64,000 nt of DNA from Asterionella formosa. Taxonomy: Eukaryota. This document shows, piece by piece, positions 1-64,000 of the stretch. The notes under the pieces are model-generated. The model searched no databases. It worked only from the letters and a program-made list of their open reading frames with translations, and had not been told where the DNA came from. The translations under genes were made by a program, and so were the position numbers. The stretch covers positions 1 to 64,000 of the forward strand of contig NKIB01012640.1 in assembly GCA_002256025.1 (NCBI GenBank), written 5' to 3'. Each line of letters opens with the position of its first letter. The stretch's first letter is position 1.

Positions 1-548
1 GGCTGGTTGTTGAGGATACCGGTATGTGATATGCATCAATCCATATCACAAATCATATTATAGTGATGTACATATCAACGCATCCGTATACTTAGATCCT
101 ATCCACTGTATAATACTATCATATTAAGTGTTGACTTTAACTGTATACATTAAACGACAGACATATATATTAATTAACATACTTTATGATTGCTTGATTT
201 ATATTCTGTGATGTATCGATAACACTTGCGTACATATTTTATCGTATTTTATTGCCATTGTACTATTTTTACATGATCATATTTTGATCAAAATTATATC
301 ATATATATTTCATAAAATCATCAGAATTTTAGGATCAATGTATCATAGCTATGTGATGTACTTTATTCAATATTACATATCATACTTTGGTGATGTATGC
401 ATCGATGTAACCTTATCATGATATCACAGTATCATCTTGTCAATCATGATGAGATGATTGGGAAGCAACTGTATTCTGCATTGTGCTACAGGGTATATTA
501 TTATATCACGCAATTTAGTAGCGAAGTCACTCCGCCTGTAATGTACTA

Positions 549-1030
549 AAGTCGACAGTGCACATACCGGGTACCAGTACTCAAACGCTAATCAGGTTTG
601 AGGCAACGGACAGTGGTTCGAACGAGTGAATGATGATATGGTACCAATTTTTCCAATGAAAGAACTTGTCTCTCTATTGATGAGGATGACACGGACACGG
701 ACACCGACTTTTCCAGGAGCAAACAACAATGAAGAGACCCACTTGTCGCTCTATTGATGGTAACAAAGATGAGGACAAGTTCAACAGTGAATACAAGAAC
801 AACATACCATTGAAAACAAGTCGACAGTGTGTGCACGCACACGCCAAGCAAGTTTGAGGCAACGGACAATTCCAACAAGCAAATGACGATACAGATATCA
901 AATTCTTCCTACGAGCAAACAACAATGAAAAGAGCCACTTGCTTTCGCTCTCTTGCTTGTTGGTATCAAAGATGCGGACAAGTTCAATAGTTAATTCAAG
1001 TACAGTATACCAAATGCAGAAACGAGCGAG
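549..1030. repeat. Degenerate ~195-255 bp tandem duplication
   Basis: GAGCAAACAACAATGAA...CAAAGATG(A/C)GGACAAGTTCAA occurs at ~716 and ~911; AAGTCGACAGTG and GTTTGAGGCAACGGACA occur at ~549/597 and ~818/851. Confidence 0.7.
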
Positions 1031-1172
1031 CGATATAAAAATGAAATGCGTTCTAATCAGAATCATTCTATAACTATAGCTATGTGGACAGTAGTCTGTT
1101 ACGCACATTTTCGTATCTCCTTCTTTGCTGAATCTCAATAGTAGATGTTGTATCATGTGAGAATTGAAAATT

Positions 1173-1502
1173 TCAACGAGAACAAGTACCGGTAGAATCT
1201 ACTAAACTATCAAGGAATAAACCATTATCATAGTCATCGGCATCAAAACAAACTGTTTGAACGAAATCAATGGCTGCTGGCGATTGTTTCAGGAATTTTG
1301 CAAGGGGGTCTTGAGAGTGGTGTCGTCCATCTCTTGGAGAAGTCGCTACCATTGATGATGTCTGCGATGCTTGAATCTGAGATTGAATCATATCTTGTTG
1401 CCCACACGAGGGGCTGTGTCTGTGATGACCACGAATTGATTTAAAAGGACCTTTACCACAGAATTTACATTTGTCCTCGTCGTTATTGTCACACAGATCC
1501 AT
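1173..1502 (-). other. Short ORF or gene fragment with a C-x2-C...H...C zinc-finger-like motif, possibly the N-terminus of a transposon protein
   Basis: MDLCDNNDEDKCKFCGKGPFKSIRGHHRHSPSC; it lies in a repeat-rich block and no continuation was recognised. Confidence 0.3.
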
Positions 1503-1928
1503 GATATTTACTGTCGTTGTAGTGCTGTGTTGGCGAGAGAAAAATAAGAATAACCGGTAGCTAAAATAATGGACCTTGTTCGGCACATATTTGGCAAACA
1601 ATACTACCTGGTACCATCCTCATCAGTAGACATAATTCCACCAGTGTTGATTTTGATTAATAATAATCACGTAAAAAAATTGGGTTGCCTACCACTGGCT
1701 AGTAGTACAGTACATTTACCTAGTACCGGTAATAACCTACATAACATGAAAACTGGGAAGAGGGAGCTTTTTTACCGGTAAGTGTGAGTTCTTCATGTGA
1801 TGTGAACAACCGTAAAGCTTTGATCTCAGATGGATGACATTGGACACCACAAATATCCTTACTATTTCATTAAGTAAAATGCGTGTTGTGAATGTATTAG
1901 CCTCAAGAGCAGGATCTTATTTGAACTT

Positions 1929-2303
1929 TCAAATGAATTATTTGAAACATCAACTAATTCAGTCTTGCGTTCAAAATTCATTGTGAAAACTTCACATGAA
2001 ACAGTTAAAACTTCACATGAAACCGTTAAAAGTAACCTTTTTACGTGAAGAGTGGCATTAATGGATGTGAAGTACCACATAATTAACACTCGTACGTAAA
2101 CGAAATTTCGAAAAGTCAAATGAATTATTTGAAACATCAACTAATTCAGTCTTGCGTTCAAAATTCATTGTGAAAACTTCACATGAAGCAGTTAAAACTT
2201 CACATGAAACCGTTAAAAGTAATCTTTTTTACGTGAAGAGTGGCATTAATGCATGTGAAGTGCCACATAATTAACACTCATACGTAGACGAAATTTCGAA
2301 AAG
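1929..2303. repeat. Near-perfect 2-copy tandem repeat (~187 bp unit) containing an internal ~21 bp duplication
   Basis: Units start TCAAATGAATTATTT at 1929 and 2116 and end GAAATTTCGAAAAG; each contains AAAACTTCACATGAA twice. Confidence 0.92.
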
Positions 2304-2686
2304 TGGCGTATTTCGCGGCTTAGATGTTGTTTGTCCAACAAAATATGGACAATGCGACTACATGAATCACTCGAGAAGACAAGCAAGCCAACAAACATCC
2401 GCATCTGTTTGACAACAAATTGCTACTGGTGTCATCAATGAACTCATTTCGCTTCAGACTGGGCATGACGGACGATGATTGGCATGGAGAAAGATGAATT
2501 GCCGGAGTCCACTTTTCAGGTGACAAACAAAAACGAGGTGAATAATAGATATAATTGAATCAAATCTGTATAGTATTTAAAATGGTGTCATTAAGTGGAC
2601 CCCTTGCTAATTATAGCAATCCCAGGGCAGGAAAACTGAGGGGCAATTGGCATCAGTTGTCTTGCCAAAATGCATGCTAGCACATG

Positions 2687-2857
2687 AAATATGCAAAATA
2701 TATTTTAATTAATGATGGGCAATATTAGAGCTTTGGCAAGATTTTATGTGAAGATAGGAAATATACAAATATATTTCAATGATGGGCAATTTTCGACCTT
2801 TGGCAAGATTTTATGTTAAGATAGGAAATATACAAAATATATTTTATATGATGGGCT
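2687..2857. repeat. ~66-70 bp tandem repeat, ~2.5 copies
   Basis: Repeated AAATATA..ATGATGGGCAAT..CTTTGGCAAGATTTTATGT.AAGATAGG. Confidence 0.85.
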
Positions 2858-3208
2858 TTAGCTAGCAAGCTAAAAATGACATTTATGCTCAATGAGTGGG
2901 CAGGAGGTAAACAAATGGTGCGACGATAGCTAGTTTGTGAATTGCTTCTACTACACCCTTCTTGGTAGCTACTTGCCTTCTCACATAAATGTGTACTCGT
3001 CTGGGATTCTCGTTGGGTGACCTTCTCGTAGCGCCGGGGGTCCCACTCGTATGGTCAACCAACTCGCGACACACAGCCTCGGACATGCCGCTATGCATAC
3101 TCGCATGCAAGAGATCACCTCGGGCGTGTCCTGCCTTCTGCAATACTCGATCACGACTCCGGACATTCGGTCGACTTACAGAAGTATGTTCGTGGACCTG
3201 TAGTCGTA

Positions 3209-3248
3209 TACCGGTACCAGGTACCAGGTACCGGTACCGGTACCGGTA
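3209..3248. repeat. TA-spacer array (TA-CCGG-TA-CCAGG-TA-CCAGG-TA-CCGG-TA-CCGG-TA-CCGG-TA)
   Basis: Read directly; lies ~600 bp upstream of the 3855 gene. Confidence 0.9.
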
Positions 3249-3854
3249 GTACAGTTGGTTCGAATTGGTCGTCCCACGATCGAGGGAAACATAAAAAATC
3301 TACCCGGGTCGTACATAAAAGAAATTTACCAATATCGATCAGCATGCAATCGTACACCGATTTGCAAGCCAGCCAAAGCGCACATCAGCGACATGATTAC
3401 CGGTATTCGCTAAGTTTCTTTTAACGGTTTCAACGAAAATATTCCTTCACACCAAATACATATAGAAACCATTTCGAACAGCCCACTGGCATGTATACAT
3501 GAATATCTTCAGAAACGTGTATATTATATTGAATCGAGCGTGAATCGACATACCGGTAGACGTTGCCTGTTCCTACTGATGGATACTCAGGACTCCGGAG
3601 TACAGTAACCACTTTTGATCTTCTACGAGCTCGGAGTGTACGTTATATTTATTGGGAACAGTGGTGTCGTGTAAACATATATATATATATTAGGGCCGCA
3701 TGGCTGGGTAAATACGCCGGTAAGACATGCGTTCGGTGTTGAGTTGAGTTCCTCATCGAAATGACACACACAAAAAGCCCTCCAGAAAACAGAAAAGTCG
3801 GTTCTGTAATTCTATTCCCAAACTCATTGTCACACGAAATCGCAGAAGGTTATC

Positions 3855-4370
3855 ATGAGATTTTCTACCATTGTGATTTGCCTCGCGATTGCGAGTGAAA
3901 GCACGGCCACCCGCATTCCAGGGTCTCAGCTTCGCAGTCGTTCTCTTATTCAGACTCGCGAATTGGAAGAAGAGATTCCTGAAGATTATAATGCTGCAGA
4001 GGAATATGCTGCGATGATGCAAATGCAGGAGAAAGATGAAGCCGAAGATGAACAGGAGGATGTAGATACTGAAGGGGATGAAAATGAAAACGAAGGCCTG
4101 GGAGAAAATGAAAATGGGAATGAAGGTCCTGGAGAGGATGAAAAGCAGGGACCCGGAGAGGATGATTATTATGCGGAAGGCGATGACACCAAGGGCGAGG
4201 AAAGGCGCTTGGATGCCGTAGAAGAGGAAATCAATGATGATGACGCAGAAGTCTACGCCGAGATCAGTGGAGAAGTGGGAGGCACTGATGATGACGCAGA
4301 AGCCGTTGAGGAGATCGCTGTAGACGGGCTGGGCGACGATGAAGTTAGTGATGATGCCTCCAACGAGTAA
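3855..4370 (+). CDS. Secreted, highly acidic low-complexity protein (171 aa) with RXL motifs; silacidin-like architecture
   Basis: Signal peptide MRFSTIVICLAIASESTA; RSL, REL and RRL motifs precede D/E-rich segments; internal repeats GEDE/GENE and DDDAE; single exon. Confidence 0.75.
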   Translation: MRFSTIVICLAIASESTATRIPGSQLRSRSLIQTRELEEEIPEDYNAAEEYAAMMQMQEKDEAEDEQEDVDTEGDENENEGLGENENGNEGPGEDEKQGPGEDDYYAEGDDTKGEERRLDAVEEEINDDDAEVYAEISGEVGGTDDDAEAVEEIAVDGLGDDEVSDDASNE

Positions 4371-6826
4371 GGTGAGGAATCAGAATAGGCTGGGAACGAC
4401 GCTCTTCTATTTATGATTAAATGGAATGAATCAGAGCTTTACTGCAACTGCTGTACTGCACACAACATCATTGCAGCACTTCATGGCTCATAAGCTGTTG
4501 TGGTGGTCACTTCCTCGCGCAGATGCATATAAAATAATAATAAATCTTCAAAGTCTTGTCATTTCCAGGGAGTGGGAGTGATAGTGGCTTAGGTTGTTGG
4601 TGGGCCCGAGAAATGAAATTTGAGTTTCCCTGTTTTGTTTTGGTGTAGCTGCATGTGTGTCTTTTTGATAAGTTCTTACTATTGTCCTGTCTTTTGGTGA
4701 CATCTTTGTGTCCTCCATTGCAACTGGAAAGAAATGTGATACCTTTTATTTGTCCTGTTTTTGCCATATCTAATGAATGTTTCATGATAAACTTTATTCT
4801 TTCGAGGAATATTCCCTTTTACTTAGCTAACCTTGCCTTTGCTTTGACGTACTATGGATTACCAGGGCCTAGCTCTATTGTGAGAGGTAAAACATCTCAG
4901 AACAGCCTGGCACATGTTGGAACCTTTGTGGTGTAAAGCTATGAAGATTAAGTCAATGAAAAATGCACTGTTTTGTTGGAGCCAACACTTTTACATGGAA
5001 CCAATTCCATGTTAGTGCATGCTAACAGCATTTCGCAGCAATTTAAGAACGCTGTTGATTGGACTCCAAAAGACATGAATAACCGATGTACTAGGTTCAA
5101 CCTGCGAAAACAAAACAAGACAAAAACCAGACAATGTGATTCTAATTGTTTGTCATCAATATGATAAACCTTTGTATTCTATTGGCATTTCTCATTATCA
5201 ACAAATATAAATTGTTTCAACAACACACCATATGACTAGCTAAACATTATCCTACTATAATGTGAATTCCTTCATTGTCTCCCTGATCGACAGTGCCAGA
5301 CGTCAATACATATGTTATGTTGCTATCAGGAGGGTTAGAATTGTCTGAACCCAGGCTGTTCATGCCAGGAACAAGTGCCACGCAAGCTGCCCTGCTCCTA
5401 TCTCGAATGGAGGAGTAATAGTAAGGCGCTGTAAAAGTGAAGTTATTATATGAATTACTTCATTGTATATACATCATAACATGACATAATCTTCATCCTA
5501 ATGAAAATCACTTTCAAAATATATTGAAATAGATTATAATTTAACTGCGACTATAATTAGACACGATTTATAAAGTTGTTTCTATATTTGTGTCACTGCT
5601 TGATGTCTGGTCCTCTTCCCATCTACTCCAATTCTGAATCTCATCTCAATGCTTGCTGTCTCTTCTCCTTACCTGTTACTCTCCGACTGTGAATTCACCC
5701 ACTTTTCCGTTGTTTGATCCGCTTTTTTGTCTGTATCGCTCACACTAACAGTGAGAAGGAGTTACTCATTAGTTATAGTTTGTTTACACCACAACATAAA
5801 GTTTCATTCTACATGCACTTACCAGAATTAGATGTAGATTTTCAAATAATTCTATAAAAAATGAGTCAGCCGAATGTGTCTTAAGTTTCTATCAATAAAT
5901 CGTTCCAACACTGCTGTCTATTACTTACAAGTACTGTGGTTTATTTACCATTTTCAAGAAAGAAGCAACACGCATCTATCAGTTATGTTTTAACAGTTAC
6001 AAAATGTTCCATTTTGTATGTTTACCAATGATAGCACCAATTATCATTTTTCTTCTTTCCACATTGGTGGTTTCCCACTGAATGCAAAGTGAACTTTTGA
6101 TCACATGAGAAGAAAGCAGTCATTTAGTCTTTTTCAAACCAACAATCGATCATCCTGGCTTTGTCCCCCCATAGCTAGATTCCGTTGTTCACCTTTAATC
6201 CTTTAAAGTCGCAAGGTTTATCATTGTGTTGTAGCGTCACTTCAGTTTTCCTTGTCATGTGTTCTTGTGATCTTTCATTTCAGGAAGTGTAGTATGCATG
6301 AAAAGGAACATTTAAACATGATTTCAAATGTATTAGCCATGTAGTAAACATTTATTGAAATTTGCAAATGTAAAAATATATATTTATACAGTTGAAAGGG
6401 AATGGCTTAGCTAGCTGATTGAGTTTGTTGCCTTTGATCTGAAGTTGGTGTGTGGTTCGATTCATGCAATCTTGTTTTTGAGAAGCATTTGTTGGGTTCT
6501 GACGACTCACACCCTCTTTACCATCCCACATGGTTTTGCCTGCTGGTGTGCAATGACAGTACTCAAAACTGGCTTGACTCCTTATTGGTTATTGGAATTA
6601 GAAACAGCAAATCATCAGACTAACAAATTAGAAGTCAGGGAAAAAAGTACTCAAAATTTGGGGTGGAAATCAAGACAGGTGCTTTTGTTATTAGCTCGAG
6701 CAAAGTACAGCTGCAACTTATCAAGCCATGGCGAGGATCCTTCCCATGCGCTCCAAATACACAGTAGTTTTTGTGGGCTATCAAGCATTAAACAACTTTG
6801 TGGTAAGTCAAGATCATTAGGGAATC

Positions 6827-7750
6827 ATGGAGTACTATATTCAACAAAAATGGCCTACAACAAATTTGCAAACAAAGCAAATGACAGGGTTTGCAGAAAT
6901 TGATACCAGCAAGCTACAGAACAAAGGCAAGAAGACCACTACCATTCCTCACTTCATGTTAGAGTCAGTTGATGTGACAGGAAACTGCATGATATGCGAT
7001 GCTGATTATACTCCCAGTGGTATTCCAGTTATACTGTTTCCAATTGCCAATGAAGTTGCTTGCAGCTTTAAAAAGAGCGAAAGAGTTTAATGAAGTAATT
7101 CTGCAAAAATATATTGGTGAGATTCCTCCAACCTACTCAATGAAACAGGTCCTGCTGAGTGGAGAAACTTTAGAGGAAGACAAGAAGCAAGTAATTGCCT
7201 TTCTGTAACGCTTCAAACACCATCAGGCTATTCCAGAGGCACTTGCGGACACACCTTCACCTGGGCAGTTCTCTAAAACGGGATCTGGGGGAATCGCAGG
7301 GAATGAAAGCAAAGGTTGAATATCTCATTATCCCAAGTCACGTTAGCAACTGATGCTCTCACTCAAGAGACAGATGAAAAATCCGAGATCATTATGCAAC
7401 GGTGCTTGAAAGAAGTGTCTGAACTTCAGACCAAGCAGCAATTACAGGCAATAGTATCAGTGAACGCCAAACTGGGCTTTATCGAAAGAATAGTTGATGA
7501 GTTAATGGGGTATCAAGTGACGGCAGCAGGCACACAAAGGGTTTTCAACACAATCAATGATTTCGACGCTCTCCAGGCAGAAGTAACAACCTCGCTGCAT
7601 AAACAGCAATGGGGATTCAGATGGAAAAGTAGGCAAGATGGTGCAAGCATTAGGAGAGGGATCCACGTAACAGCTACATAACAGCCGAAAAAATAAATTA
7701 TTGGAGGATGTAGAGGACACTGAACAGAAATCACCATCAATCAAGAAGCT
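6827..7750 (+). pseudogene. Frameshifted, stop-riddled ORF remnant, probably transposon-derived (family not identified)
   Basis: Consecutive + strand ORF pieces (6827-7090, 6999-7208, 7316-7681) read as one helical protein broken by frameshifts, in a block that looks CpG-poor. Confidence 0.35.
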
Positions 7751-8574
7751 GCTCTGCTAGTGGAAACAATTCAGCAACCAACACAGGTAAACACACACAG
7801 CTGTCTATGGTGACACACTCCTGCCTGATATTTCATCAACGCCAATTTGCTAGCTCATTATGATTTGGATGCTAGCATCATCATAAAGATGTATGCACAA
7901 CAGCACCTTATCTGCTTTCGGGATTCTCATCTATTCTAGCATCCTCTCCCTGGGAATTACAAGACATTCTTTTCTAGAGAAGGCCAAGTTCCTTCTGAAG
8001 GATTCCATCAAACAGGCACAGAGCGGTCAGACTTCTCTGCACAAATTTTATTCCAGTATTTCTAGGAATCAATGGAGATCTGTCAATCCTCAGTGTGGCC
8101 ATCAAGGCCACAAACAGCACAACCCAAAATTTCCTCTTTCTTCGCCCATTTCTCAAGAATGTAGTGAGAGACTGGCTGAGGACCCTGCAGCATCACAGCA
8201 CATCTTTTGCACCACTTTGATCCTACTCTCATTAGAGAGAGTGTACTTCACATATGTTTTGTTGATATCTGGAGGGCGCAGGTTTTTCTCTGCCCAGGCT
8301 GGTCATCCCACCAGGAAGCGCTCCGCAGGCTCCCCTACTAACCTAGAGTAGTCTTAAGGCACTTTATAAATGAAGTTAATAATTAAAAGACATGATATAA
8401 TCTGAATGATGATAGTTAGTAAAGGGAAGTGAAAACACGGTATGAACAACTGCATTGCAAATCAGGAAAAACCCAATTGTTGCGGGACACATAAAAAACT
8501 TTTACCAAATGTTAAATTCTACTACTAATGTGTGCTACATAATCAAAATCATACCCTGTTGGTTTTCTGCTGGC

Positions 8575-9365
8575 TGGTACCTGATACCTGGTACGAGGTA
8601 GCAGTTGGCTGCCCGGTATAAATCCATAGGTTGTTCAACATATGTATTGGTCATACATATTTTCACCATACTGTGCCTGTTCACTATTGAATGACTTTGC
8701 TTACCTGGGGCACGGGGTAATAATCTCTGCTAATAGTGCACATTTATTATATGTACAGTACTGGTATATCGTCCACATACCGGTATGATACAAAAAATAT
8801 ACGGGTAGATGTATACAAAGTGTGGAAATATACCCGGTATCCACTTTCATCCTGCTTTTATACGAACATATTTTATTTTGATTTTTTAAATTCTAAAATA
8901 TATAATACCGGTACTCCGACCACCGTAGACTATCGGTACCGGTAGATGCAGTAAAGAAGCAAACAACAAAGGGGAAATGGCATGTTTGAATTCGACCACT
9001 TACCGTTACAGTAGCCGGCCTGTGCTCGAAATTGTATCGAAAGCCGGAAAATTCAATATTTGAATATTATTGAAATAAATTTCCATCATACTACCTGATA
9101 CCTGGTATCTGGTACCTGGTCCAAATATGCGATGATATACCCAGATATCCGTTTTCAGGATCATACCTGTAATAGTTAGCAGTACTCATATATATACCAG
9201 TATATATATCGCGGAATAGAAAAACAAAGCTAAACCTAATGTGGAATCGAGGCTTTACTTTTTGTAGTACGGGTTCTACTATTTATAGTATATAGGCGAC
9301 TATACTGCACCAGTACCTGGTTGGTACTACGTACCAGTACCCCCTGGTCCCTGTTACCTGGTAAT
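8575..9365. repeat. Dispersed TA-spacer units (TACCTGGTA, TACCGGTA, TACCAGTA, TACTGGTA) upstream of the TBC gene
   Basis: Clusters at ~8575-8595, 8755-8945, 9090-9120 and 9305-9365. Confidence 0.8.
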
Positions 9366-9428
9366 TCTATTGGAGAAAGAAACGACATCAAAATAGTTGA
9401 CAGCCCTCTTGCCCAGCATTTGTTCACC

Positions 9429-12400
9429 ATGACGACTACTATGTCACCTTCGATGATTCAGCTTTCCAAGAAGGCCAAAGAGATTTCTTTGGTGTTGTCC
9501 GCCCCAGAAATTGATCTTTGGAAGCTTCGGGAGCTCGCGTTGACAGAAGGAGGACTAGTTAATGGTATGTTCGGATGTCGCCAAGTCACTTATCGTCACT
9601 ATGAACGAACAGTTTTCGAAGCCTGCATTCTTACTCTGTAGTTCTCTCGTATTTTCTCTCTATCAGATTCTATTCGCAAGCAAGCCTGGCCAAAACTCGT
9701 CGGTTTGAATTGTCTCTATGGAACAGGAAAGGCGAAGGATTCCACCGTGCCTACAAGGGGTCGACCAGGTCTTCCAAGGCCCAATCCTACTCTTGTCGGG
9801 CGGAATCTTCCGCCAAGAGCCCAACAACCAGCGTCGGATGGAGCATCGATTGACTCCACTACCAATTCAGAGTAAGAGTAAATGGGGAATGGAGCTGTTC
9901 GCCTTGCCACATACTGACCTTTCCACTTCTTTGTTGTGTCTGCAGATTTCCACGCAGCAAAGCTGCTAAAGTGGTCCCAGCTTCTGATGATGCTGCACAA
10001 ATTGATCGTGACGTTGCTAGGTGCACATGGCACCTGTTGACAGGATCACAACGCTCCCGTCGCCTCCAAATGAAGAATAAGCGCCGAAGGAAGATGGCTG
10101 CCTTGATCAAGAAGAAACAGAAGCGACTGGGAAATCTCATCAATCTCACATTGCTACAAACGTACGAAGAAAGCGACCATGATAAACTGAAATATTACCA
10201 AGGCTACCACGACATTGCCAGTATATTTCTGAGCGCATTGGGTGGTGGTGGGCAACCGCTTTCGTCTGACGATGATGCAAACTCGCCTCTGTCGATCGCT
10301 GGTTCCATAGGGCTGGACTTATCTTGTCGTGTCCTCTCGCAGATTTCCCGGTCGCACTTTCGAGATGCGATGAAACCCAATTTCTTAGATCTGCAAACTG
10401 CAGTCAAGCTTACCTTATTCCCATTGATTAGCGCGTTCGACACTGAAGTCCACGATCATTTATGGCAATGTGACATGGCACCATTTTTCTGCCTTTCTTG
10501 GATTATCACATGGTTTGCTCATGACGTGAGAGACACCGCGCTGGTGACGCGCTTGTTCGATGCATTTCTGGTGTCGCATCCCCTGTTGCCAATATATATG
10601 GCGGTTGCGATGATTTGCCATCCACAGAATCGAGTAGAGATCTTGAACACGGAATGCGACTTTGCCGAACTCCATCAAACTCTGACAGCACTGCCGAAGA
10701 ACTCAAGTATGGTGGGCTGGAAGTATCGGTCCGGAGATGGATATGTTTCAGGAGAAGAGGAAGTCGAAGACGGAACTGCCTCTGTCACAGCCTCAACTGA
10801 AATGGACGTTTCGTTCCAGGATGACGACTTGATAGAGGGAAGGGACGACGAGCAGTCGGATACTCAATCCATGATATCACATTTTGCCAACTTAGGAAAG
10901 GAAGTGAGAGTCCCTTTCCAAGAGCTGATTGACAGCGCCATTTCCTACATGAGAAGAATTCCACCCCGAAAACTGCTTGGATTAGCAAGACGTTACTATG
11001 AAGAGGAAGCATTACTACCGATGGAGACTCGTGCCCAGGACATTTCACTCCTACAGTTGCCCCCTCAATGGGCCATCGTTGCCACTGCGCCCGCTAATTG
11101 GGTTTTGAAGAAGGAAATGCGGGAACGTGCAGGTAGGGTTTCCACCAGGCGCGATCGTCGTTCTAGAAGTCGGAGCTCGTCAAGGGCTCGAGTTAAAATC
11201 AACGGTGAACCCGCGACACAGGAACCAGATGGTCCACACGGCCAAAAATACACTGGTAAGGAAGGCGATATTGCAAATTACTTGAAAGAGCAACAAATGT
11301 CTTTGGCAGTAATTGCTTGTGGCTTTGGTCCTTGCGAAGATGAAGAGTTGCGACCTCGTCGACGAAGGCTACGTAAGATTTTGATTTGGGGTGGTATTGC
11401 GATTGCCGTGGTTGCCATATCAATCGTTCTAGTGACGAAATATGGTATTTTGTCTAAACGAGAAAACACTCAATTCCAACGAGAAATTCTCGAAAGCGAC
11501 AGCAAGGCGACATCCATAGCTGATACAACCCGCAATGATTCTGCTTCGGACAATGCGACCTTGGCGTCGGGATCAACTCCTGCCACTGAGCAAGTTTCAA
11601 TCATGGCAGATGGAGCCACTTCGATCGTGCAATCATCGAAAACCGGAGAAGTTACGAAGAATATAGATGATCGACCGTCGGAGACCTTGGAGATTGTGCC
11701 ATTGACGAATGTGAAATCAACCGGATCGTCAAAGACCAACACGAGCAGATATAGAGGCTCCCCGAACATCGTTTCGTCGGCGAATCCCGAGGATGTCAAC
11801 ATAGGTATGACAAGCGTGACCAAGAAAGTTGTCATGAAAGCAAAGGCAACTCTCAAGTCCGCACTAAAAACAAGGTCAACTCCCTCGTCCGTCCGTGGGG
11901 CTGCAAATGCAGTATCGAATACGACGGCAAATGCGAAGTCAAATTCACCTTCAATGCTTAAGTCTTCCCTGGCTACTAGTGAGTCATCACTTATGCCAGA
12001 ATTTGTTGCGATGCAGGCCCAGAAAGTGTCAACCATCAACCCATCGATACAAGATATTTCGAGCACAATCAAAGTTGTCATGGCCAAGGATTGGGCTGAA
12101 TCAGATCCTGCAAGAGTCTCCATGAAAATTATTGTCAATGACATGTCAGACATTGTTGACATGACACAGCAGATTAACTCGAATGGACATCGTAGTAAGG
12201 GCTCGATGCAAAAGTCGGTAGCCACGTCTACAGATGTGGTTTCAAAATCGGCAATGCAAGTCGTCGGCAAAGTCATTCGCGAGCATGGCGGATTGCCTTC
12301 AATTTTCATGTTGAGTAATTCAGTGGTGGCGAAGACTGCGAACAACATCATTGGTAGCATCGTTAAAGAAGCCCGCGAAATATTACGAGACATTGACCCT

Positions 12401-12760
12401 GAGGGCTTGACTCCCGTTTATAAGTTAAGCGAAACAGCAGCGGCGAAAACGGCAACCAAAATAGTCGGGAGTATCGTTCGAGATGCGCACGAGGCTTTTC
12501 AAGACACTGAGTCTGAAGCTTTGGCTTCACTTTACCAGCTAAGTGATACAGTAGCAGCGGAAACGGCAAACAAATTATTTGGGAGCATCATTCGAGAAGC
12601 GCGCGAAACTTTTCGAGACACTGAGCCAGAGGCTGTGGCGTCACTATACACAAAATTGAGTGACACACCAGCTGCGAAAACGGCAAACAAAGTCGTAGGG
12701 GGTATCATTCGAGGGGCGCGTGAAGCCTTTCGCGACACAGAGTTACTTAGCAACCTATAG
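9429..12760 (+). CDS. TBC1D20: TBC-domain Rab GTPase-activating protein (TBC1D20/Gyp8-like), 3 exons: 9429-9564, 9667-9871, 9946-12760
   Basis: GT-AG splicing reconstitutes LRELALTEGGLVN-DSIRKQAWPKLVG. Arginine-finger region QIDRDVAR, glutamine finger YYQGYHD, LSWIITWFAHD and RLFDAFLVSHP are present; TM helix ILIWGGIAIAVVAISIVLV. Confidence 0.88.
12311..12750 (+). repeat. Four coding tandem repeats of 38-39 aa at the TBC protein C-terminus
   Basis: LS.T.AA.TANK..G.I.R.A.E.F.D..PE units start at ~12311, 12425, 12539 and 12656 (114/114/117 nt spacing). Confidence 0.85.
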
Positions 12761-13569
12761 TATTGCCCAGCACTTCGCATTTTTGTTCATTCTCCAAGGA
12801 GAAAGACCTTTCTCTACTGTCCTTTTCGAAAGCAAAAAATTTGAAAGCGGAGCGATGTCAAATGCAGGTTTTCTAGTGGTTCAAAATGAATAAACGTCAT
12901 CTTGAAAATTGTACGCACAAAATGGCTAACGGGACCATGAGAAGTTGCTATCGTCGGCCTTACCTTGCAAAGCACTCCACTGCTCGGTTTAGCGGTAGAC
13001 GATCAATCAAAGTTGATAACATGTATGGCTGCCAAGCTTAGAAGGAATCAATTTTTTTGAATCAATGACAGCATACAAATAGATATCTACTGTGCATTGT
13101 TGTAGAGTGAATGACAATCACATTATCCGGGCAACAATCCCTAAAATGTTTTGACAACATTCATTATGATCTTGGCGTACGTTGTATCACATGCTGCTAT
13201 AACGGGGCAAAAGGTCGTCACCAGCGTTATATACGAGAAAAGGACGGACGGCTTGAATAGCTGTCGATTGAGATGGCATCTGCTATGCAAATTACCAGGT
13301 TCTATAGGAACTGGTACCAGTACCAAGGTACCTATTAGGTAGATGGTGTGGACCAGGATGCATCATGTACATTGTAGTGGGCAAAAAATGGTAGTTACCA
13401 ATGTCAGTCGAGGAAATCAAGTAGAAGTGACTTGACCAAACTAGCATTCTGACTAATTTTGGATTTGACCTTCTGGTTCACCCCTCTGTGTAGCAGTTCC
13501 TTACGATCTAGTATTATTTGTTGTTCATCCATTTATACATATTTTTTAAATTATTATAAATGATATCAA

Positions 13570-15100
13570 ATGCTGGGTGCACTAGTAAAAAGGTACATAA
13601 TAGTACTGCAACGAATTTTTGAGCATTGCCAAATGAGTATTTTGGCACACTGGTGGATGAATGTTAATAATTATTATGGATTTGTGTCACTTGCTCTTCT
13701 TGCTTGCTGCACAATCAATTCCAACAATCAAACCATGTCTGGGAGGCGAAAGACAAAGGCAAAAACAGACAAAGATGAAAGGGTCTGCCTGGTGAGATGA
13801 GAGGGTCAGTAAAAATGCCAATAATACCTGATGCCTGGGGCGATTGCAATGTGCTAAATTTATTGCTCCTTTGTTACTTGTTCTGGTGGATGGATTCTTT
13901 TATGGTGCGGATGACCTCCAAAGAATCATTCTGATTTGCTTACAAGAAAACAGTGGCTGACAGTAACAGTAACGACAATGAAGAATTTACCAAGTCCAAG
14001 TGCAGCCATTCTGTGCTTACAGCTGGCCTGAAGTATGTTGACAACTTAGAGAATCCACCATCAGTTTAAAAAGAAGTATTGTGGCTGGTCGATACAAGAA
14101 TTGGAACTTTTCCCCTAGAAACATCAAATTACTGTTAGTAGCAGAATTGAACAACACAGGAGTCCATGATGCTGAGATTATGCACACTCCCAAGATCAGC
14201 ACTGTATGATCGAAAAAATGTATGCAGACTGCCAAGCCCAACCCCAATAGAAACAGTACTGCGGAGAGCGGCAACCAAACTAACCTGCATGGATTCATTT
14301 GATGGGCTTATTTGAAAAGCGCAAGTAATGAAGACCAACACTGCAATGTACTGCAGAGAATATGGTTCGATCCCATGACAAAATTTGTCAGTCACCAACA
14401 CTGGAATAAGCTAGATAGGAATTTGGAGCCATAATCATTCCTTGATAAGTCTACAAGTAGGGACCAAATCTCACTACTATACTTACAATGGAACATGCAT
14501 TACATGGTCTGTACTTTCTGATGCAGTAGGTGATGGAGTAAAGAATAAGATTGCAAAGAGGAGTTTCAATATGTTGGAGGGCAATTTGGTGATTACGGTA
14601 TGTTCCACTCATGCTAAGCAATTGTAAAAGCATGCAATCTTGTTGTGCCTGGGGAATGGCTTAGTTGCTTAGCACACCTTCTGAGGTGGCGGATTCGATT
14701 CCTGCATTCATGGGCTAAGACATGATGATACCAAATAAATATAGTATCCAACAGTGTAGCACGGATGACAATATGCCACATATCTTCTGGATTAGTCACA
14801 AAATATATTAAATTTATGTCATCAAAATGATAGAAGGAAAATTTAATGGATGATTTGCTGGTTTAGAATCAGTTGTATAATCAGAAGGATATTGAATAGT
14901 GTCTGTTAAAACTGGATGATTGCGAAAGCAAGCACTTAGGCGAGGTTCATCATCTAATTCAATTGAGAATATAGAATCAGATGTTAATGCTGAGGTTTTT
15001 GAGCCCACTTCATCACCCACCTCAAGCCTCAGGAGACTGGAGATAGAATCTGCAATAGCATGATCAGTTCCCTTTACATAATGAAAAGTAGGATGTTATT
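13570..15100 (+). pseudogene. Decayed ORF remnant, probably a transposase of unidentified family
   Basis: Fragmented + strand coding-like pieces (e.g. ...GDGVKNKIAKRSFNMLEGN) in a TG/CA-rich block that also carries short tandem duplications at ~15630-15750 and ~16298-16410. Confidence 0.3.
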
Positions 15101-18100
15101 CTTCAATATAACGACGCCATTTTAAAACACGTTGAGTGTGTTATGTGCTGTAAATAAGATTACGATGATTAGTAGCGTAAAATGATAAAGAATAGCTACC
15201 AAAAACATGGAAAGAAATTCCTTCAAAGTTCCACATCTGAAAATAGTTCCTTTTTAATGGTTGTAGCATTCGTTTGGGCATCCGAAATTTTACGAGAATA
15301 ATAGCCACGCAAGAGCTTATTTTGCATGATAAATGAGCCTAATTGATAATAAAAGAGCATCATAATATAATGAAAAGAAATGCATAGACACTGTCATCTC
15401 CATACATGATATGGTATGATCCAAAAATCAAAAGTCAAATCAACATGACATATAAAATCTCATCCCAGCCAGTATCGCATCAAATGTGAACAAGCCATCA
15501 AAGCATCAAAGGCCTGGCACTTTTGCTGTTGTGTACAAGCTGAATGATTAACATCGGGAATATTTATTTTCATATGATATAAAATTGACATGTGAAGAAT
15601 AAGTTCCTGTGATGATATCTGTAAATTCTGAAGTTTCCTGAGACAGTGAAATACCCCAAGGTAGCTATAACCCGTTCATGTATTATAGATATAGATCTAC
15701 CAAGTTTCTCATGACAGTGAAATACTCTAAGGTATAATCCTTTCATGAATTAGAAGTAGGGATTCACCACTATCAATTGATGTTAATATATCCTTAGAAG
15801 AAAGAAGAAACCGGAATTGGTCCCTGATATGCATGAAAGAAATTATGTCCATCTATGCAGTTATAAATATGCTACATTTGAACAGTAGCGGTACCCAAAT
15901 CAGAATAATCCTGCAGATAACAAATATTGACAACTCCATAGATTTGTAGAATGCATGCAAGAGGTACATGAACAGTGTTAGCAGTGTCAGTAAGATAGCT
16001 CGCTCCCCGTCGAATTTTAAAGCAGGAGGAAAAGGAAAAAAGGGTTAGAAGTGTCAGTGCACCTGCTCTGCAAAGGATATCGACGCAAGAGGAACAGGAA
16101 CAACGCTAATTGTGTCAGTATCGTAACTCCAAGGGCCTTATGTTAGAACACATTCTTGATTCAAAATTTCAAGGGCGACCAGCTGTGTGCATAGTAATTC
16201 GCATGCACTGCCATAGACACTTGGAGTAAACTTATCATGGAAAAGGTCTAACCAGATATCTCATGATAGCCGTCAGCAATATGAAGTCAGTTTTATTCAA
16301 AAATTGACACCAGTCACGCTTGATTTCTTGATGCATCACATGATTGCTTGTCAAAATTGATACCAGTCATGCTTGGTTTGCTTCTTGATGCATCACAGCA
16401 TGATTGCCTTTAATTTGACTATTTTTGAATTATAAATAAAATAAATAAGTAGACCTTACTTCTAAATTAGTATACCTAGCCAACTCAATTAGCTAAGATG
16501 ACATCAAATTAGGCAACAGGTGTAAGTCGAGTCCTGCAAGTTGTGGTCATTTTCCTGAAACAGACAACATGTCTCCGGACATGGACTTCTGTAATGTCAA
16601 CTAAAGAAAGTCTTCTTTTAATAGCACGATTCAACGAAATAAATAGCGCAGTTCTTCTAGTGGCAAAAACTAGAGAACACACAGCATATGACTATGACTC
16701 TCAGGAAACGCAAGGAAATTTCATGAAACTTAAGGAAATATCATCAAAGTTCAGGAAATGAGTGAAATTTCCTGAAGTCTCCAAATTTGGGCTTTTCTGG
16801 CCAAAGTGTAAAAACCACCTATCCTTCATTCTGGAATAAAAGGACACTACCGGTAATAGTTGTGATAATTTGAAATACCGGTGATGGTGTTACTTACTAT
16901 TATAAATATATAAAAATGTATCGTATATTCTTTAGTCTGCTGTATGTATAGCATTTAACACAGCTTGTGTGAGTCCCACTTGCTTGTCATGCGCTCCTCA
17001 GATGAGAGTATACGAACAATCTTAGTCTTTTACGGACCTACATATCCAGGCCATCCGCTTAGAACTATTTGATTCACAATCCCACATTTTGCAGAAATGA
17101 TCTCATTCGCATTGTCCATTGTTTTCTGCCACCCTTATGCCTCCGCTCAACTTTGTGAACCAGACATGCACATTCGCCCTAAACCCGGTAAGGCAGGTAA
17201 TCGAGCAAGGATCGCATTAGAAAAAAGCCAACTTGTCGGCCCACACACAGACCAACTCGCCATCCCACAAGAATTCCAACTCGATCGACACTTTATCTCC
17301 CACCTGCAGTTGTCAATCCAGCTCCAAGTACTGGTCCTAAGACATGCCCTTCCGCCATTTCTGATTTCTACCAGCAACAAGATGGTTCGAGCCCATTCGT
17401 TGTTGCCTGCAAAACGAACGACTGCTGCAACTTTCACCAGGATATAAAGCCGGGCATGAAAGTATGCTGCCTTTACCCACCTTGCCACTGCTGTGGATCC
17501 AAGAATTTGGGAGTGCATTCAGTTATGTGTTAACTCGTCTAGAGCTTTCCATGTTCCATTCCAATAAAATGGCCCATGTTGGTTCAAGTAGATTTGATTG
17601 ACAAGTAAAATAGAGCCACTACCACTCTATGAACTAATGCTAAAAATTCTGCCATTTCAGCAATTTTGCATCTGCAGCTCAAAAAGCTCTTCTTCACTAT
17701 ATAATACTGTACCAGGTACCAAAACTTGTGTCAAGAATATAGCATCAATGGCTATAATGAGTCACAAGGACTGTGGACTCAACTTTAGTCCAATGAGTCA
17801 AATGGTGCGTTCCCATGTCAAGAAGCTTACTAACGAGATTGATGTCTTAGATCAATCAGAAGAAGGTTTACGTCAACGAAAAGGGAACACGAAGAACAGG
17901 TTCTCGAAGTGTGATGAATGGGATTGAACCTTAGTTTTAGTTTAAGCTTATAATTAAGAAACAGTGAGAATTGACAGAGTAAGTTCAATAGCGAAAACTA
18001 GCATGATGGCTAGCAGCAGAAAGACGATAACAATACTTCCGCAAGTCGTACAACAGGTAAGACCTACGTAAGAGAAACCCGTGAGACGGGAAGGAGTACG

Positions 18101-18523
18101 AGACCTTTTAACAAACTTGTACACCCACCAGAATGAATTATTATCATCCATTATGTCGTATTGCTTTTAACTAAATAGTGGTAATTTCAAAAATCCTCGG
18201 TATTTATTAGGTATGTTGCAGCCGCAGCGCGAAGCAAAACCATTCACTCGTGCTAATTACTGTAAGTATGATACCGTATATTATTTACATATTGCTACTA
18301 TTATTTTTTCTCATATGATATTTCGTAGAAATTTTAATGGAAAAGATATCATGCCGGTAGGTATCTACCGGTATATACAGTAAACAGTAACTGCATCCAA
18401 AACCACATCGATAATGATTCGGTAAGTATAAGGGACTACCGGTAAGAGCATTAAGTGTTAACAATGAAAACGCATGGATGTTATCATGTGTAACGGAAGA
18501 TAGCCAATAACAATGCCTGCATT

Positions 18524-20188
18524 ATGCGTATTATCATCCCTTCTTCCATGAAAATACGTGTCGTTGGAGGTCTGTTAGCAGTATTCTCGATCGGAATTGC
18601 ATTCTATAACATAGTAGTGACGTTAGAGTCAAACCAATTCAGTGCTGCATTGGAGCCTCCTGCAGCAAATGCCGGATTCTTCGAACCCAATCATGGCACA
18701 CATTATTACAGTAGATACAATGAGATCAATCAAGAACGGAAGCAGGAGCAACATACCAAAGCAGCCGCAGAGCAAGAGTTGCCAGAATGGCGACGAGAAG
18801 ACTTTGTTTGGGATCAGTTGATAAAACGAGCCAGGTCGATGAATCAAGAGTGCAAAAATATTTCACATGATATGCAGAGGCCCCTTGAGGTGAATAAATA
18901 CACAAATGTATCGCTTTCGCCTTTCGGCGTCGCCACGGATGTCTCGGCAGATCCAGGAACTGTAGACTGGCCAGTTTGTTCCCTACCCCCTGAAAAATCA
19001 TGCAACGTCACAAAGTACTCTGTGATATTCATGAGCCACACCGTACATCGCTTGCAAGAAATGAGTGGTGGAATAAAAGGACTCATGAAGGGCAGCAGCG
19101 AAAGAATTCAAGAAATCATCCTAGTCTGGAACAACGAACGAACAGTACTCGCAGGAAACGCACTAGGCCAAATCTATCTTAACAACCACAACGACACTGC
19201 ACATCCGTTACGCATTTTTTTCAGTATAGAAGAGGGCCTGGGGAACAACTTGCTAAATCGATATCATCCTAAAGTGAATCCAGTTTCTGCAGCAATCCTC
19301 TATTATGACGACGATGGTCCATTTTGGTCGGCCTTTGCCATCGAATCCGGCTTCCAATTATGGCGAAGATCTAGTCAACAACAAGTTGGAGCGATGGCCA
19401 GAAATCTGGTTTTATATAAAAAGGATTTTCCCGCCGACATGCCCCCTCGATACTATGCTTTACCAAAAGAAATGCGAAATCGCATTCAACAGAAAAGAGA
19501 TGATGAGATGAAGGTGCACCTTAAACAAGTCTTGAACAGTTGGCATTCAGTAAATGCCTATGACGAAGTCGGGACAAAATCTTTTGTCCAGAAGATTGGA
19601 GAATCAGCGCGACATCCTGAGTTTACACCTCACTGTGGACCATCAGCTGGGCAATATTTGCTCTACAATTTTTATTCCTTTGCTCAGTTTGATGCTCATG
19701 TTGCCTTGCCAAGCGGAAGCTTCTTATCTCGGGAATACCTTTGCTGGCTATGGCACCCTCGCTTGAAGAAGATTCGTGAATTTGTCCTGGAGCACCCAAC
19801 ACACCCGGACGATATGTACACTAGCATCTTGGTCTCGCACCTTTCTGGCAAGTCGCCTCGGGTCTATCCTTTTCGACTCCGGTTCGGAACGCGGCGACGA
19901 CTTGTAGAGACGAGCAGTAAAAATGAAACTAGTACGTATGCAGGTTTATGGACATCTCAAAACTGGGGAATGATGAGGGAAGAAGCAATGAATACAATTG
20001 TGGAATACTTTGGCTCGATTGGTCCGGGATCTGTCGGGTGGTGCGCTGGTACTGAATTGTACATTGAGAAAGGAACCACTTGTCCAGACAATAAGAGACC
20101 ACATGCCGATACTATACCGTGGATGCACGAAGGAGGTCTCGGGTATGATGAGTGCCCAATTGACGAAGGCTATGCCAGAACCCAATAG
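18524..20188 (+). CDS. Type II membrane glycosyltransferase family 64 (exostosin C-terminal/EXTL2-like)
   Basis: N-terminal TM anchor; EIILVWN, NNLLNRY.P, ILYYDDD (DXD), F.LWR...VG..AR and LPSGSFLSREYL; single exon; start may be 18548. Confidence 0.8.
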   Translation: MRIIIPSSMKIRVVGGLLAVFSIGIAFYNIVVTLESNQFSAALEPPAANAGFFEPNHGTHYYSRYNEINQERKQEQHTKAAAEQELPEWRREDFVWDQLIKRARSMNQECKNISHDMQRPLEVNKYTNVSLSPFGVATDVSADPGTVDWPVCSLPPEKSCNVTKYSVIFMSHTVHRLQEMSGGIKGLMKGSSERIQEIILVWNNERTVLAGNALGQIYLNNHNDTAHPLRIFFSIEEGLGNNLLNRYHPKVNPVSAAILYYDDDGPFWSAFAIESGFQLWRRSSQQQVGAMARNLVLYKKDFPADMPPRYYALPKEMRNRIQQKRDDEMKVHLKQVLNSWHSVNAYDEVGTKSFVQKIGESARHPEFTPHCGPSAGQYLLYNFYSFAQFDAHVALPSGSFLSREYLCWLWHPRLKKIREFVLEHPTHPDDMYTSILVSHLSGKSPRVYPFRLRFGTRRRLVETSSKNETSTYAGLWTSQNWGMMREEAMNTIVEYFGSIGPGSVGWCAGTELYIEKGTTCPDNKRPHADTIPWMHEGGLGYDECPIDEGYARTQ

Positions 20189-20369
20189 CATCAAAGTCTT
20201 GTCGCCTTCTTCCTTTACCACTTGGAAAAAATATCGACCAGCAGAAGAATTATGCACACAAGTCGCAAACGAAACACTTATTTTTCTGGTTGGCACTCAA
20301 CACCTTGACTCCGATAAAATTGAAAAATATATTTCAAACAAACATGATTTATCGGTGGCTTCACCATAG

Positions 20370-20919
20370 TTAAGCCGGCTCAGTATTCTCTGATGACTGC
20401 CGATAATTCCCAACGATGCATCGTATCTGCTCACTGATATCTGCAAACGATGGCTTTCTGGTCGCATTAGAAATCGTCTCCGGTAATTCCGTCGTGATGA
20501 GAGTGAGCTTTGTTTCATCCCGTTTTCGCCCCTCTTGACTGTAATAATTTGCGAACTCCTTTTCTCGTTCAGCAGTAAGGTATTCGTCAAATTGTTGCTG
20601 AATCATGCCTTGAATTTCTTCGTCAAGTTGTTTCTGGATGTCGTCGTCGATTTGACGAAAATACGACTCCATATACTCGTCCATCTCTCTGTCGAAATCA
20701 TTGTCGAACGCATCATCATTCTCATTAGGCGAGTCCGCTTGTTCTGGAATCTTTTACACACAAAGTTCCACAGTCAGAAGAATAAATATAAATGCAACAG
20801 GTGGATGTTGAATCACTTCCACGAGAATCGTTTCTCAGACGATAGCGTTGGCCAAATGAACAAATCCCAAACGACGAACATACCTCCTCTTCTTGCATCA
20901 TCGTTGAGGATAACTGCAT
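20370..20919 (-). CDS. Small acidic hypothetical protein (138 aa), 2 exons: 20919-20884, 20750-20370
   Basis: MQLSSTMMQEEE|GTATGT...AAAG|IPEQADSPNENDDAFDNDFDREMDEYMESY; a phase-0 intron joins the two ORF pieces in frame. Confidence 0.65.
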
Positions 20920-21044
20920 GTAGTTTGGAATGGACGACAACGACCGGTAATAATAGAAATAGTGTAGGGTCGATCATCGATCATCGATCAGATCTGTTGT
21001 AAACAATATACCGGCAGTTCCATACAAATTAGTTACCAACTCTG

Positions 21045-21527
21045 AGTACCGGTAGAAGACATCCATCGAATCGACATACCGGTGCTACGACGGTGTCCCT
21101 AGGTACACTGCATCAACATGCTCCTTGAAGAGGCGCGCAATTTACCGGTATAGTACCTGGTACCAGGGTGTGCATGGTTTTATCTTATGTTCTGTTATCC
21201 TGGTACCAGGTACCTCGTACAGACATACATATGTACATAGGTTTAAAGAGGTACCGGTATTCCGATATCGTTTAAAAATCGGTATATGGAGATACCGAGG
21301 GTGTGGAAGTGTGTCGCGATAAAAAAAGCTTACTATGTACTGGTATGAAAGCATTCCTAAATTTCAAATTTTGGTCTTTACGCCAACTTGCTCTAGTACC
21401 AGTACCACGTACTGTACGGGAGTACTTGGTACCGTATTTAGCCAGTCTAGAAGCAAACCACCGGTACCAGTACCTGGTGCCTGGTACCTGGTACCTGGTA
21501 CCAGGACTAGCGGTACTGGTACCAGGG
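21045..21527. repeat. Dense TA-spacer array cluster in a divergent promoter
   Basis: e.g. 21461-21505 CCGG-TA-CCAG-TA-CCTGG-TG-CCTGG-TA-CCTGG-TA-CCTGG-TA-CCAGG, with many single units from ~21045. Confidence 0.9.
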
Positions 21528-21652
21528 GCACCATTCTTACGCATACGCATTATCCATGTCATACCGCCGGCTCAACTCCTTCCTCACCGTCGAGATGTAT
21601 TGGCATCACCTCAGCGAAGTGTGTTCTGAATATAACATTGTTAGATTTCAAG

Positions 21653-22939
21653 ATGACGAACGCCGATGATCTCCTCGTTCCATCCTACTCCTCCCCAGAG
21701 CGTAAATCTACACTCACAGTCGCCACATTCAATCTGGTAGCGACAATTGTGGGTGGCGGCGTGTTGTCGTTACCCCTCGCCTTCGAGAAATGCGGTATCC
21801 TCTTGGCATCGCTGCTCATGATACTCTCTGCTGTCATAACTGATCGATCTCTCTATCTCTTGTGCCTATCTGCTCGAATATCAGGGGTATCGTCCTATGG
21901 AGAAATTGGGAAAGAGGCATTTGGAGATGGTATGGAACGGGGGATCAGCGTGTTGATCTTTCTATTTTTGCTTTTTGTTCTCGTCGCATACATGGTGCTG
22001 GTAAAAGACATTTGGACACCACTTGTGGCAATGACAATAAGCGACGTTCACGGAGACCTAGTCTTGCTGTTTATAGTCTTACTTATGACTCCATTTTTGT
22101 TGCAGCGCACGCTTCACGCCCTGAGATTCAACTGTTATGTGGGCTTCACCAGTGTATCACTCCTTTGCCTAGCTCTTTGTCATCACGGAATCACGTCACC
22201 TCAATCGAATCTCAAAATATGGCCCACTCATATATCCGATGTGCTCTTTGCCTTTCCAATAATCACATTGAGCTTTCTCTCGCATTTTAACATCCTCCCG
22301 ATTCAGTCAGCCTTGGTGGAACCATCTCGATCACGCATCAATGGAACAATTCATGCTGCTGTTGGGTCTTGTTTTGTCCTCATGTACCTCTTTGGACTTT
22401 GTGGGTATTTATATGCAGGTGAAAAAACCGAGGGGAACATTTTGATCAATATTGCCAATGATACAACAGATTGGATGTTCTTCATTGGCAGAATTGGATG
22501 TGGAATTACCATTATGTTGGCCATGCCCATGATGTTGTTGCCATGTCGAGAAAGTCTGTTGGAAGTTCTGGATGCCCTATTTGTCCAAGTAATAAAAGTG
22601 ACGGAACGAACTCCATTGAATCACCGACTGATGATGCAAACCCCAACCATTGGGAACAGAAACCCGTATGTACATTATGGAACAACACTTGCCATTGTCA
22701 TTGTAACATACCTTGGAGCCGTGGTAGCACCCGGTGTTGCCCTTGTATGGAGTCTGTGTGGTTCTAGCATGGCATTTTTGATTTCGTTTATTTTGCCATC
22801 TGCATGTTATCTTGAAATTGGCAATGGAATGGATTCGGATTACAGAATTTTTTCTTCTGCATTGCTCATTATTGCTGTTGTTGGAGCAATTGCCTGCACC
22901 ATTCAAACATTATTTGGGATTGTATTTGGGTATTCTTAG
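21653..22939 (+). CDS. Amino acid transporter, AAAP/SLC38 (Aa_trans) family
   Basis: ATFNLVATIVGGGVLSLPLAF (TM1 signature), SYGEIGKEAFG, FPIITLSFLSHFNILPI and FILPSACYL; ~11 hydrophobic segments. True start is MTNADD at 21653. Confidence 0.9.
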   Translation: MTNADDLLVPSYSSPERKSTLTVATFNLVATIVGGGVLSLPLAFEKCGILLASLLMILSAVITDRSLYLLCLSARISGVSSYGEIGKEAFGDGMERGISVLIFLFLLFVLVAYMVLVKDIWTPLVAMTISDVHGDLVLLFIVLLMTPFLLQRTLHALRFNCYVGFTSVSLLCLALCHHGITSPQSNLKIWPTHISDVLFAFPIITLSFLSHFNILPIQSALVEPSRSRINGTIHAAVGSCFVLMYLFGLCGYLYAGEKTEGNILINIANDTTDWMFFIGRIGCGITIMLAMPMMLLPCRESLLEVLDALFVQVIKVTERTPLNHRLMMQTPTIGNRNPYVHYGTTLAIVIVTYLGAVVAPGVALVWSLCGSSMAFLISFILPSACYLEIGNGMDSDYRIFSSALLIIAVVGAIACTIQTLFGIVFGYS

Positions 22940-23759
22940 TTTTTGGCATATATGTATAGTATTGAAGCTGATATCTTCCATATTGACACCAAGAAGAATT
23001 CTTCCAACAGAAGGAATTTCCTTAACAAATACTTGATGATGACCTGTTCATCATGTTGGACTACCCCTGTTCCCATAAAAACTGAATTAATTTTTACAAG
23101 GATGGAATTTCGACCCTCCTTGCTTTGCTCTAATCTTCGCACCTAAAGATGACTTATATGGACAGGGGAAATGGACCACATTTTGGAACTATTGGTTTCA
23201 TTAAAAACAGGAAGCAGCAATCAAGGGTACAAGTAGTGCAACTCATCAGTGTTCTGGAAAGTTGCAGAATGAGGGGGACAGTAAGAACAAGATTATCTGA
23301 CCCATTTATGCATACACATCATGAAGAGCCAACAAAAGAGGTGTACAAATTCATGCTATTAATCCAATTTTTGTGTTTTGTTCTAAAATGATTCAAGTGA
23401 TTTGTGACATGAGCTCATTGTAAACTGGTACTGGTATAAAAAGATCCATTGTCCAGCATATCAGGGGTACTATTCTTTGAACAATGCTTTGGCTTGTCAG
23501 GAAATGCCCCTATTCATTGAGAATTCTGAGTAAGCTATCAATTTAAATTTTATAGTGAGCTGGTAAATATGTGTGTAAAGTGTCCAATCTAAAGTCCATT
23601 GGAAATTGCTAAAGAATTGGTATTTGCATATAACTTTGCAATGTCATCGATATGGCAAAAGATAGCCTAGTTCCCTATATGCTGTTAGTCTTCTAGAGTT
23701 CCTTTTGTACATGCCTACCTCTAACAGTTTCATTCCAAGCAAGCATGGATTGTAAGCAT

Positions 23760-24420
23760 GATCAACATACTTGATGACTACTAAATACATGAAGAATATA
23801 TATAAGGTTTGCACTCCATTCTCCACCTGCTTTGTTTATGTAGTCTCTTGGGTTCCAGGTGCTGGTGAGGCAGCCAACAAGCACTATGGAGGGAGAAACA
23901 CTTGGTACTTGGCTCAGCTGCAAGGCAGGCCTCAACAAAAGTGTGATCAAAAAGGTGCCCATACAACTGTCCTGAGATTTACAGCTTCTACCAGGGAACC
24001 AGCAATGTGCGCTATGACCTTCTCTGCCAAGGAACTGGAGTATGGTTGGGTGCAAGGGCTGCTGGATGTATTTGCAGACTGGGTGCTGGGGGAAGAAGAC
24101 AACCTGAAATCAAATACAGGGGGTGAGAGGAAATGATATTCACAGGGTCCTGTGTCTGAGTTCAAAAGAAAAATAACTACTGGCCATGGGCTGTTGCTCT
24201 GAAAGTGGGTCTATCACTGCAGATCTTGTTGTTGCTATGCTGAAGGTCATTGATAAAAATAAAGTGTTTTTTATTAATGGCATTGCTCCCTTGCTACTCC
24301 TTGATGGACAGGGCTCACATTTCGACTTGACTTTCTTGGAATATATAAACAATCCTGCTATCCCATGGAGTGTCCATTGCCAATGGAATCTGGTTGAATT
24401 GTTTGTCCAATCATAATCCC
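23760..24420 (+). mobile_element. Decayed pogo-like (DDE_1, IS630-Tc1-mariner) transposase, catalytic region
   Basis: GRPQQKC..K.AHTTVLRFTASTREPAMCAM and CSESGSITADL...PLLLLDGQGSHFDLTFLEYIN resemble the DDE_1 LLLDGHGSR motif; stops and frameshifts present. Confidence 0.75.
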
Positions 24421-24534
24421 CCACCTCTCGTGAACATGTGGAGCACCTGCAATGATTGAAATGAATACCACATTAGTGCTTAGTCGTACTAATCGATTGA
24501 ACATCCCTGTAGTTTAACCCATACCAGGACCATC

Positions 24535-24576
24535 TACCGGTACCAAGTAGCAGGTACCTGGTACCTGGTACCAGTA
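24535..24576. repeat. TA-spacer array upstream of the PPR-like gene
   Basis: TA-CCGG-TA-CCAAG-TA-GCAGG-TA-CCTGG-TA-CCTGG-TA-CCAG-TA. Confidence 0.88.
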
Positions 24577-24798
24577 CTAAAAATTGAGCTCGGTTGACGA
24601 CTGAGAAAACGTTCCGCCATCTTCTTCATCCAATCAAGGCCACATCATTAAAAAGAAATTGTGTCGACCACACAATCAGTGATCACCGAGTTTTAATTTT
24701 CCTTATACCGGTACCTATAACCAGCAGCAGCAGGCAGAGACTCACATTCATTCCACAAGCTGCATAACTTGAGTACCTGGCGGTCTAGCATAAAATTG

Positions 24799-27700
24799 AT
24801 GGCTTCGACAATGCGACGAAAGCAAGGAACTCTTTTGATTGCTGTGATTTTGCTGAGACACCTTTTCGAGCTGTGCAAGGGCTGGTCTCCTCGTGTCAAT
24901 TTGGGAACACCACGGAGCCACCGGAGGACGCGAGTGAAGATGATTTTTCAGAGTTCACTTTCCTCAAACGATATCGCGTTCCAAGAGAATTACATCCAGC
25001 GTGCAGAGTCAGGTCCGACCGTCCTCGATGGCGAGGAGCAAGCAGATTTGCAACGGAAGGCATTCACCCTCGACGATATATCAGAGGAAAATCTAGACCC
25101 TGAGTTGGTCCATCTCTTTCATGCAGCCAAACACATTACCAACGATACAGAGGCTCTCTTTGATGACATCATGGATCATGTGAGGAAGGGAGATAATGCT
25201 TCTGTGGACATGCTACGACCGGCCCTGTTGCTGGCTTCCAAGTGCGGTCGAAGCAAAGAAGCGACGTGGCTCTTTCGACGAATTGACTTTCTCAATTCTG
25301 TTACTATCAAGGATGTGGAGCTCCTCTTTGATTGCTATTGTACAAACTATTCGAGCTTTATCCACAAGGGTTCCCCCTTCTACGCCGAGGCGCTTTTGCG
25401 CCACTTTGAAGCTCAACCAGGAAACCTCAGACCAACAGCAAAAATGTATCGCAACGTCATGCGAGCCTTGTCAGGGCATGGGAGAATAGGGGGAAACGCT
25501 GAGGCCCGAATTCGGGCTGAATCTATTCTCTATCGATTGGAAGCGTTATTTGCCGACGGGGACGTTTCGATGCAACCTTCGTTTTATGACTACGCAGATG
25601 TTGCATGTGGATGGCTTACTTTGGTGCCACGAACAAAGGCAAATATTCTGAGAGCTATCCATCTGTTGCAAAGTGGGACAGAAAATTCGGCGGCCCGAAA
25701 CTTCGAGCACGACGACCAAATCTCGAACCCTTACCCGTTCTTCAAAGCCCTTGATTCATATGCGCGTTGTCCGGAGATGACTTGGAGCCAACGAGCGACG
25801 GCTGCCGACAATCTCTTTGTGTTTTTACTTGAGAAGTATGAATCAGGGGACTTCAAGCTGGAGATACCTGATGCCAAGCATCTTCGAAGTGTTTTGCGAT
25901 ACTGGGGTTCTAGTGATCAGAGTGAAATCGCATGTTTGCGAAGTATTGGGATATTTTACAAAGTTAAAAAGCTGGTGGATAATGGGGTTTTGAAAGCCGG
26001 CAATGTGTATACGTTGGAAACCCTCCTTCGAATGATTGCGACAATCGCAGAGTCACGAAAAATTGGATATGGCGACACAGTCAGAGATGTACTCTTGTTG
26101 ATGGATCTTTCTACCATAAATACAGAAACGGACATTGCCACGGCGGAAAAATTAATTTATCGCGCTGTAAAATATTTGTGTTTCGAGGGCACCAAAGAAA
26201 TGATTATGGTGGCGTATGATTTCATGGATAAGCTGAGGCTACATGAGAAAGGAAAGCTTGCATTCAGTGAAATACAGTGTTTTCAACTGATTGATACTTT
26301 TGCTCGGCGTGAATTGACGGACTGTGGAAACGAAACCATGAATTTGATCGATATGCTAGAAGAATTGCTACCGTCTCCCACGGAACTCGAAAAGCGAGTC
26401 TTGATTTATTCATTGGCCATGATCGCCTTAAAGCGACACCCGGCAAGCTACTCAAGTGATCTAGCCGATCGCCTCCTGAAAGTCATTTTGGATCAATTGG
26501 GAAGCAATTTTCGTAGTGCCTCATGTAATCTCAATCCCATTGATCTACTTGATATTCAAATTATGTCAGAAAGTCCCGAGTCTCACGATAGAGCTGTTCA
26601 GCTTCTTTTTCTGATGGACGATGCCTATGAAAATGGTAATATTATGTTAAATGTCAGGGAAAGTCTCTGGAGAACAGTGCTAGCAAAAGTTTCTCAAAAA
26701 GAAGGAGCGCATACGGCTGCAATGGCTATCTTCCAACGAATTCAACAACGAGACAACAACGGCAAAATAAAATGCCCGCTGACTACTTTCATCTTCGCAG
26801 AGGTGATGAAAGCCTGGATGATTAGTGATGCGCCTAGTCGCATTGAGAATATGGAATTACTGTACGAGACCATGAACGATCTTCACAAATCAGGTGACAA
26901 GTTTGTAGCACCTAACATCGATCATTTAAATATGATCATGAAGGCTTACGCTACCGTTGGTGGTGTTGAGGCCTCGAGAAGGATTGTTGAGCTCTATCAA
27001 GAAGCACATGCACGATTCAAGCAAGGCAATACTGATTTCAAGCCAATACTTGCAACCACACGAGCTTTAACTGATGCACTTCTTTCTTCTGACGAAAAAG
27101 CTTTAGACGATGCAATGAAGATTTTCATGAACATTGAAATCAGTGAAGAGATGACAGAGGAAGTCTCCAAAGTTGTTGAAGCCCTTGTTGACAATGGAAG
27201 AAGCGAGGATGCCACAAACCTCTTCTCACGCCTTCAAGATCAAGGGCTGGGGAATCCAGCACTGTTCAAGCGACTTTTAACAGGTACCAGTGCATCCAGA
27301 AAGACAACAGAAGCTGCAATCAAAGCACCGGACACAAGAGAGAATGAACATGATGAAGCGAATGATGAGATCATGTCGGTCATTGATATCCTTGTTACTT
27401 CAAACAACGCTGACGACTTATCAATGGCCGACTCAATTCTAATAGAAGCAGAGAAGTCGCACCAAGAAAACAGTAATTCTCCAAGACCGTCTTGCGAAGT
27501 TTACAATAGATTGATTACCGCCTTTTCACAGATTGGAAACAATGAGAAGGTAGCTGAACTCGAAACTCGGAAACGTTTCCTCCATAGCTCGGAATTCAAT
27601 GTCAATGGAGTGCATGACGTTGATGATGCAGAAGACAAAAGTTTGTCAAGTGATGAGGAAATCCATTCCGGGTCGGAAATAGATAATGATAAGGAAACGT

Positions 27701-28812
27701 CCGAGAGTTTTCCATATCACGAGGAGACCAATTCAGAGTTGGAAGTCCCAGACGACGATGAGGATTACGATGTTGACGAACCGCACCTTCTCGAGTTGGA
27801 AGAAAACGACGGAGGGCTTGCACGACAAGAACTACTACAGCTGCTAGTGGCAGAACTGGGAGATGAATGTACTTCCGTTACTTCGGAATCCTTTCAAAAG
27901 GCATTTGTTCAAGTTGCCTCGAGAGAACCTCTCCCACTCTTCACTATGCTGGCTTTGATACGACTTGCCGCATCCATTAAAGGTGCTATAGTAGAACGCT
28001 CTCACTTCGAGTTGGCCATGCAAGCCTACCAGAGTGAAGGATCAACTTTGGCTGTCGAGTACGGTTGGTCCCTCTTCAAAATCATGGATCATCTTGCACA
28101 GCAAGGTCGAGAGGATTTGCGACCTACCCATTCATCCTTTGACGACATTATGAAGTGGGCTCGAACCAAAGTTGTGCCATCCGTAGAGATGCAGGCATTA
28201 TTGCTAATGGAAAAACGATTTCTTGGCGGCCGGGATGAATTGAAACCCAATTTGTCGTTTTATAACCAATGTCTGTTCCTACTGGCTCAACAGGGAGCGT
28301 CCGGTGTAGCTCAGTTCCTTCTCGGACACATGATTCAATCCCCGGTTGCCGAAGTTGATGCCATGTCCTTCTATTATGTCCTTAATGCTCTTACGCAAGT
28401 CCCGAATAAAGCTGGTTCCGCTTGGCGTGTCCTGCAACTCATGGCCAACAATGGTTTTTCACCAGACACACGCTGTATTAATCAAGTTCTCAAAGCATGT
28501 AAAATATCTGACAATTACTTTGATGTGGCATTTGCCGTCACAACAAGATTCAATAGCCAGGATCGCCCCGACTCGAGCACTACTTCTTTGCTCTTGGATT
28601 TAATTCTCCAAATGAGAGACTGCAAGGAGCGCAAGAAATTGGCAGTCAAAGTCGTGAGCATGTGTACAAAAAAAGGACTAATTAATCGAGGCTTCCTAGA
28701 GAAACTGTTAACAAATGAAAAGTTGACAAAGCAAACATTGGGTGACGCCTATTTGGGTGATCCTGCTGAGGTCTGGGCAAGACTGCCAGAACGCTGGACT
28801 ACGAACATTTGA
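24799..28812 (+). CDS. Large, probably plastid-targeted pentatricopeptide-repeat-like helical repeat protein
   Basis: Signal peptide ending CKG-WSPR (ASAFAP variant). PPR-like units PTAKMYRNVMRAL, PNIDHLNMIMKAYA, PSCEVYNRLITAFS, PNLSFYNQCLFLLA and PDTRCINQVLKAC; single long exon. Confidence 0.72.
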   Translation: MASTMRRKQGTLLIAVILLRHLFELCKGWSPRVNLGTPRSHRRTRVKMIFQSSLSSNDIAFQENYIQRAESGPTVLDGEEQADLQRKAFTLDDISEENLDPELVHLFHAAKHITNDTEALFDDIMDHVRKGDNASVDMLRPALLLASKCGRSKEATWLFRRIDFLNSVTIKDVELLFDCYCTNYSSFIHKGSPFYAEALLRHFEAQPGNLRPTAKMYRNVMRALSGHGRIGGNAEARIRAESILYRLEALFADGDVSMQPSFYDYADVACGWLTLVPRTKANILRAIHLLQSGTENSAARNFEHDDQISNPYPFFKALDSYARCPEMTWSQRATAADNLFVFLLEKYESGDFKLEIPDAKHLRSVLRYWGSSDQSEIACLRSIGIFYKVKKLVDNGVLKAGNVYTLETLLRMIATIAESRKIGYGDTVRDVLLLMDLSTINTETDIATAEKLIYRAVKYLCFEGTKEMIMVAYDFMDKLRLHEKGKLAFSEIQCFQLIDTFARRELTDCGNETMNLIDMLEELLPSPTELEKRVLIYSLAMIALKRHPASYSSDLADRLLKVILDQLGSNFRSASCNLNPIDLLDIQIMSESPESHDRAVQLLFLMDDAYENGNIMLNVRESLWRTVLAKVSQKEGAHTAAMAIFQRIQQRDNNGKIKCPLTTFIFAEVMKAWMISDAPSRIENMELLYETMNDLHKSGDKFVAPNIDHLNMIMKAYATVGGVEASRRIVELYQEAHARFKQGNTDFKPILATTRALTDALLSSDEKALDDAMKIFMNIEISEEMTEEVSKVVEALVDNGRSEDATNLFSRLQDQGLGNPALFKRLLTGTSASRKTTEAAIKAPDTRENEHDEANDEIMSVIDILVTSNNADDLSMADSILIEAEKSHQENSNSPRPSCEVYNRLITAFSQIGNNEKVAELETRKRFLHSSEFNVNGVHDVDDAEDKSLSSDEEIHSGSEIDNDKETSESFPYHEETNSELEVPDDDEDYDVDEPHLLELEENDGGLARQELLQLLVAELGDECTSVTSESFQKAFVQVASREPLPLFTMLALIRLAASIKGAIVERSHFELAMQAYQSEGSTLAVEYGWSLFKIMDHLAQQGREDLRPTHSSFDDIMKWARTKVVPSVEMQALLLMEKRFLGGRDELKPNLSFYNQCLFLLAQQGASGVAQFLLGHMIQSPVAEVDAMSFYYVLNALTQVPNKAGSAWRVLQLMANNGFSPDTRCINQVLKACKISDNYFDVAFAVTTRFNSQDRPDSSTTSLLLDLILQMRDCKERKKLAVKVVSMCTKKGLINRGFLEKLLTNEKLTKQTLGDAYLGDPAEVWARLPERWTTNI

Positions 28813-28898
28813 GGCTCATGGATGACAATTGCTACTAACTGCTAAAATTATATAGAAATGTTTTCCTAGTTATTTTAAACAAATATAGCAAGGTCATT

Positions 28899-30164
28899 TC
28901 ATTTCACTGTGTGCTTGCAAATCGGACAAGATCCATTGGTTCGCAACCATCTGTCTATGCATTCTTCATGAAATCCGTGCAAACACGGCAATGTTTTGCG
29001 CGAACATCCCACAACAAATGCATCCAAACAAATGCTGCACTCACGGACAGCCGGAGGCAACTCTTTTTCAACACATGTAATAGTCTTCGATGGGAGCTGT
29101 GAAATAACGCCTTCGTCAGTGCCACGATTTTCAGATCCATCTCCAAAAGTAGCGAGGAGTTGTTCATACGACATGCTATCAATATTTAGACCTTCGCCAC
29201 GGTTCGAAGCATTGGCCGTTAAGAATGCCATCAACGGATTTTCATTGGCAGGTCCCGCTATGCGGATTGTTGGTGCATTCGATCGCTGCAAGAAAGTAAC
29301 TCCCCTGCCTCCTGATGTTGTTGAAATGACTCTAATTGACGGCCTCGGCTGTGCTCTCTGCGTCCGTGCAGCATTTCGTTCCATACTTGGATAGGCTGGG
29401 TAACCGTACGCGGCTGATGATCTCGTGGATGTCACATGACTATTATCTATGTTTGTGCTGTTAGGTCGTTGTGTTCCTGCAGGCGATACAAGTGACCCAT
29501 GGACCATGGCCCCACCAACAGCACCAGTCAGGGCGCCTTCAAAGATGGCTCCGCCGACGGGACGTCCTTGTAACAAGGCTCCGGCACTGCCGATTAGTCC
29601 ACCCAAAATGGCACCCCCGCTTACAAACGAGATTGGACTTGGTGGTGGCTGCAGTTGGTTCGCGAAATCGTGATTAAGCAATTGTTCGGTTCGGGTCATT
29701 TCTGCAGGGCGCATGGTCTGATCTGCGCTAGCTGTGGCACTTGCAACAGCAGAAATGTCATGATTGTGATACATGCAAGCGTTGCATCGTTGTTCGTTCC
29801 TAGGGTTCCATAACGTGCATTGAGGACAAGCCCATCGATGGCTGTTACTGTCTGGCGTGTCGCAAGATAAATCAACAACGTCAGTGACACTAATCAGATC
29901 ACGATCATCCGTTTGCCGCCTATCCTGATGAGGCCGTTGACGGCGCGGGGAGTGGGATTGCTCCAGTGCCGGCATGAGTGCTATCTCATCCTCAATGACA
30001 ATGGTGTCATTGCCTCCATTTGGCGGTTCATTGCTTGTTGACCCAGCTCTAGCTGAACAGTTCGCCACCTGATGAATCAACATATTCAGCGCCGGGACCA
30101 TGTGGCCGCAAATATTGCAACGCTCCATGGCAATCACATCAGGTGATTCCGTGTGCCTGGACAT
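28899..30164 (-). CDS. RING-H2 E3 ubiquitin ligase with an N-terminal UBZ-like finger and a RanBP2/NZF zinc finger
   Basis: CNICGHMVPALNMLIHQVANC; WACPQCTLWNPRNEQRCNAC; DSMSYEQLL; CSICLD...LPCLHGFHEECIDRWLRTNGSCPIC. Confidence 0.9.
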   Translation of the reverse strand: MSRHTESPDVIAMERCNICGHMVPALNMLIHQVANCSARAGSTSNEPPNGGNDTIVIEDEIALMPALEQSHSPRRQRPHQDRRQTDDRDLISVTDVVDLSCDTPDSNSHRWACPQCTLWNPRNEQRCNACMYHNHDISAVASATASADQTMRPAEMTRTEQLLNHDFANQLQPPPSPISFVSGGAILGGLIGSAGALLQGRPVGGAIFEGALTGAVGGAMVHGSLVSPAGTQRPNSTNIDNSHVTSTRSSAAYGYPAYPSMERNAARTQRAQPRPSIRVISTTSGGRGVTFLQRSNAPTIRIAGPANENPLMAFLTANASNRGEGLNIDSMSYEQLLATFGDGSENRGTDEGVISQLPSKTITCVEKELPPAVRECSICLDAFVVGCSRKTLPCLHGFHEECIDRWLRTNGSCPICKHTVK

Positions 30165-30701
30165 GATTGGATTTCGAAAGAAATTGGCTGTGAATTTGTT
30201 ATTTGCTTTTTACTGTTTGATATTTGACTATGAAGAAATGGACCACGACTGCGTTCGTTTTATGAGCGATGGCTGAAACATGAGACCCACACATAATAAC
30301 GAAGGAAGCAGCAAAACGCTTTGTTCTCTTCATGACTCTTTTTTGCATACCGGTACTGGTACTAGTCTAGTACGGAGAACAGGTGTATAAGAATACCAGT
30401 ATTCATTTGTGCATGTCTCTACAAACTCAAATCGCCACGGCAGTATTTTTGACGAGGTACCGGTATATGCCAAATGCATACAGCGTTGAAGACAAGTCGT
30501 ACTGTAATGGAAAATGAACCCGGTAAGTAACTCAAATTTATCTACCGGTACCGGTACTAAATTGTTTCGTACATGTCAAGTGTCCATGTGATCATGTACT
30601 CATAGAAAGCAAAATCCCCAAGGAAATGGAAGTAAGAATAGTATACCGCCACGTACCTTAACATTTTATATTGTGTATCATAAAATGATATATTTCATTA
30701 T

Positions 30702-30838
30702 TAGGAAAAAGAGATTTCGTCCCCCTATCCCTAACACCAACCCCTTACCCTTCTCTTCAGATGCCACCATGGAGGAGTCTGGGGTCAGGGTTAGGGGGAC
30801 GAAATATTGATATAGTGGGAAGAAATATCTTTTTCCTA
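30702..30838. repeat. Inverted repeat or hairpin with telomere-like CCCTAA/TTAGGG words (possible MITE remnant)
   Basis: 30714-30738 pairs with 30781-30805 (22/25); 30702-30718 pairs with 30822-30838 (16/17). Confidence 0.7.
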
Positions 30839-32044
30839 TAAAAATGTAATAAAATTCTATTAGACTTCTTTACTTCCCCGTAGCTATATTAGACTACCAG
30901 TATATACTACTTAGATCAGGAGCAAAGAAACCTTGAAGCAATATATGCTCAATAAATATAATGGCAATCTGTGCAGCCATGATCAAAGTTAGTGCCCAAA
31001 CATCCAATGTGAATGGATCAAAAAACCAGCTAGGAAAGAATGCCTTAGAAATTTTAACGGAGAATACACTGTAGTAGACTAGCTAACATCCCACCCAAGC
31101 AACGAGAGGCAACAAGGGCAAGTCTAGGAAAAATCGGGTACAGCCAAAACTCCACAAGAAAGAGCTATCTATATGGTGGACATAACCATTGAGCAGGGAA
31201 TGAGGGAAGAAGACAGTCTACTTTTCACCAGTTTTTCACACACCATTTTTGCAATCAATGCGGTGGTAAAACTTGTGAAATCTCCCATTGATATGTCCAA
31301 ATAAATTTAGCCGGGAAATTAAAACCCAGAAATGCAGATTCCATACCACCTTACTCCTGCCAACAAGAGGAGAGTTTATTGAAAGGCACAACCTACAATA
31401 TTAACACGGAATCATGTTCTTTGGCAGCAATACAGCAATGAAGGAAAGGAAAAATGGTGGTCGTATCAATATTTGCAACTGAAGGAGTCAGGGTCTGCCC
31501 ACAACCTGCTCCACTTGAAATTTGTTTAAAAATACAAAAAACCTCAGTCATAAACATTGATAGCAGAATGCGCAAAACTCAGGAGATTCAGCAGAATGCA
31601 AAAGAATAATACATGGTGTTTCCAGTGGACTTCCCTTGACAGTCAGAACCAACACATGAAGAGAAGGCAGACTAGAAATCGGCAATTCTATGGAAATTTC
31701 TAGTTTTCCAAAGAGAGAAACAAACACGAAAGTTTAAAATCAAAAGGAATAGCAACAAGAACTAAGGTAAACCAACCATGATTCATTCTCAGTTGTTACA
31801 TTACATAAGGAATTAATTGCATTGGTCTCTTTGCAAAGTAGCACATTATTCCATTCAAGAACACTTGTTCTTTGGTCTTGAACGGCATGACAACAATGAT
31901 CTCGTCACTTCCCTCCAGGTAATGTCATGATGCGCAATGGCTCAGTGTCCATTCTTGGATTGAGGACACGAATTGCAGCTTTGGTTCAACACAAAGTACA
32001 TTCAATCACCTTCCGCCACCAAATGAGAAAATATGAGCATCATC

Positions 32045-34561
32045 TCATGTGCTTATACCGTTGCCGTTTGTCATGTGTGCGTTGCGCCCTCGCAGCAGCG
32101 AATCTGACAGTGAACCCGGCAGCAAGTCTTCACGAGTAATGATTCCAACAACTTGATTGTGGTGATTCACGACTACTAAAGAGCGAAGCCCTAGTGTCCG
32201 AAAGAGGCGGTATGTTCTCTGAATCGATGCGGTCTCGTTGACAGTATAAGGAGCTGTGTTGGCGTATGGTCTAAGATCCACCCAGCAATTCCGATCAATG
32301 GAACGCATTTCGACGTCAGTGATTCTAGGATATCTTGGATAGGCACGTTCAATAGTATCCCATTGGACAAGGGGACTGAGACGCCTGGGTCCCAGTGATT
32401 CACATCCATCATATTCTTCTAAAAGATCTGGGTTTCCAAAGGCTCTACGCTGTAGCAACGTACATAGAATTGATCGACTGGCAGTTCCATATAGAGTACC
32501 CCCACTGGCAACATCAACGATAGGGAACGTGCCATGCTTGCAGCTTCTCAGCAAATCATAGACAACACCGGCACGCTCGACAGGTCGAAGGCACTTCACT
32601 TCTGTGCTCATTACTTGACCAGCTACAATCTCGTGTCGCTCCGCGATCGGCGGGACTTCTGCTTCCAAGAAAGGAATATTCTTCAGCTTTATATGGATAT
32701 CGTAGAGACCATCGTTAAAAACATTACCAGTGAATCGAGCGGCCATTAGGGTAAGCATGAGTGGCAGAACATATTGCATGTCTCCAGTAGCTTCTAGTAG
32801 GATAACAGTGAGAGAGATGGTCATTCTGGCCATTCCGCCAAGTACAGCGGCAGCACCCATCAGGGCATAGGTGCCACTATCGGCAAAGGTCCCATTTGTA
32901 TGATCTAGCTTGTGAAGTAAGTGACCACATAGACGTCCGAAAGCAGCACCAGAGAGAAGAGATGGAACAAATAATCCACTTGGGACAGCAATGCCATACA
33001 CAACACTGGCCATAGTTATGTATGGAACAAAAAATAGAAAAAGGGCGGCAGACGAGAAGGTGGCTGGATCGTCTGCCCCAGATTCCCGGAAATGGAAAAG
33101 CTGCTTAATGGCAGTGTCAGCCTCAGTAAAGATAAGACTGGCAACTTCGTTGTATTCTTTTCCGGGCTGGCAGTTGAATGGTACCAAAGCATCCACGAGA
33201 TTCTTTTCTTGTTTGCTCCAGTCTTGCATATCTGTTGGCAACTCCGTACATCTATTCCAAAGCAAGGGCATAACAAACGAAACGGTGCTCACGACCAGAG
33301 AAACAACAATCACTTCAGTGAGGCGCTTCGCTTTCGAGTGGTTAATTCGCTTCATTCGCCAGATTGTCAAATTCTCATTGGCCGCATTGAAGACAGCTCC
33401 AATCAACCCACCAAGACATCCAAGAATCATGAATAGAGAGAGCTCCCAAATCGAAAAGTTTGACGATCCCCCACTTATGCTGTTGAATTCCCCAAAACTG
33501 AACAACTTTTCAACGTTTGCTTGTCCCCACCACGAGTCAAAGTTACGAACAGCAAATAGAGTTCCAAGAGTGCACATGGCGCAAAAGAAAGCTCTCCATG
33601 TCAATTTCGTACTCCAATAGGAAGCTCCTTCTTCCAATGAGAACAAAACGCCACCGATGGGAGCACCGAATGCGGATGCAACACCAGCAGCTGCCCCACA
33701 CGCAACAAAATCCCTTTTTTCTCTGTCATTTCGAAAGTCACTAAACTTGCTGAACGACGTGTCCACTCCCATGAATGTGGTTTTTCCTTGTGAAATGCTT
33801 GCCGCAACCACAGCTCCTGAGTGCACCATGGGACCTTCCTTTCCTACTGGTAGTCCGGCAGCGACACTAAAAGTGATCCCAATCACTTTGCAAAAGAGCG
33901 TCTTGATCCGTACAACCCTAGGCAAGTCAATTCCGTTCAAGAAGCATTTAATTTCGGGTATACCGGATCCAGCAGAAACAGGTTCCACGTACACAAAGAG
34001 GCTGGCTATGATGGCAAAAAGTGTTTGATAGAAAAGGAAGGCCAGAAAAGCGGATCCTCCGAAGGATTGGGGTTTCTGACTGGACTCTAATCCATCAGTT
34101 CCTGTAGCATGATCATCGTTCATCAATAAATCATCCTCTGCGTTGGGCGCTGTAGCGGCGGTGTTGAAATTGTAGCGTGCCGCCAACAGGCCATACACCG
34201 TCTCAAACTTGTACCTCGAAAGCGACTTGGTTGCGAAATTGCAAAAAGTGGCAACAAGCGCTTGACTGACGCCAATCAAAAAAGTTAATACCCATCGTTT
34301 CAAAGCTCGCTTCTTACTTGTTGTCCACCACTGCCCTCTATTGGTAAAATGCAGCTGAGCGACATAGGCTCTCCAGACTTCTGATTCGTCCGGTTCGTAA
34401 TTGTGTGACTGAACAGTATCTTCCTTGTTGAGGGGCTGATAGCGGCCACCTCCGTATCCATCTCCTCGGAGTGACGTGCCGCCATCTTTGTACATATCTT
34501 CATTCAGGGGATCTTCAAAATAAGGCGGCATTGGTGAGGGGTTCACGCAATCTTCGTCCAT
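32045..34561 (-). CDS. CLC-family Cl-/H+ antiporter (CLC-6/7, plant CLC-d-like) with C-terminal CBS domains
   Basis: GSGIPE, GKEGPMVH (gating Glu), LFSLEEG (proton Glu), PSGLFVP and GLYD, plus a CBS pair; start MDEDCV at 34561. Confidence 0.95.
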   Translation of the reverse strand: MDEDCVNPSPMPPYFEDPLNEDMYKDGGTSLRGDGYGGGRYQPLNKEDTVQSHNYEPDESEVWRAYVAQLHFTNRGQWWTTSKKRALKRWVLTFLIGVSQALVATFCNFATKSLSRYKFETVYGLLAARYNFNTAATAPNAEDDLLMNDDHATGTDGLESSQKPQSFGGSAFLAFLFYQTLFAIIASLFVYVEPVSAGSGIPEIKCFLNGIDLPRVVRIKTLFCKVIGITFSVAAGLPVGKEGPMVHSGAVVAASISQGKTTFMGVDTSFSKFSDFRNDREKRDFVACGAAAGVASAFGAPIGGVLFSLEEGASYWSTKLTWRAFFCAMCTLGTLFAVRNFDSWWGQANVEKLFSFGEFNSISGGSSNFSIWELSLFMILGCLGGLIGAVFNAANENLTIWRMKRINHSKAKRLTEVIVVSLVVSTVSFVMPLLWNRCTELPTDMQDWSKQEKNLVDALVPFNCQPGKEYNEVASLIFTEADTAIKQLFHFRESGADDPATFSSAALFLFFVPYITMASVVYGIAVPSGLFVPSLLSGAAFGRLCGHLLHKLDHTNGTFADSGTYALMGAAAVLGGMARMTISLTVILLEATGDMQYVLPLMLTLMAARFTGNVFNDGLYDIHIKLKNIPFLEAEVPPIAERHEIVAGQVMSTEVKCLRPVERAGVVYDLLRSCKHGTFPIVDVASGGTLYGTASRSILCTLLQRRAFGNPDLLEEYDGCESLGPRRLSPLVQWDTIERAYPRYPRITDVEMRSIDRNCWVDLRPYANTAPYTVNETASIQRTYRLFRTLGLRSLVVVNHHNQVVGIITREDLLPGSLSDSLLRGRNAHMTNGNGIST

Positions 34562-34814
34562 GGTCGCTGTCGTAGTTTGTTGCACGAGGATTGGACGGGC
34601 AGGAAGCGAGATGTGTGCCTGAGTTCTGAGAAACGAAATGTAAAAAGCAAGGTGTCAGCCAACATGCGCATGGACGATGGATTGCTCTTGTAGGACCAGA
34701 CATGGCGAGTTTGAAGTCCAAAGTAATCGAATGCTGCGGCGCGAACATTCGGAACGAAACCAACCATCCCCGAGCATTATTTGCTGAGATAGAAGCACTT
34801 GTTTCCTTCGACAG

Positions 34815-35380
34815 TACCGGTACTCTCTCCTTACCTCCTAATGATGCTGTAGTATGTATGACTGTGGGAACTCAATACATGCAAGCACCCCTCAATAGCT
34901 ACCGGTATGCGTACATAGATATTTATGTAGTGTGAACAACCAACAAATTAATAGAAGGGAAACAACACACCGACTGAAGCAAGGAGCGGAGGAACACACC
35001 ATGAGAAGATTTTGGTGCGTGTTATACCGGTACATGGATGTCCAATACGTAAAACCAGCGGTCGTCTCTATCATGATGGTATTCCAATTCTAACTGTATT
35101 TACCGGTAGTTTAGACGGCAGTACTACCGTATGTTCTGTTAATTACCACCGGTATGTGCCAATCCGGGTATCATATGGTGCATACAGTAGGAGCAAGAAT
35201 AAATTCTTGAAAACAGAGGGTTCTCACTAGCAATGCATGGCTGTTTTTCTTGCTTCCTTTGCTTTTGTCATCCTGTACGGGTACTACCGGTATGTACATT
35301 TGTACATCCGAGAGTACTCTAATATGTAGGTATGTGTAGAGTAAAGAGTACCAGGTACCACCAGGTACCTGGCACCAGGT
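34815..35380. repeat. Dispersed TA-spacer units in the CLC / Lon-N divergent promoter
   Basis: TACCGGTA at ~34816, 34900, 35025, 35101 and 35285; TACCAGGTACC...AGGTACCTGG at ~35349-35372. Confidence 0.8.
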
Positions 35381-35534
35381 TCTGTACATATACACGACGA
35401 GATCACATGTGTCATCACTGAAGTGATTGTCACACGATTCTCAATCGTTAAGAAAAAATGAAAAAACTATGCGATCCTACTTTCTCAGAACAATAAAGTG
35501 GAAGGAACTACCGGTACAAGAAGCTTTGAACAAC

Positions 35535-36395
35535 ATGAGGACCTTGAAGCTCGTTGCTTCAACTCTATTATTCCTTGATGCTAGTCGTGTAGGTGCATGG
35601 GTGTCTCCCAATCAGTGCAGAAGGCATGACATCAACCTATCCCTGAACAATGACCAGAATTCTGACAGTGGCAGCAATTTTCTTACCGCATACGATCTGG
35701 CAAGACTCCGGGATCTCAGAGATAGGCACAAGACTATTCCCATCATGATCCTTGATGCGATGCTGCCAAATCAAGTGCTGGAGTTTGGTTCTAAGGATCC
35801 AAAATTCAAACAGATGCTTGATTACGTTATCCACTCCGATGAAGAGACATTTGGTATGATGGGGTTGAATCCTCATACCGGGAAACCCTTAAATATTGGA
35901 GTCACATTGAGGATTCAGCAGGTTAAGCAACAAGCAGGCGTCTGGATTGCTTCTGTTAAAGGAGATCGACGATTTGAAGTTCAAGGCGAGCCTTGGCTGG
36001 ACGACACCGACAACTTCTACATGGCGGATGTTGAGTTTGTTGATACTCGCGAAGAAGTCAGCCTCGACGATGAACAAAAGAAGCATGCAAATCGAATGCA
36101 CTTGGATATTCCAAAGTTGGTTTCGCAATGGATGGACTGTGTCTATGAAAGTGGCAAGACAGACAGGGATGGTATGGCTAGGCGCTTGAAGGATATAGGT
36201 GAGATGCCGACCAACTTGAGAGATCGCGCCTTTTGGACAGCTGCTTTATTGAATCCGTTGCCAACTTTGGGTGTCTGTTTGGAGATTAGACCAGCCATGT
36301 TGGCTTGCAAGAACGACTATGATAGAATCAACCTTGCATGGGCTGGATTGCATTCCAGTATTGATCACCTCTCGGGAAAGAAGAGATTATTTTGA
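35535..36395 (+). CDS. Probably plastid-targeted Lon protease N-terminal (LON substrate-binding, PUA-like) domain protein
   Basis: Signal ending VGA-WVSP; IPIMILDAMLPNQVL, FGMMG, VKGDRRFEV and YMADVEF; no AAA or protease domain. Confidence 0.75.
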   Translation: MRTLKLVASTLLFLDASRVGAWVSPNQCRRHDINLSLNNDQNSDSGSNFLTAYDLARLRDLRDRHKTIPIMILDAMLPNQVLEFGSKDPKFKQMLDYVIHSDEETFGMMGLNPHTGKPLNIGVTLRIQQVKQQAGVWIASVKGDRRFEVQGEPWLDDTDNFYMADVEFVDTREEVSLDDEQKKHANRMHLDIPKLVSQWMDCVYESGKTDRDGMARRLKDIGEMPTNLRDRAFWTAALLNPLPTLGVCLEIRPAMLACKNDYDRINLAWAGLHSSIDHLSGKKRLF

Positions 36396-36731
36396 GAGGA
36401 ACGTTCACAGGATTCTTTTCAGTTCAAAATCATGATGTCCAACCTGAACAAAAAAGTAAACGCAAACCATGAAGAACTGAAACAATCTGATACATTATCA
36501 CTTGAGCTTTGTACACTAGTTGTGGAGAACAATGCACTCTCGTTCACAACATCGAACGAGCACCACACATAAAACAAGACGCACATAGTCCCACTAGTTG
36601 AACCGCAAATATTTTTATGTAGATTTATTAATGCCATTATACCCCCAGAAGAAAGGGTGCTACACATCAAAACATATCAACAATGAAGACAGAAAAGTTG
36701 CAGGTAAAACGAATTCGTGTCCTCCACTACA

Positions 36732-38774
36732 TTATTGTTTTTCTATCACCGTCATTGCAAGTTGCCCTCGTGACTCATCTATGCCCTCTAGTCGGATTCG
36801 AACAGAGTCTCCTTGTGAAAGTGATTCTATAGAGATTCCTTCGGCAAGTTGAGCAACACCAACAGGTAAATCTTGAAAACGTGGTTCAACATAGAGCCAG
36901 TTGCCCGTTTTTGATGTAGCTTTGATAATTCCATCACATTCTGTTCCGGCGAGCTCTAAAATATTCGCGATATCACCGCCCATCTTTGCAATCAGGCGAT
37001 CGAGCTTTTTTTCTGCTTCAGTCTCCTTTTTGACCTCCTTCATCTTGTGAATAATTGGACGAGCGGTCAACATGAAGCGTCCTGATTGCTTTGACACAGC
37101 CTGGACATAAACGCTGATTTCATCGCCTACCTTGACATAGTTACGGCTCACTGAGTCGGACACAACATCCTCACCATCACCGTTCCATTCATCATGAGTA
37201 TTAATCTTCTCCTCTGGAAATAGCTCAGCGAAAAATGCGTCGTCATCATCATCTTCGTCCGATTCTGTGTCTTCATCCTCCTCCATCAACGTCCCTAATG
37301 ACGTCACTTCGCCAGTCTCTGGATCTGTGTATGATATCAGACCGTCTTTTAACGAAACCAAATGAGTGATATCTTCTTCCTCTTCTGAAATGAAATCGTC
37401 GTCTTCTTCATCGTCATTGGTCAAATCGGATTTAGCAAGCAGATCATTTAAGATATCTTCATCCAAGTCATCACCTTCGTCGTCCTCAAGTTCGTTGTCA
37501 TCCTCGATATCGTAATCCATAGAGTTGAGCACTTTTTCTAATTCTTCTTCATCTTCCATATCGCGCTCTAATGTCTTTGCCACGCTTCCCTTAGGATTCC
37601 TGCTAACCTTGTTGAGATCATCAAATCTCAACATTCCCAATATTTTCCTCATTTGTCCATTCTTGACAGAACGTCCAACTCCAATATCAACAAAGGCAGC
37701 CATAGTCTTGTTCGATACTCTAGTCACTTTTCCTTTGAAGGGTCCAGCTCCAACAATCAATTGCTCTAATTGTATTTGAATCATGCGTGGATCAACAAAC
37801 TCAATGATGCGCTTATTCTTGGACATTTTCCGTTCTGTATTCATGGACAATTTCAACAGTGGCGATCCGCCATCTCCCAAAGGATCCAATGCAAAGACTT
37901 GAGCTTTGTAAATGCTTCCTTCTGAAACTAAGCCATTGTCGACAGAACGTTGGGAGACCCGAAGTGCAGCAGAGAGTGGCAAATTCTCATAGCCAGAAGC
38001 GGTTTTGAGCTTAGTCATGCCTGTATGAATGTTGTTTTCAAACTGTAGTAAGCCAGCTTCTTCAGACAAGCGGTGACCGCGATAACGAGAAATGTGGGTC
38101 AATAACCAAAGATTGTCTCCTGACGAGAAAAGTCGAACGTCCAATTTCGCCTGGACCTCGTTTGTCATGAGTGATTCAACGAGATCTCTGGCCGTTTCCA
38201 TTCCAAGGGATACCGCGTGTTTCTGTTAAATTGGAAACAACGTGAGAATGTGAGAAACAAGCTGTGATAAGCGCTTGCTCTAGCAGTATCAGCCCAATCC
38301 ACTCACCGCTAGACTAGTTCCAAGGTGCTTGCGATAACTTAGATTGAGCTCGGACATGCTTAAGCAAACATCCTTGCTCTTGTATCCTTCTGGTATAACT
38401 TCCATCGCCGATTCACTCATTGGAATTCCAAACTTTTGAATGATATAGACGATATTGTCAAGAACCATGGTCGTTTCGTCAACATCCAAAATCGAACAAG
38501 GGATCAAAATGGGAGATCCAGAGCGGCGACGTTTCTTCCAGGCCTTCCGAGCAAGCTCGACGTTTCCAACTTTGATGCGAACTTCAGATCCAGGGGAAAT
38601 GGCAGCGTATTCCGACTTCACGCCGTCATGGCTGCTACTAGATGTGGAGTATTCTTCTTGCTGAGAGACTCGATGGGGTGATGTAGAGATGAGCGAGAAC
38701 CGCGGTCTGGAAACAACGAAACCCTGCGCAGACAAAATCAGAGCGAAAACTGCTAGAAGACTTGGAACTAACAT
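36732..38774 (-). CDS. Probably plastid-targeted S1 (OB-fold) RNA-binding domain protein, 2 exons: 38774-38307, 38222-36732
   Basis: Signal ending AQG-FVV; phase-0 GT-AG intron GTSLA|KHAVSLGM; S1 motifs FKGKVTRV..AAFVDIG, VKVGDEISVYVQAV and LSQGDSVRIRLEGIDESRGQLAMT. Confidence 0.78.
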
Positions 38775-38979
38775 GATTGATGACGAGTGAAGTAAGACAA
38801 GAGCAGCTCTCCGCAACGGTCAACTTCAACGATGAAATGTGGACAACTGCTTAATGGCAATTCTATTCTCATCAATACATTTATGATGTTTGTTCTTTGC
38901 CAACTCCATGACGGTCTGTGTCTGATGGTCTGATCTGACGATCTGAAGATGGCTCGCCACCTTGCTATGCAAGAAATGT

Positions 38980-39280
38980 ACCGGTACGTGCTACTTGGTC
39001 CTGGTACCGGTAGTTGCCTGTGTAAATACCTGTAGTAGTTTACCGTACCAGGTACGTACCATTTACATTGTGCGTGTACATACAGTATTTCATAAAATAG
39101 CTGGTAAAATCATTATAAAATCTATTGGCTTTCGTGCAATGGTCTGGCCTTCTACACAGGATTGAAGTGATACTACCGGTACATACACGTACCGGTACTA
39201 ACGGTAGCTATAGCTAGAGAAATAACCACAAGCAAACCTTCGTTTTCTATGATACACCAAAGTACTGGCACCAGTACCAA
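38980..39280. repeat. TA-spacer units upstream of the S1 gene
   Basis: TACCGGTA, CCTGGTACCGGTA, TACCAGGTA and TACTGG..CCAGTACC in 38980-39280. Confidence 0.75.
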
Positions 39281-40136
39281 GATACAAAATTGCATGCTCG
39301 ATGCTGGTAGATAGTTACCACATAAGATATAGCATGGAGCAATTTTAGCCTCGGTGATATCTGTCTACTGGCGATCATCACCCTATCATAGCTATGTTAT
39401 TGTTTTGCTTTTCGATGAGAACCGTGGGTGTCTTAGAAAATTTTGGTATATCTAAGTAATTTATACTTAGTGGCAATATAGGAAGAGCGAGGAGGATGGC
39501 TTGGTATATATTTTTCACATCGAAAAGAGTCAGATCCAGAATCAATCATGTCATTGGACTCATTATCAACACTCCAAATTCAAAAGTGTGTGACAACTTA
39601 TTGTCAGCAATAGCATTTTTGAGTTCAACTGTATAAATGAATGGCGGGCTTTGCAATCCATAGGTATGGAATAATACGGGATGGGATGGAATGGAATCAA
39701 ACAGTTAAAATGTGATTATGGAAACAAAACCGACAGTGAAGCCTAACAATAAGTCAACTTTGCGGAAGGCATCGACAGCACAGCAGGAGGGTTGTAGCGA
39801 CAGTATCATGGCTGGTTGGGAATTCGATGGCCATAACGAACTTAGATCGTGTTTACAGGGCACTTCGAGATTAGCTTACATTTTTGAGTAAATTGTTCGC
39901 TGTAAAGTAAGCATATAATAGAATAGAACACTGTGATCGATTTGCGCATGGGGCAGACATTATTGTTTCATTCTCAAGCGCACACGAAATCTCGTACTCA
40001 GTGGTCAGCAGCGGTATAATGTTCAATGGTGCAAAAGCCCTAGCAAAAGCCAGCATACCAGTCCCAGGTAAATTGTCACCGTGATTATGAAGCAATATGT
40101 TAGCAAACATATTGCTCTCTTCTGGTAGGAATCTAT

Positions 40137-41339
40137 TTATTTTAGGGGCCATACAATGGGCACAAGATCATGACTAAAATGCGTCCTAGGTTTGACCGAA
40201 TTGACCCATTCTCTGTACGACCATTGGTCTTCGTTGTCACCATACCCACCACTACTTGGTTTAAAGTCCAAAGCAGTCTCGCGCACTTGAGCGTCGGTGT
40301 CAACAAAAGAAATTGCAAGAGCATGGCGATCATCAGATGAATCGTTTCCATCTGCACAATGTAGTGTCCAGCCAGAGTGGGCAGTGGCATCGCCGAGTTT
40401 CAATGGCATATGGCTAATGGAAACACCTTTGTATCTTTCTTCCAGTCGATCAAACTCTGGGCCATCGAAATCGTTCCAGAAGGGTAATGCAAAGTCAGAA
40501 TGTGACTTGGAAACGAAGACCAAGGCTGTGCCATCCTTGGGAATGTCTTGCAACGGAATCCAAATGGTAATCATATGGGGTGTATCAAATGGAGCCATGC
40601 GAGCATCTGTATGCCACGGAGTTGGTCCATCTTGCGCTCGCTTGGAGAATACTGAATCTTGATACAGTCGAACAGATGGAACATCCATAAGGGTGGAAGC
40701 GGTTTCGCCGAGTGCAAAACACAAGGCTTTGACGCTGGGAACATTTCTCCAAGTATTAAAAGACTGAAGGAAGGGCAAAAAATCCCATTCAATCCCCAAC
40801 TTCTCCAGCTCGTCCTGGCATTCCTCTATTGTCCGGCACGATTGTGCTAGTTTGGGTGAATCGGAAGCTACTTCAACTTTTTGCCTCCAAGCATCCAATG
40901 CTTTCTGTGATGTATAACGAAGGACATCGGTTCTGACACGCAAAAGAAGCTCGGGGTCTATAAGAGAGTTTAGGGCGGTATGTCCGTTTCTCGCGTAGTC
41001 AAGCTGATTTCTGAGTGAAATGTTGGGGGGTCTATGGGGGGATATTTGCTGGGATGGTTGCTTGGTAGGTGTGTTGTTGGCTTTTCGAGCAGGTTCGAGG
41101 CCCATTCCTGAAAGATAGGAATAATTAGTGGCGTACATGCTAAGATTAGCTAATCTGGGTACTTCCTTACCTGACAGCATCAAATCCAATTCTTCTTTCC
41201 TTTTCCGCGCACTTATGCGAAGGGAACAGGATGACGAACAACATGTTGTGCCCAAAAGATGTCTGGAACCTTGAAGGAACGCTTGGGATGATACTATCAG
41301 TGACAAAATCAAATATAACGAATTTATAGAGGAAACCAT
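40137..41339 (-). CDS. Probably plastid-targeted PhyH-family 2-oxoglutarate/Fe(II) dioxygenase
   Basis: Signal ending SQA-FLQ; PTPWHTD (HxD), ITIWIPLQD, FVSKSH and GDATAHSGWTLH...N.S...R; start MVSSIN. Confidence 0.87.
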   Translation of the reverse strand: MVSSINSLYLILSLIVSSQAFLQGSRHLLGTTCCSSSCSLRISARKRKEELDLMLSGKEVPRLANLSMYATNYSYLSGMGLEPARKANNTPTKQPSQQISPHRPPNISLRNQLDYARNGHTALNSLIDPELLLRVRTDVLRYTSQKALDAWRQKVEVASDSPKLAQSCRTIEECQDELEKLGIEWDFLPFLQSFNTWRNVPSVKALCFALGETASTLMDVPSVRLYQDSVFSKRAQDGPTPWHTDARMAPFDTPHMITIWIPLQDIPKDGTALVFVSKSHSDFALPFWNDFDGPEFDRLEERYKGVSISHMPLKLGDATAHSGWTLHCADGNDSSDDRHALAISFVDTDAQVRETALDFKPSSGGYGDNEDQWSYREWVNSVKPRTHFSHDLVPIVWPLK

Positions 41340-41501
41340 GTCGTGATGATCACAGAGAACACAAGCAACGAAGCAATGATGAGCACAATGACAGCATTTG
41401 TGTCCTACCAACGGCAGGTTCGTTCATGATGTTTTCGATGAAAATATTCATTACATCGATCATCCATCAAGAAAATTGATTGGCGTTGGCGTCACGACAA
41501 T

Positions 41502-41547
41502 TACCTGGTATGGTACCAGGTACCTGGTACCTGGTACCAGGTACCGG
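41502..41547. repeat. TA-spacer array upstream of the PhyH gene
   Basis: TA-CCTGG-TA-TGG-TA-CCAGG-TA-CCTGG-TA-CCTGG-TA-CCAGG-TA-CCGG. Confidence 0.9.
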
Positions 41548-42707
41548 ACATGTTGATAGTGAACATGATACGACGGAGAGTAAATGATTTTTGCTCAATT
41601 TTAGCTAATCCATAGTACTTGGGACCTACGGAGAACGTGCTTGTACACATCATGGTGAATTTTTGATACACATTTCAAAATTTGCCGCAAAAACTAGAGG
41701 CATTGTACTTTAATGTTGTTTGGGATGGGCATCTTACTTAAACTTAAGCAGCAAACAAACTTCTGATTACATTTGGGTTTGGGGATATCTTTTCAGCACA
41801 CCGGTAGCTGGATGGAGGGGAGCTAAGGCAATGATGGTGTGCAGAAGTAAAATTTTCTCCCGGAAAACCTAATCATTGTTGTCAGCCACCCATTGATTGT
41901 GATGTAGGACGACAAAAATTTAATGAAAAATGTAATTATGTCAGCAACAACCACCACAACAAATTGCTGACGATTTGATGACAATGATCATGACATGCAC
42001 CTTCCCCTCATTTGTTATTGTATAAAAGTCAAACAGATAGAAGCAACTAGTTGCTAGTGTATAGTACAATATTTGTTTAGATATAGCAGAAACAGTAAAA
42101 TCGGAAACCCACAAGTGGGCTTGATGACAAAGACGATATCTCAATCATGCCTTGTCATCACATTGAAGCACGTATTATTCGTACATGTGCACCATTCTAT
42201 AATGCTCCATTGTCTACAAGGGACCAGACCCAAACAAAAATTGATTTATAATTCACTATTTATCTGCTTAGAATAGTTGGATCATGTGATCGTCATTGTC
42301 ATATCATTGATTCCACCACCAAGTCACCATGCACAGAGTACATTTCAAACAAGCAGGCAATATATACTGACTCAAAGATGAGAATAATTTCTATCAGAGG
42401 TGTGAAAAGTAGGCGAAAGTCTTTTCCTCAAGAAGAACAGGCGAATTTGACTGATTTTTGCTGTGGAGTGACCAGCAGGCGTATCAGAGAAAGTTGAGAA
42501 CGAATAAGAGTGGGGGATGGGTAAGAGAAGGGAGCGGCAGTGTCCAAGGACGACATGGTGACTGAGGAGGGTGTCAGTAGCAGCGCTACAGACTGATGAC
42601 GTAGGCTTAGTGCTAGGAAAAATAGAAGAGAGTCAGGATTTTGACCTGGAAAGTTCAATTGTGCAATTTTAAAACTATCTTCCTACATATATTATATACA
42701 TGGATCT

Positions 42708-43600
42708 TTAGTTTAGGGCAAGTTGTACAGTAGGGCAACGTCGTCTAAGAAAGGCTTTGCCAATTAGATTGCCTCTAGTCACTCTTTGCCTTTCTAGTGC
42801 TGCTTTCCCAATATGCGGAATGTCATAATCATTGTCTCCCTGTCTGTTAATCATCTCCTCAAGAATTACTTGTATATTAAGAAATAAACAATTCAATTTC
42901 ATCGGTTCAAATGATTCATACACTGCTGTCCTCACTGCCTCCACCAGCCCATCCATATTATGATTAGCCTCCTTCACTGAATCCCACAGTCCACTTTCAA
43001 GTGCTTGGAATAATCTGTGATCATTTATACTCATGACAGGTGAGTTTGCCGGTTTGACCTGCTAACTTTAAATTGCATCCATCCAAATTAGCTGCTTCCA
43101 GAAAGGGAACAATGAGTGATTGCATTGTTGTGTTTTGGATGTATATTATCTTATAATTGTTCACACCAATTGGCCACTTCTCCTGATTTGCCGGTTCACC
43201 TTCTTGGTGCCCATGTCTTCATACATCTGCTTTGTAACCGGTAAATATGTTGCTATCATTGTCCCTGTTGGCCTATTGATTGAATTCCTAAGCTCTGGAG
43301 TATGCTGAATGAAGGGACATGTGCCAATCTTGCCATCAAACAACCACACTCGATTTTCGTCATACCTTGGTGGACATGCAACAGCTGAAAGAAACATGAC
43401 CTTCTCTATATGATCCTTGTGCTTTGTCCTCCAAATTGGTCCCCTCTCCCCCTCAGTCAAATAAAACCTCTGTTAACCTCTTGAACATAAAATCATTTTT
43501 CATCGACATGAAACTGATTGTAGAATCCATCATAGAACCCAACTCAAGCTTACCTGGGTCAAAAGCAAGCACTTTGGGGGATAGGTGAAGTTGTTCAGGG
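42708..43600 (-). mobile_element. Decayed DD39D-type (plant/oomycete-like) mariner transposase
   Basis: FYNQFHVDEK*FY, HIEKVMFLSAVACPPRYD...FDGKIGTCPF...NRPTGT, PANSPVMSINDHRLF and GDNDYDIPHIGK..LER; stops and frameshifts present. Confidence 0.85.
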
Positions 43601-44269
43601 TGATTCAACTGTAGATGGCTGGTTAACGCATTTAAAAACCCGACAAGTCTGAAGTTCTTCTCTTAACTTCAAATGGACAGCATTTTATTTGCTCTTATGA
43701 TGTCCATGTGGATCTCTGGTAATGTAGAATGCTGATGATCTCGGCATTGAGTGCTGATACAATATGTGCTACATTTTTGAAACGGGATTTTCTCTATTGG
43801 AAAATTATCTCATCATGATAACATTTCTGCGGCCGGCCAGTTACTCACTTGCTAGAAAGCGAGGCAAATGTGTTACCATCTTCTAATTAGAAAGAGGCGC
43901 GTGCACGATTCCATATGCATTGTACAGTACTCCTACTATTCACATCTAACCTATGTGGCAAGAATCTAATGGTTCAGGCAACAAAACAAAACAACCATCT
44001 ACTTCCTCTCTTCCATCAGGTCCTTGTTTGAGGTTTGTAAAACATAATCGAGAAGATTGAGTTGTGGCAAAAATGGGGGGTCAGGCATCTGCATTTTGCT
44101 TAAGATAGGTGGCGAAAGTGAAAATCGAAAAAATTTTCCAATTGAAATTAACCACATTTATATTATACATAGATCAATAGCTTTTTTGATGGTGCACATT
44201 AGGGCAATTGAGCCAGTGATAGAGCTAGATTTGAGGAGTACAATAATCTAGAAAATGAATTAGTTACCC

Positions 44270-46033
44270 TCAACTGACTCCTTTTTTTGACTTCTTGTGT
44301 TTGGTGATTGACTCAAGTATTGAGAGCTGTTGAGATTGCTTTGTTACAACTGCCTTTCTCTTCTTTTCAATGCCGCCTTTCTGTTCCTTTTGGTCATACT
44401 TCGCCATGAGAGATTCGCTTGTCTCAACACTTGGATGCTGAATCACCATTGATTCCTTGACATCATTTATCATAATTTCCTCCTTATCGGGATGATGTAA
44501 AAATGCTTCTCGTAGTTTCGCTACCCTTTGTTCCATAATTGGCCAATTGATTTTGGCTGCCTCGTTCTGCAAGAAGAATACAGAAGTATCAAATGATGCC
44601 ATTCGAAACCGATCCTTACGTCGGTGCTGTGTCCCTTCAGCATAATAATGCGACTCTTGCGACATGATTTCACAATGTCCCAAATAGCTCGATCCTTCCA
44701 GAGCCTTCCAACCTGAAGTCTCTGACCAGGCTGGGACAAATACGACAAACATTAGTGGGCTTGAAGCTTTTGCCAGATACTCCTCCATTCTATGATACAT
44801 GGCAAGAATAAAATTGGCAACGAATGGTGGGTTGGCTTGATAGCATCCACCATTTGAGAAATCATAGTCAAAGAAAGACCCGAGTGATCCAAATGCAGCG
44901 TCCGTATCCGGGAAGGCAGAGCAGAATCGCTCATATCGACAATTCAAAGGAGATGCAAAACACTCCATTGTGCAATCAAATTCTTGCAGCAGATAGTCAA
45001 ATACACTTCCTTGTAAAGCCGACTGGAGTCCTGCGCCTTGAAGCATATCGTATCTTGCCAAAAGTGCAAACAAAGCACTAATGAAACCAGCTTCATGGTC
45101 CTCTCGATTTAGACTGTGTTGATTCTGACGATCATACATGACTTGAAGTTTGTGATAGTGCTGCTTGTTAATGGTAAAGATCAAACCAGAGAAGGAAACC
45201 TTGATTTCGTCATCATGACCAGTCAGCTTAGGAAGCATTTGCTTCTTCCCGCGTTGTTGTGTTGTTTCAATGGCCGCCCGTTTCTGTATCTCCTCCATCA
45301 TCTTCGTTTCAACTATTGCTGACACTTCTTGAATGGATCGAGACAGAGTTTTTGACTTTTTCCGAAACTTTTTGGATGTAAAAATGCATTGTACCTCATT
45401 GTCCCGCGTTTTACTACCGCACTTTCTTCGCCACGCTCGTGTCCATTCAAATTTTAGTTCGTCAACGAATCCCGCTGGACTTCGATTCGATATTAAAATA
45501 GGATCAATCCACGTGTTTTTTGATTTGGCATTCAATATAAAACCCTGCACTTGAGCTGTGGTCCATAACCCAGATACCTTGCAAGCTGATGTTTTGGAAG
45601 TGGTTCGATTCAAATATTCGTGAAGTTTGGCATCGAAGTGCCATCTTTCGAGTAGTGATGAAACCGACAATTCCTTCCACAAGTTACTAGGTCCTTCTTT
45701 GTTGGAGTTTCCATTGGCACGGTGAAACATTTCTCTAAATTCTTCTTTGAAACGTTCGTAGGCGCGACGGCGAAAAACTTCGACTTGATGATTGCTGGGT
45801 GCTAAAAGGATAGCTTCATTTGCCGACTTCACCTTTGGATATGGGTTCCAAATTTCTCTAGATCCAACATACTTGATAGATGGGTAGTCCTTAACTTGAG
45901 GCACTAGCTGAACTTGCAAGGCTGTGGAAACCTGATGCTGCGACGATGGACTCGTTGATGCGACTTGATAGCCTTGCTGGCTGGACATTTCATCCATTAA
46001 TGAAAATATATCATTGTCTCCTCGTAACGTCAT
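44270..46033 (-). CDS. PCIF1: PCIF1/CAPAM-like mRNA cap (m6Am) adenine N6-methyltransferase domain protein
   Basis: LLARYD...GAGLQSAL...F..L...FDCTMECFASPLN...FCSAFPDTD..FGS.GSFF, catalytic ANPPF, FVVFVPAW and H.Y.EG.QH; start uncertain (MTLRGD used). Confidence 0.85.
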   Translation of the reverse strand: MTLRGDNDIFSLMDEMSSQQGYQVASTSPSSQHQVSTALQVQLVPQVKDYPSIKYVGSREIWNPYPKVKSANEAILLAPSNHQVEVFRRRAYERFKEEFREMFHRANGNSNKEGPSNLWKELSVSSLLERWHFDAKLHEYLNRTTSKTSACKVSGLWTTAQVQGFILNAKSKNTWIDPILISNRSPAGFVDELKFEWTRAWRRKCGSKTRDNEVQCIFTSKKFRKKSKTLSRSIQEVSAIVETKMMEEIQKRAAIETTQQRGKKQMLPKLTGHDDEIKVSFSGLIFTINKQHYHKLQVMYDRQNQHSLNREDHEAGFISALFALLARYDMLQGAGLQSALQGSVFDYLLQEFDCTMECFASPLNCRYERFCSAFPDTDAAFGSLGSFFDYDFSNGGCYQANPPFVANFILAMYHRMEEYLAKASSPLMFVVFVPAWSETSGWKALEGSSYLGHCEIMSQESHYYAEGTQHRRKDRFRMASFDTSVFFLQNEAAKINWPIMEQRVAKLREAFLHHPDKEEIMINDVKESMVIQHPSVETSESLMAKYDQKEQKGGIEKKRKAVVTKQSQQLSILESITKHKKSKKGVS

Positions 46034-46362
46034 GTTGTTTCCGATCTCTTTTGAACTGTCTTGTGTTATACTGTGTATCCTCAACTGTCTGCGACGGAGT
46101 ACGGAGATTTCATTACCATAATAAACACAGCATCACGTGTAAATTATGACTTTTCGTAGTGATCAGCAATTTGATTGTTTTCGATCATACATGTTGGGTG
46201 GCGGCGGTGCACGACAGCCGCTCACGCACATCATTATGTCGAGCGCGACGATTTTATGATGTGCTGACGATACTAAATACACTGGATTGGATTCTTTTAA
46301 ACAAGGTGAAAAAGAAATTTACCAAAACAAGGTTAATCATGTATTGGCCTACCTTTTGTGAT

Positions 46363-48197
46363 TAGGGCTGCGAATACGCCAATGCAGCTCTTTTTTCCAA
46401 TACAAGGTATTCCACGAAATGATCGGAATTTTTTCCCAATACAAGAAATGAATAGTTTCTCCGAAATAGGGTTTAATGTTCAATACAAGGTGGGGGAACC
46501 TTGCACTACTAGTTCTAATATTTCGCATCCATCTTGTTATGGTTTACAAATTAGATCATCAGTTCCAATTTAATGTATAACTTGTTTTGAACATGCCCAT
46601 ACAAGGTGTACCTTGATTTGGACCCAATAACTCATTTGCGAAACCATAACAGTATGAGGATAATCATTTTAAGGTTAATAGCAAACTAACATCATCTATA
46701 ATAGTGTATTCTTTTGCCAACGTTAATAATTATTTGCTATTTTAAAAAGAAACGAAAACATTATTGAGTCCTACTACAGTAACAGAGAATTTCTGAAAAT
46801 GTTTGAATCATGTGTTGGAAAACGAGCCCAAGCATTGCCATCATCGCAATTCACCAATCATTTACCAGTCGTTGCGAATTGAAGCGCTCTGAACGATGTT
46901 GACAGTGAAGCACTTAAATGACAGAAGCAAGTTCAAGGTTGAGAAATAGCATGCACACGAACAATACTAATACAAACCTTCACCAATTTGGACTACTTAC
47001 ATCATTTTGCATGAAACAACTGGAGCTGACTACTTTCTTTCCAATCACTCAAAAATTCACTGATCCATCAATTGCATCGAAAGGAGCATTCAGACAGAGC
47101 TGGTGTCTCTGAAGCACTCCTGAAATAAACAGAATCCCGATGATAGGTGAGAAATAATGCACAGGCAATTCTTTGGTATGTCCAAGAAAGTCGCAGGACC
47201 AACATGCTATGGCGTAAAACATTTTCAATTTCTTAAGCATGGCACCTTACCTATCATTATGAGTATTCCCTGTTCAGCTGGCTGGAGGTGAGTGAAAGAG
47301 TGAGACATTGATGGCTTCCGCAAATCGTCATAAAGGATAAGAAATATAACTTGGATGTATTATTATTGTGATGTGAATAAATAGCATCAACTCAGTGATA
47401 GTTTCCCGGTATATGTATACTATGCTATTATACACAGTCAGTACAGAATAATTTGAGAGAGGACATATGATCATGTGCCAGGCAGACAGATTAAAAAATT
47501 TGAAAGCATACATTACTGTATAATAATATGAAACACAAAATGACAGTTTTAAATGATCAATACGCATTGCAGACACATAGCCAAAATTTGGAAAATTTTG
47601 AAAATATATATTACTGAATAATCATAGAAATCAAAAGAAAACGGTTTTATCAAAATGCATCATACTATGATGATATTGTATGTACAGTTTTCAAGCACTA
47701 TAGAGCAATACAGGGTCAGCCTTGAATTGCAAAATATTGTCACCTTGTATCGGGACTCATGACCTTGAATTGGGATAAGACGTGGTACCGCCAAAACCCA
47801 ATACAGGGGCAACCTTGAATTTGAAGATATTGTCACCTTATACTGGAACTTATCACCTTGTATTGGGACATGACTTAGTACAGCCAAAACCCAATACAGG
47901 GGCAACCTTGAATTCAAAATGTTGCCACTTTGTGTTGGGAAATAAACAGATCCTAATATAGGGAATACCTTGTATTGAATTATATTCTCATGACAAATAA
48001 AGGAATGCCTTGAATTGGAGTGTTGAAACCAGGATATTTTTCACCTTGTATTGGACTTGACATACGAACCTTTTTGCCAATACAAGGAGGTGAACCTTGT
48101 ATTGGAATGGTGTATCACCTTGTATTGGAAAAAAAGAATATCAAATGACCGATACCTTATATTGGAAAACGTTTATGATGCCCAATACAAGGTACGC
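46363..48197. mobile_element. Non-autonomous DNA transposon remnant with inverted subterminal CCAATACAAGG repeats
   Basis: TTTTTTCCAATACAAGGT (46391-46408) is the exact reverse complement of 48117-48134. Many CAATACAAGG/CCTTGTATTG copies at both ends; left edge TAGGGCTG is hAT-like; right terminus not resolved. Confidence 0.7.
47706..47935. repeat. 93 bp tandem repeat (~2.5 copies) inside the element
   Basis: CAATACAGGG..CCTTGAATT units start at 47706, 47799 and 47892. Confidence 0.85.
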
Positions 48198-48441
48198 CTG
48201 GAATCATTGGGAATGAGTCGAAACTGACAAAGTGCGCACAAAACGTGCACCATCCCGCCTTCCAGGTAGTCTAAAGGTAGACTTCCGTAATGCAAATGAT
48301 GATTATAAAATTGATGATTGTGCACATGACTTAATGGATTCTGGTAATAAATATATTTTGTGCCATGACGAAATAGTATGTACACGCAATACCGACATTC
48401 GGGGATTCCATTACGAAGTAAAATCAATCACAACTGCAATT

Positions 48442-49128
48442 ATGACGATGTTATTCTGTACCCGCACCATGAGCCGACGCGCTCCATCGCTGCAACTCTT
48501 CATGAGTCGTTGCGCCTTGTCTACTTCTCATGACGACTTCGCTCCAAAGAAGAAGGCTTTTGTTGATAACGAAGATGACGCGATTACAATGATTAAGGTT
48601 CGTTGTTGTTGTAGGCAATGTTCCGTTGATGACAATGTGACTCTCGCATTAACGAACTATAAATGCATTCAATATGATGAATGCGTGATGGATTCTAACT
48701 CATTTGCATATGTTCAATTCCATGTTCAGCAACATATTTCAGATAATCGTGTCATGCTTTACATGAAAGGAAATCCAGCCATGCCAATGTGTGGATTCTC
48801 TGCGAAAGTAGTTGGAATACTTCAAACGGAAGGGGCTGATTTTAGCAGTGTCAATGTTCTTGACTATCCGGCTATTCGTGAAGGAGTCAAGAAGTTTTCG
48901 TAAGTCTACCCGGGGATGTATGGTTTTTGCATGGATGTGTGTATCTCAAACGTGAGTGTGTTTGTCTAATGTTCACATTTCCTACCATGTACCGTGTACA
49001 GGGAGTGGCCAACAATTCCTCAGTTGTACGTGAATGGCGAATTTATTGGTGGTTGTGATATTGTTACTAGCATGCATGAGAGCGGTGAACTTAAGGAGCT
49101 TCTGGTCGAGGAACCAACTGCTGAGTAG
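48442..49128 (+). CDS. GRX5: Mitochondrial monothiol (CGFS) glutaredoxin, 3 exons: 48442-48597, 48730-48899, 49002-49128
   Basis: Arg/Ser-rich presequence, [56 protein letters not shown] introns restore the frame. Confidence 0.93.
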
Positions 49129-49365
49129 ACACCAGTAGCTACATTCTTGAAAAATTGATTGTGGACAAACGATTCAGAAGGCGAACGAAAAAATATGAAC
49201 TCTCTCTCTCGATGAATTAAAGTTATCATGTAGTATATCTATTTATAACAAAGAGATGGTTCGTTTTACATATCACAACACACTGATTTGACATGATACA
49301 ACAAAACTGCTCGTCATGAGATTGAATGGGTTGAATCTCTACATAGATTATCCACTTTACATGAT

Positions 49366-49945
49366 TTAAATTCCATATTTAATCTTCATTGTCAATAGGC
49401 CCTGTTGTCCCACCAAAATTTCATGAAGAAAACTAAAGAGTCCCAACCATACGATCGGTGTAATGTCCACTCCAAAGGCAGGAGGAATAGCGTTGCGAAT
49501 GGCTCTCAACAAAGGTTCAGTTGGCCATGCCACGAGATTAAAAGGTAATTCATTCAAATTGGTTGTAGGGTACCAGCTTAAAACGACTCGGCAGAGCTAT
49601 TTAGAAAACGAGACGAGAACAAATGGGAATTAGTCAAAACAAGTACAACTCTAATGTGCGATGCATACAAGAATTCCCATTTTTAAAACTCACCATGGCA
49701 AATGAAAATAAATTAAAAAATGGATCCAACACGCTGTAAAGTGGTTGAACCCATGGCTCTGTTTCTGCCAACAGCATGTTTGTTTGCTGCATGGAATCTT
49801 GAAACGACATTAGACTATCCATTAAATTCAATGACGATGGTGACGAGTGAGCAAAGGCAGAAGTGATGGTGCTTTTAGTAGGGACAACAAACGCTGAAGA
49901 AGAATTTACTGTAAGAAAGATGATGACGGCAAATGATCTAATCAT
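49366..49945 (-). CDS. CCB3: Plastid YGGT-family protein, CCB3-like (heme ci attachment to cytochrome b6), 2 exons: 49945-49694, 49596-49366
   Basis: Signal ending SSA-FVVP; spliced FSFAM|LCRVVLSWYP...PTEPLL...IPPAFGVDITPIVWLGLFSFLHEILVGQQGLL matches the CCB3 pattern. Confidence 0.85.
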
Positions 49946-50048
49946 GGTGATGGAAATTGAAAGGAGCGGTGGGACCGTTGTTTTTGGCATGGTGGATGAT
50001 GGATGATGGTATGGTGGAGATGAAGTATGGAAATATTGACACATGATC

Positions 50049-50915
50049 TACCGGTACCGGTACTTGGTACCTGGTACCCCCCTGGTAACAAGATCCAATC
50101 ATCATCATATCATACGTATGTAACGTGCTGGTAACCCTAAGATAAGAACCGTAACACTTCTTAACCACAGACCATGTCGTCATTCCTCAGGCAGCCAGAC
50201 TGACATGACGGAATCATCTGTGTTGATGCGGCAAGGGTATTATGCCAGATTGATTTCAAAAATTGCGGGTGCGACTACCGGCATGCATTCGAAATCACGT
50301 CCTTATATTTCATGGTGGGAAGGACCAGTCGGTACTGGAATACGTATCATTGCGGACCCAGACACCAAAAGTCCTCATCGCAAGAGGTTTGTGTGCGGTA
50401 CTGGTACCAGGTAGCAAATGACTGTACATATCTATTGAAAAGGTCCTACCGTACTCCTTCTCGCGGGCTGGGTCTCTCTTCAGATACCCGCAAATAGTAC
50501 CGGTATACACTAAACGGCAGTTATCTGGTGGTAAAATAAGTCTACACTTTCTGTATACTTTTAGACTCTACTGAATTCCTCTCACGTAGCAGGTTCACGA
50601 TTCTCCTCAGGTAGCCGTACAAAAGTATTCACTCAAGTGTATACCGGTACTTTCCACGTCAACTATCGTGGTGTGCTTTGTGAACGTACAATGTCAGTAG
50701 CGCAGTACCAGGTAGGAGGTAATTGATATTCTACACCACCAGCCAGCGGCCGTTTTCAATTCCCGACTCGATCAACTAGTACCGGTATGCTGGTATAGGT
50801 ACAAATGTACCAGTGCCAACTCCCCTAAACCCTCCTAAAACCTGGTACCAGGGTTTCCAGGTAACATACCGGACTCCGGTACCTGGTACTCCCAAGGACC
50901 AGGCACCGGTACCTT
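50049..50915. repeat. TA-spacer arrays upstream of CCB3
   Basis: 50049-50087 TA-CCGG-TA-CCGG-TA-CTTGG-TA-CCTGG-TA-CCCCCCTGG-TA; further units at ~50400, 50498, 50642, 50706 and 50780-50915. Confidence 0.87.
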
Positions 50916-50940
50916 TGTGACACTTGATAGAACTGACAAC

Positions 50941-51250
50941 ATGCCCCAAGCCACAGGGATCCCACCACATATTGATCACTCACAAAAATTGAGTGAGATT
51001 CTTCTATAAGTCACTCAGATAACATCAATGATGATGCATCAGACAGAGGAAATCAAAGATTCTGTAGCTCAAGCAATTGAAGAGCATGACATCCATGGTG
51101 GTGTCATTACAATCAATTTTCTAAACAATCGGTTGAAAGAGCATCAAAAACAGCTTGAACATGAGCTTTTTGATCATCTTCAACAAGGTGGAATAAATGA
51201 TCAGGTAACTTGATGACTCCCTGAACAAGAACACAAACAAGGTCAACAGA
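50941..51250 (+). mobile_element. Probable Crypton-type (tyrosine-recombinase transposon) fragment
   Basis: MPQATGIPPHIDH followed by SVAQAIEEHDIHGGVITINFLNNRL resembles, from memory, the TGIPPH region of stramenopile Crypton proteins; the recombinase domain itself is absent. Confidence 0.4.
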
Positions 51251-51615
51251 AGGGGATAGATAATACTTTATACCGATATATCATTTTCTGACTAATTCTA
51301 GAATTATGCTAAAACGATCCCCTCTTTTGCCCTTTGGCACAATATTAGTTAGTTCATTAAGCTACATGAGAGTTAGATCATTTTTTAACTTGAACATACA
51401 TTAACTGAGATCTATTCACTTTAAAAGTGACAAAATGGTCGAAGTAGCTCACTGCCATTGATTAAAATTTTACCATACATGTAGTTATTTTATAGGTGAG
51501 GGTTAGAAAACATTATATCGTTTGCATGTTTTTTTCGCAGTAGTTGCATCATTCTTATACTGGTGGTGTTGCATTTTTTCGCACTAGTCATTGCATCGCT
51601 CGTTCTTAGATCTTG

Positions 51616-52420
51616 TCATGTAATCATAGGAGCAACCAAAGGGTGAGGAAGTGGCACCATTACAGTTGCTACTGGTACTGCAGTGTCGCCACGCATCATG
51701 GTGTCATGGCATCTGGTAAGTAGAAGTTGCTTAGTTGTTGGTAATGGAAGATCGCTTGCTTGCTTGTACCATGTTGCCATTGTTTTCGTTTGCGCCACTG
51801 TCCACTCTGCAGCGGGCTGTTTGCTTAGAATTCTGATTACATAAAACCTTGTTTGCAAGCGCCGCCCATGTGTGCATCTATTTTCTTATTCTCTCGCTCA
51901 CTCTGCACTTCTTCCTCATGCCTCTTCCGTTTCAGCTGGTCATCGACCACTTCAGGACCCAATAAGTACCACCCTGCAGCAACATGAAGACCGGCTGTTA
52001 TTCGTTTATTGCTTGCAATCGACCTTAGTGCAGTTTCTTTTCGTTGGCGGGCAAGTTTGTCAAGTTTTATTCCGTTTCTAGCATCCTCATGATTCCGATA
52101 CTGTATGACCTGATCAACAAGGGTTCCAGTGGCTGATGCCTTGGCTCAAGTTTAGTCCAGATGGGGAAATCAAAGAGACTGCCTGGTTGATTATTTTTTG
52201 CTTCTGTTTGCAGATTCGGTACTTGTCAGTTGACTTTCCGGATGGAGCTACAAGCTGTAGTTCAATGGACCCAACCTTGTTCAGCAACAGCTTTTTGGTT
52301 TGAAGCGATATCTTTCGACACCAGATCAACAATGCCATCCCTTTCAACAGCAAATGCAGCACAGCGCTTTTCCTTGGGTGAGTAAGTCTCTTTTGTATTT
52401 TGTGAGTTGAATATTGCAAC
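51616..52420 (-). mobile_element. Decayed C-terminal half of a diatom pogo-like transposase
   Basis: Across frames: LNLSQG..., LVDQVIQYRNHEDAR...KRITAGLHVAAGWYLLGPEV, and EWTVAQTKTMATWYKQASDLPLPTTKQLLLTRCHDT. Confidence 0.55.
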
Positions 52421-53153
52421 TAGAATTTGTCATCAGGGTAGAAATTAATGAGGTAGTATGTCCTGCCAATGACTTTGAATCATTTAGTTTCATAGTAGCA
52501 GGTAATTTGTACTAGTGAATTAGTTGCCCTTCCCGCCTGATTTAGCTTCCGCAAATGGTACTGCTGGACCATAGGTTTTGTTAGCCAAGCCAGTGTAGCC
52601 GCCTTCGATGCAATAATATTCGATATTGCACCATATGGTAGCTAGCTAGTAGTTTGCCATTGTTATTAGCCTCTCAAAGTTTCTAATTATGTAACTATAT
52701 TTTCTTAAATAATTGACTTTACAGTCTTATCCAAAGAATGAGGTATCACCTTGTACTTTTTGGATTTTTGACGTTATTTCTTGGTGTAGGTTTCATCGTT
52801 ATTAATGAGATGACTGCGATTTGCTTCATTTTTTGGTTTGTCGGAAGCGATTTCTGCTGTGAATTATGGTCTCTGACATAAAAATATGGCTCCATGTGTT
52901 AGCCTTCAAGAAATATTGCATTCATTTACTAAGAGTGACTGGTTGATTCATTTACTGCCAGTTTCCACCATGATAGTTGGAAGCGAACATCGGCAGCTAA
53001 ATAAGCAATATTGCTTCTACATAATGAAGCAACCACCAGGCGCTTTATTTGGCTCCTAGGAGCTAAAAAGACATTTGAAAAGCCATCACATCATTCTGTC
53101 CTTGACTTGGTGCATTTGCTTCTTATACATATGCTCACACCATCATCGTAGTC

Positions 53154-54944
53154 ATGCGAGTGCAACGAACCATCCGAGGCCCTCTGAGTCGTAATGCAAA
53201 GCATCTGCAAGGCGGAACTACACTAATGGTATCGATTCTGCTATTATTGACTCCAGTTTTTGCATTGCTCGTTGGATTGTTATACTTTGTTCTAGACGAT
53301 TCAACATTATTAAATGCAAGTCCATCGTCGGCCGTGCGAACATCAACACCAGCCTTGGATGCTATCAAGGCAGCATTCTCAGAACGATACGGTCGAGATT
53401 CGTCCCAAGCGATGCTTGCCAATGGAATACGCAAGTACGGATCCATTCAGACTACAGCAGAACGCATGCTACGTGCTGCTGCTCATAACCGTCCCTTTGT
53501 CATGGCCTTTGGTGGATACTCGGTCACAGTGGGGAGAGGGAACTACTTCAACCAGTCCTTTCCATTCGTGACCAAGCGGGTCCTGGGACAAACATTCCAA
53601 GACCTATTGGGAATACCATTGGAAGTTAGGAATGCAGCCATTGGAGGGATTCCCTCGTTTCCTTATGGATTCTGCATGAAACACTTTCTTGGCGACGATG
53701 CTGATGTGATATCGTGGGACTATAGCATGAATGAAGGCAAGGGGGCGACAGTTTTGGAGTCATACATACGACATGGACTTGCATTGCCACATCAGCCCAT
53801 GATACTGTTGCTAGATACCACTAAGGAGCGATGTGACATTTTGGAACAATATTCTGACATGGGAATTTTGGGCGACGCCATATCCTTGGCCAAAGGTGAA
53901 GTCGTAGACAAGACCTTGTTGGCATTGCCGGACGACCAGCGACCGCCTGGTCTTCGAGAATGGGATCAATTTGGGGCACCTGGCCGTTGTCCGGGTAGGT
54001 CATCATGGCATCCCAAACGTATGGAACATGAACTCATGGGGTGGATGCTTGCCATGCACATGGTGGAAGGTGTCGAAGAAGCTATGAGATTAATGAAGGT
54101 AAACGACAATTGGAAGTTGGAATATGGACAATACGATATTAAGCAACTACGATCTTTCCCACCACCTGTAAACAAAGTCCCAGAAAATGAAGAATCTGTA
54201 ACGCACCTACTGTTTGGTCATCCTGAGGGGAACAATAAGTATACACTGAAGGATATTTCGTGCCGCACTTCCTTTCTTCCTGCAGTAGACCAGAACGGCT
54301 TTCTGCCATCGATTATCGTCAGCGGTTTACACCATGTCGAATCGGACATGATGCTGGAACGAACTGATGCCATGTACACAGATGGTTGGGTCTTGGACGT
54401 TAGTCATGTGGAGCGAGATACAAAGGCAAAAGTAGAGCGTTGTGGCGGTCTCGGATATATAGACATGAAGGTTGCACTATACGGTATTCCTGAAAGTGGA
54501 ACGCTGAGGTTGTGGCTGCCGTATGAAGGACCTACCCAGTCGACTAAGGATGATGCAGCCGCGAAAAACTGGTTTGATACCTTGATTCTATGTGAAGCAA
54601 ATGAAAAACGAAAGGAAGATGCCTGTCAACTTGACAAGCACATGCTGATAATAGTTGGCGGTGTAGAAGTTGAAACAATATTTTACATTGACGGAGCTGG
54701 TGTTTATTTGCACCGAAAGACGTGCGTGAATATTGCCATCCCAATGAGGGCTACGACGACCAAGTTGGGCCAAGTTAAGGATGTCGAAGGAAACCCACTA
54801 ACATCGGTCGACATGACGAGATTAGCCGGTTCGAACCACGACGATAATATGATTGGGCTTGTAGTCGATATCAAGGCCCGAAAGCGAGTCTCGCGGGAAA
54901 ATGGCGCCTGTTGTGTATCGCACATCATTTGGGAGCAGCATTAA
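53154..54944 (+). CDS. Type II membrane SGNH/GDSL-like hydrolase or acyltransferase
   Basis: N-terminal TM anchor; block I AFGGYSVTVG, block II RNAAIGG, block III DYSMNE and block V SWHP; single exon. Confidence 0.7.
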   Translation: MRVQRTIRGPLSRNAKHLQGGTTLMVSILLLLTPVFALLVGLLYFVLDDSTLLNASPSSAVRTSTPALDAIKAAFSERYGRDSSQAMLANGIRKYGSIQTTAERMLRAAAHNRPFVMAFGGYSVTVGRGNYFNQSFPFVTKRVLGQTFQDLLGIPLEVRNAAIGGIPSFPYGFCMKHFLGDDADVISWDYSMNEGKGATVLESYIRHGLALPHQPMILLLDTTKERCDILEQYSDMGILGDAISLAKGEVVDKTLLALPDDQRPPGLREWDQFGAPGRCPGRSSWHPKRMEHELMGWMLAMHMVEGVEEAMRLMKVNDNWKLEYGQYDIKQLRSFPPPVNKVPENEESVTHLLFGHPEGNNKYTLKDISCRTSFLPAVDQNGFLPSIIVSGLHHVESDMMLERTDAMYTDGWVLDVSHVERDTKAKVERCGGLGYIDMKVALYGIPESGTLRLWLPYEGPTQSTKDDAAAKNWFDTLILCEANEKRKEDACQLDKHMLIIVGGVEVETIFYIDGAGVYLHRKTCVNIAIPMRATTTKLGQVKDVEGNPLTSVDMTRLAGSNHDDNMIGLVVDIKARKRVSRENGACCVSHIIWEQH

Positions 54945-55420
54945 GTACAGTGCAAACTGCCATGAAAGGACACAGGAATGAAGAGTTGTTTTCGCTTGTA
55001 TCGTGACTTGTTGTTGTCCTCGCTTTGATGAAAGATTCCCTCTGTTAAAGCAACAAAAGAAGGACAAATAACATTTGGTGAGTTGAACTTTTAGTCAAGT
55101 CCACATGCACGCTCGTTTCATCATTGAAACGGAAGTTTGCAATGAATAATGCAGTGCCGGTAAGCTGCATTTTTTTCGTTTGTCTAGAAACACCGTGCGA
55201 ATATCATTTTGACTTGCTTTTAATCATAACTATAATTGATTCAATCTTACTCCCAGGTAAGAACAACTGACTACCTGGTACCAGTATAGTGAACCAAGGC
55301 CATCACAAGTCGAAAACACGTACAGTTGCTATATTGGACCAAAATTGACATTTGTTTCAATAAATCTGTCTTTGCTAAATCATTAGTTATTCATGACTGC
55401 AATGTGTTAAAGAAGTATCA

Positions 55421-56146
55421 TTAGTGTGCAACAGCATTATAACCTTTTGGTGTGGCCCCACTTGGCTCCCTGACAATGATCGTTTCTTCATAGTATTCAG
55501 CTGCTGAGGGACTATACAAATCACGGTGTCCTTGTTCGTTGAAGAGTTTTTCACTAATCTTCGTCGTCACGAATGTTATTGCTTTCCCGACTCCATCTGT
55601 TGCTCTCTGCAAAAGATGGTGCTTTCGGTTAGCCTCCTTCAGCGAGTTCCAGGAGTATACCACAAACGTTTTGGCCCGTTCCAAGATATTGTGGCGACGG
55701 TCCACTTCTTTCGCTTTTTCCCAAGCGTTATTTGCAGCATCTTGTCCCTTTCTCACAAGATTATGCTTTTGGTTAACCTCGACGGCCTTTTGTCGTGCCA
55801 TCAATGCAACTTGGCCGATGGCTCGTGCACAGTCGCCGGCAGCCCCTTCCTTCTTTGCGAAGTGGGCAGCCCCAAAACCTGTCAAACAGGCAAAGATGGG
55901 ACCTCCAAGTAAGCAACCTATGACTCCCGCACCTACACCTGCACCGACCATCAAGGATTGTTCATATTCTTCAGTAGTTAGGGTCGTGCCACCATCTTCC
56001 ACTCCATCCACTGTGACCATGTTGGAGTCGTGGGACGACAAGGGGTCGACGTCAGTGATTGTCTCCTCAAGTGGAGCTGATGCAGCAGGAACCAGAGGAG
56101 GACTAGCCTCGTCGTCGTCATAGATAAAGTTCTTATTTTCAACCAT
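55421..56146 (-). CDS. Hypothetical protein with a glycine-zipper hydrophobic hairpin and amphipathic repeats
   Basis: Clean 241-aa ORF; GAGVGAGVIGCLLGGPIFACLTGFGAA followed by three (E)VNQKHNL/EVDRRHNI/EANRKHHL repeats. Confidence 0.72.
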   Translation of the reverse strand: MVENKNFIYDDDEASPPLVPAASAPLEETITDVDPLSSHDSNMVTVDGVEDGGTTLTTEEYEQSLMVGAGVGAGVIGCLLGGPIFACLTGFGAAHFAKKEGAAGDCARAIGQVALMARQKAVEVNQKHNLVRKGQDAANNAWEKAKEVDRRHNILERAKTFVVYSWNSLKEANRKHHLLQRATDGVGKAITFVTTKISEKLFNEQGHRDLYSPSAAEYYEETIIVREPSGATPKGYNAVAH

Positions 56147-56286
56147 GGTGGTAACTATCTATGCTCAAATGTCTGGCTGAAGAGGACGTATAAGATTCCT
56201 TGCTGTTGTTCTGTTCAATGTGTAAAGTTCGGATTTTATGTCGCAGAACCTGTGATAGTGGGATGTATCTTAAAACAGAGCTGTCG

Positions 56287-56535
56287 TACCGGTAATAGGA
56301 CCTGGTATTCCTACCAGGTACCCGGTACCTGGAACCAGAGTACCGGTAAAATGATTGTTCCAATGAAGAGCACGACTTGAGAGACGACTCGCTGGACTCA
56401 ATGGAATTGACAACGGGCGCCAGCAAGCAAGGAGTTGCGGGAATTTTGACATCATTATCCACAACTAGATTTTCTCGTTAGCAAATCTTATCAGGACTGG
56501 TACTCCAGTACCAGATACCGTACGCCGGTACCATA
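56287..56535. repeat. TA-spacer units in the divergent promoter of the hypothetical gene and Hv1
   Basis: TACCGGTA (56287), TACCAGGTACCCGGTACCTGG (~56312-56332), TACCGGTA (56341) and TGGTACTCCAGTACCAG (~56499). Confidence 0.82.
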
Positions 56536-56667
56536 CACAGCTATCGATGAATATGAAAATATCAATTCGAAATATCCCATCCACCGCTGTCTCGCGACCT
56601 GGACTGCGAATGCATTTAATGGACCATCATTACTTCTAGTCACAGCTATAAAGTTTTCAATTGAACC

Positions 56668-57558
56668 ATGGAATACGATAGAATGAGCGATGACTCGCAC
56701 CTTTCATCTGTTGTGAGGGCAAACGAGATGCTTCACGTTCGTCAGCCACTGACAAATGTCCTCCCACAACAAGAAGTTGACTCTCGAATCTCGTCATGGT
56801 TTCACATGCCAACGCGACGTTCGGAACATGCTGCAGTCACAGAACGGCACGGGGAAGAATCATGGAAAGCAAGAGCTGTAAGGTTCATCCATTCCAAATT
56901 AGTTCAAGTTGTCCTCATGTCTCTTCTGATTGTTGATGTGTTGGTCCTTTTCGTGGAATTGTTCCTCTCTGCCAGCTATCCTTCGTGCAGTAGCATTGAA
57001 AATGGAGCTATTTCGTGCTGTCCAGCAGCATACGGACAAGCGCAGAGGTGGCTGGCCGACGCGAATGACGATCATGGAGCAGGGGGACTATGCGAAATGC
57101 CTTACGAAGACACTTTGTACCCTGTTGCTTGCAATGAGCATCAGCATCCTGCTCTTCATACAGCTCATCTTGCATTGAGAACGATCTCGATTTCCATCTT
57201 GACTGTTTTTTTCATTGAGCTTTCGGTCTTAATGATTTGCCTTGGTGTTGTACACTTCTTTAACAATTTCTACTATGTCCTTGATTTCGTTGTGGTCATT
57301 GTTTCGCTTGGCCTTGAAATCCTTTTTGCTATGCTGAATGACATAGAGGCTGCCGAACTGGCGGGATTCCTCATTCTCGCTAGGTTATGGCGGTTTGTGA
57401 GAATTGGTCATGGGATTTACTCATCCACCATAGAAATTGCAAATCAGAAGTATAAGGCACTTGTAGAGTACACAAGCAGGTGCGAGCAGGTTATAGAAAT
57501 GAGGGGCCTTAGTCTTCCTCCAGGTCGACCAGTTGTGGTGATGGAGGACGAAGATTGA
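56668..57558 (+). CDS. HVCN1: Voltage-gated proton channel Hv1 (isolated voltage-sensor domain)
   Basis: S1 LLIVDVLVLFVEL carries the selectivity Asp; S2 F.IEL; S3 LDFVVV; S4 ARLWRFVRIGHG (RxWRxxR); no pore domain. Confidence 0.9.
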   Translation: MEYDRMSDDSHLSSVVRANEMLHVRQPLTNVLPQQEVDSRISSWFHMPTRRSEHAAVTERHGEESWKARAVRFIHSKLVQVVLMSLLIVDVLVLFVELFLSASYPSCSSIENGAISCCPAAYGQAQRWLADANDDHGAGGLCEMPYEDTLYPVACNEHQHPALHTAHLALRTISISILTVFFIELSVLMICLGVVHFFNNFYYVLDFVVVIVSLGLEILFAMLNDIEAAELAGFLILARLWRFVRIGHGIYSSTIEIANQKYKALVEYTSRCEQVIEMRGLSLPPGRPVVVMEDED

Positions 57559-57954
57559 CTTGAATTCGATTGACATGGTGACGCAAGCATAGTCTGTTGA
57601 CAGAATTATTTGTTAAGTTTAAGAAAAGCTTTGTTATTGCAAGTCAAATAGTTACCTTGCGCGTACCGTCACTGTCATTTGCATACTACCATGATGTACA
57701 TTTCATGACGATCTCAGCATCCCGCTAAAAGGTAAACAAATCGACAAGGTATAAACCTATTTGAGGAGTGTTCAAAATAATTAGTCTATTAGTGTGCATA
57801 TCCAACTTTGATGAGATGACCGGAATTCTGGAAGAGTGCATGCAGTGCACGACCATGTTTGTCAATGTAACATTGTCCGGTGTCCTTGATTCACATTATT
57901 ATTTTGGGGTTGCACATGAAGTGATCGCAAAGGCTGGTTATTCACGCAAAATGT

Positions 57955-59415
57955 TTACATGGTAGGTCCGTCTTTGACAAATTCGAGTACGAAATCGTTG
58001 GAGACATTGTTCAAGTGAGTCAAGACTTCAATGCTTCCATCCCACAGGTCCGCCTCATGGTATTTGACACCCCACTCCTTGCAGAACGATTCCACAAGTG
58101 CATGGCATTTCTTTAAGTTGTGTCTTGGAATGGTTGGAAACAAGTGATGGTCAACTTGGTATTGTAGTCCTCCGCAGAACCAGTCAACAAAGGCTTGAGG
58201 AATGCCGTGTCCTCCAGTAACGTTACGTGTGGTAGTGACTTGCAACTTCCAAAAGTCTGGTCTTGTCGCCGCATCGTATGTGGCCATACCATTGTGTCCC
58301 AATCCAAAAACAATAGCAAGGAACATTCCACAGGAACACGTCATGATCATGAAGAACGCAACGGAATAAGCGAGAGAGAAACGTCCATAGCCAGACGAGA
58401 CAGCAGCGACCCAAACGTAGTGCAGGGCAATAGCAACCTTTTCTAAAACAGGATATTGAAGACCCTTCTTCTTCATCTCTAGAGCAGCGTTTTCGCTGGC
58501 AGCTCCAAGTCCGTACGCGACCTTGAACGACTCGTTCAGCCACGAGATGCGAGCCAAGAGCAGGATGGGGAAGTAAAAGAATGCTTGGTACTTGATGAGA
58601 AACTTGACAGTCGCAGAGTCCTTCCCTTCGTTCAACTCACGATAAGATTGTGCCTGCTTCAACGACCAAGCCAGTAAGGGCATGGTGTCAATGTCAGGAT
58701 CACCATCTTGGCTGAGGGCCGATGTCGAGTGAAGGTTGGGGACCGCGTGGTGGCCATTGTGTTTGTTCTTCCACCATTGCACACTGTATCCCTGCATGAG
58801 GTTTCCCCAAAAGATGCCAGCCAAGTCACCGTACTTCCGTTGGGCAAATACTTGGTGATGCAAGTAGTCATGAGCCAGCCATCCGCATTGTTGGAAGAAG
58901 AGTCCGAGCAGAAGGGCAGCAGCGACGTGCACAGCAATGGCGTCACTGTAGTAGACCATGGCCATGGCAGCAGCCCACAGACTCATGTTGGAAAAGAACT
59001 TGTAGACATAAAACAGTTTGTTTGACTTGAACATTCCCATGAGCACGAGCTTGGAACGCAAGTCGCGGTAACCTCGCTCAAAGTTCAACTGATGCTGATC
59101 CTTGTGTAGTACGGATTCAGGAATCAATTCACCGATGAGAAACTTCTTCATCATATTGTGAGATCCGGGAGCATGGAAGGCAGCAAAGATGTCCGTCATG
59201 TCATCGCCTGCGTGGGTAAAGATGACAGCGCCACCGGGGTGCTCGTACCAGTTGGAGACGTCGTACACCTTGTTGGAGTGGACAATCCAGGCATCTTCAG
59301 GGTGGTGGTGCTTCTTAACTTCGGCCCATGTGAACTTTTGCGCCGACTTTATCATTTCCGCATTGCCTTGGGCGTTGCTAGACGCGGCCACTGAAGATTC
59401 TCCTCCTTTACCCAT
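57955..59415 (-). CDS. Front-end fatty acid desaturase, delta-6 type (cytochrome b5 fusion)
   Basis: MGKGG start, HPGG heme motif, and histidine boxes HDYLHH, HNGHH and QVDHHLFP; closely resembles diatom delta-6 desaturases. Confidence 0.92.
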   Translation of the reverse strand: MGKGGESSVAASSNAQGNAEMIKSAQKFTWAEVKKHHHPEDAWIVHSNKVYDVSNWYEHPGGAVIFTHAGDDMTDIFAAFHAPGSHNMMKKFLIGELIPESVLHKDQHQLNFERGYRDLRSKLVLMGMFKSNKLFYVYKFFSNMSLWAAAMAMVYYSDAIAVHVAAALLLGLFFQQCGWLAHDYLHHQVFAQRKYGDLAGIFWGNLMQGYSVQWWKNKHNGHHAVPNLHSTSALSQDGDPDIDTMPLLAWSLKQAQSYRELNEGKDSATVKFLIKYQAFFYFPILLLARISWLNESFKVAYGLGAASENAALEMKKKGLQYPVLEKVAIALHYVWVAAVSSGYGRFSLAYSVAFFMIMTCSCGMFLAIVFGLGHNGMATYDAATRPDFWKLQVTTTRNVTGGHGIPQAFVDWFCGGLQYQVDHHLFPTIPRHNLKKCHALVESFCKEWGVKYHEADLWDGSIEVLTHLNNVSNDFVLEFVKDGPTM

Positions 59416-59849
59416 GATGTGTGTTCGGCGGAGGCTTTAGACTACTGAAATATAGTCTGGCTAATAGTGGTGGAGATATAGATGGTGTTCCGGACGAATA
59501 TATGAGAGAGTTTTCTGAGGACATATCTTCCGAGCGAACGTTGCAAATGCGAAACCACGTTAACCGGTAGTGGCTTTATCCGAGGACGAAGAAAGTTAGC
59601 AGCTGACTGGTCATCGATTTGTGTCATACGTGGCCTTTTGTCGTTGGATCTTCCCGTCGGCGACAGTCAACCTAAGGAGAATGACGTTGTAGGAGAAGGA
59701 GTGCGTACAAAAAATCGGTGAGGGATTGCAAGACGGTGAAGATAGAGTGTCAATGACGTGACTCGAAGTCGTGTGTGATGACAAATGTCGGAGTTTGAAT
59801 GTGGTCATCGCTCGGCACCTGCCTCGTCATTTGTGTTCTTCTACAGGTG

Positions 59850-60022
59850 CCTGGTACCAGGTAGTAGTACCTGTTACCAAGTTAGCAGGGGTATCTGTCC
59901 CAGCATCCAATGCAAAGGGGTGTACACCCTGTATGGAGTACCTCGTAAAGGCAACTCCGGGAGACAATGCAACTGGTACCAGGGTACCTGGTACGGTACT
60001 GGTACTGGTACTGGTACCAGTA
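59850..60022. repeat. TA-spacer arrays upstream of the desaturase
   Basis: 59973-60022 CTGG-TA-CCAGGG-TA-CCTGG-TA-CGG-TA-CTGG-TA-CTGG-TA-CTGG-TA-CCAG-TA; CCTGGTACCAGGTA at ~59850. Confidence 0.9.
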
Positions 60023-61596
60023 GCCAAATTAGTATGCACACGTACTCGGAGTACCATGTACTTTATGTTGGCTGAGAAACAACCTTGGTGGTGTTCGCGT
60101 TCATCACTCGCTGCGTCCCTCCATACCTCTGTCCTCGAAGAAAATCTCAATGCAGGAACGGATTCCAGGTTCCTACGCTCGATGCATGTGACTGCATACA
60201 TTTCTGTCCTTTGAGTCCTGCCACCAATTCCAGGGTGGTGTATATCATATCAGTAGTCCCAATGAGAAACAAATGAATAAATTAACGAGCATGCGTTTCT
60301 GGACAAAAGAGTATAGCTTAAGTTTTGTGCATGCCCAGACTTATGATGAGCTGGCCAGCATCCATGTCGATGATTTCATCAGCCTCCCTTTTGAGGTCAG
60401 CCACAAAGAGAGCAATCGATGATGTATTGACACTGTAATAGTGTCAAATCTTTCTCCTTCTATTGTTTGGAAAAGAGTCAATGAAAAAATGGGGGTTTGG
60501 AGCAAACATTCAGGACACGAGAGTGAGGTTCGACTATTTCTAGAATACTTAGAACATATATCAATTGCTTAGAAAATTTTGAAGTAATTGTTTTAGAAAA
60601 TCAACTATAGTGGAGTTACTTGGGTTGCATTGTAGCCCAGGATTGTAAATGTTGGACATTGAAGTTGGGTGAGGAGCCCATGCAGCTCTTGGCTGTGTAT
60701 GGCGGAAAAATATTTTTTGTAACTGTAATAGTAGCTAGGTGTGAGTCAGGCAAGGAGCCCATGTGGCTCATAGAGTAAAGTGGATATAAGAGTCGGGATT
60801 GTAACCCGGAAAGTTTAATGGTGCAATTTTGAAAATATACTTAGAACATCTATTATTCGTAACACAAATAGCATGCACTATGATCTGGCTGTTGCCAAGT
60901 CCCTATTTTTTCCTTGCATCTCTCACACAAATTTCCATTATGCAATTGGCAATGCATAGACTCCTCTACTTGGTTGCATGGATGTCATGCTCACTGCATC
61001 ATGGTGACAGTCTCCACCAGCCATCTACCAGTGATCTCCAAGATGATGTTTGACCACTGATTTGGTCAAAGATGTCAATCCTGTTCAAAACAAGTTATAA
61101 AACAGTTATATCCAACCCATTTTTTGTTCTGGGCATCTCCAGATTCACACAAGCTATACTGTTGTTCAATGATTCAAGCTTGCTCGTCCTTCACAACAGT
61201 TGTCATATCCATTCTTGTCACAAATGGAACTTTTTCTTGTTCTGTGGCAGGTCATGGGAGGCAGCAAACTTGAGGCAAAGTCTAGTAATTCCTGTGCCGC
61301 TGCATCACTGGCAGGAGGGAAGATTGGAGCGATTTGATTTTGTGGTTGCATAATAGCTGGGGAATCTTCACACTAAATAGATCATATATACTAAACGAAA
61401 TTGTGTGCTGATAGCGCTGATCATGGCGGTTATGTTGATAGTAAATCAAGCGGTGCAGGAGGTTTTAAAATTGTTGAGTAAACCAACAGAATAATACCAA
61501 CATGGTTAATTTGATTTTAACAAACGTTTAAGCGCTAAATAGTATATTCATAGGGTCAGGGGTTTTGCTAATACTAGGCCAACAGGGCCTACCTTG

Positions 61597-61692
61597 TGGC
61601 CCCAGAAATAGCCCCCACCATACCTGATTGTGTCCCAGAAATTGCACCCAGCCATACCTGCTGATTATGCCCCTTAAATTTGCATCCAGCCT
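61597..61692. repeat. Degenerate ~36 bp tandem repeat x3
   Basis: CCCAGAAAT.GC.CCC..CCATACCTG repeated. Confidence 0.6.
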
Positions 61693-61745
61693 TACAAACT
61701 GTACAACACATCAACTACTGGAGAGGGGCCTGTCTGCATTATTGA

Positions 61746-61777
61746 TACTGGTACCTGGTACTGGTACTGTACTGGTA
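61746..61777. repeat. TA-spacer array next to the TIR elements
   Basis: TA-CTGG-TA-CCTGG-TA-CTGG-TA-CTG-TA-CTGG-TA. Confidence 0.88.
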
Positions 61778-61871
61778 GTTGCGTTGATGTGATGGTGTGA
61801 TGTGATGTAACACAAGCTATGTACTGGTATGTCATAGACCAACACTAAATACTGATATATACTACCAGATA

Positions 61872-63390
61872 CCCAAGTAAAAAACTGCATTGACCCACTG
61901 ATGGTATAAAAAGCACATTTTGTTTTAAAAAATCATTCATTTTCTATTACTTAAGCTCCAGAATGTTTCCTGAGCATATATCAGATGGAGTCATACTGCT
62001 AGTTCTCAGCTGATTGGATGTCAATCTTTTGTTAATTTTGGTCAAAAGTGGCAATCAAAAAAAGTGAAAAGCACAGATTATCCCAAGTTTGGATTTCTCA
62101 TCTTATATTGTATACAATGAGGTATATAAATTTCTTGCATTTTATGTCTTATCCATAACCTTGTTAATAATAAATCTGTACATAAAAATTGATGAGACTT
62201 GGAGCGGCCAGCCATGTAATACCGGTATCTATGTAGGCAGAGCATCATAAGTACCTGGTACCAGTAAAAAACTGCCATGACCAATTGAGAATATTTTTGA
62301 ACTGCCGTGACCCATTGAACGCAGAATAACACGTTTTGCAATCAAAACTCAAATAAATATAGATTTTGAGACTTCTGGCTTCTTCCCGAGAATATAGGCT
62401 AGTCAGCCATGTAATTAGTTTGAGATTTGGAGCAAGTTATTCATCAATAACACGGATTAGGGTAAGTTTAGAAGTCACCACATCATATGATATACGATGA
62501 TCAACATAATGATTTGAACCTTCACCTCATTTGCGACAATATAGTAAATCTTGTCTTGGTATTGACTTCTATGGAGATGGCAAATTATTTAGGCACATAG
62601 CATCATCATGCAAATGCATAATGTATGATTACGGGTATAACAGGTAGGGAGTACCTACCAGGTTTTCATCGCACCTTTCTAATAACACACATGCCAAGTG
62701 CTTTAACACATGACCTCATCTGTCCTCAAAAATGTATATAAATTTATATACGTTTATCTGGAAAAAAAGTATATACTGCCGTGACCCACCATTGAAATCA
62801 CTTTTTAGCTGTTTTAATTATCATTGTATCTTTCTGATGAAATTGTTCAATCAGAATTCTAACACAACAGCTTGATTTATCGATGCTGCTCTGACACTAT
62901 CGAACAAACGGATCTGCAATTTGGTAGAATTTACCATTAGTTGGAGGAGTCAAACAAACACCCTAACTCAATGGGTCATGGCAGTTTTTTACTGGTACCT
63001 ACCCATGATGCGACCAAAACTGGTACATCTATAGTACCAGGAATGGTACTGGCTGGTACCAATTTAATGTATGGAGCATCATGCATTTTATGTCTTTTCA
63101 CTTTCAACCAAACAGGATAATCCATGTTCACCAATGAATATAAAATTACTTCCAGGTATGGTAAAATTTTCATTCACTGCATTGACCCATTGAGACTGAA
63201 TTTTACATCTAGATGAAAAAAAATATCTTCTGAACCAGATGTTCAATTTAACTAGGAACAGGATGCTAATGTACCGATGCCTTATGACATCAATACTTCT
63301 GAACAAATTTCAGAGAGAGGCGAGCTAAGTGTTAGTCGAACTGATCAAACGAATGGGATAAAACAGTGGGTCAATGCAGTTTTCTACTGG
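61872..63390. mobile_element. Outer non-autonomous TIR element (TA-flanked, CCAG...CTGG-type ends)
   Basis: Left AGTAAAAAACTGCATTGACCCACTG (61876-61900) matches the reverse complement of 63364-63388 at 24/25. The right end is followed by TA-CCAGG-TA; the left extreme is slightly degenerate (TA-CCCAAG). Confidence 0.8.
62261..62995. mobile_element. Inner 735 bp non-autonomous TIR element (MITE) with TA target-site duplication, nested in a related element
   Basis: 29 bp TIRs CCAGTAAAAAACTGCCATGACC(A/C)ATTGAG match at 28/29; TA at 62259-62260 and 62996-62997; internal ACTGCCGTGACCCA copies at ~62301 and ~62776; no ORF. Confidence 0.88.
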
Positions 63391-63840
63391 TACCAGGTAT
63401 CAACAGCCACCTATATGCAATGAACCAGGCCGAATGTTAATTTTTGACTCCCATGGCGACTTCACTGCCGCGCCTCCAATTTGATGACAGGAGTCGCCAC
63501 ATTGATTTCTTAATTTGGAACAATCACAACCAAACAGGACTTTCTGATGCGAAAAGCTTCAAGAATGTCTAAATTCCCTCTACTTCAATTGACATTACTG
63601 GGAGTTGCCAGCTTAGAATAATTCGGTGTGGATGCGAACGCGAATTCTTTCTATGCTTGTCGGGGTTCGCATATTCTCACAGCAAATAGTATGGAAGGCA
63701 TGGTATTCGCTCCCACTACTGGTACCTGGACACCTTGCGAATTCCTCATTTGATTCCCTGATTTGCTTAGCAATCACAATTTGGGGAACACAAAATTCTC
63801 TCCTGCTATTATCGACTTGTTACTTCTCACAACCAACATC

Positions 63841-64000
63841 ATGTTTTCTCGCTCTACTAAAATCCTCTCTCGCGCCACTGCCATGAAGCGCACTATGTCC
63901 ACTTTATACGCCACCAAATCGGCCAAGTCTATTATTGGTATCGGAATCGTTGCTTCCGCTGTGATTCTCATGGCCCCAAAGGACGAATTCGATGATTTAG
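63841..64000 (+). CDS. 5' end of a probable mitochondrial protein (runs off the window)
   Basis: CAACATC-ATG then MFSRSTKILSRATAMKRTMSTLYATKSAKSIIGIGIVASAVILMAPKDEFDDL: a basic/hydroxylated presequence plus a hydrophobic segment, open to the window end; absent from the ORF track. Confidence 0.65.
   Translation, partial: MFSRSTKILSRATAMKRTMSTLYATKSAKSIIGIGIVASAVILMAPKDEFDDL

Follow-up and report, generated by a model that had tools for sequence, protein, structure and literature searches.

Are short non-coding arrays in which TA alternates with spacers such as CCGG and CCAGG the stacked scars of a transposon that was repeatedly inserted and excised? The window (the whole stretch of 64 kb analysed here) contains 23 clusters with at least three matches to GGTAC or GTACC, and this array family makes up 15 of the 43 rows reported by Tandem Repeats Finder. 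Seven arrays had been named by a sequence-only reading, which took them for stacked excision footprints of CCAG...CTGG elements; all seven were found in place and all read TA-x-TA, where x is the spacer. Rfam and tRNA scans of the window gave no matches. The arrays and clusters are as follows.

3209 to 3248: array TA-CCGG CCAGG CCAGG CCGG CCGG CCGG (six units)
8574 to 8600: degenerate array CCTGA CCTGG CGAGG, with single units also at 8759, 8778, 8906 and 8937
9092 to 9363: degenerate array (9092-9120) and loose cluster (9313-9363)
13313 to 13336: short array CCAG CCAAGG CC
21143 to 21525: densest scar-like region, including the array 21461-21525, with 11 core units at most 610 nt upstream of the start codon of an amino-acid transporter gene (21653)
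24535 to 24576: array CCGG CCAAG GCAGG CCTGG CCTGG CCAG, upstream of a PPR gene
30539 to 30557: short array CCGG CCGG, upstream of a minus-strand RING gene
34815 to 35369: five isolated TACCGGTA units and the array 35348-35369, in a divergent CLC/LON promoter
38979 to 39198: single TACCGGTA units and one CCAGG unit, upstream of an S1-domain gene
41502 to 41547: array CCTGG TGG CCAGG CCTGG CCTGG CCAGG (41502-41543), 163-196 nt upstream of the start of a PhyH gene
50049 to 50087: array CCGG CCGG CTTGG CCTGG
50397 to 50412: short array CTGG CCAGG
56287 to 56348: array and single units in a divergent promoter
59853 to 59871: short cluster that includes a CCAGG unit, in front of a desaturase gene
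59973 to 60022: array CCAGGG CCTGG CGG CTGG CTGG CTGG CCAG (from 59977)
61740 to 61777: array CTGG CCTGG CTGG CTG CTGG, ending roughly 100 nt before the left end of the outer element described below
63022 to 63060: scar-like GGTAC-rich cluster within the outer element

Composition and location of the spacer units

All x strings in TA-x-TA were tabulated across the window and compared with 100 dinucleotide-preserving shuffles of the same 64 kb. Five core strings lie between TAs 104 times, whereas 1.84 occurrences were expected: CCGG (43 observed, 0.34 expected), CCTGG (18, 0.16), CCAGG (13, 0.09), CTGG (18, 0.53) and CCAG (12, 0.72). This corresponds to about 1.6 core units per kb. Permutations of the five strings with equal composition are not enriched in the window, with a mean of at most 1.0 occurrences each. 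TA stands on both sides of 43 of the 141 CCGG and 31 of the 129 CCWGG strings, and any other combination of flanks occurs at most four times. Each of the five enriched strings is a prefix of CCAG joined to a suffix of CTGG, which links the spacers to the element tips and gives the units the form of a footprint, namely duplicated target, terminal bases and duplicated target. The predicted enrichment of such strings over controls was thus borne out, although the predicted spectrum was too wide; five of its 15 prefix-suffix strings are clearly enriched, whereas TGG is near background and CGG is weak (three occurrences). As spacers in the window, CC, CG, GG and CCA are also near background, CCG is weak (six), and CCATGG and CCCTGG do not occur.

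The core units are concentrated in front of genes: their upstream density is 5.81 per kb, compared with 0.73 per kb downstream, and coding DNA has 0.08 per kb. Of the 651 TAs that lie no more than 700 nt before a start codon, 49 belong to units, compared with 4 of 332 downstream (p = 8e-6), an 8-fold difference in density, and 11 of the 14 modelled promoters contain units. A cis-element would show the same promoter-side bias. Another 49 units were classed as "other", and they include clusters inside the outer element described below and in repeat-rich DNA away from modelled promoters. Two matches in coding DNA, at 33845 and 35509, were judged to be chance; our reading of the frame places the former in an uninterrupted conserved stretch of a channel.

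CCAG...CTGG elements and their landing sites

Two elements with inverted ends, one nested in the other, lie near the right end of the window.

61872 to 63390, plus strand: outer non-autonomous element, 1519 bp, with TA flanks and inverted ends of 25 nt (96% identical); the left tip is decayed (CCCAAG) and the right tip reads CTGG
62261 to 62995, plus strand: inner nested non-autonomous element, 735 bp, with TA flanks, CCAG...CTGG tips and inverted ends of 33 nt (97% identical) of which 22 nt are perfect

The existence, nesting, TA flanks and inverted ends of both elements agree with the sequence-only reading, but the left tip of the outer element is not the CCAG that it had assumed. The end pattern has four matches in the window and none in the shuffles, and ACTGCCRTGACCCA sites are repeated in the sub-terminal part of the inner element. 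No transposase domain was found in the 34 ORFs scanned in the window. A metagenome scan with the end pattern gave 14 loci, and only two of them (L005 and L012) are true copies, both non-coding; the other 12 were rejected as chance matches in unrelated DNA. Scanned viral contigs had no matches to the end pattern. An alignment of three element copies revealed a terminal duplication of 39 nt and a deletion of 42 nt in the window copy, and the search of this alignment for an indel of the scar type, TA plus x, gave none.

The landing context of the elements was also observed. The target TA of the outer element adjoins a CCAGG unit (63391-63399) and that of the inner element adjoins a CCTGG unit (62252-62260). 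With L012 included, all three complete copies have a CCWGG unit next to their reconstructed target TA. TA flanks were found at six of seven termini, and G precedes the TA at six of seven, these termini coming from only four insertion events. On these seven termini, a TA duplication looks no different from a GTAC duplication of 4 bp combined with CAG...CTG tips, for which five of the seven are exact. We keep the GTAC duplication only as an alternative, and two observations count against it: GTACGTAC occurs once, and 13 of the 43 TACCGGTA units have neither flank base. In the outer flanks of scar-like units, G is at -1 in 78 of 162 cases, which favours a TA target with a preference for G and C beside it.

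Excision scars as a possible origin of the arrays

We put at about even the chance that the TA-x-TA units are excision scars of TA-targeting CCAG...CTGG cut-and-paste elements and that these scars stack into arrays. How excision works, in what order events took place and that each cycle adds one unit are inferences, as follows. The transposase would cut one strand a few bases into the element, leaving TA and a little of the tip on both flanks. If two CCAG overhangs were then end-joined through C-A-G, with one central mismatch, the product would be TA-CC(A/T)GG-TA, and trimming would give TA-CCGG-TA and the 4-nt forms. The element would prefer promoter-side DNA and TAs in a (G)G-TA-C(C) context. 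Each scar would create new TAs in this context and may thus attract further insertions, and re-excision from a scar would leave the array longer by one unit. Local copying of units, by slippage or repair synthesis, may add to array growth. The absence of the full fill-in product, CCATGG, from the window, noted above, counts against scars.

The central base of the units fits this scheme. Both A and T occur at the centre in 8 of the 23 clusters, in mixed order, and the totals in arrays are 17 CCAGG, 21 CCTGG and one CCSGG; point mutation would turn a central A into C or G as often as into T, and a central T into C or G as often as into A. The run lengths can also be accounted for. We modelled 61 insertion events with equal choice among G-TA-C sites, starting from 149 naive non-coding sites and allowing no slippage. 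Adjacent pairs number 17.5 +/- 2.9 in the model and 16 among the 61 observed non-CCGG units, singles number 31 and 35, respectively, and the longest run is 4 in both. Thus, the distribution is reproduced without slippage. Together with the three complete copies, this agrees with the earlier idea that the element lands preferentially on old scars.

A further step is that the scars form a self-reinforcing ladder, in which palindromic TA-CC(W)GG-TA scars would be the preferred landing TAs, promoters would hold countable and ordered records of insertion and excision, ladders would be the main class of short tandem repeats in the genome, and each event would shift promoter spacing by 6-7 bp. We offer this as a tentative idea, possible but on the whole doubtful.

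Alternative explanations

It is unlikely, in our estimate, though a serious alternative, that the units are not scars at all. The repeats of the TACCGGTA/GGTACC type would then be a promoter motif with a binding or structural role, or an ordinary lineage-specific microsatellite, and the element would merely land there. In such a case the element would need a TA in open chromatin, and the likeness to its tips would be due to chance or to targeting of end-like sequences. The promoter-side density and the presence of units in most modelled promoters are what this explanation would predict, and TACCGGTA and TACCWGGTA are palindromes, like the binding sites of dimers. Furthermore, isolated TACCGGTA units have G at -1 in 35% of cases against a background of 25%, so the element's landing context is not common to TACCGGTA. 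G and C flank 20 of the 31 CCWGG units on both sides but only 7 of the 43 CCGG units (p = 3e-5), which indicates, against the stacked-scar reading, that one uniform process is insufficient. However, this explanation requires a chance match between the repeat and the first 3-4 bases of the element, and the spacing of GTAC cores varies among 5, 6 and 7 nt within one array. Unit variants with one mismatch affect every position, the CpG more than the others, so that decay of the units looks neutral, as in unconstrained DNA. A CpG transition turns CCGG into CTGG or CCAG, and non-coding CpG has an observed/expected ratio of 0.66; units with these two strings could partly be CpG decay of CCGG, which counts against the stacked-scar reading. 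Clusters also occur off the modelled promoters, among them the one inside the outer element, and a literature search for such a motif returned primer and plasmid matches only and no named motif.

Copying of units has to be weighed separately. Of 23 pairs of adjacent units, 10 consist of identical units, whereas 4.4 such pairs were expected (p = 0.006), and this excess indicates that unit copying also happens, as the sequence-only reading had allowed for slippage. Asymmetric units in same-orientation runs, such as CTGG CTGG CTGG at 59997 and the CTGG-rich array at 61746, look copied. CCWGG units are over-represented in arrays, with 15 of 31 lying in runs compared with 9 of 43 CCGG units. These observations could mean that only the first unit or units are a scar and that the array then grew by slippage of a 6-7-nt unit or by repair synthesis that is primed by microhomology at a single break and would be favoured by the self-complementary GGTACC. 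We think it quite unlikely that this alone built the arrays, since unit length and central base are heterogeneous in most of them, the run lengths are reproduced without any copying, and element copies do occupy scar TAs. Spacers of 3, 4 and 5 nt and both central bases are mixed, rather than homogeneous tandem units, and the excess of identical neighbours is partial. Moreover, 68 of the 81 runs of core units in the window are single units, 20 of which have no related motif within 30 nt, and this is unlike a slippage microsatellite. For the stacked-scar reading, strings, tips and landing context fit, but the like neighbours, the different contexts of CCGG and CCWGG and the promoter bias speak against it.

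Copies and alleles in public sequencing runs

At least 20 public runs from 15 studies are listed as holding the stretch or part of it, eight of them with at least half of the sampled words, and because of this the scar reading is directly testable. Alleles were compared on contigs of the runs X1, X2, X6 and X7; uncovered parts and summed depth were not used to argue for absence or copy number. The element family is repeated, with up to 52 distinct contigs over one element position in X1. Among the 24 of 1995 rows listed, loose ends from further copies in X1 and X2 match up to and including TACC or TACCT before they diverge (17, 17 and 15 contigs). Alleles differing by whole units, and pairs with and without the element, had been expected. 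Among the 12 of 90 indel rows listed, none lies in an array, and neither a filled/empty allele pair nor a placed whole-unit polymorphism was seen. Over the array at 50049, an X7 contig has no gap letters and no whole-unit change, and over that at 59975, contigs of X7 and X2 have 1 and 5 gap letters in total, again with no whole-unit change. An X2 contig spanning 50133-50520, which includes the array 50397-50412, is 7 letters longer than the window over the whole span, and X2 and X6 contigs have 6 letters fewer in total over the entire overlap 55328-56499, which includes 56287-56348. A metagenome scan with the transporter protein of the window, seeking alleles of the densest array, gave 64 pattern matches and no relative. 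Growth by a single unit with each transposition cycle is consistent with the run lengths, but among the rows listed no allele pair attests it, and neighbours are too often alike.

Relation to known systems

Excision footprints are well known from experiments, and it is rare to see them as a class of sequences across a genome. If the scar reading is true, this diatom lineage carries a naturally formed record of DNA-transposon activity at individual promoters that can be read from sequence, excision rates could be estimated from population data, and a mobile element makes its own hot spots and generates length variation in promoters. The listings from full-text literature searches contain no description of excision footprints stacking into arrays. 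Tc1/mariner footprints are described, in the excerpts consulted, as TA, the terminal 2-4 nt and TA with a central A or T (PMC6943129), and the stagger at excision as 3 nt (PMC7827188). According to the same excerpts, the Sleeping Beauty footprints TACAGTA and TACTGTA (PMC6943129, PMC7827188) are like the units in the window in having TA, a few terminal bases and TA, an A/T centre from overhang pairing with one mismatch, and trimmed variants. Unlike them, the putative scars here would be fixed in the genome at about the density given above, would form tandem arrays and are known from sequence alone. The retained CC(W)GG would need a 4-nt overhang under TA duplication, or a 3-nt overhang if GTAC is duplicated.

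Stowaway-like MITEs of the Tc1/mariner/pogo group are short, non-coding elements with terminal inverted repeats and TA flanks, nested and present in many copies near genes. The elements in the window share these features, although they are larger (735 and 1519 bp), have repeated sub-terminal sites and land beside scar-like strings of their own. Their inverted ends agree with a non-autonomous element of the Tc1/mariner/pogo type (IS630-Tc1-mariner). Transposon-associated microsatellites and slippage repeats are short tandem units near mobile elements. Some copying of neighbours is seen here too, but the units are heterogeneous in length and centre, mostly single and all bounded by TA. Bacterial insertion sequences of the IS30 and IS3 types target end-like sequences and thereby form self-reinforcing hot spots. 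In both systems insertions lie beside end-like sequence, although the bacterial chemistry differs and the targets here would be scars and not resident ends.

TA-bounded strings in the window

The window contains 3756 TA dinucleotides, and 1074 neighbouring pairs of them are spaced 2–6 nt apart. The sequence-only reading had named a series of arrays in which short spacers (x) alternate with TA; all of them are present, and the TA-x-TA observation is confirmed. Spacers were tabulated across the 64-kb window against expectations from dinucleotide shuffles, and five core strings together occur 104 times versus 1.84 expected.

Core strings between two TAs in the window, with expectations from dinucleotide shuffles
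CCGG: 43 observed, 0.34 expected
CCTGG: 18 observed, 0.16 expected
CTGG: 18 observed, 0.53 expected
CCAGG: 13 observed, 0.09 expected
CCAG: 12 observed, 0.72 expected

Control strings, which are same-letter permutations of the core strings, have a mean of at most 1.0 occurrences each in the window. It had been proposed that the spacers join a prefix of CCAG to a suffix of CTGG; enrichment of this set holds for the five core strings and fails for CC, CG, GG, CCA and TGG, which lie at background, while CCG and CGG are weak. CCATGG between TAs has no occurrence in the window. TA stands on both sides of 43 of 141 CCGG and 31 of 129 CCWGG (CCAGG or CCTGG) sites, and any other flank pair on at most 4. 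The family accounts for 15 of the 43 tandem-repeat entries in the window, which also holds 23 clusters with at least three GGTAC/GTACC matches. TA-CAG-TA (13 versus 2.85 expected) and TA-CTG-TA (9 versus 2.74) are both about 4-fold enriched; these strings are expected from scars of CAG-tipped elements or from trimmed scars of a CCAG-tipped family. At 56501–56543, TA alternates with the non-canonical spacers CTCCAG, CCAGA, CCG, CGCCGG, CCA and CACAGC, and contigs of the public sequencing run X2 break on both sides of this string, at 56499 and 56541.

Unit classes and possible CpG decay

The unit types are not interchangeable. A G..C flank on both sides is found in 7/43 CCGG units versus 20/31 CCWGG units (p = 3e-5), and in 7/18 CTGG and 6/12 CCAG units; the share of G at the outer flank is 35% for CCGG, 66% for CCWGG and 54% for the 4-nt units. 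These differences between CCGG and CCWGG set isolated TACCGGTA apart as a separate class: it may stem from a second element family, perhaps with CC...GG tips, from repair whose outcome depends on context, or from a motif that has nothing to do with the element. A transition at the CpG of CCGG yields CTGG or CCAG, and with 18 and 12 copies these two lie far above other transitions (at most 4). Their array-like context argues that CpG decay is not their sole source. The observed/expected ratio of CpG is 0.87 in coding and 0.66 in non-coding sequence, and TpG and CpA are near 1.3 alongside the low non-coding CpG, which suggests that cytosines outside genes are methylated and deaminated.

Resident elements and their landing sites

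Two non-coding elements with inverted ends lie near the right end of the window.

61872–63390: outer element
62261–62995: inner element, nested in the outer one

Both carry the sub-terminal site ACTGCCRTGACCCA, of which 7 copies fall within 61.9–63.4 kb. The sequence-only reading gave both elements exact CCAG/CTGG tips next to TA; three of the four tips bear this out, and the outer left tip has decayed to CCCAAG. No transposase was found among the 34 ORFs of the window. The element family is present in multiple copies in the source organism: as many as 52 different X1 contigs lie over single element positions, and the summed contig depth over the element, which is not a copy number, far exceeds that of flanking genes. 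Searching metagenome contigs for the element end pattern gave 14 loci, of which only two (L005, L012) are true copies. Five chance matches (L004, L009, L010, L011, L013) share a 90-nt stretch around the match on contigs of ~50% G+C; this stretch is conserved sequence of some unrelated organism. In the complete copy L012, one side reads gatag-TA|CCAG and the opposite side CTGG|TC-CCTGG-TA-TGA-TA-CCCAG-TA-CCAGGGG. The same kind of array thus adjoins an element copy in another sample. Alignment of three element copies revealed no scar-type indel. At 62261–62300 the inner element has a 39-nt terminal segment that is extra relative to L012 and L005, placing two end-like sites in tandem; at 62442–62445 it lacks ~42 nt present in most other copies, and 21 loose ends of run X1 fall at 62445.

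The landing TA adjoins an existing CCWGG unit in all three reconstructed complete targets, and G precedes TA at 6 of 7 element termini. Among the 24 of 1995 loose-end entries listed for X1 and X2, the best-supported ends of other copies (17, 17 and 15 contigs) diverge only after TACC or TACCT, and their consensus past the divergence continues GGTA... On terminal sequence, two readings fit alike and cannot be separated: either TA is duplicated, the tips are CCAG and there is a G/C preference, or GTAC is duplicated and the tips are CAG. The scar strings are identical under both. The outer flanks of the scars favour the first of these: 78 of 162 half-sites have G at −1 (background 25%) and 13 of 43 TACCGGTA copies have neither flank base.

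Two other repeats were observed.

46300–48200: different repeat family in which a CCAATACAAGG-type motif recurs many times, in either orientation, including a 93-nt tandem repeat (47706–47928); summed contig depth is high and internal joints are many in all four runs
50450–52950: high-copy repeat with sharp left boundaries, where several runs show loose ends (50449 and 50482); no ORF in it has a Pfam match, and it contains several TACCGGTA and CCWGG units, which may or may not be part of its consensus

Genes and promoter bias

The window ORFs are long, mostly uninterrupted and encode ordinary eukaryotic domains (RabGAP-TBC, glycosyltransferase 64, amino-acid transporter, PPR, RING, CLC channel, PhyH, PCIF1 and a cytochrome-b5/desaturase fusion); RNA-family and tRNA scans of the window gave no matches. 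A search with the desaturase found 866 relatives at E <= 1e-50, and the named ones are pennate diatoms (a Synedra-labelled transcriptome, 78%; Fistulifera, 76%; Phaeodactylum, 74%; also Cylindrotheca and Nitzschia). Public runs containing window sequence are labelled algal or freshwater metagenome. On these grounds the window is taken to be nuclear DNA from a pennate diatom of fresh water. In the C-terminal part of the RabGAP-TBC ORF, a 114-nt tandem repeat (12426–12743; 2.8 copies, 76% matches) codes for a repeated segment of ~38 residues.

Based on 14 modelled start codons, units occur at 5.81 per kb in the 700 nt upstream, at 0.73 per kb downstream, at 0.08 in coding sequence and at 1.89 elsewhere. 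Per TA, units number 49/651 upstream versus 4/332 downstream (p = 8e-6), and 11 of the 14 promoters have at least two. This bias fits insertion into open chromatin, although a cis-element would produce an equal picture.

Probable origin and possible stacking of units

Scar origin is the best single explanation of the units, because it alone covers the precise strings, their strict TA limits, the symmetry of A and T, the abundance of single units and the landing context of the elements. That the units are excision scars and that scars stack is, taken together, about evenly balanced in our judgement. We regard it as rather unlikely that the units are a promoter motif or microsatellite in which the element merely landed. 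Among the hits of full-text literature searches, none described stacked footprints or this TA-x-TA motif in diatoms, and the motif search matched primers only.

The sequence-only reading had each insertion-excision cycle add one unit. If 104 events chose at random among all non-coding TAs, the model gives 3.8 adjacent pairs versus 23 observed, and scar TAs would have to be preferred about 10-fold to reach 23. If G-TA-C is required, the naive pool shrinks to 149 non-coding GTAC sites without a bordering unit, and 61 events in the model then produce 17.5 ± 2.9 adjacent pairs and 31 singles, the longest run being 4 units. The 61 non-CCGG units observed form 16 adjacent pairs and 35 singles with a longest run of 4. 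The match is a consistency check rather than proof, and makes such a ladder quantitatively plausible without slippage; growth by one unit per cycle is thus plausible, though unproven. Units are certainly copied to some extent: 10 of 23 adjacent pairs consist of identical units, versus 4.4 ± 1.9 expected (p = 0.006), and runs in one orientation, CTGG x3 for example, look like copies. That arrays were seeded by scars and then enlarged by slippage or templated repair is improbable to us.

Among the run-contig comparisons listed, no filled/empty allele pair was seen. Contigs of run X7 have 0 gap letters at array 50049, and at array 59975–60022 total gap letters are 1 (X7) and 5 (X2), so neither array shows a whole-unit change in the contigs compared. 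An X2 contig spanning 50133–50520 exceeds the window by 7 letters over the whole span and is otherwise identical, and X2 and X6 contigs overlapping in 55328–56499 are each 6 letters shorter over the whole contig; these differences match one unit in size and, being span totals, may or may not fall within an array. Several results count against a simple ladder: the likeness of adjacent units, the differences between unit classes, CpG transition as a source of CTGG and CCAG, the promoter-side bias, and the failure to find a filled/empty allele pair in the contigs listed, a transposase in the window or a scar-type indel in three aligned copies.

Comparison with Tc1/mariner footprints

Single units make up 68 of 81 runs, and 20 of these singles stand more than 30 nt from any related motif. 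Unit lengths are mixed inside arrays. At the central position A and T follow one another in mixed order within arrays, with both forms in 8 of 23 clusters (totals: CCAGG 17, CCTGG 21, CCSGG 1). Singles, mixed lengths and the A/T centre fit scars better than a slippage repeat. If point mutation were the source of the central variation, C or G would be expected no less often than the alternative A/T base.

As described in two sources (PMC7827188, PMC6943129), Tc1/mariner transposases cut the non-transferred strand inside the element, so that each flank keeps a short 3' overhang, and end joining leaves TA, the first or last 2–4 element bases, and TA; Sleeping Beauty footprints there read TACAGTA or TACTGTA. 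For CCAG/CTGG tips, we infer that the C-A-G parts would pair with one central mismatch to give CC(A/T)GG, and that trimming of such joints would yield CCGG and the 4-nt forms.

Follow-up and report, generated by a model that had tools for sequence, protein, structure and literature searches.

Two nested elements with CCAG ends

The window (the whole 64-kb stretch of DNA that was analyzed) harbours two nested non-autonomous elements on its forward strand, with element ends of the form TA-CCAGTA...TACTGG-TA. The inner element (62261..62995, 735 bp) begins with CCAGTAAAAAAC and ends with GTTTTTTACTGG, and is bounded by a left terminal inverted repeat (TIR) at 62261..62289 (+) and a right one at 62967..62995 (-), both located by an inverted-repeat search (TIR pair I1). 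The complementary arms extend over 33 nt (62257-62289 and 62967-62999, 97% complementary), and without the palindromic GGTA 28 of 29 positions correspond. A TA at 62259..62260, the left copy of the target duplication, pairs with the right copy read at 62996..62997. The left TA closes an exact TA-CCTGG-TA scar unit (62252..62260), and the context of the element reads GTACCTGG-TA-(element)-TA-CCTACC. The length, the TIR identity, the unit on the left and the flanks were re-read exactly as the first-pass annotation had given them.

The host site of the 735-bp element is a TA within a 1519-bp relative (61872..63390, +), which shrinks to 782 bp once the inner element and its TA are subtracted. Arms of 25 nt (61876-61900 and 63364-63388, TIR pair I3) are 96% complementary (24/25), and the left tip is degenerate, reading TA-CCCAAGT and not TA-CCAGT. 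TA flanks the outer element on the left (61870..61871, by sequence reading) and on the right (63391..63392), where two contigs of run X2 diverge immediately past the TA. The right end reads CTACTGG-TA-CCAGG-TA and thus adjoins an exact TA-CCAGG-TA scar unit (63391..63399), while a TA-CCAGA-TA near-unit, one mismatch from the CCAGG unit, adjoins the left end (61863..61871). A scar array CTGG-CCTGG-CTGG (61746..61766), with a degenerate continuation to 61777, lies 95-105 bp to the left. The TIR pairs and TA flanks of both elements bear out the proposed nesting of CCAG-ended TIR elements, and the right end and the array at 61746-61777, 95 bp to the left, are likewise as claimed. The further units proposed inside the outer element were recovered in part: TA-CCGG-TA at 62220..62227 is exact, while the region around 63020-63060 is degenerate and holds no exact TA-unit-TA.

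Inner and outer elements have only their 26-27 bp ends in common, with unrelated interiors, and the outer one represents another subfamily with matching ends. No intact outer element was seen elsewhere, and the contig joints listed (all but 22) show neither an empty site nor a scar allele for the two insertions. At the contig joints 62261>63087, 62108>63351 and 61766>63063, the sides are short or the inserts unknown.

Core sites, copy number and coding capacity

A 14-base core, ACTGCNNTGACCCA, occurs in every terminal repeat, again 30 bp in from the left end, and again ~215 bp from the right end. In the inner left TIR it is present as ACTGCCATGACCAA at 62271-62284, followed by a second direct copy 30 bp inside the inner left end (62293..62318, +; repeat family D1/D3) in an IR/DR-like arrangement. 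This two-site left end recurs in two longer relatives, L038 (504, 533) and L058 (1719, 1749). An internal core site in left-end orientation lies 220 bp from the inner right end (62775..62788, +) and is kept in a third relative, L057 (1222, reverse strand). The outer element has the same architecture, with an internal site 214 bp from its right end (63176..63189, +), and high-copy contig variants are found around this site at 63174-63190. With up to two mismatches the core has 11 matches in the window where 5.4 are expected, a number reached in 2 of 100 shuffles, and all seven matches with 0-1 mismatch fall in 61884-63380. The TIR search word alone was not significantly enriched in the window (4 matches versus 2.3 expected, with at least 4 in 23 of 100 shuffles).

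Stop-to-stop ORFs that overlap 61800-63450 reach at most 87 aa, no transposase was found within the two copies or the window, and Rfam gave no match at E <= 0.1 for 61000-64000. In sequencing run X1, 5092 contig pieces could be aligned. Summed contig depth over the inner element is 1e5-3e5 in this run, compared to ~900 in the flanks, an excess of ~100-300-fold in a measure that is not a strict copy number. Summed depth is also high over both arms of the outer element, and family depth is very high in four sequencing runs. At 735 bp and 782 bp, multi-copy and lacking coding capacity, both elements are non-coding, MITE-like members of a cut-and-paste family of this freshwater diatom.

Longer relatives and a candidate transposase

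A metagenome scan with the loose pattern GTANAAAACTGCNNTGACC returned at least 118 loci, and a true family end is present in three of those listed (L038, L057 and L058). In a scan of viral contigs with CCAGTARAAAACTGC, none of the 95 matching stretches runs on into the core. One longer relative is represented twice, by L038 and L058, in different flanks; the two sequences part 3 bases before CCAG, at (G)TA. Each joins the family ends to the beginning of a protein from a diatom family of ~900 aa. The ORF of L038 leads to protein P0001, which aligns collinearly with P0116 (906 aa) over residues 22-270 of the latter (E = 3e-19); P0013 matches the C-terminal part of P0001 and is an internally deleted derivative. 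The link to P0116 thus runs via the shared ends of L038 and L058 and a 26%-identical N-terminal region.

An AlphaFold2 model of P0116 (pLDDT 78) was compared to 48161 PDB representatives with VIA-align. The top four matches were Mos1, Metnase/SETMAR and Sleeping Beauty structures (Z 11.4-12.9, alignments spanning 191-249 residues), with integrases at Z <= 9.2; Foldseek alone gave E = 0.01 to Mos1. D447/E448, D596 and D634 are conserved in the P0116 family, and their conservation makes D447/D596/D634 a putative catalytic triad. The model points to a DDE/D transposase with a Tc1/mariner catalytic fold as the predicted partner of the elements, a class assignment judged on the relatives and not on the window copies.

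Sequence profiles hardly register this family. None of 15 relatives scanned reached Pfam thresholds, no precomputed Pfam domain was present among the 120 relatives listed, the ORFs of L038 and L057 gave nothing in Pfam at E <= 10, and phmmer with the relative P0025 found no match among PDB sequences at E <= 10. The transposase is probably a member of a divergent pogo-like clade. Possible likenesses to the pogo/Tigger/CENP-B-like transposases are its nearest named protein-language-model clusters, which all carry DDE_1 (score 0.85-0.87; a lead only), a weak HTH_Tnp_Tc5 match in 1 of the 15 relatives (17.9 bits, below the cut-off of 22.2) and the alignment of the CENP-B DNA-binding domain to the P0116 model at Z 5.6. 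It differs from them in its size of ~900 aa, in having no member above the Pfam thresholds, in a catalytic region of ~340 residues (~200 in Mos1) and in a helical tail of ~200 aa.

Scar units across the window

Units of the form TA-X-TA, in which X is CCGG, CCTGG, CCAGG, CTGG or CCAG, occur 104 times in the 64-kb window where 3.5 are expected. Unrelated DNA holds 4.8 such units per 64 kb, and the excess here is ~30-fold. An unbiased census of TA-X-TA, with expectations of 0.3-1.3 each computed analytically, gave CCGG (43), CCTGG (18) and CTGG (18) the top three ranks by excess, with CCAGG (13) in sixth and CCAG (12) in eighth place. When all 256 possible 4-base termini were ranked by the units that they account for, the CCAG of the family came first with 104 units and the next best terminus explained 79. 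Scars keeping 6 or more bases and CTAG units were both absent from the window. ORFs of at least 150 aa cover 45% of the window, yet contain only 15 of the 104 units, and 12 of these fall either within a single ORF that lacks support or within a stretch that precedes a Pfam domain.

Single units make up 68 of the 81 occurrences. Besides the array next to the outer element, the unit census yielded arrays of six units (CCGG-CCAGG-CCAGG-CCGG-CCGG-CCGG, 3209..3248), four units (CCAGG-CCTGG-CCTGG-CCAGG, 41514..41543; three times CTGG and CCAG, 59997..60022) and three units (CCTGG-CCTGG-CCAG, 24555..24576). GGTACC-rich tracts lie near gene starts, e.g. at 21154-21520, 24522-24576 and 41502-41545, and their motifs are palindromic, as would suit ordinary microsatellites or regulatory motifs whose likeness to the element tips is coincidental. 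This explanation is very unlikely in view of TA-bounded units that take just those five forms which the tips lead one to expect, at a 30-fold excess and with no CTAG, and of the predominance of single, unrepeated units.

All 104 units have the form of a footprint, with 2-4 terminal bases between two TAs, and would have arisen by excision. The letters of the element ends match the TA-bounded scars, and therefore the family is probably their source. CCGG, the commonest scar, requires only CC...GG tips, and other families could therefore contribute. A stronger version of this alternative, in which most scars were left by other families that insert at TA and have CC...GG tips, and the present family is a minor contributor sharing the tip, is improbable: CCGG accounts for 43 of the 104 units, but the other 61, in the 4- and 5-base classes, specify CCA and CCAG, and CCAG is the best of 256 termini. 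Furthermore, the depth of this family is very high in four runs, and the window holds no other TA-flanked family bearing these tips. A literature search found no relevant report on excision footprints in diatoms, and a full-text search with TACCGGTA gave no transposon topic among the matches listed.

Target site and possible re-use of scars

TA is present at every readable end, i.e. those of both window elements and of L038, L058 and L057. This constancy, together with the divergence of L038 and L058 at (G)TA, upholds the earlier proposal that TA is the target duplication. A 3-bp TWA duplication of the PIF type was ruled out by eye (GTA on the left versus TAC on the right). It is scarcely credible that the true ends are offset, with GGTACC belonging to the TIR and a duplication other than TA. 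The palindromic GGTACC does lengthen the inner TIR to 33 nt, and at the inner right end 59 of the 62 contig ends listed diverge only past CTGG-TA-CC. However, the bases outside the constant TA vary: the outer left end has GA, L058 has AG, one class of X2 contigs has AT and one X1 contig has TG. Moreover, the 33-nt version has no other flanking direct repeat, and the associated transposase is predicted to have a Tc1/mariner fold.

Taking TA as the duplication, GG precedes it in 6 of 10 readable half-sites, compared to 299 of the 3755 TA sites in the window (8%; P = 4e-5); three of the 10 flanks are contig consensus classes, and two half-site pairs stem from one insertion each. The contig flanks are those of the best-supported rows, and flanks of a class diverging immediately past the TA may have escaped notice. 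Of the four element ends in the window, two adjoin an exact unit and a third adjoins a one-mismatch unit (P = 0.014), while 4.9% of the TA sites in the window bound an exact unit. The enrichment of GG-TA and TA-CC flanks and of neighbouring units that the first-pass annotation had anticipated was thus found, among these 10 half-sites and four window ends. Scars also share TAs with each other: 21 shared-TA adjacencies were counted where 2.8-4.0 are expected under random TA targeting, and none of 20000 simulations reached 21.

Same-type neighbours make up 10 of the 21 adjacencies, where 26% is expected (P = 0.027), and therefore some array growth may also be due to slippage or to templated repair. 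It is unlikely, though conceivable, that the scars are true excision products whose arrays owe their growth mostly to replication slippage or to templated (polymerase-theta-type) end joining in single repair events, without re-insertion, and that elements and arrays merely share open non-coding DNA. Runs such as three times CTGG or three times CCGG are present, and Tandem Repeats Finder calls the tracts tandem repeats of 6-7 bp. On the other hand, 8 of the 11 multi-unit arrays are of mixed unit type and combine 6- and 7-bp periods, which is impossible from one slipping unit, and GG or CC beside the TA in 6 of 10 element flanks is a preference at the level of bases and not merely of regions.

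The 21 shared TAs and the six GG flanks out of 10 support, but do not prove, a tendency of the family to re-insert into its own scars. From the original proposal of self-targeting, the GG-TA-CC flank excess, the scars with shared TAs and a scar spectrum predicted by CCAG stand, while the positive-feedback step is an inference. No relevant report on self-targeting of footprints was found in the literature.

Proposed mechanism

Overall, it is rather probable that a non-autonomous CCAG family, moved in trans, both scars the genome and re-targets its scars. The ~900-aa transposase, assigned to the IS630/Tc1/mariner fold class, would mobilise the elements in trans. The longer relatives that share their ends start with the predicted N-terminal DNA-binding region of this protein. 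Cleavage may take place at the TA-CC junction and, on the other strand, a few bases inside, which would leave CC(AG) 3' overhangs on the donor. End joining by the host with full overlap and two central mismatches would yield TA-CCAG-TA or TA-CTGG-TA, and joining offset by one would yield TA-CC(A/T)GG-TA. TA-CCGG-TA could result from correction of both mismatches towards G:C, or from a 2+2 join. The five join products predicted from the tips are exactly the five unit types found in the non-coding DNA of the window.

Fresh insertions would prefer GG-TA-CC. Every scar provides a TA-CC and a GG-TA half-site and may therefore attract further insertions, and cycles of insertion and excision would pile scars into GGTACC-rich arrays. 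It can be speculated, more tentatively, that a footprint ratchet operates, in which the target mimics the donor junction GG-TA-CC and the enzyme comes from a large, unmodelled, ~900-aa pogo-like clade of the Tc1/mariner superfamily, widespread in diatoms. A transposase preferring mimics of its donor junction would make each scar seed the next insertion, and GGTACC arrays would thereby spread through the intergenic DNA of diatoms.

Comparison with known systems

The kind of element and the TA-footprint type are already known, while the CCAG tips, the density and stacking of the scars and the GG-TA-CC preference differ from known systems. The elements resemble Stowaway-type Tc1/mariner MITEs in being short, non-coding, multi-copy, bounded by TIRs, inserted at TA and, as proposed here, moved in trans. 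However, the tips of Tc1/mariner MITEs are CAG instead of CCAG, and the diatom scars number ~100 in 64 kb and are often stacked into GGTACC arrays. Tc1 and Sleeping Beauty insert in an AT-rich target context, whereas the diatom flanks favour GG-TA-CC. The IR/DR subgroup is characterized by two transposase-binding sites per terminal repeat. The left end of the inner element, L038 and L058, with two direct putative binding sites 30 bp apart, may correspond to that of IR/DR-type Tc1 elements (Sleeping Beauty, Tc3). The right end differs in having one inverted and one left-orientation putative site, the latter ~215 bp inside.

Excision of Minos, a member of the Tc1 family, is reported (Arca et al. 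1997) to leave the four terminal bases of either end between two TAs, with 4-base overhangs that pair despite two mismatches at their centre. In the diatom, the units of the CCAG and CTGG classes have this Minos-like form, but the CCWGG and CCGG classes match or exceed them in frequency, and no CTAG occurs. Tc1/mariner footprints have been described as 2-4 bases from the start or the end of the transposon, enclosed by TAs, with TACAGTA or TACTGTA for Sleeping Beauty (PMC6943129). For Stowaway, a MITE that inserts at TA, repeated use of a single site has been described in intron 4 of the Triticeae beta-amylase gene (Mason-Gamer 2007, PMC1925063). That case concerns one locus over a phylogeny, whereas genome-wide re-use in the diatom is suggested by stacked scars and a GG-TA-CC rule.

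Biological significance

The data indicate a large diatom transposase family that is not recognized by Pfam, and make the CCAG family a candidate source of the TA-bounded scars. A target preference generated by an element's own excision products was not found reported for Tc1/mariner elements in the literature; if true, it would represent a form of homing. With ~1.6 scars per kb in the window, one transposon family would then shape the base-level texture of the non-coding DNA of this diatom.

Nested elements and their relatives

The inner element was located by repeat search and sequence reading at 62261-62995 (735 bp), within the outer element at 61872-63390. Its arms, CCAGTAAAAAACTGCCATGACCAATTGAG and the inverted partner, are identical at 28/29 bases, or match over 33 nt at 97% once the palindromic GGTA is included, and the insertion stands in the context GTACCTGG-TA-element-TA-CCTACC. 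The arms of the outer element (61876-61900 and 63364-63388) are 25 nt long and 96% complementary. Both elements thus have terminal inverted repeats as used to define IS630/Tc1/mariner. Both outer arms are of the ACTGCATTGACCCACTG subtype, from which the inner arms differ. The outer right end reads CTACTGG-TA-CCAGG-TA; the left tip is degenerate (TA-CCCAAGT), with TA-CCAGA-TA directly before it. The inner arms and their TA context, as described in the first-pass annotation, were recovered by reading 61500-64000 and by the repeat search, and the outer right end was read as it had been reported. In local alignment the two elements have only 26-27 bp of their ends in common, and are two subfamilies that share a type of end. 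No stop-to-stop ORF longer than 87 aa overlaps 61800-63450, and Rfam gave no family match at E up to 0.1. In kind the elements are nothing unusual, being nested MITEs of the Tc1/mariner type.

Relatives were found elsewhere. Among 118 matches listed from a loose-pattern metagenome scan, only three loci (L038, L057 and L058) have the true end, and none of 95 matching stretches in a viral-contig scan does. The element at L057 is closely related to the inner one, but longer. L038 and L058 hold the same longer element in two different surroundings; their sequences diverge 3 bases upstream of CCAG, which places the element boundary at TA/CCAG. It is unlikely that the true ends are offset and that TA is not the duplication, since the bases outside TA differ among copies while TA is constant, and the 33-nt form of the arms is not bordered by any other direct repeat. 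In the flank of L038 (100-340) three copies of a repeat of ~100 bp (ATTCAAATTCAAATCAATCGT...ACGTTTACATACAAA) were observed with scar units between them.

A 14-base core, ACTGCNNTGACCCA, has 11 matches in the window at up to two mismatches against 5.4 expected, a number reached by 2 of 100 shuffles. All seven matches with 0-1 mismatch lie within the nest. Each of the four terminal repeats has one core site. Extra sites lie at 62301, 30 bp in from the left end of the inner element, and in left-end orientation at 62775 and 63176, 220 bp short of the inner and 214 bp short of the outer right end, respectively. In L038 and L058 alike the end reads ...GTA/CCAGTAAAAAACTGCTGTGACCCAC..., and another core follows 30 bp inwards; because the pairing recurs in these relatives from elsewhere, paired left-end cores are a family feature. 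At the sequence level this layout resembles the IR/DR arrangement of some Tc1 elements.

Twenty public sequencing runs contain part of the stretch, and the contigs of four (X1, X2, X4 and X8) were examined. Summed contig depth, which is not a strict copy number, is 1e5-3e5 inside the elements in X1 versus about 800-900 in the flanks, with a similar contrast in the other three runs. In X1, 5092 contig pieces were placed on the stretch, 1039 at ≥99% identity. This clearly marks the family as multi-copy, and part of it as young. Left of the nest, a second high-depth segment (61404-61504; X1 summed depth about 69000 versus about 900 beside it) has conserved loose contig ends at 61408 and 61440 and is probably another repeat family.

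Other repeats were also recorded in the window. A TIR-bounded element at 46391-48134 (arms TTTTTTCCAATACAAGG..., 25-32 nt, 72-88% complementary), unrelated to the CCAG family, has a 93-bp tandem repeat inside (47706-47928). Nested inverted repeats at 30675-30865 (54-nt arms, 70%; 26-nt arms, 88%), the 26-nt arms surrounding GGGTTAGGG/CCCTAACCC-like motifs, may be a small hairpin element. A 33-bp tandem repeat at 61599-61695 (2.7 copies, consensus GCCCCAGAAATTGCACCCAGCCATACCTGCTGATTAT), directly left of a scar array, may vary in copy number, since X1 and X2 contigs skip 129-136 bp. A 114-bp tandem repeat (12426-12743; 2.8 copies, 76% matches) lies in a long RabGAP-TBC-domain ORF.

Probable origin of the scar units

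TA-X-TA occurrences in the window were counted for all X of 2 to 7 bases and compared with a second-order Markov expectation. CCGG was observed 43 times (expected 0.5), CCTGG 18 (0.3), CTGG 18 (1.1), CCAGG 13 (0.3) and CCAG 12 (1.3). These five classes rank 1st-3rd, 6th and 8th among the TA-X-TA excesses and total 104 units versus 3.5 expected, 3 of them being the elements' own tips. They correspond exactly to what results from joining at most four left-tip bases (CCAG) to at most four right-tip bases (CTGG). No unit in the window retains six or more bases; neither CCATGG nor CCAGCTGG occurs. With each of the 256 possible four-base tips scored alike, CCAG came first with 104, followed by CCAT with 79. 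Unit density in 764 kb of unrelated DNA is 4.8 per 64 kb. Stop-to-stop ORFs of at least 150 aa cover 45% of the window, yet only 15/104 units lie inside them, 12 of these in the unsupported 59762 ORF or in the part of the 21323 ORF that precedes its Pfam domain. Units were found in the L038 and L058 flanks too, and the phenomenon is therefore not confined to the Asterionella formosa genome.

The nested elements are a candidate source of these scars. Those of the CCGG class may stem mostly from other CC...GG-tipped families, but 61 units specify CCA or CCAG and point to a CCAG tip. If the units were purely microsatellites or regulatory motifs, the TA bounds and the five-form spectrum would be unaccounted for, as would the fact that 68 of 81 unit occurrences are single. 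A mild excess of Sleeping-Beauty-type 3-base units was also seen in the window (TA-CAG-TA 13 versus 4.8 expected, TA-CTG-TA 9 versus 4.4), and one adjoins the L058 element; these may be trimmed CCAG scars or come from a second family, with CAG tips.

In Tc1/mariner excision the enzyme cuts the non-transferred strand slightly within the element, by a few bases, and after repair the 2-4 outermost bases of one element end remain between the TAs (PMC6943129). Excision of a CCAG-tipped element would leave CCAG 3' overhangs on both sides. At full overlap the outer C:G and G:C would pair and two central mismatches would remain; strand-coherent correction would give CCAG or CTGG, and correction of both towards G:C would give CCGG. 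TA-CTAG-TA, the A:T-biased outcome, does not occur in the window. An overlap offset by one base would pair C:G and G:C around an A:A mismatch, giving CC(A/T)GG, and a 2+2 blunt join would yield CCGG as well. An overhang-pairing model of this kind, with mismatches, has reportedly been proposed for Minos.

Proposed insertion at scars

Ten half-sites could be read: four in the window, those of L038, L058 and L057, and three contig classes (X4 at 62300, X2 at 63392, and an X1 insert between 63000 and 61876). GG precedes TA in six of the ten (GA, AG, AT and TG in the others), against 299 of 3755 TA sites (8%) in the window (P = 4e-5). The GG-TA-CC preference put forward in the first-pass annotation is supported by these half-sites, and so is the placement of elements beside scars: two of the four in-window ends adjoin an exact unit, where 4.9% of TA sites bound one (P = 0.014), and a third adjoins a one-mismatch unit. 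Of the 62 loose contig ends listed for three runs at the right end of the inner element, 59 diverge only after CTGG-TA-CC; a class diverging right after TA may be present among 487 further entries.

Independently of the element flanks, scars share a TA 21 times, versus 2.8 expected over all TA sites or 4.0 over non-coding TA only, and none of 20000 simulations of random TA targeting reached 21. In 8 of 11 multi-unit arrays, units of 6-bp and 7-bp period occur together, which a single slipping unit could not generate. Same-type neighbours (10/21 versus 26% for independent draws, P = 0.027) exceed expectation, so slippage or templated repair probably contributes to the arrays. We infer a feedback, also suggested in the earlier annotation, in which a scar creates a half-site and the half-site attracts insertion.

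The probable partner transposase

The internal ORF of L038 and L058 begins about 460 bp from the element end and matches protein P0001 (260 aa, 90% identity). Scanning all 1.84 billion representatives yielded 103 relatives, among them proteins of 584-690 aa. The C-terminal part of relative P0025 as query returned 166 proteins, mostly of 800-1000 aa on contigs of 3-4 kb; two carry the source label hypothetical protein, Fragilaria crotonensis, and a precomputed Pfam domain is lacking in all 120 listed. P0001 aligns collinearly to residues 22-270 of P0116 (906 aa; E = 3e-19). P0013, a match to the C-terminal part of P0001, lacks the catalytic core; its N-terminal DNA-binding region is joined directly to the C-terminal region, which identifies it as an internally deleted transposase copy. 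It could act as a DNA-binding competitor.

None of 15 family members scanned reached a Pfam threshold, and of two sub-threshold matches one was to HTH_Tnp_Tc5 (one member, 17.9 bits, cut-off 22.2). An AlphaFold2 model of P0116 (47 sequences; mean pLDDT 78, >90 across most of the core) was compared with 48161 PDB representatives. The best four matches were the Mos1 catalytic domain (Z 12.8, 191/201 residues), Metnase/SETMAR (Z 12.7), the Mos1 paired-end complex (Z 12.2, 249 residues including the second helix-turn-helix) and Sleeping Beauty (Z 11.4), followed by retroviral integrases (Z ≤9.2); a second comparison gave the same ranking. D447/E448, D596 and D634 are strictly or almost strictly conserved in the family alignment, and the last two candidate acidic residues would be spaced by 37 residues. 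We conclude that the partner enzyme, classified through relatives, is a Tc1/mariner-superfamily transposase, in agreement with the TA flanks. It probably belongs to a divergent pogo-like clade. The nearest named language-model clusters, as a lead only, are all DDE_1 (score 0.85-0.87), and the CENP-B DNA-binding domain matches the model with Z 5.6. The catalytic region of P0116 is about 340 residues long, versus about 200 in Mos1. Residues 720-906 form a conserved C-terminal region (~200 aa), predicted to be helical, that none of the strong transposase alignments reaches.

Significance

The full mechanism, comprising source, scars and self-targeting, is considered somewhat probable, with higher confidence in the anatomy and scar origin and lower confidence in the feedback step. 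No description of such scars in diatoms, or of footprint-directed targeting, was found among the main texts of the open-access papers searched. The nearest precedent is a Stowaway MITE in Triticeae, which excised from and reinserted into a single intron site repeatedly (PMC1925063). What goes beyond the routine is that the element tips match a genome-wide scar spectrum, that scars are stacked, and that elements are flanked by GG/TA/CC.
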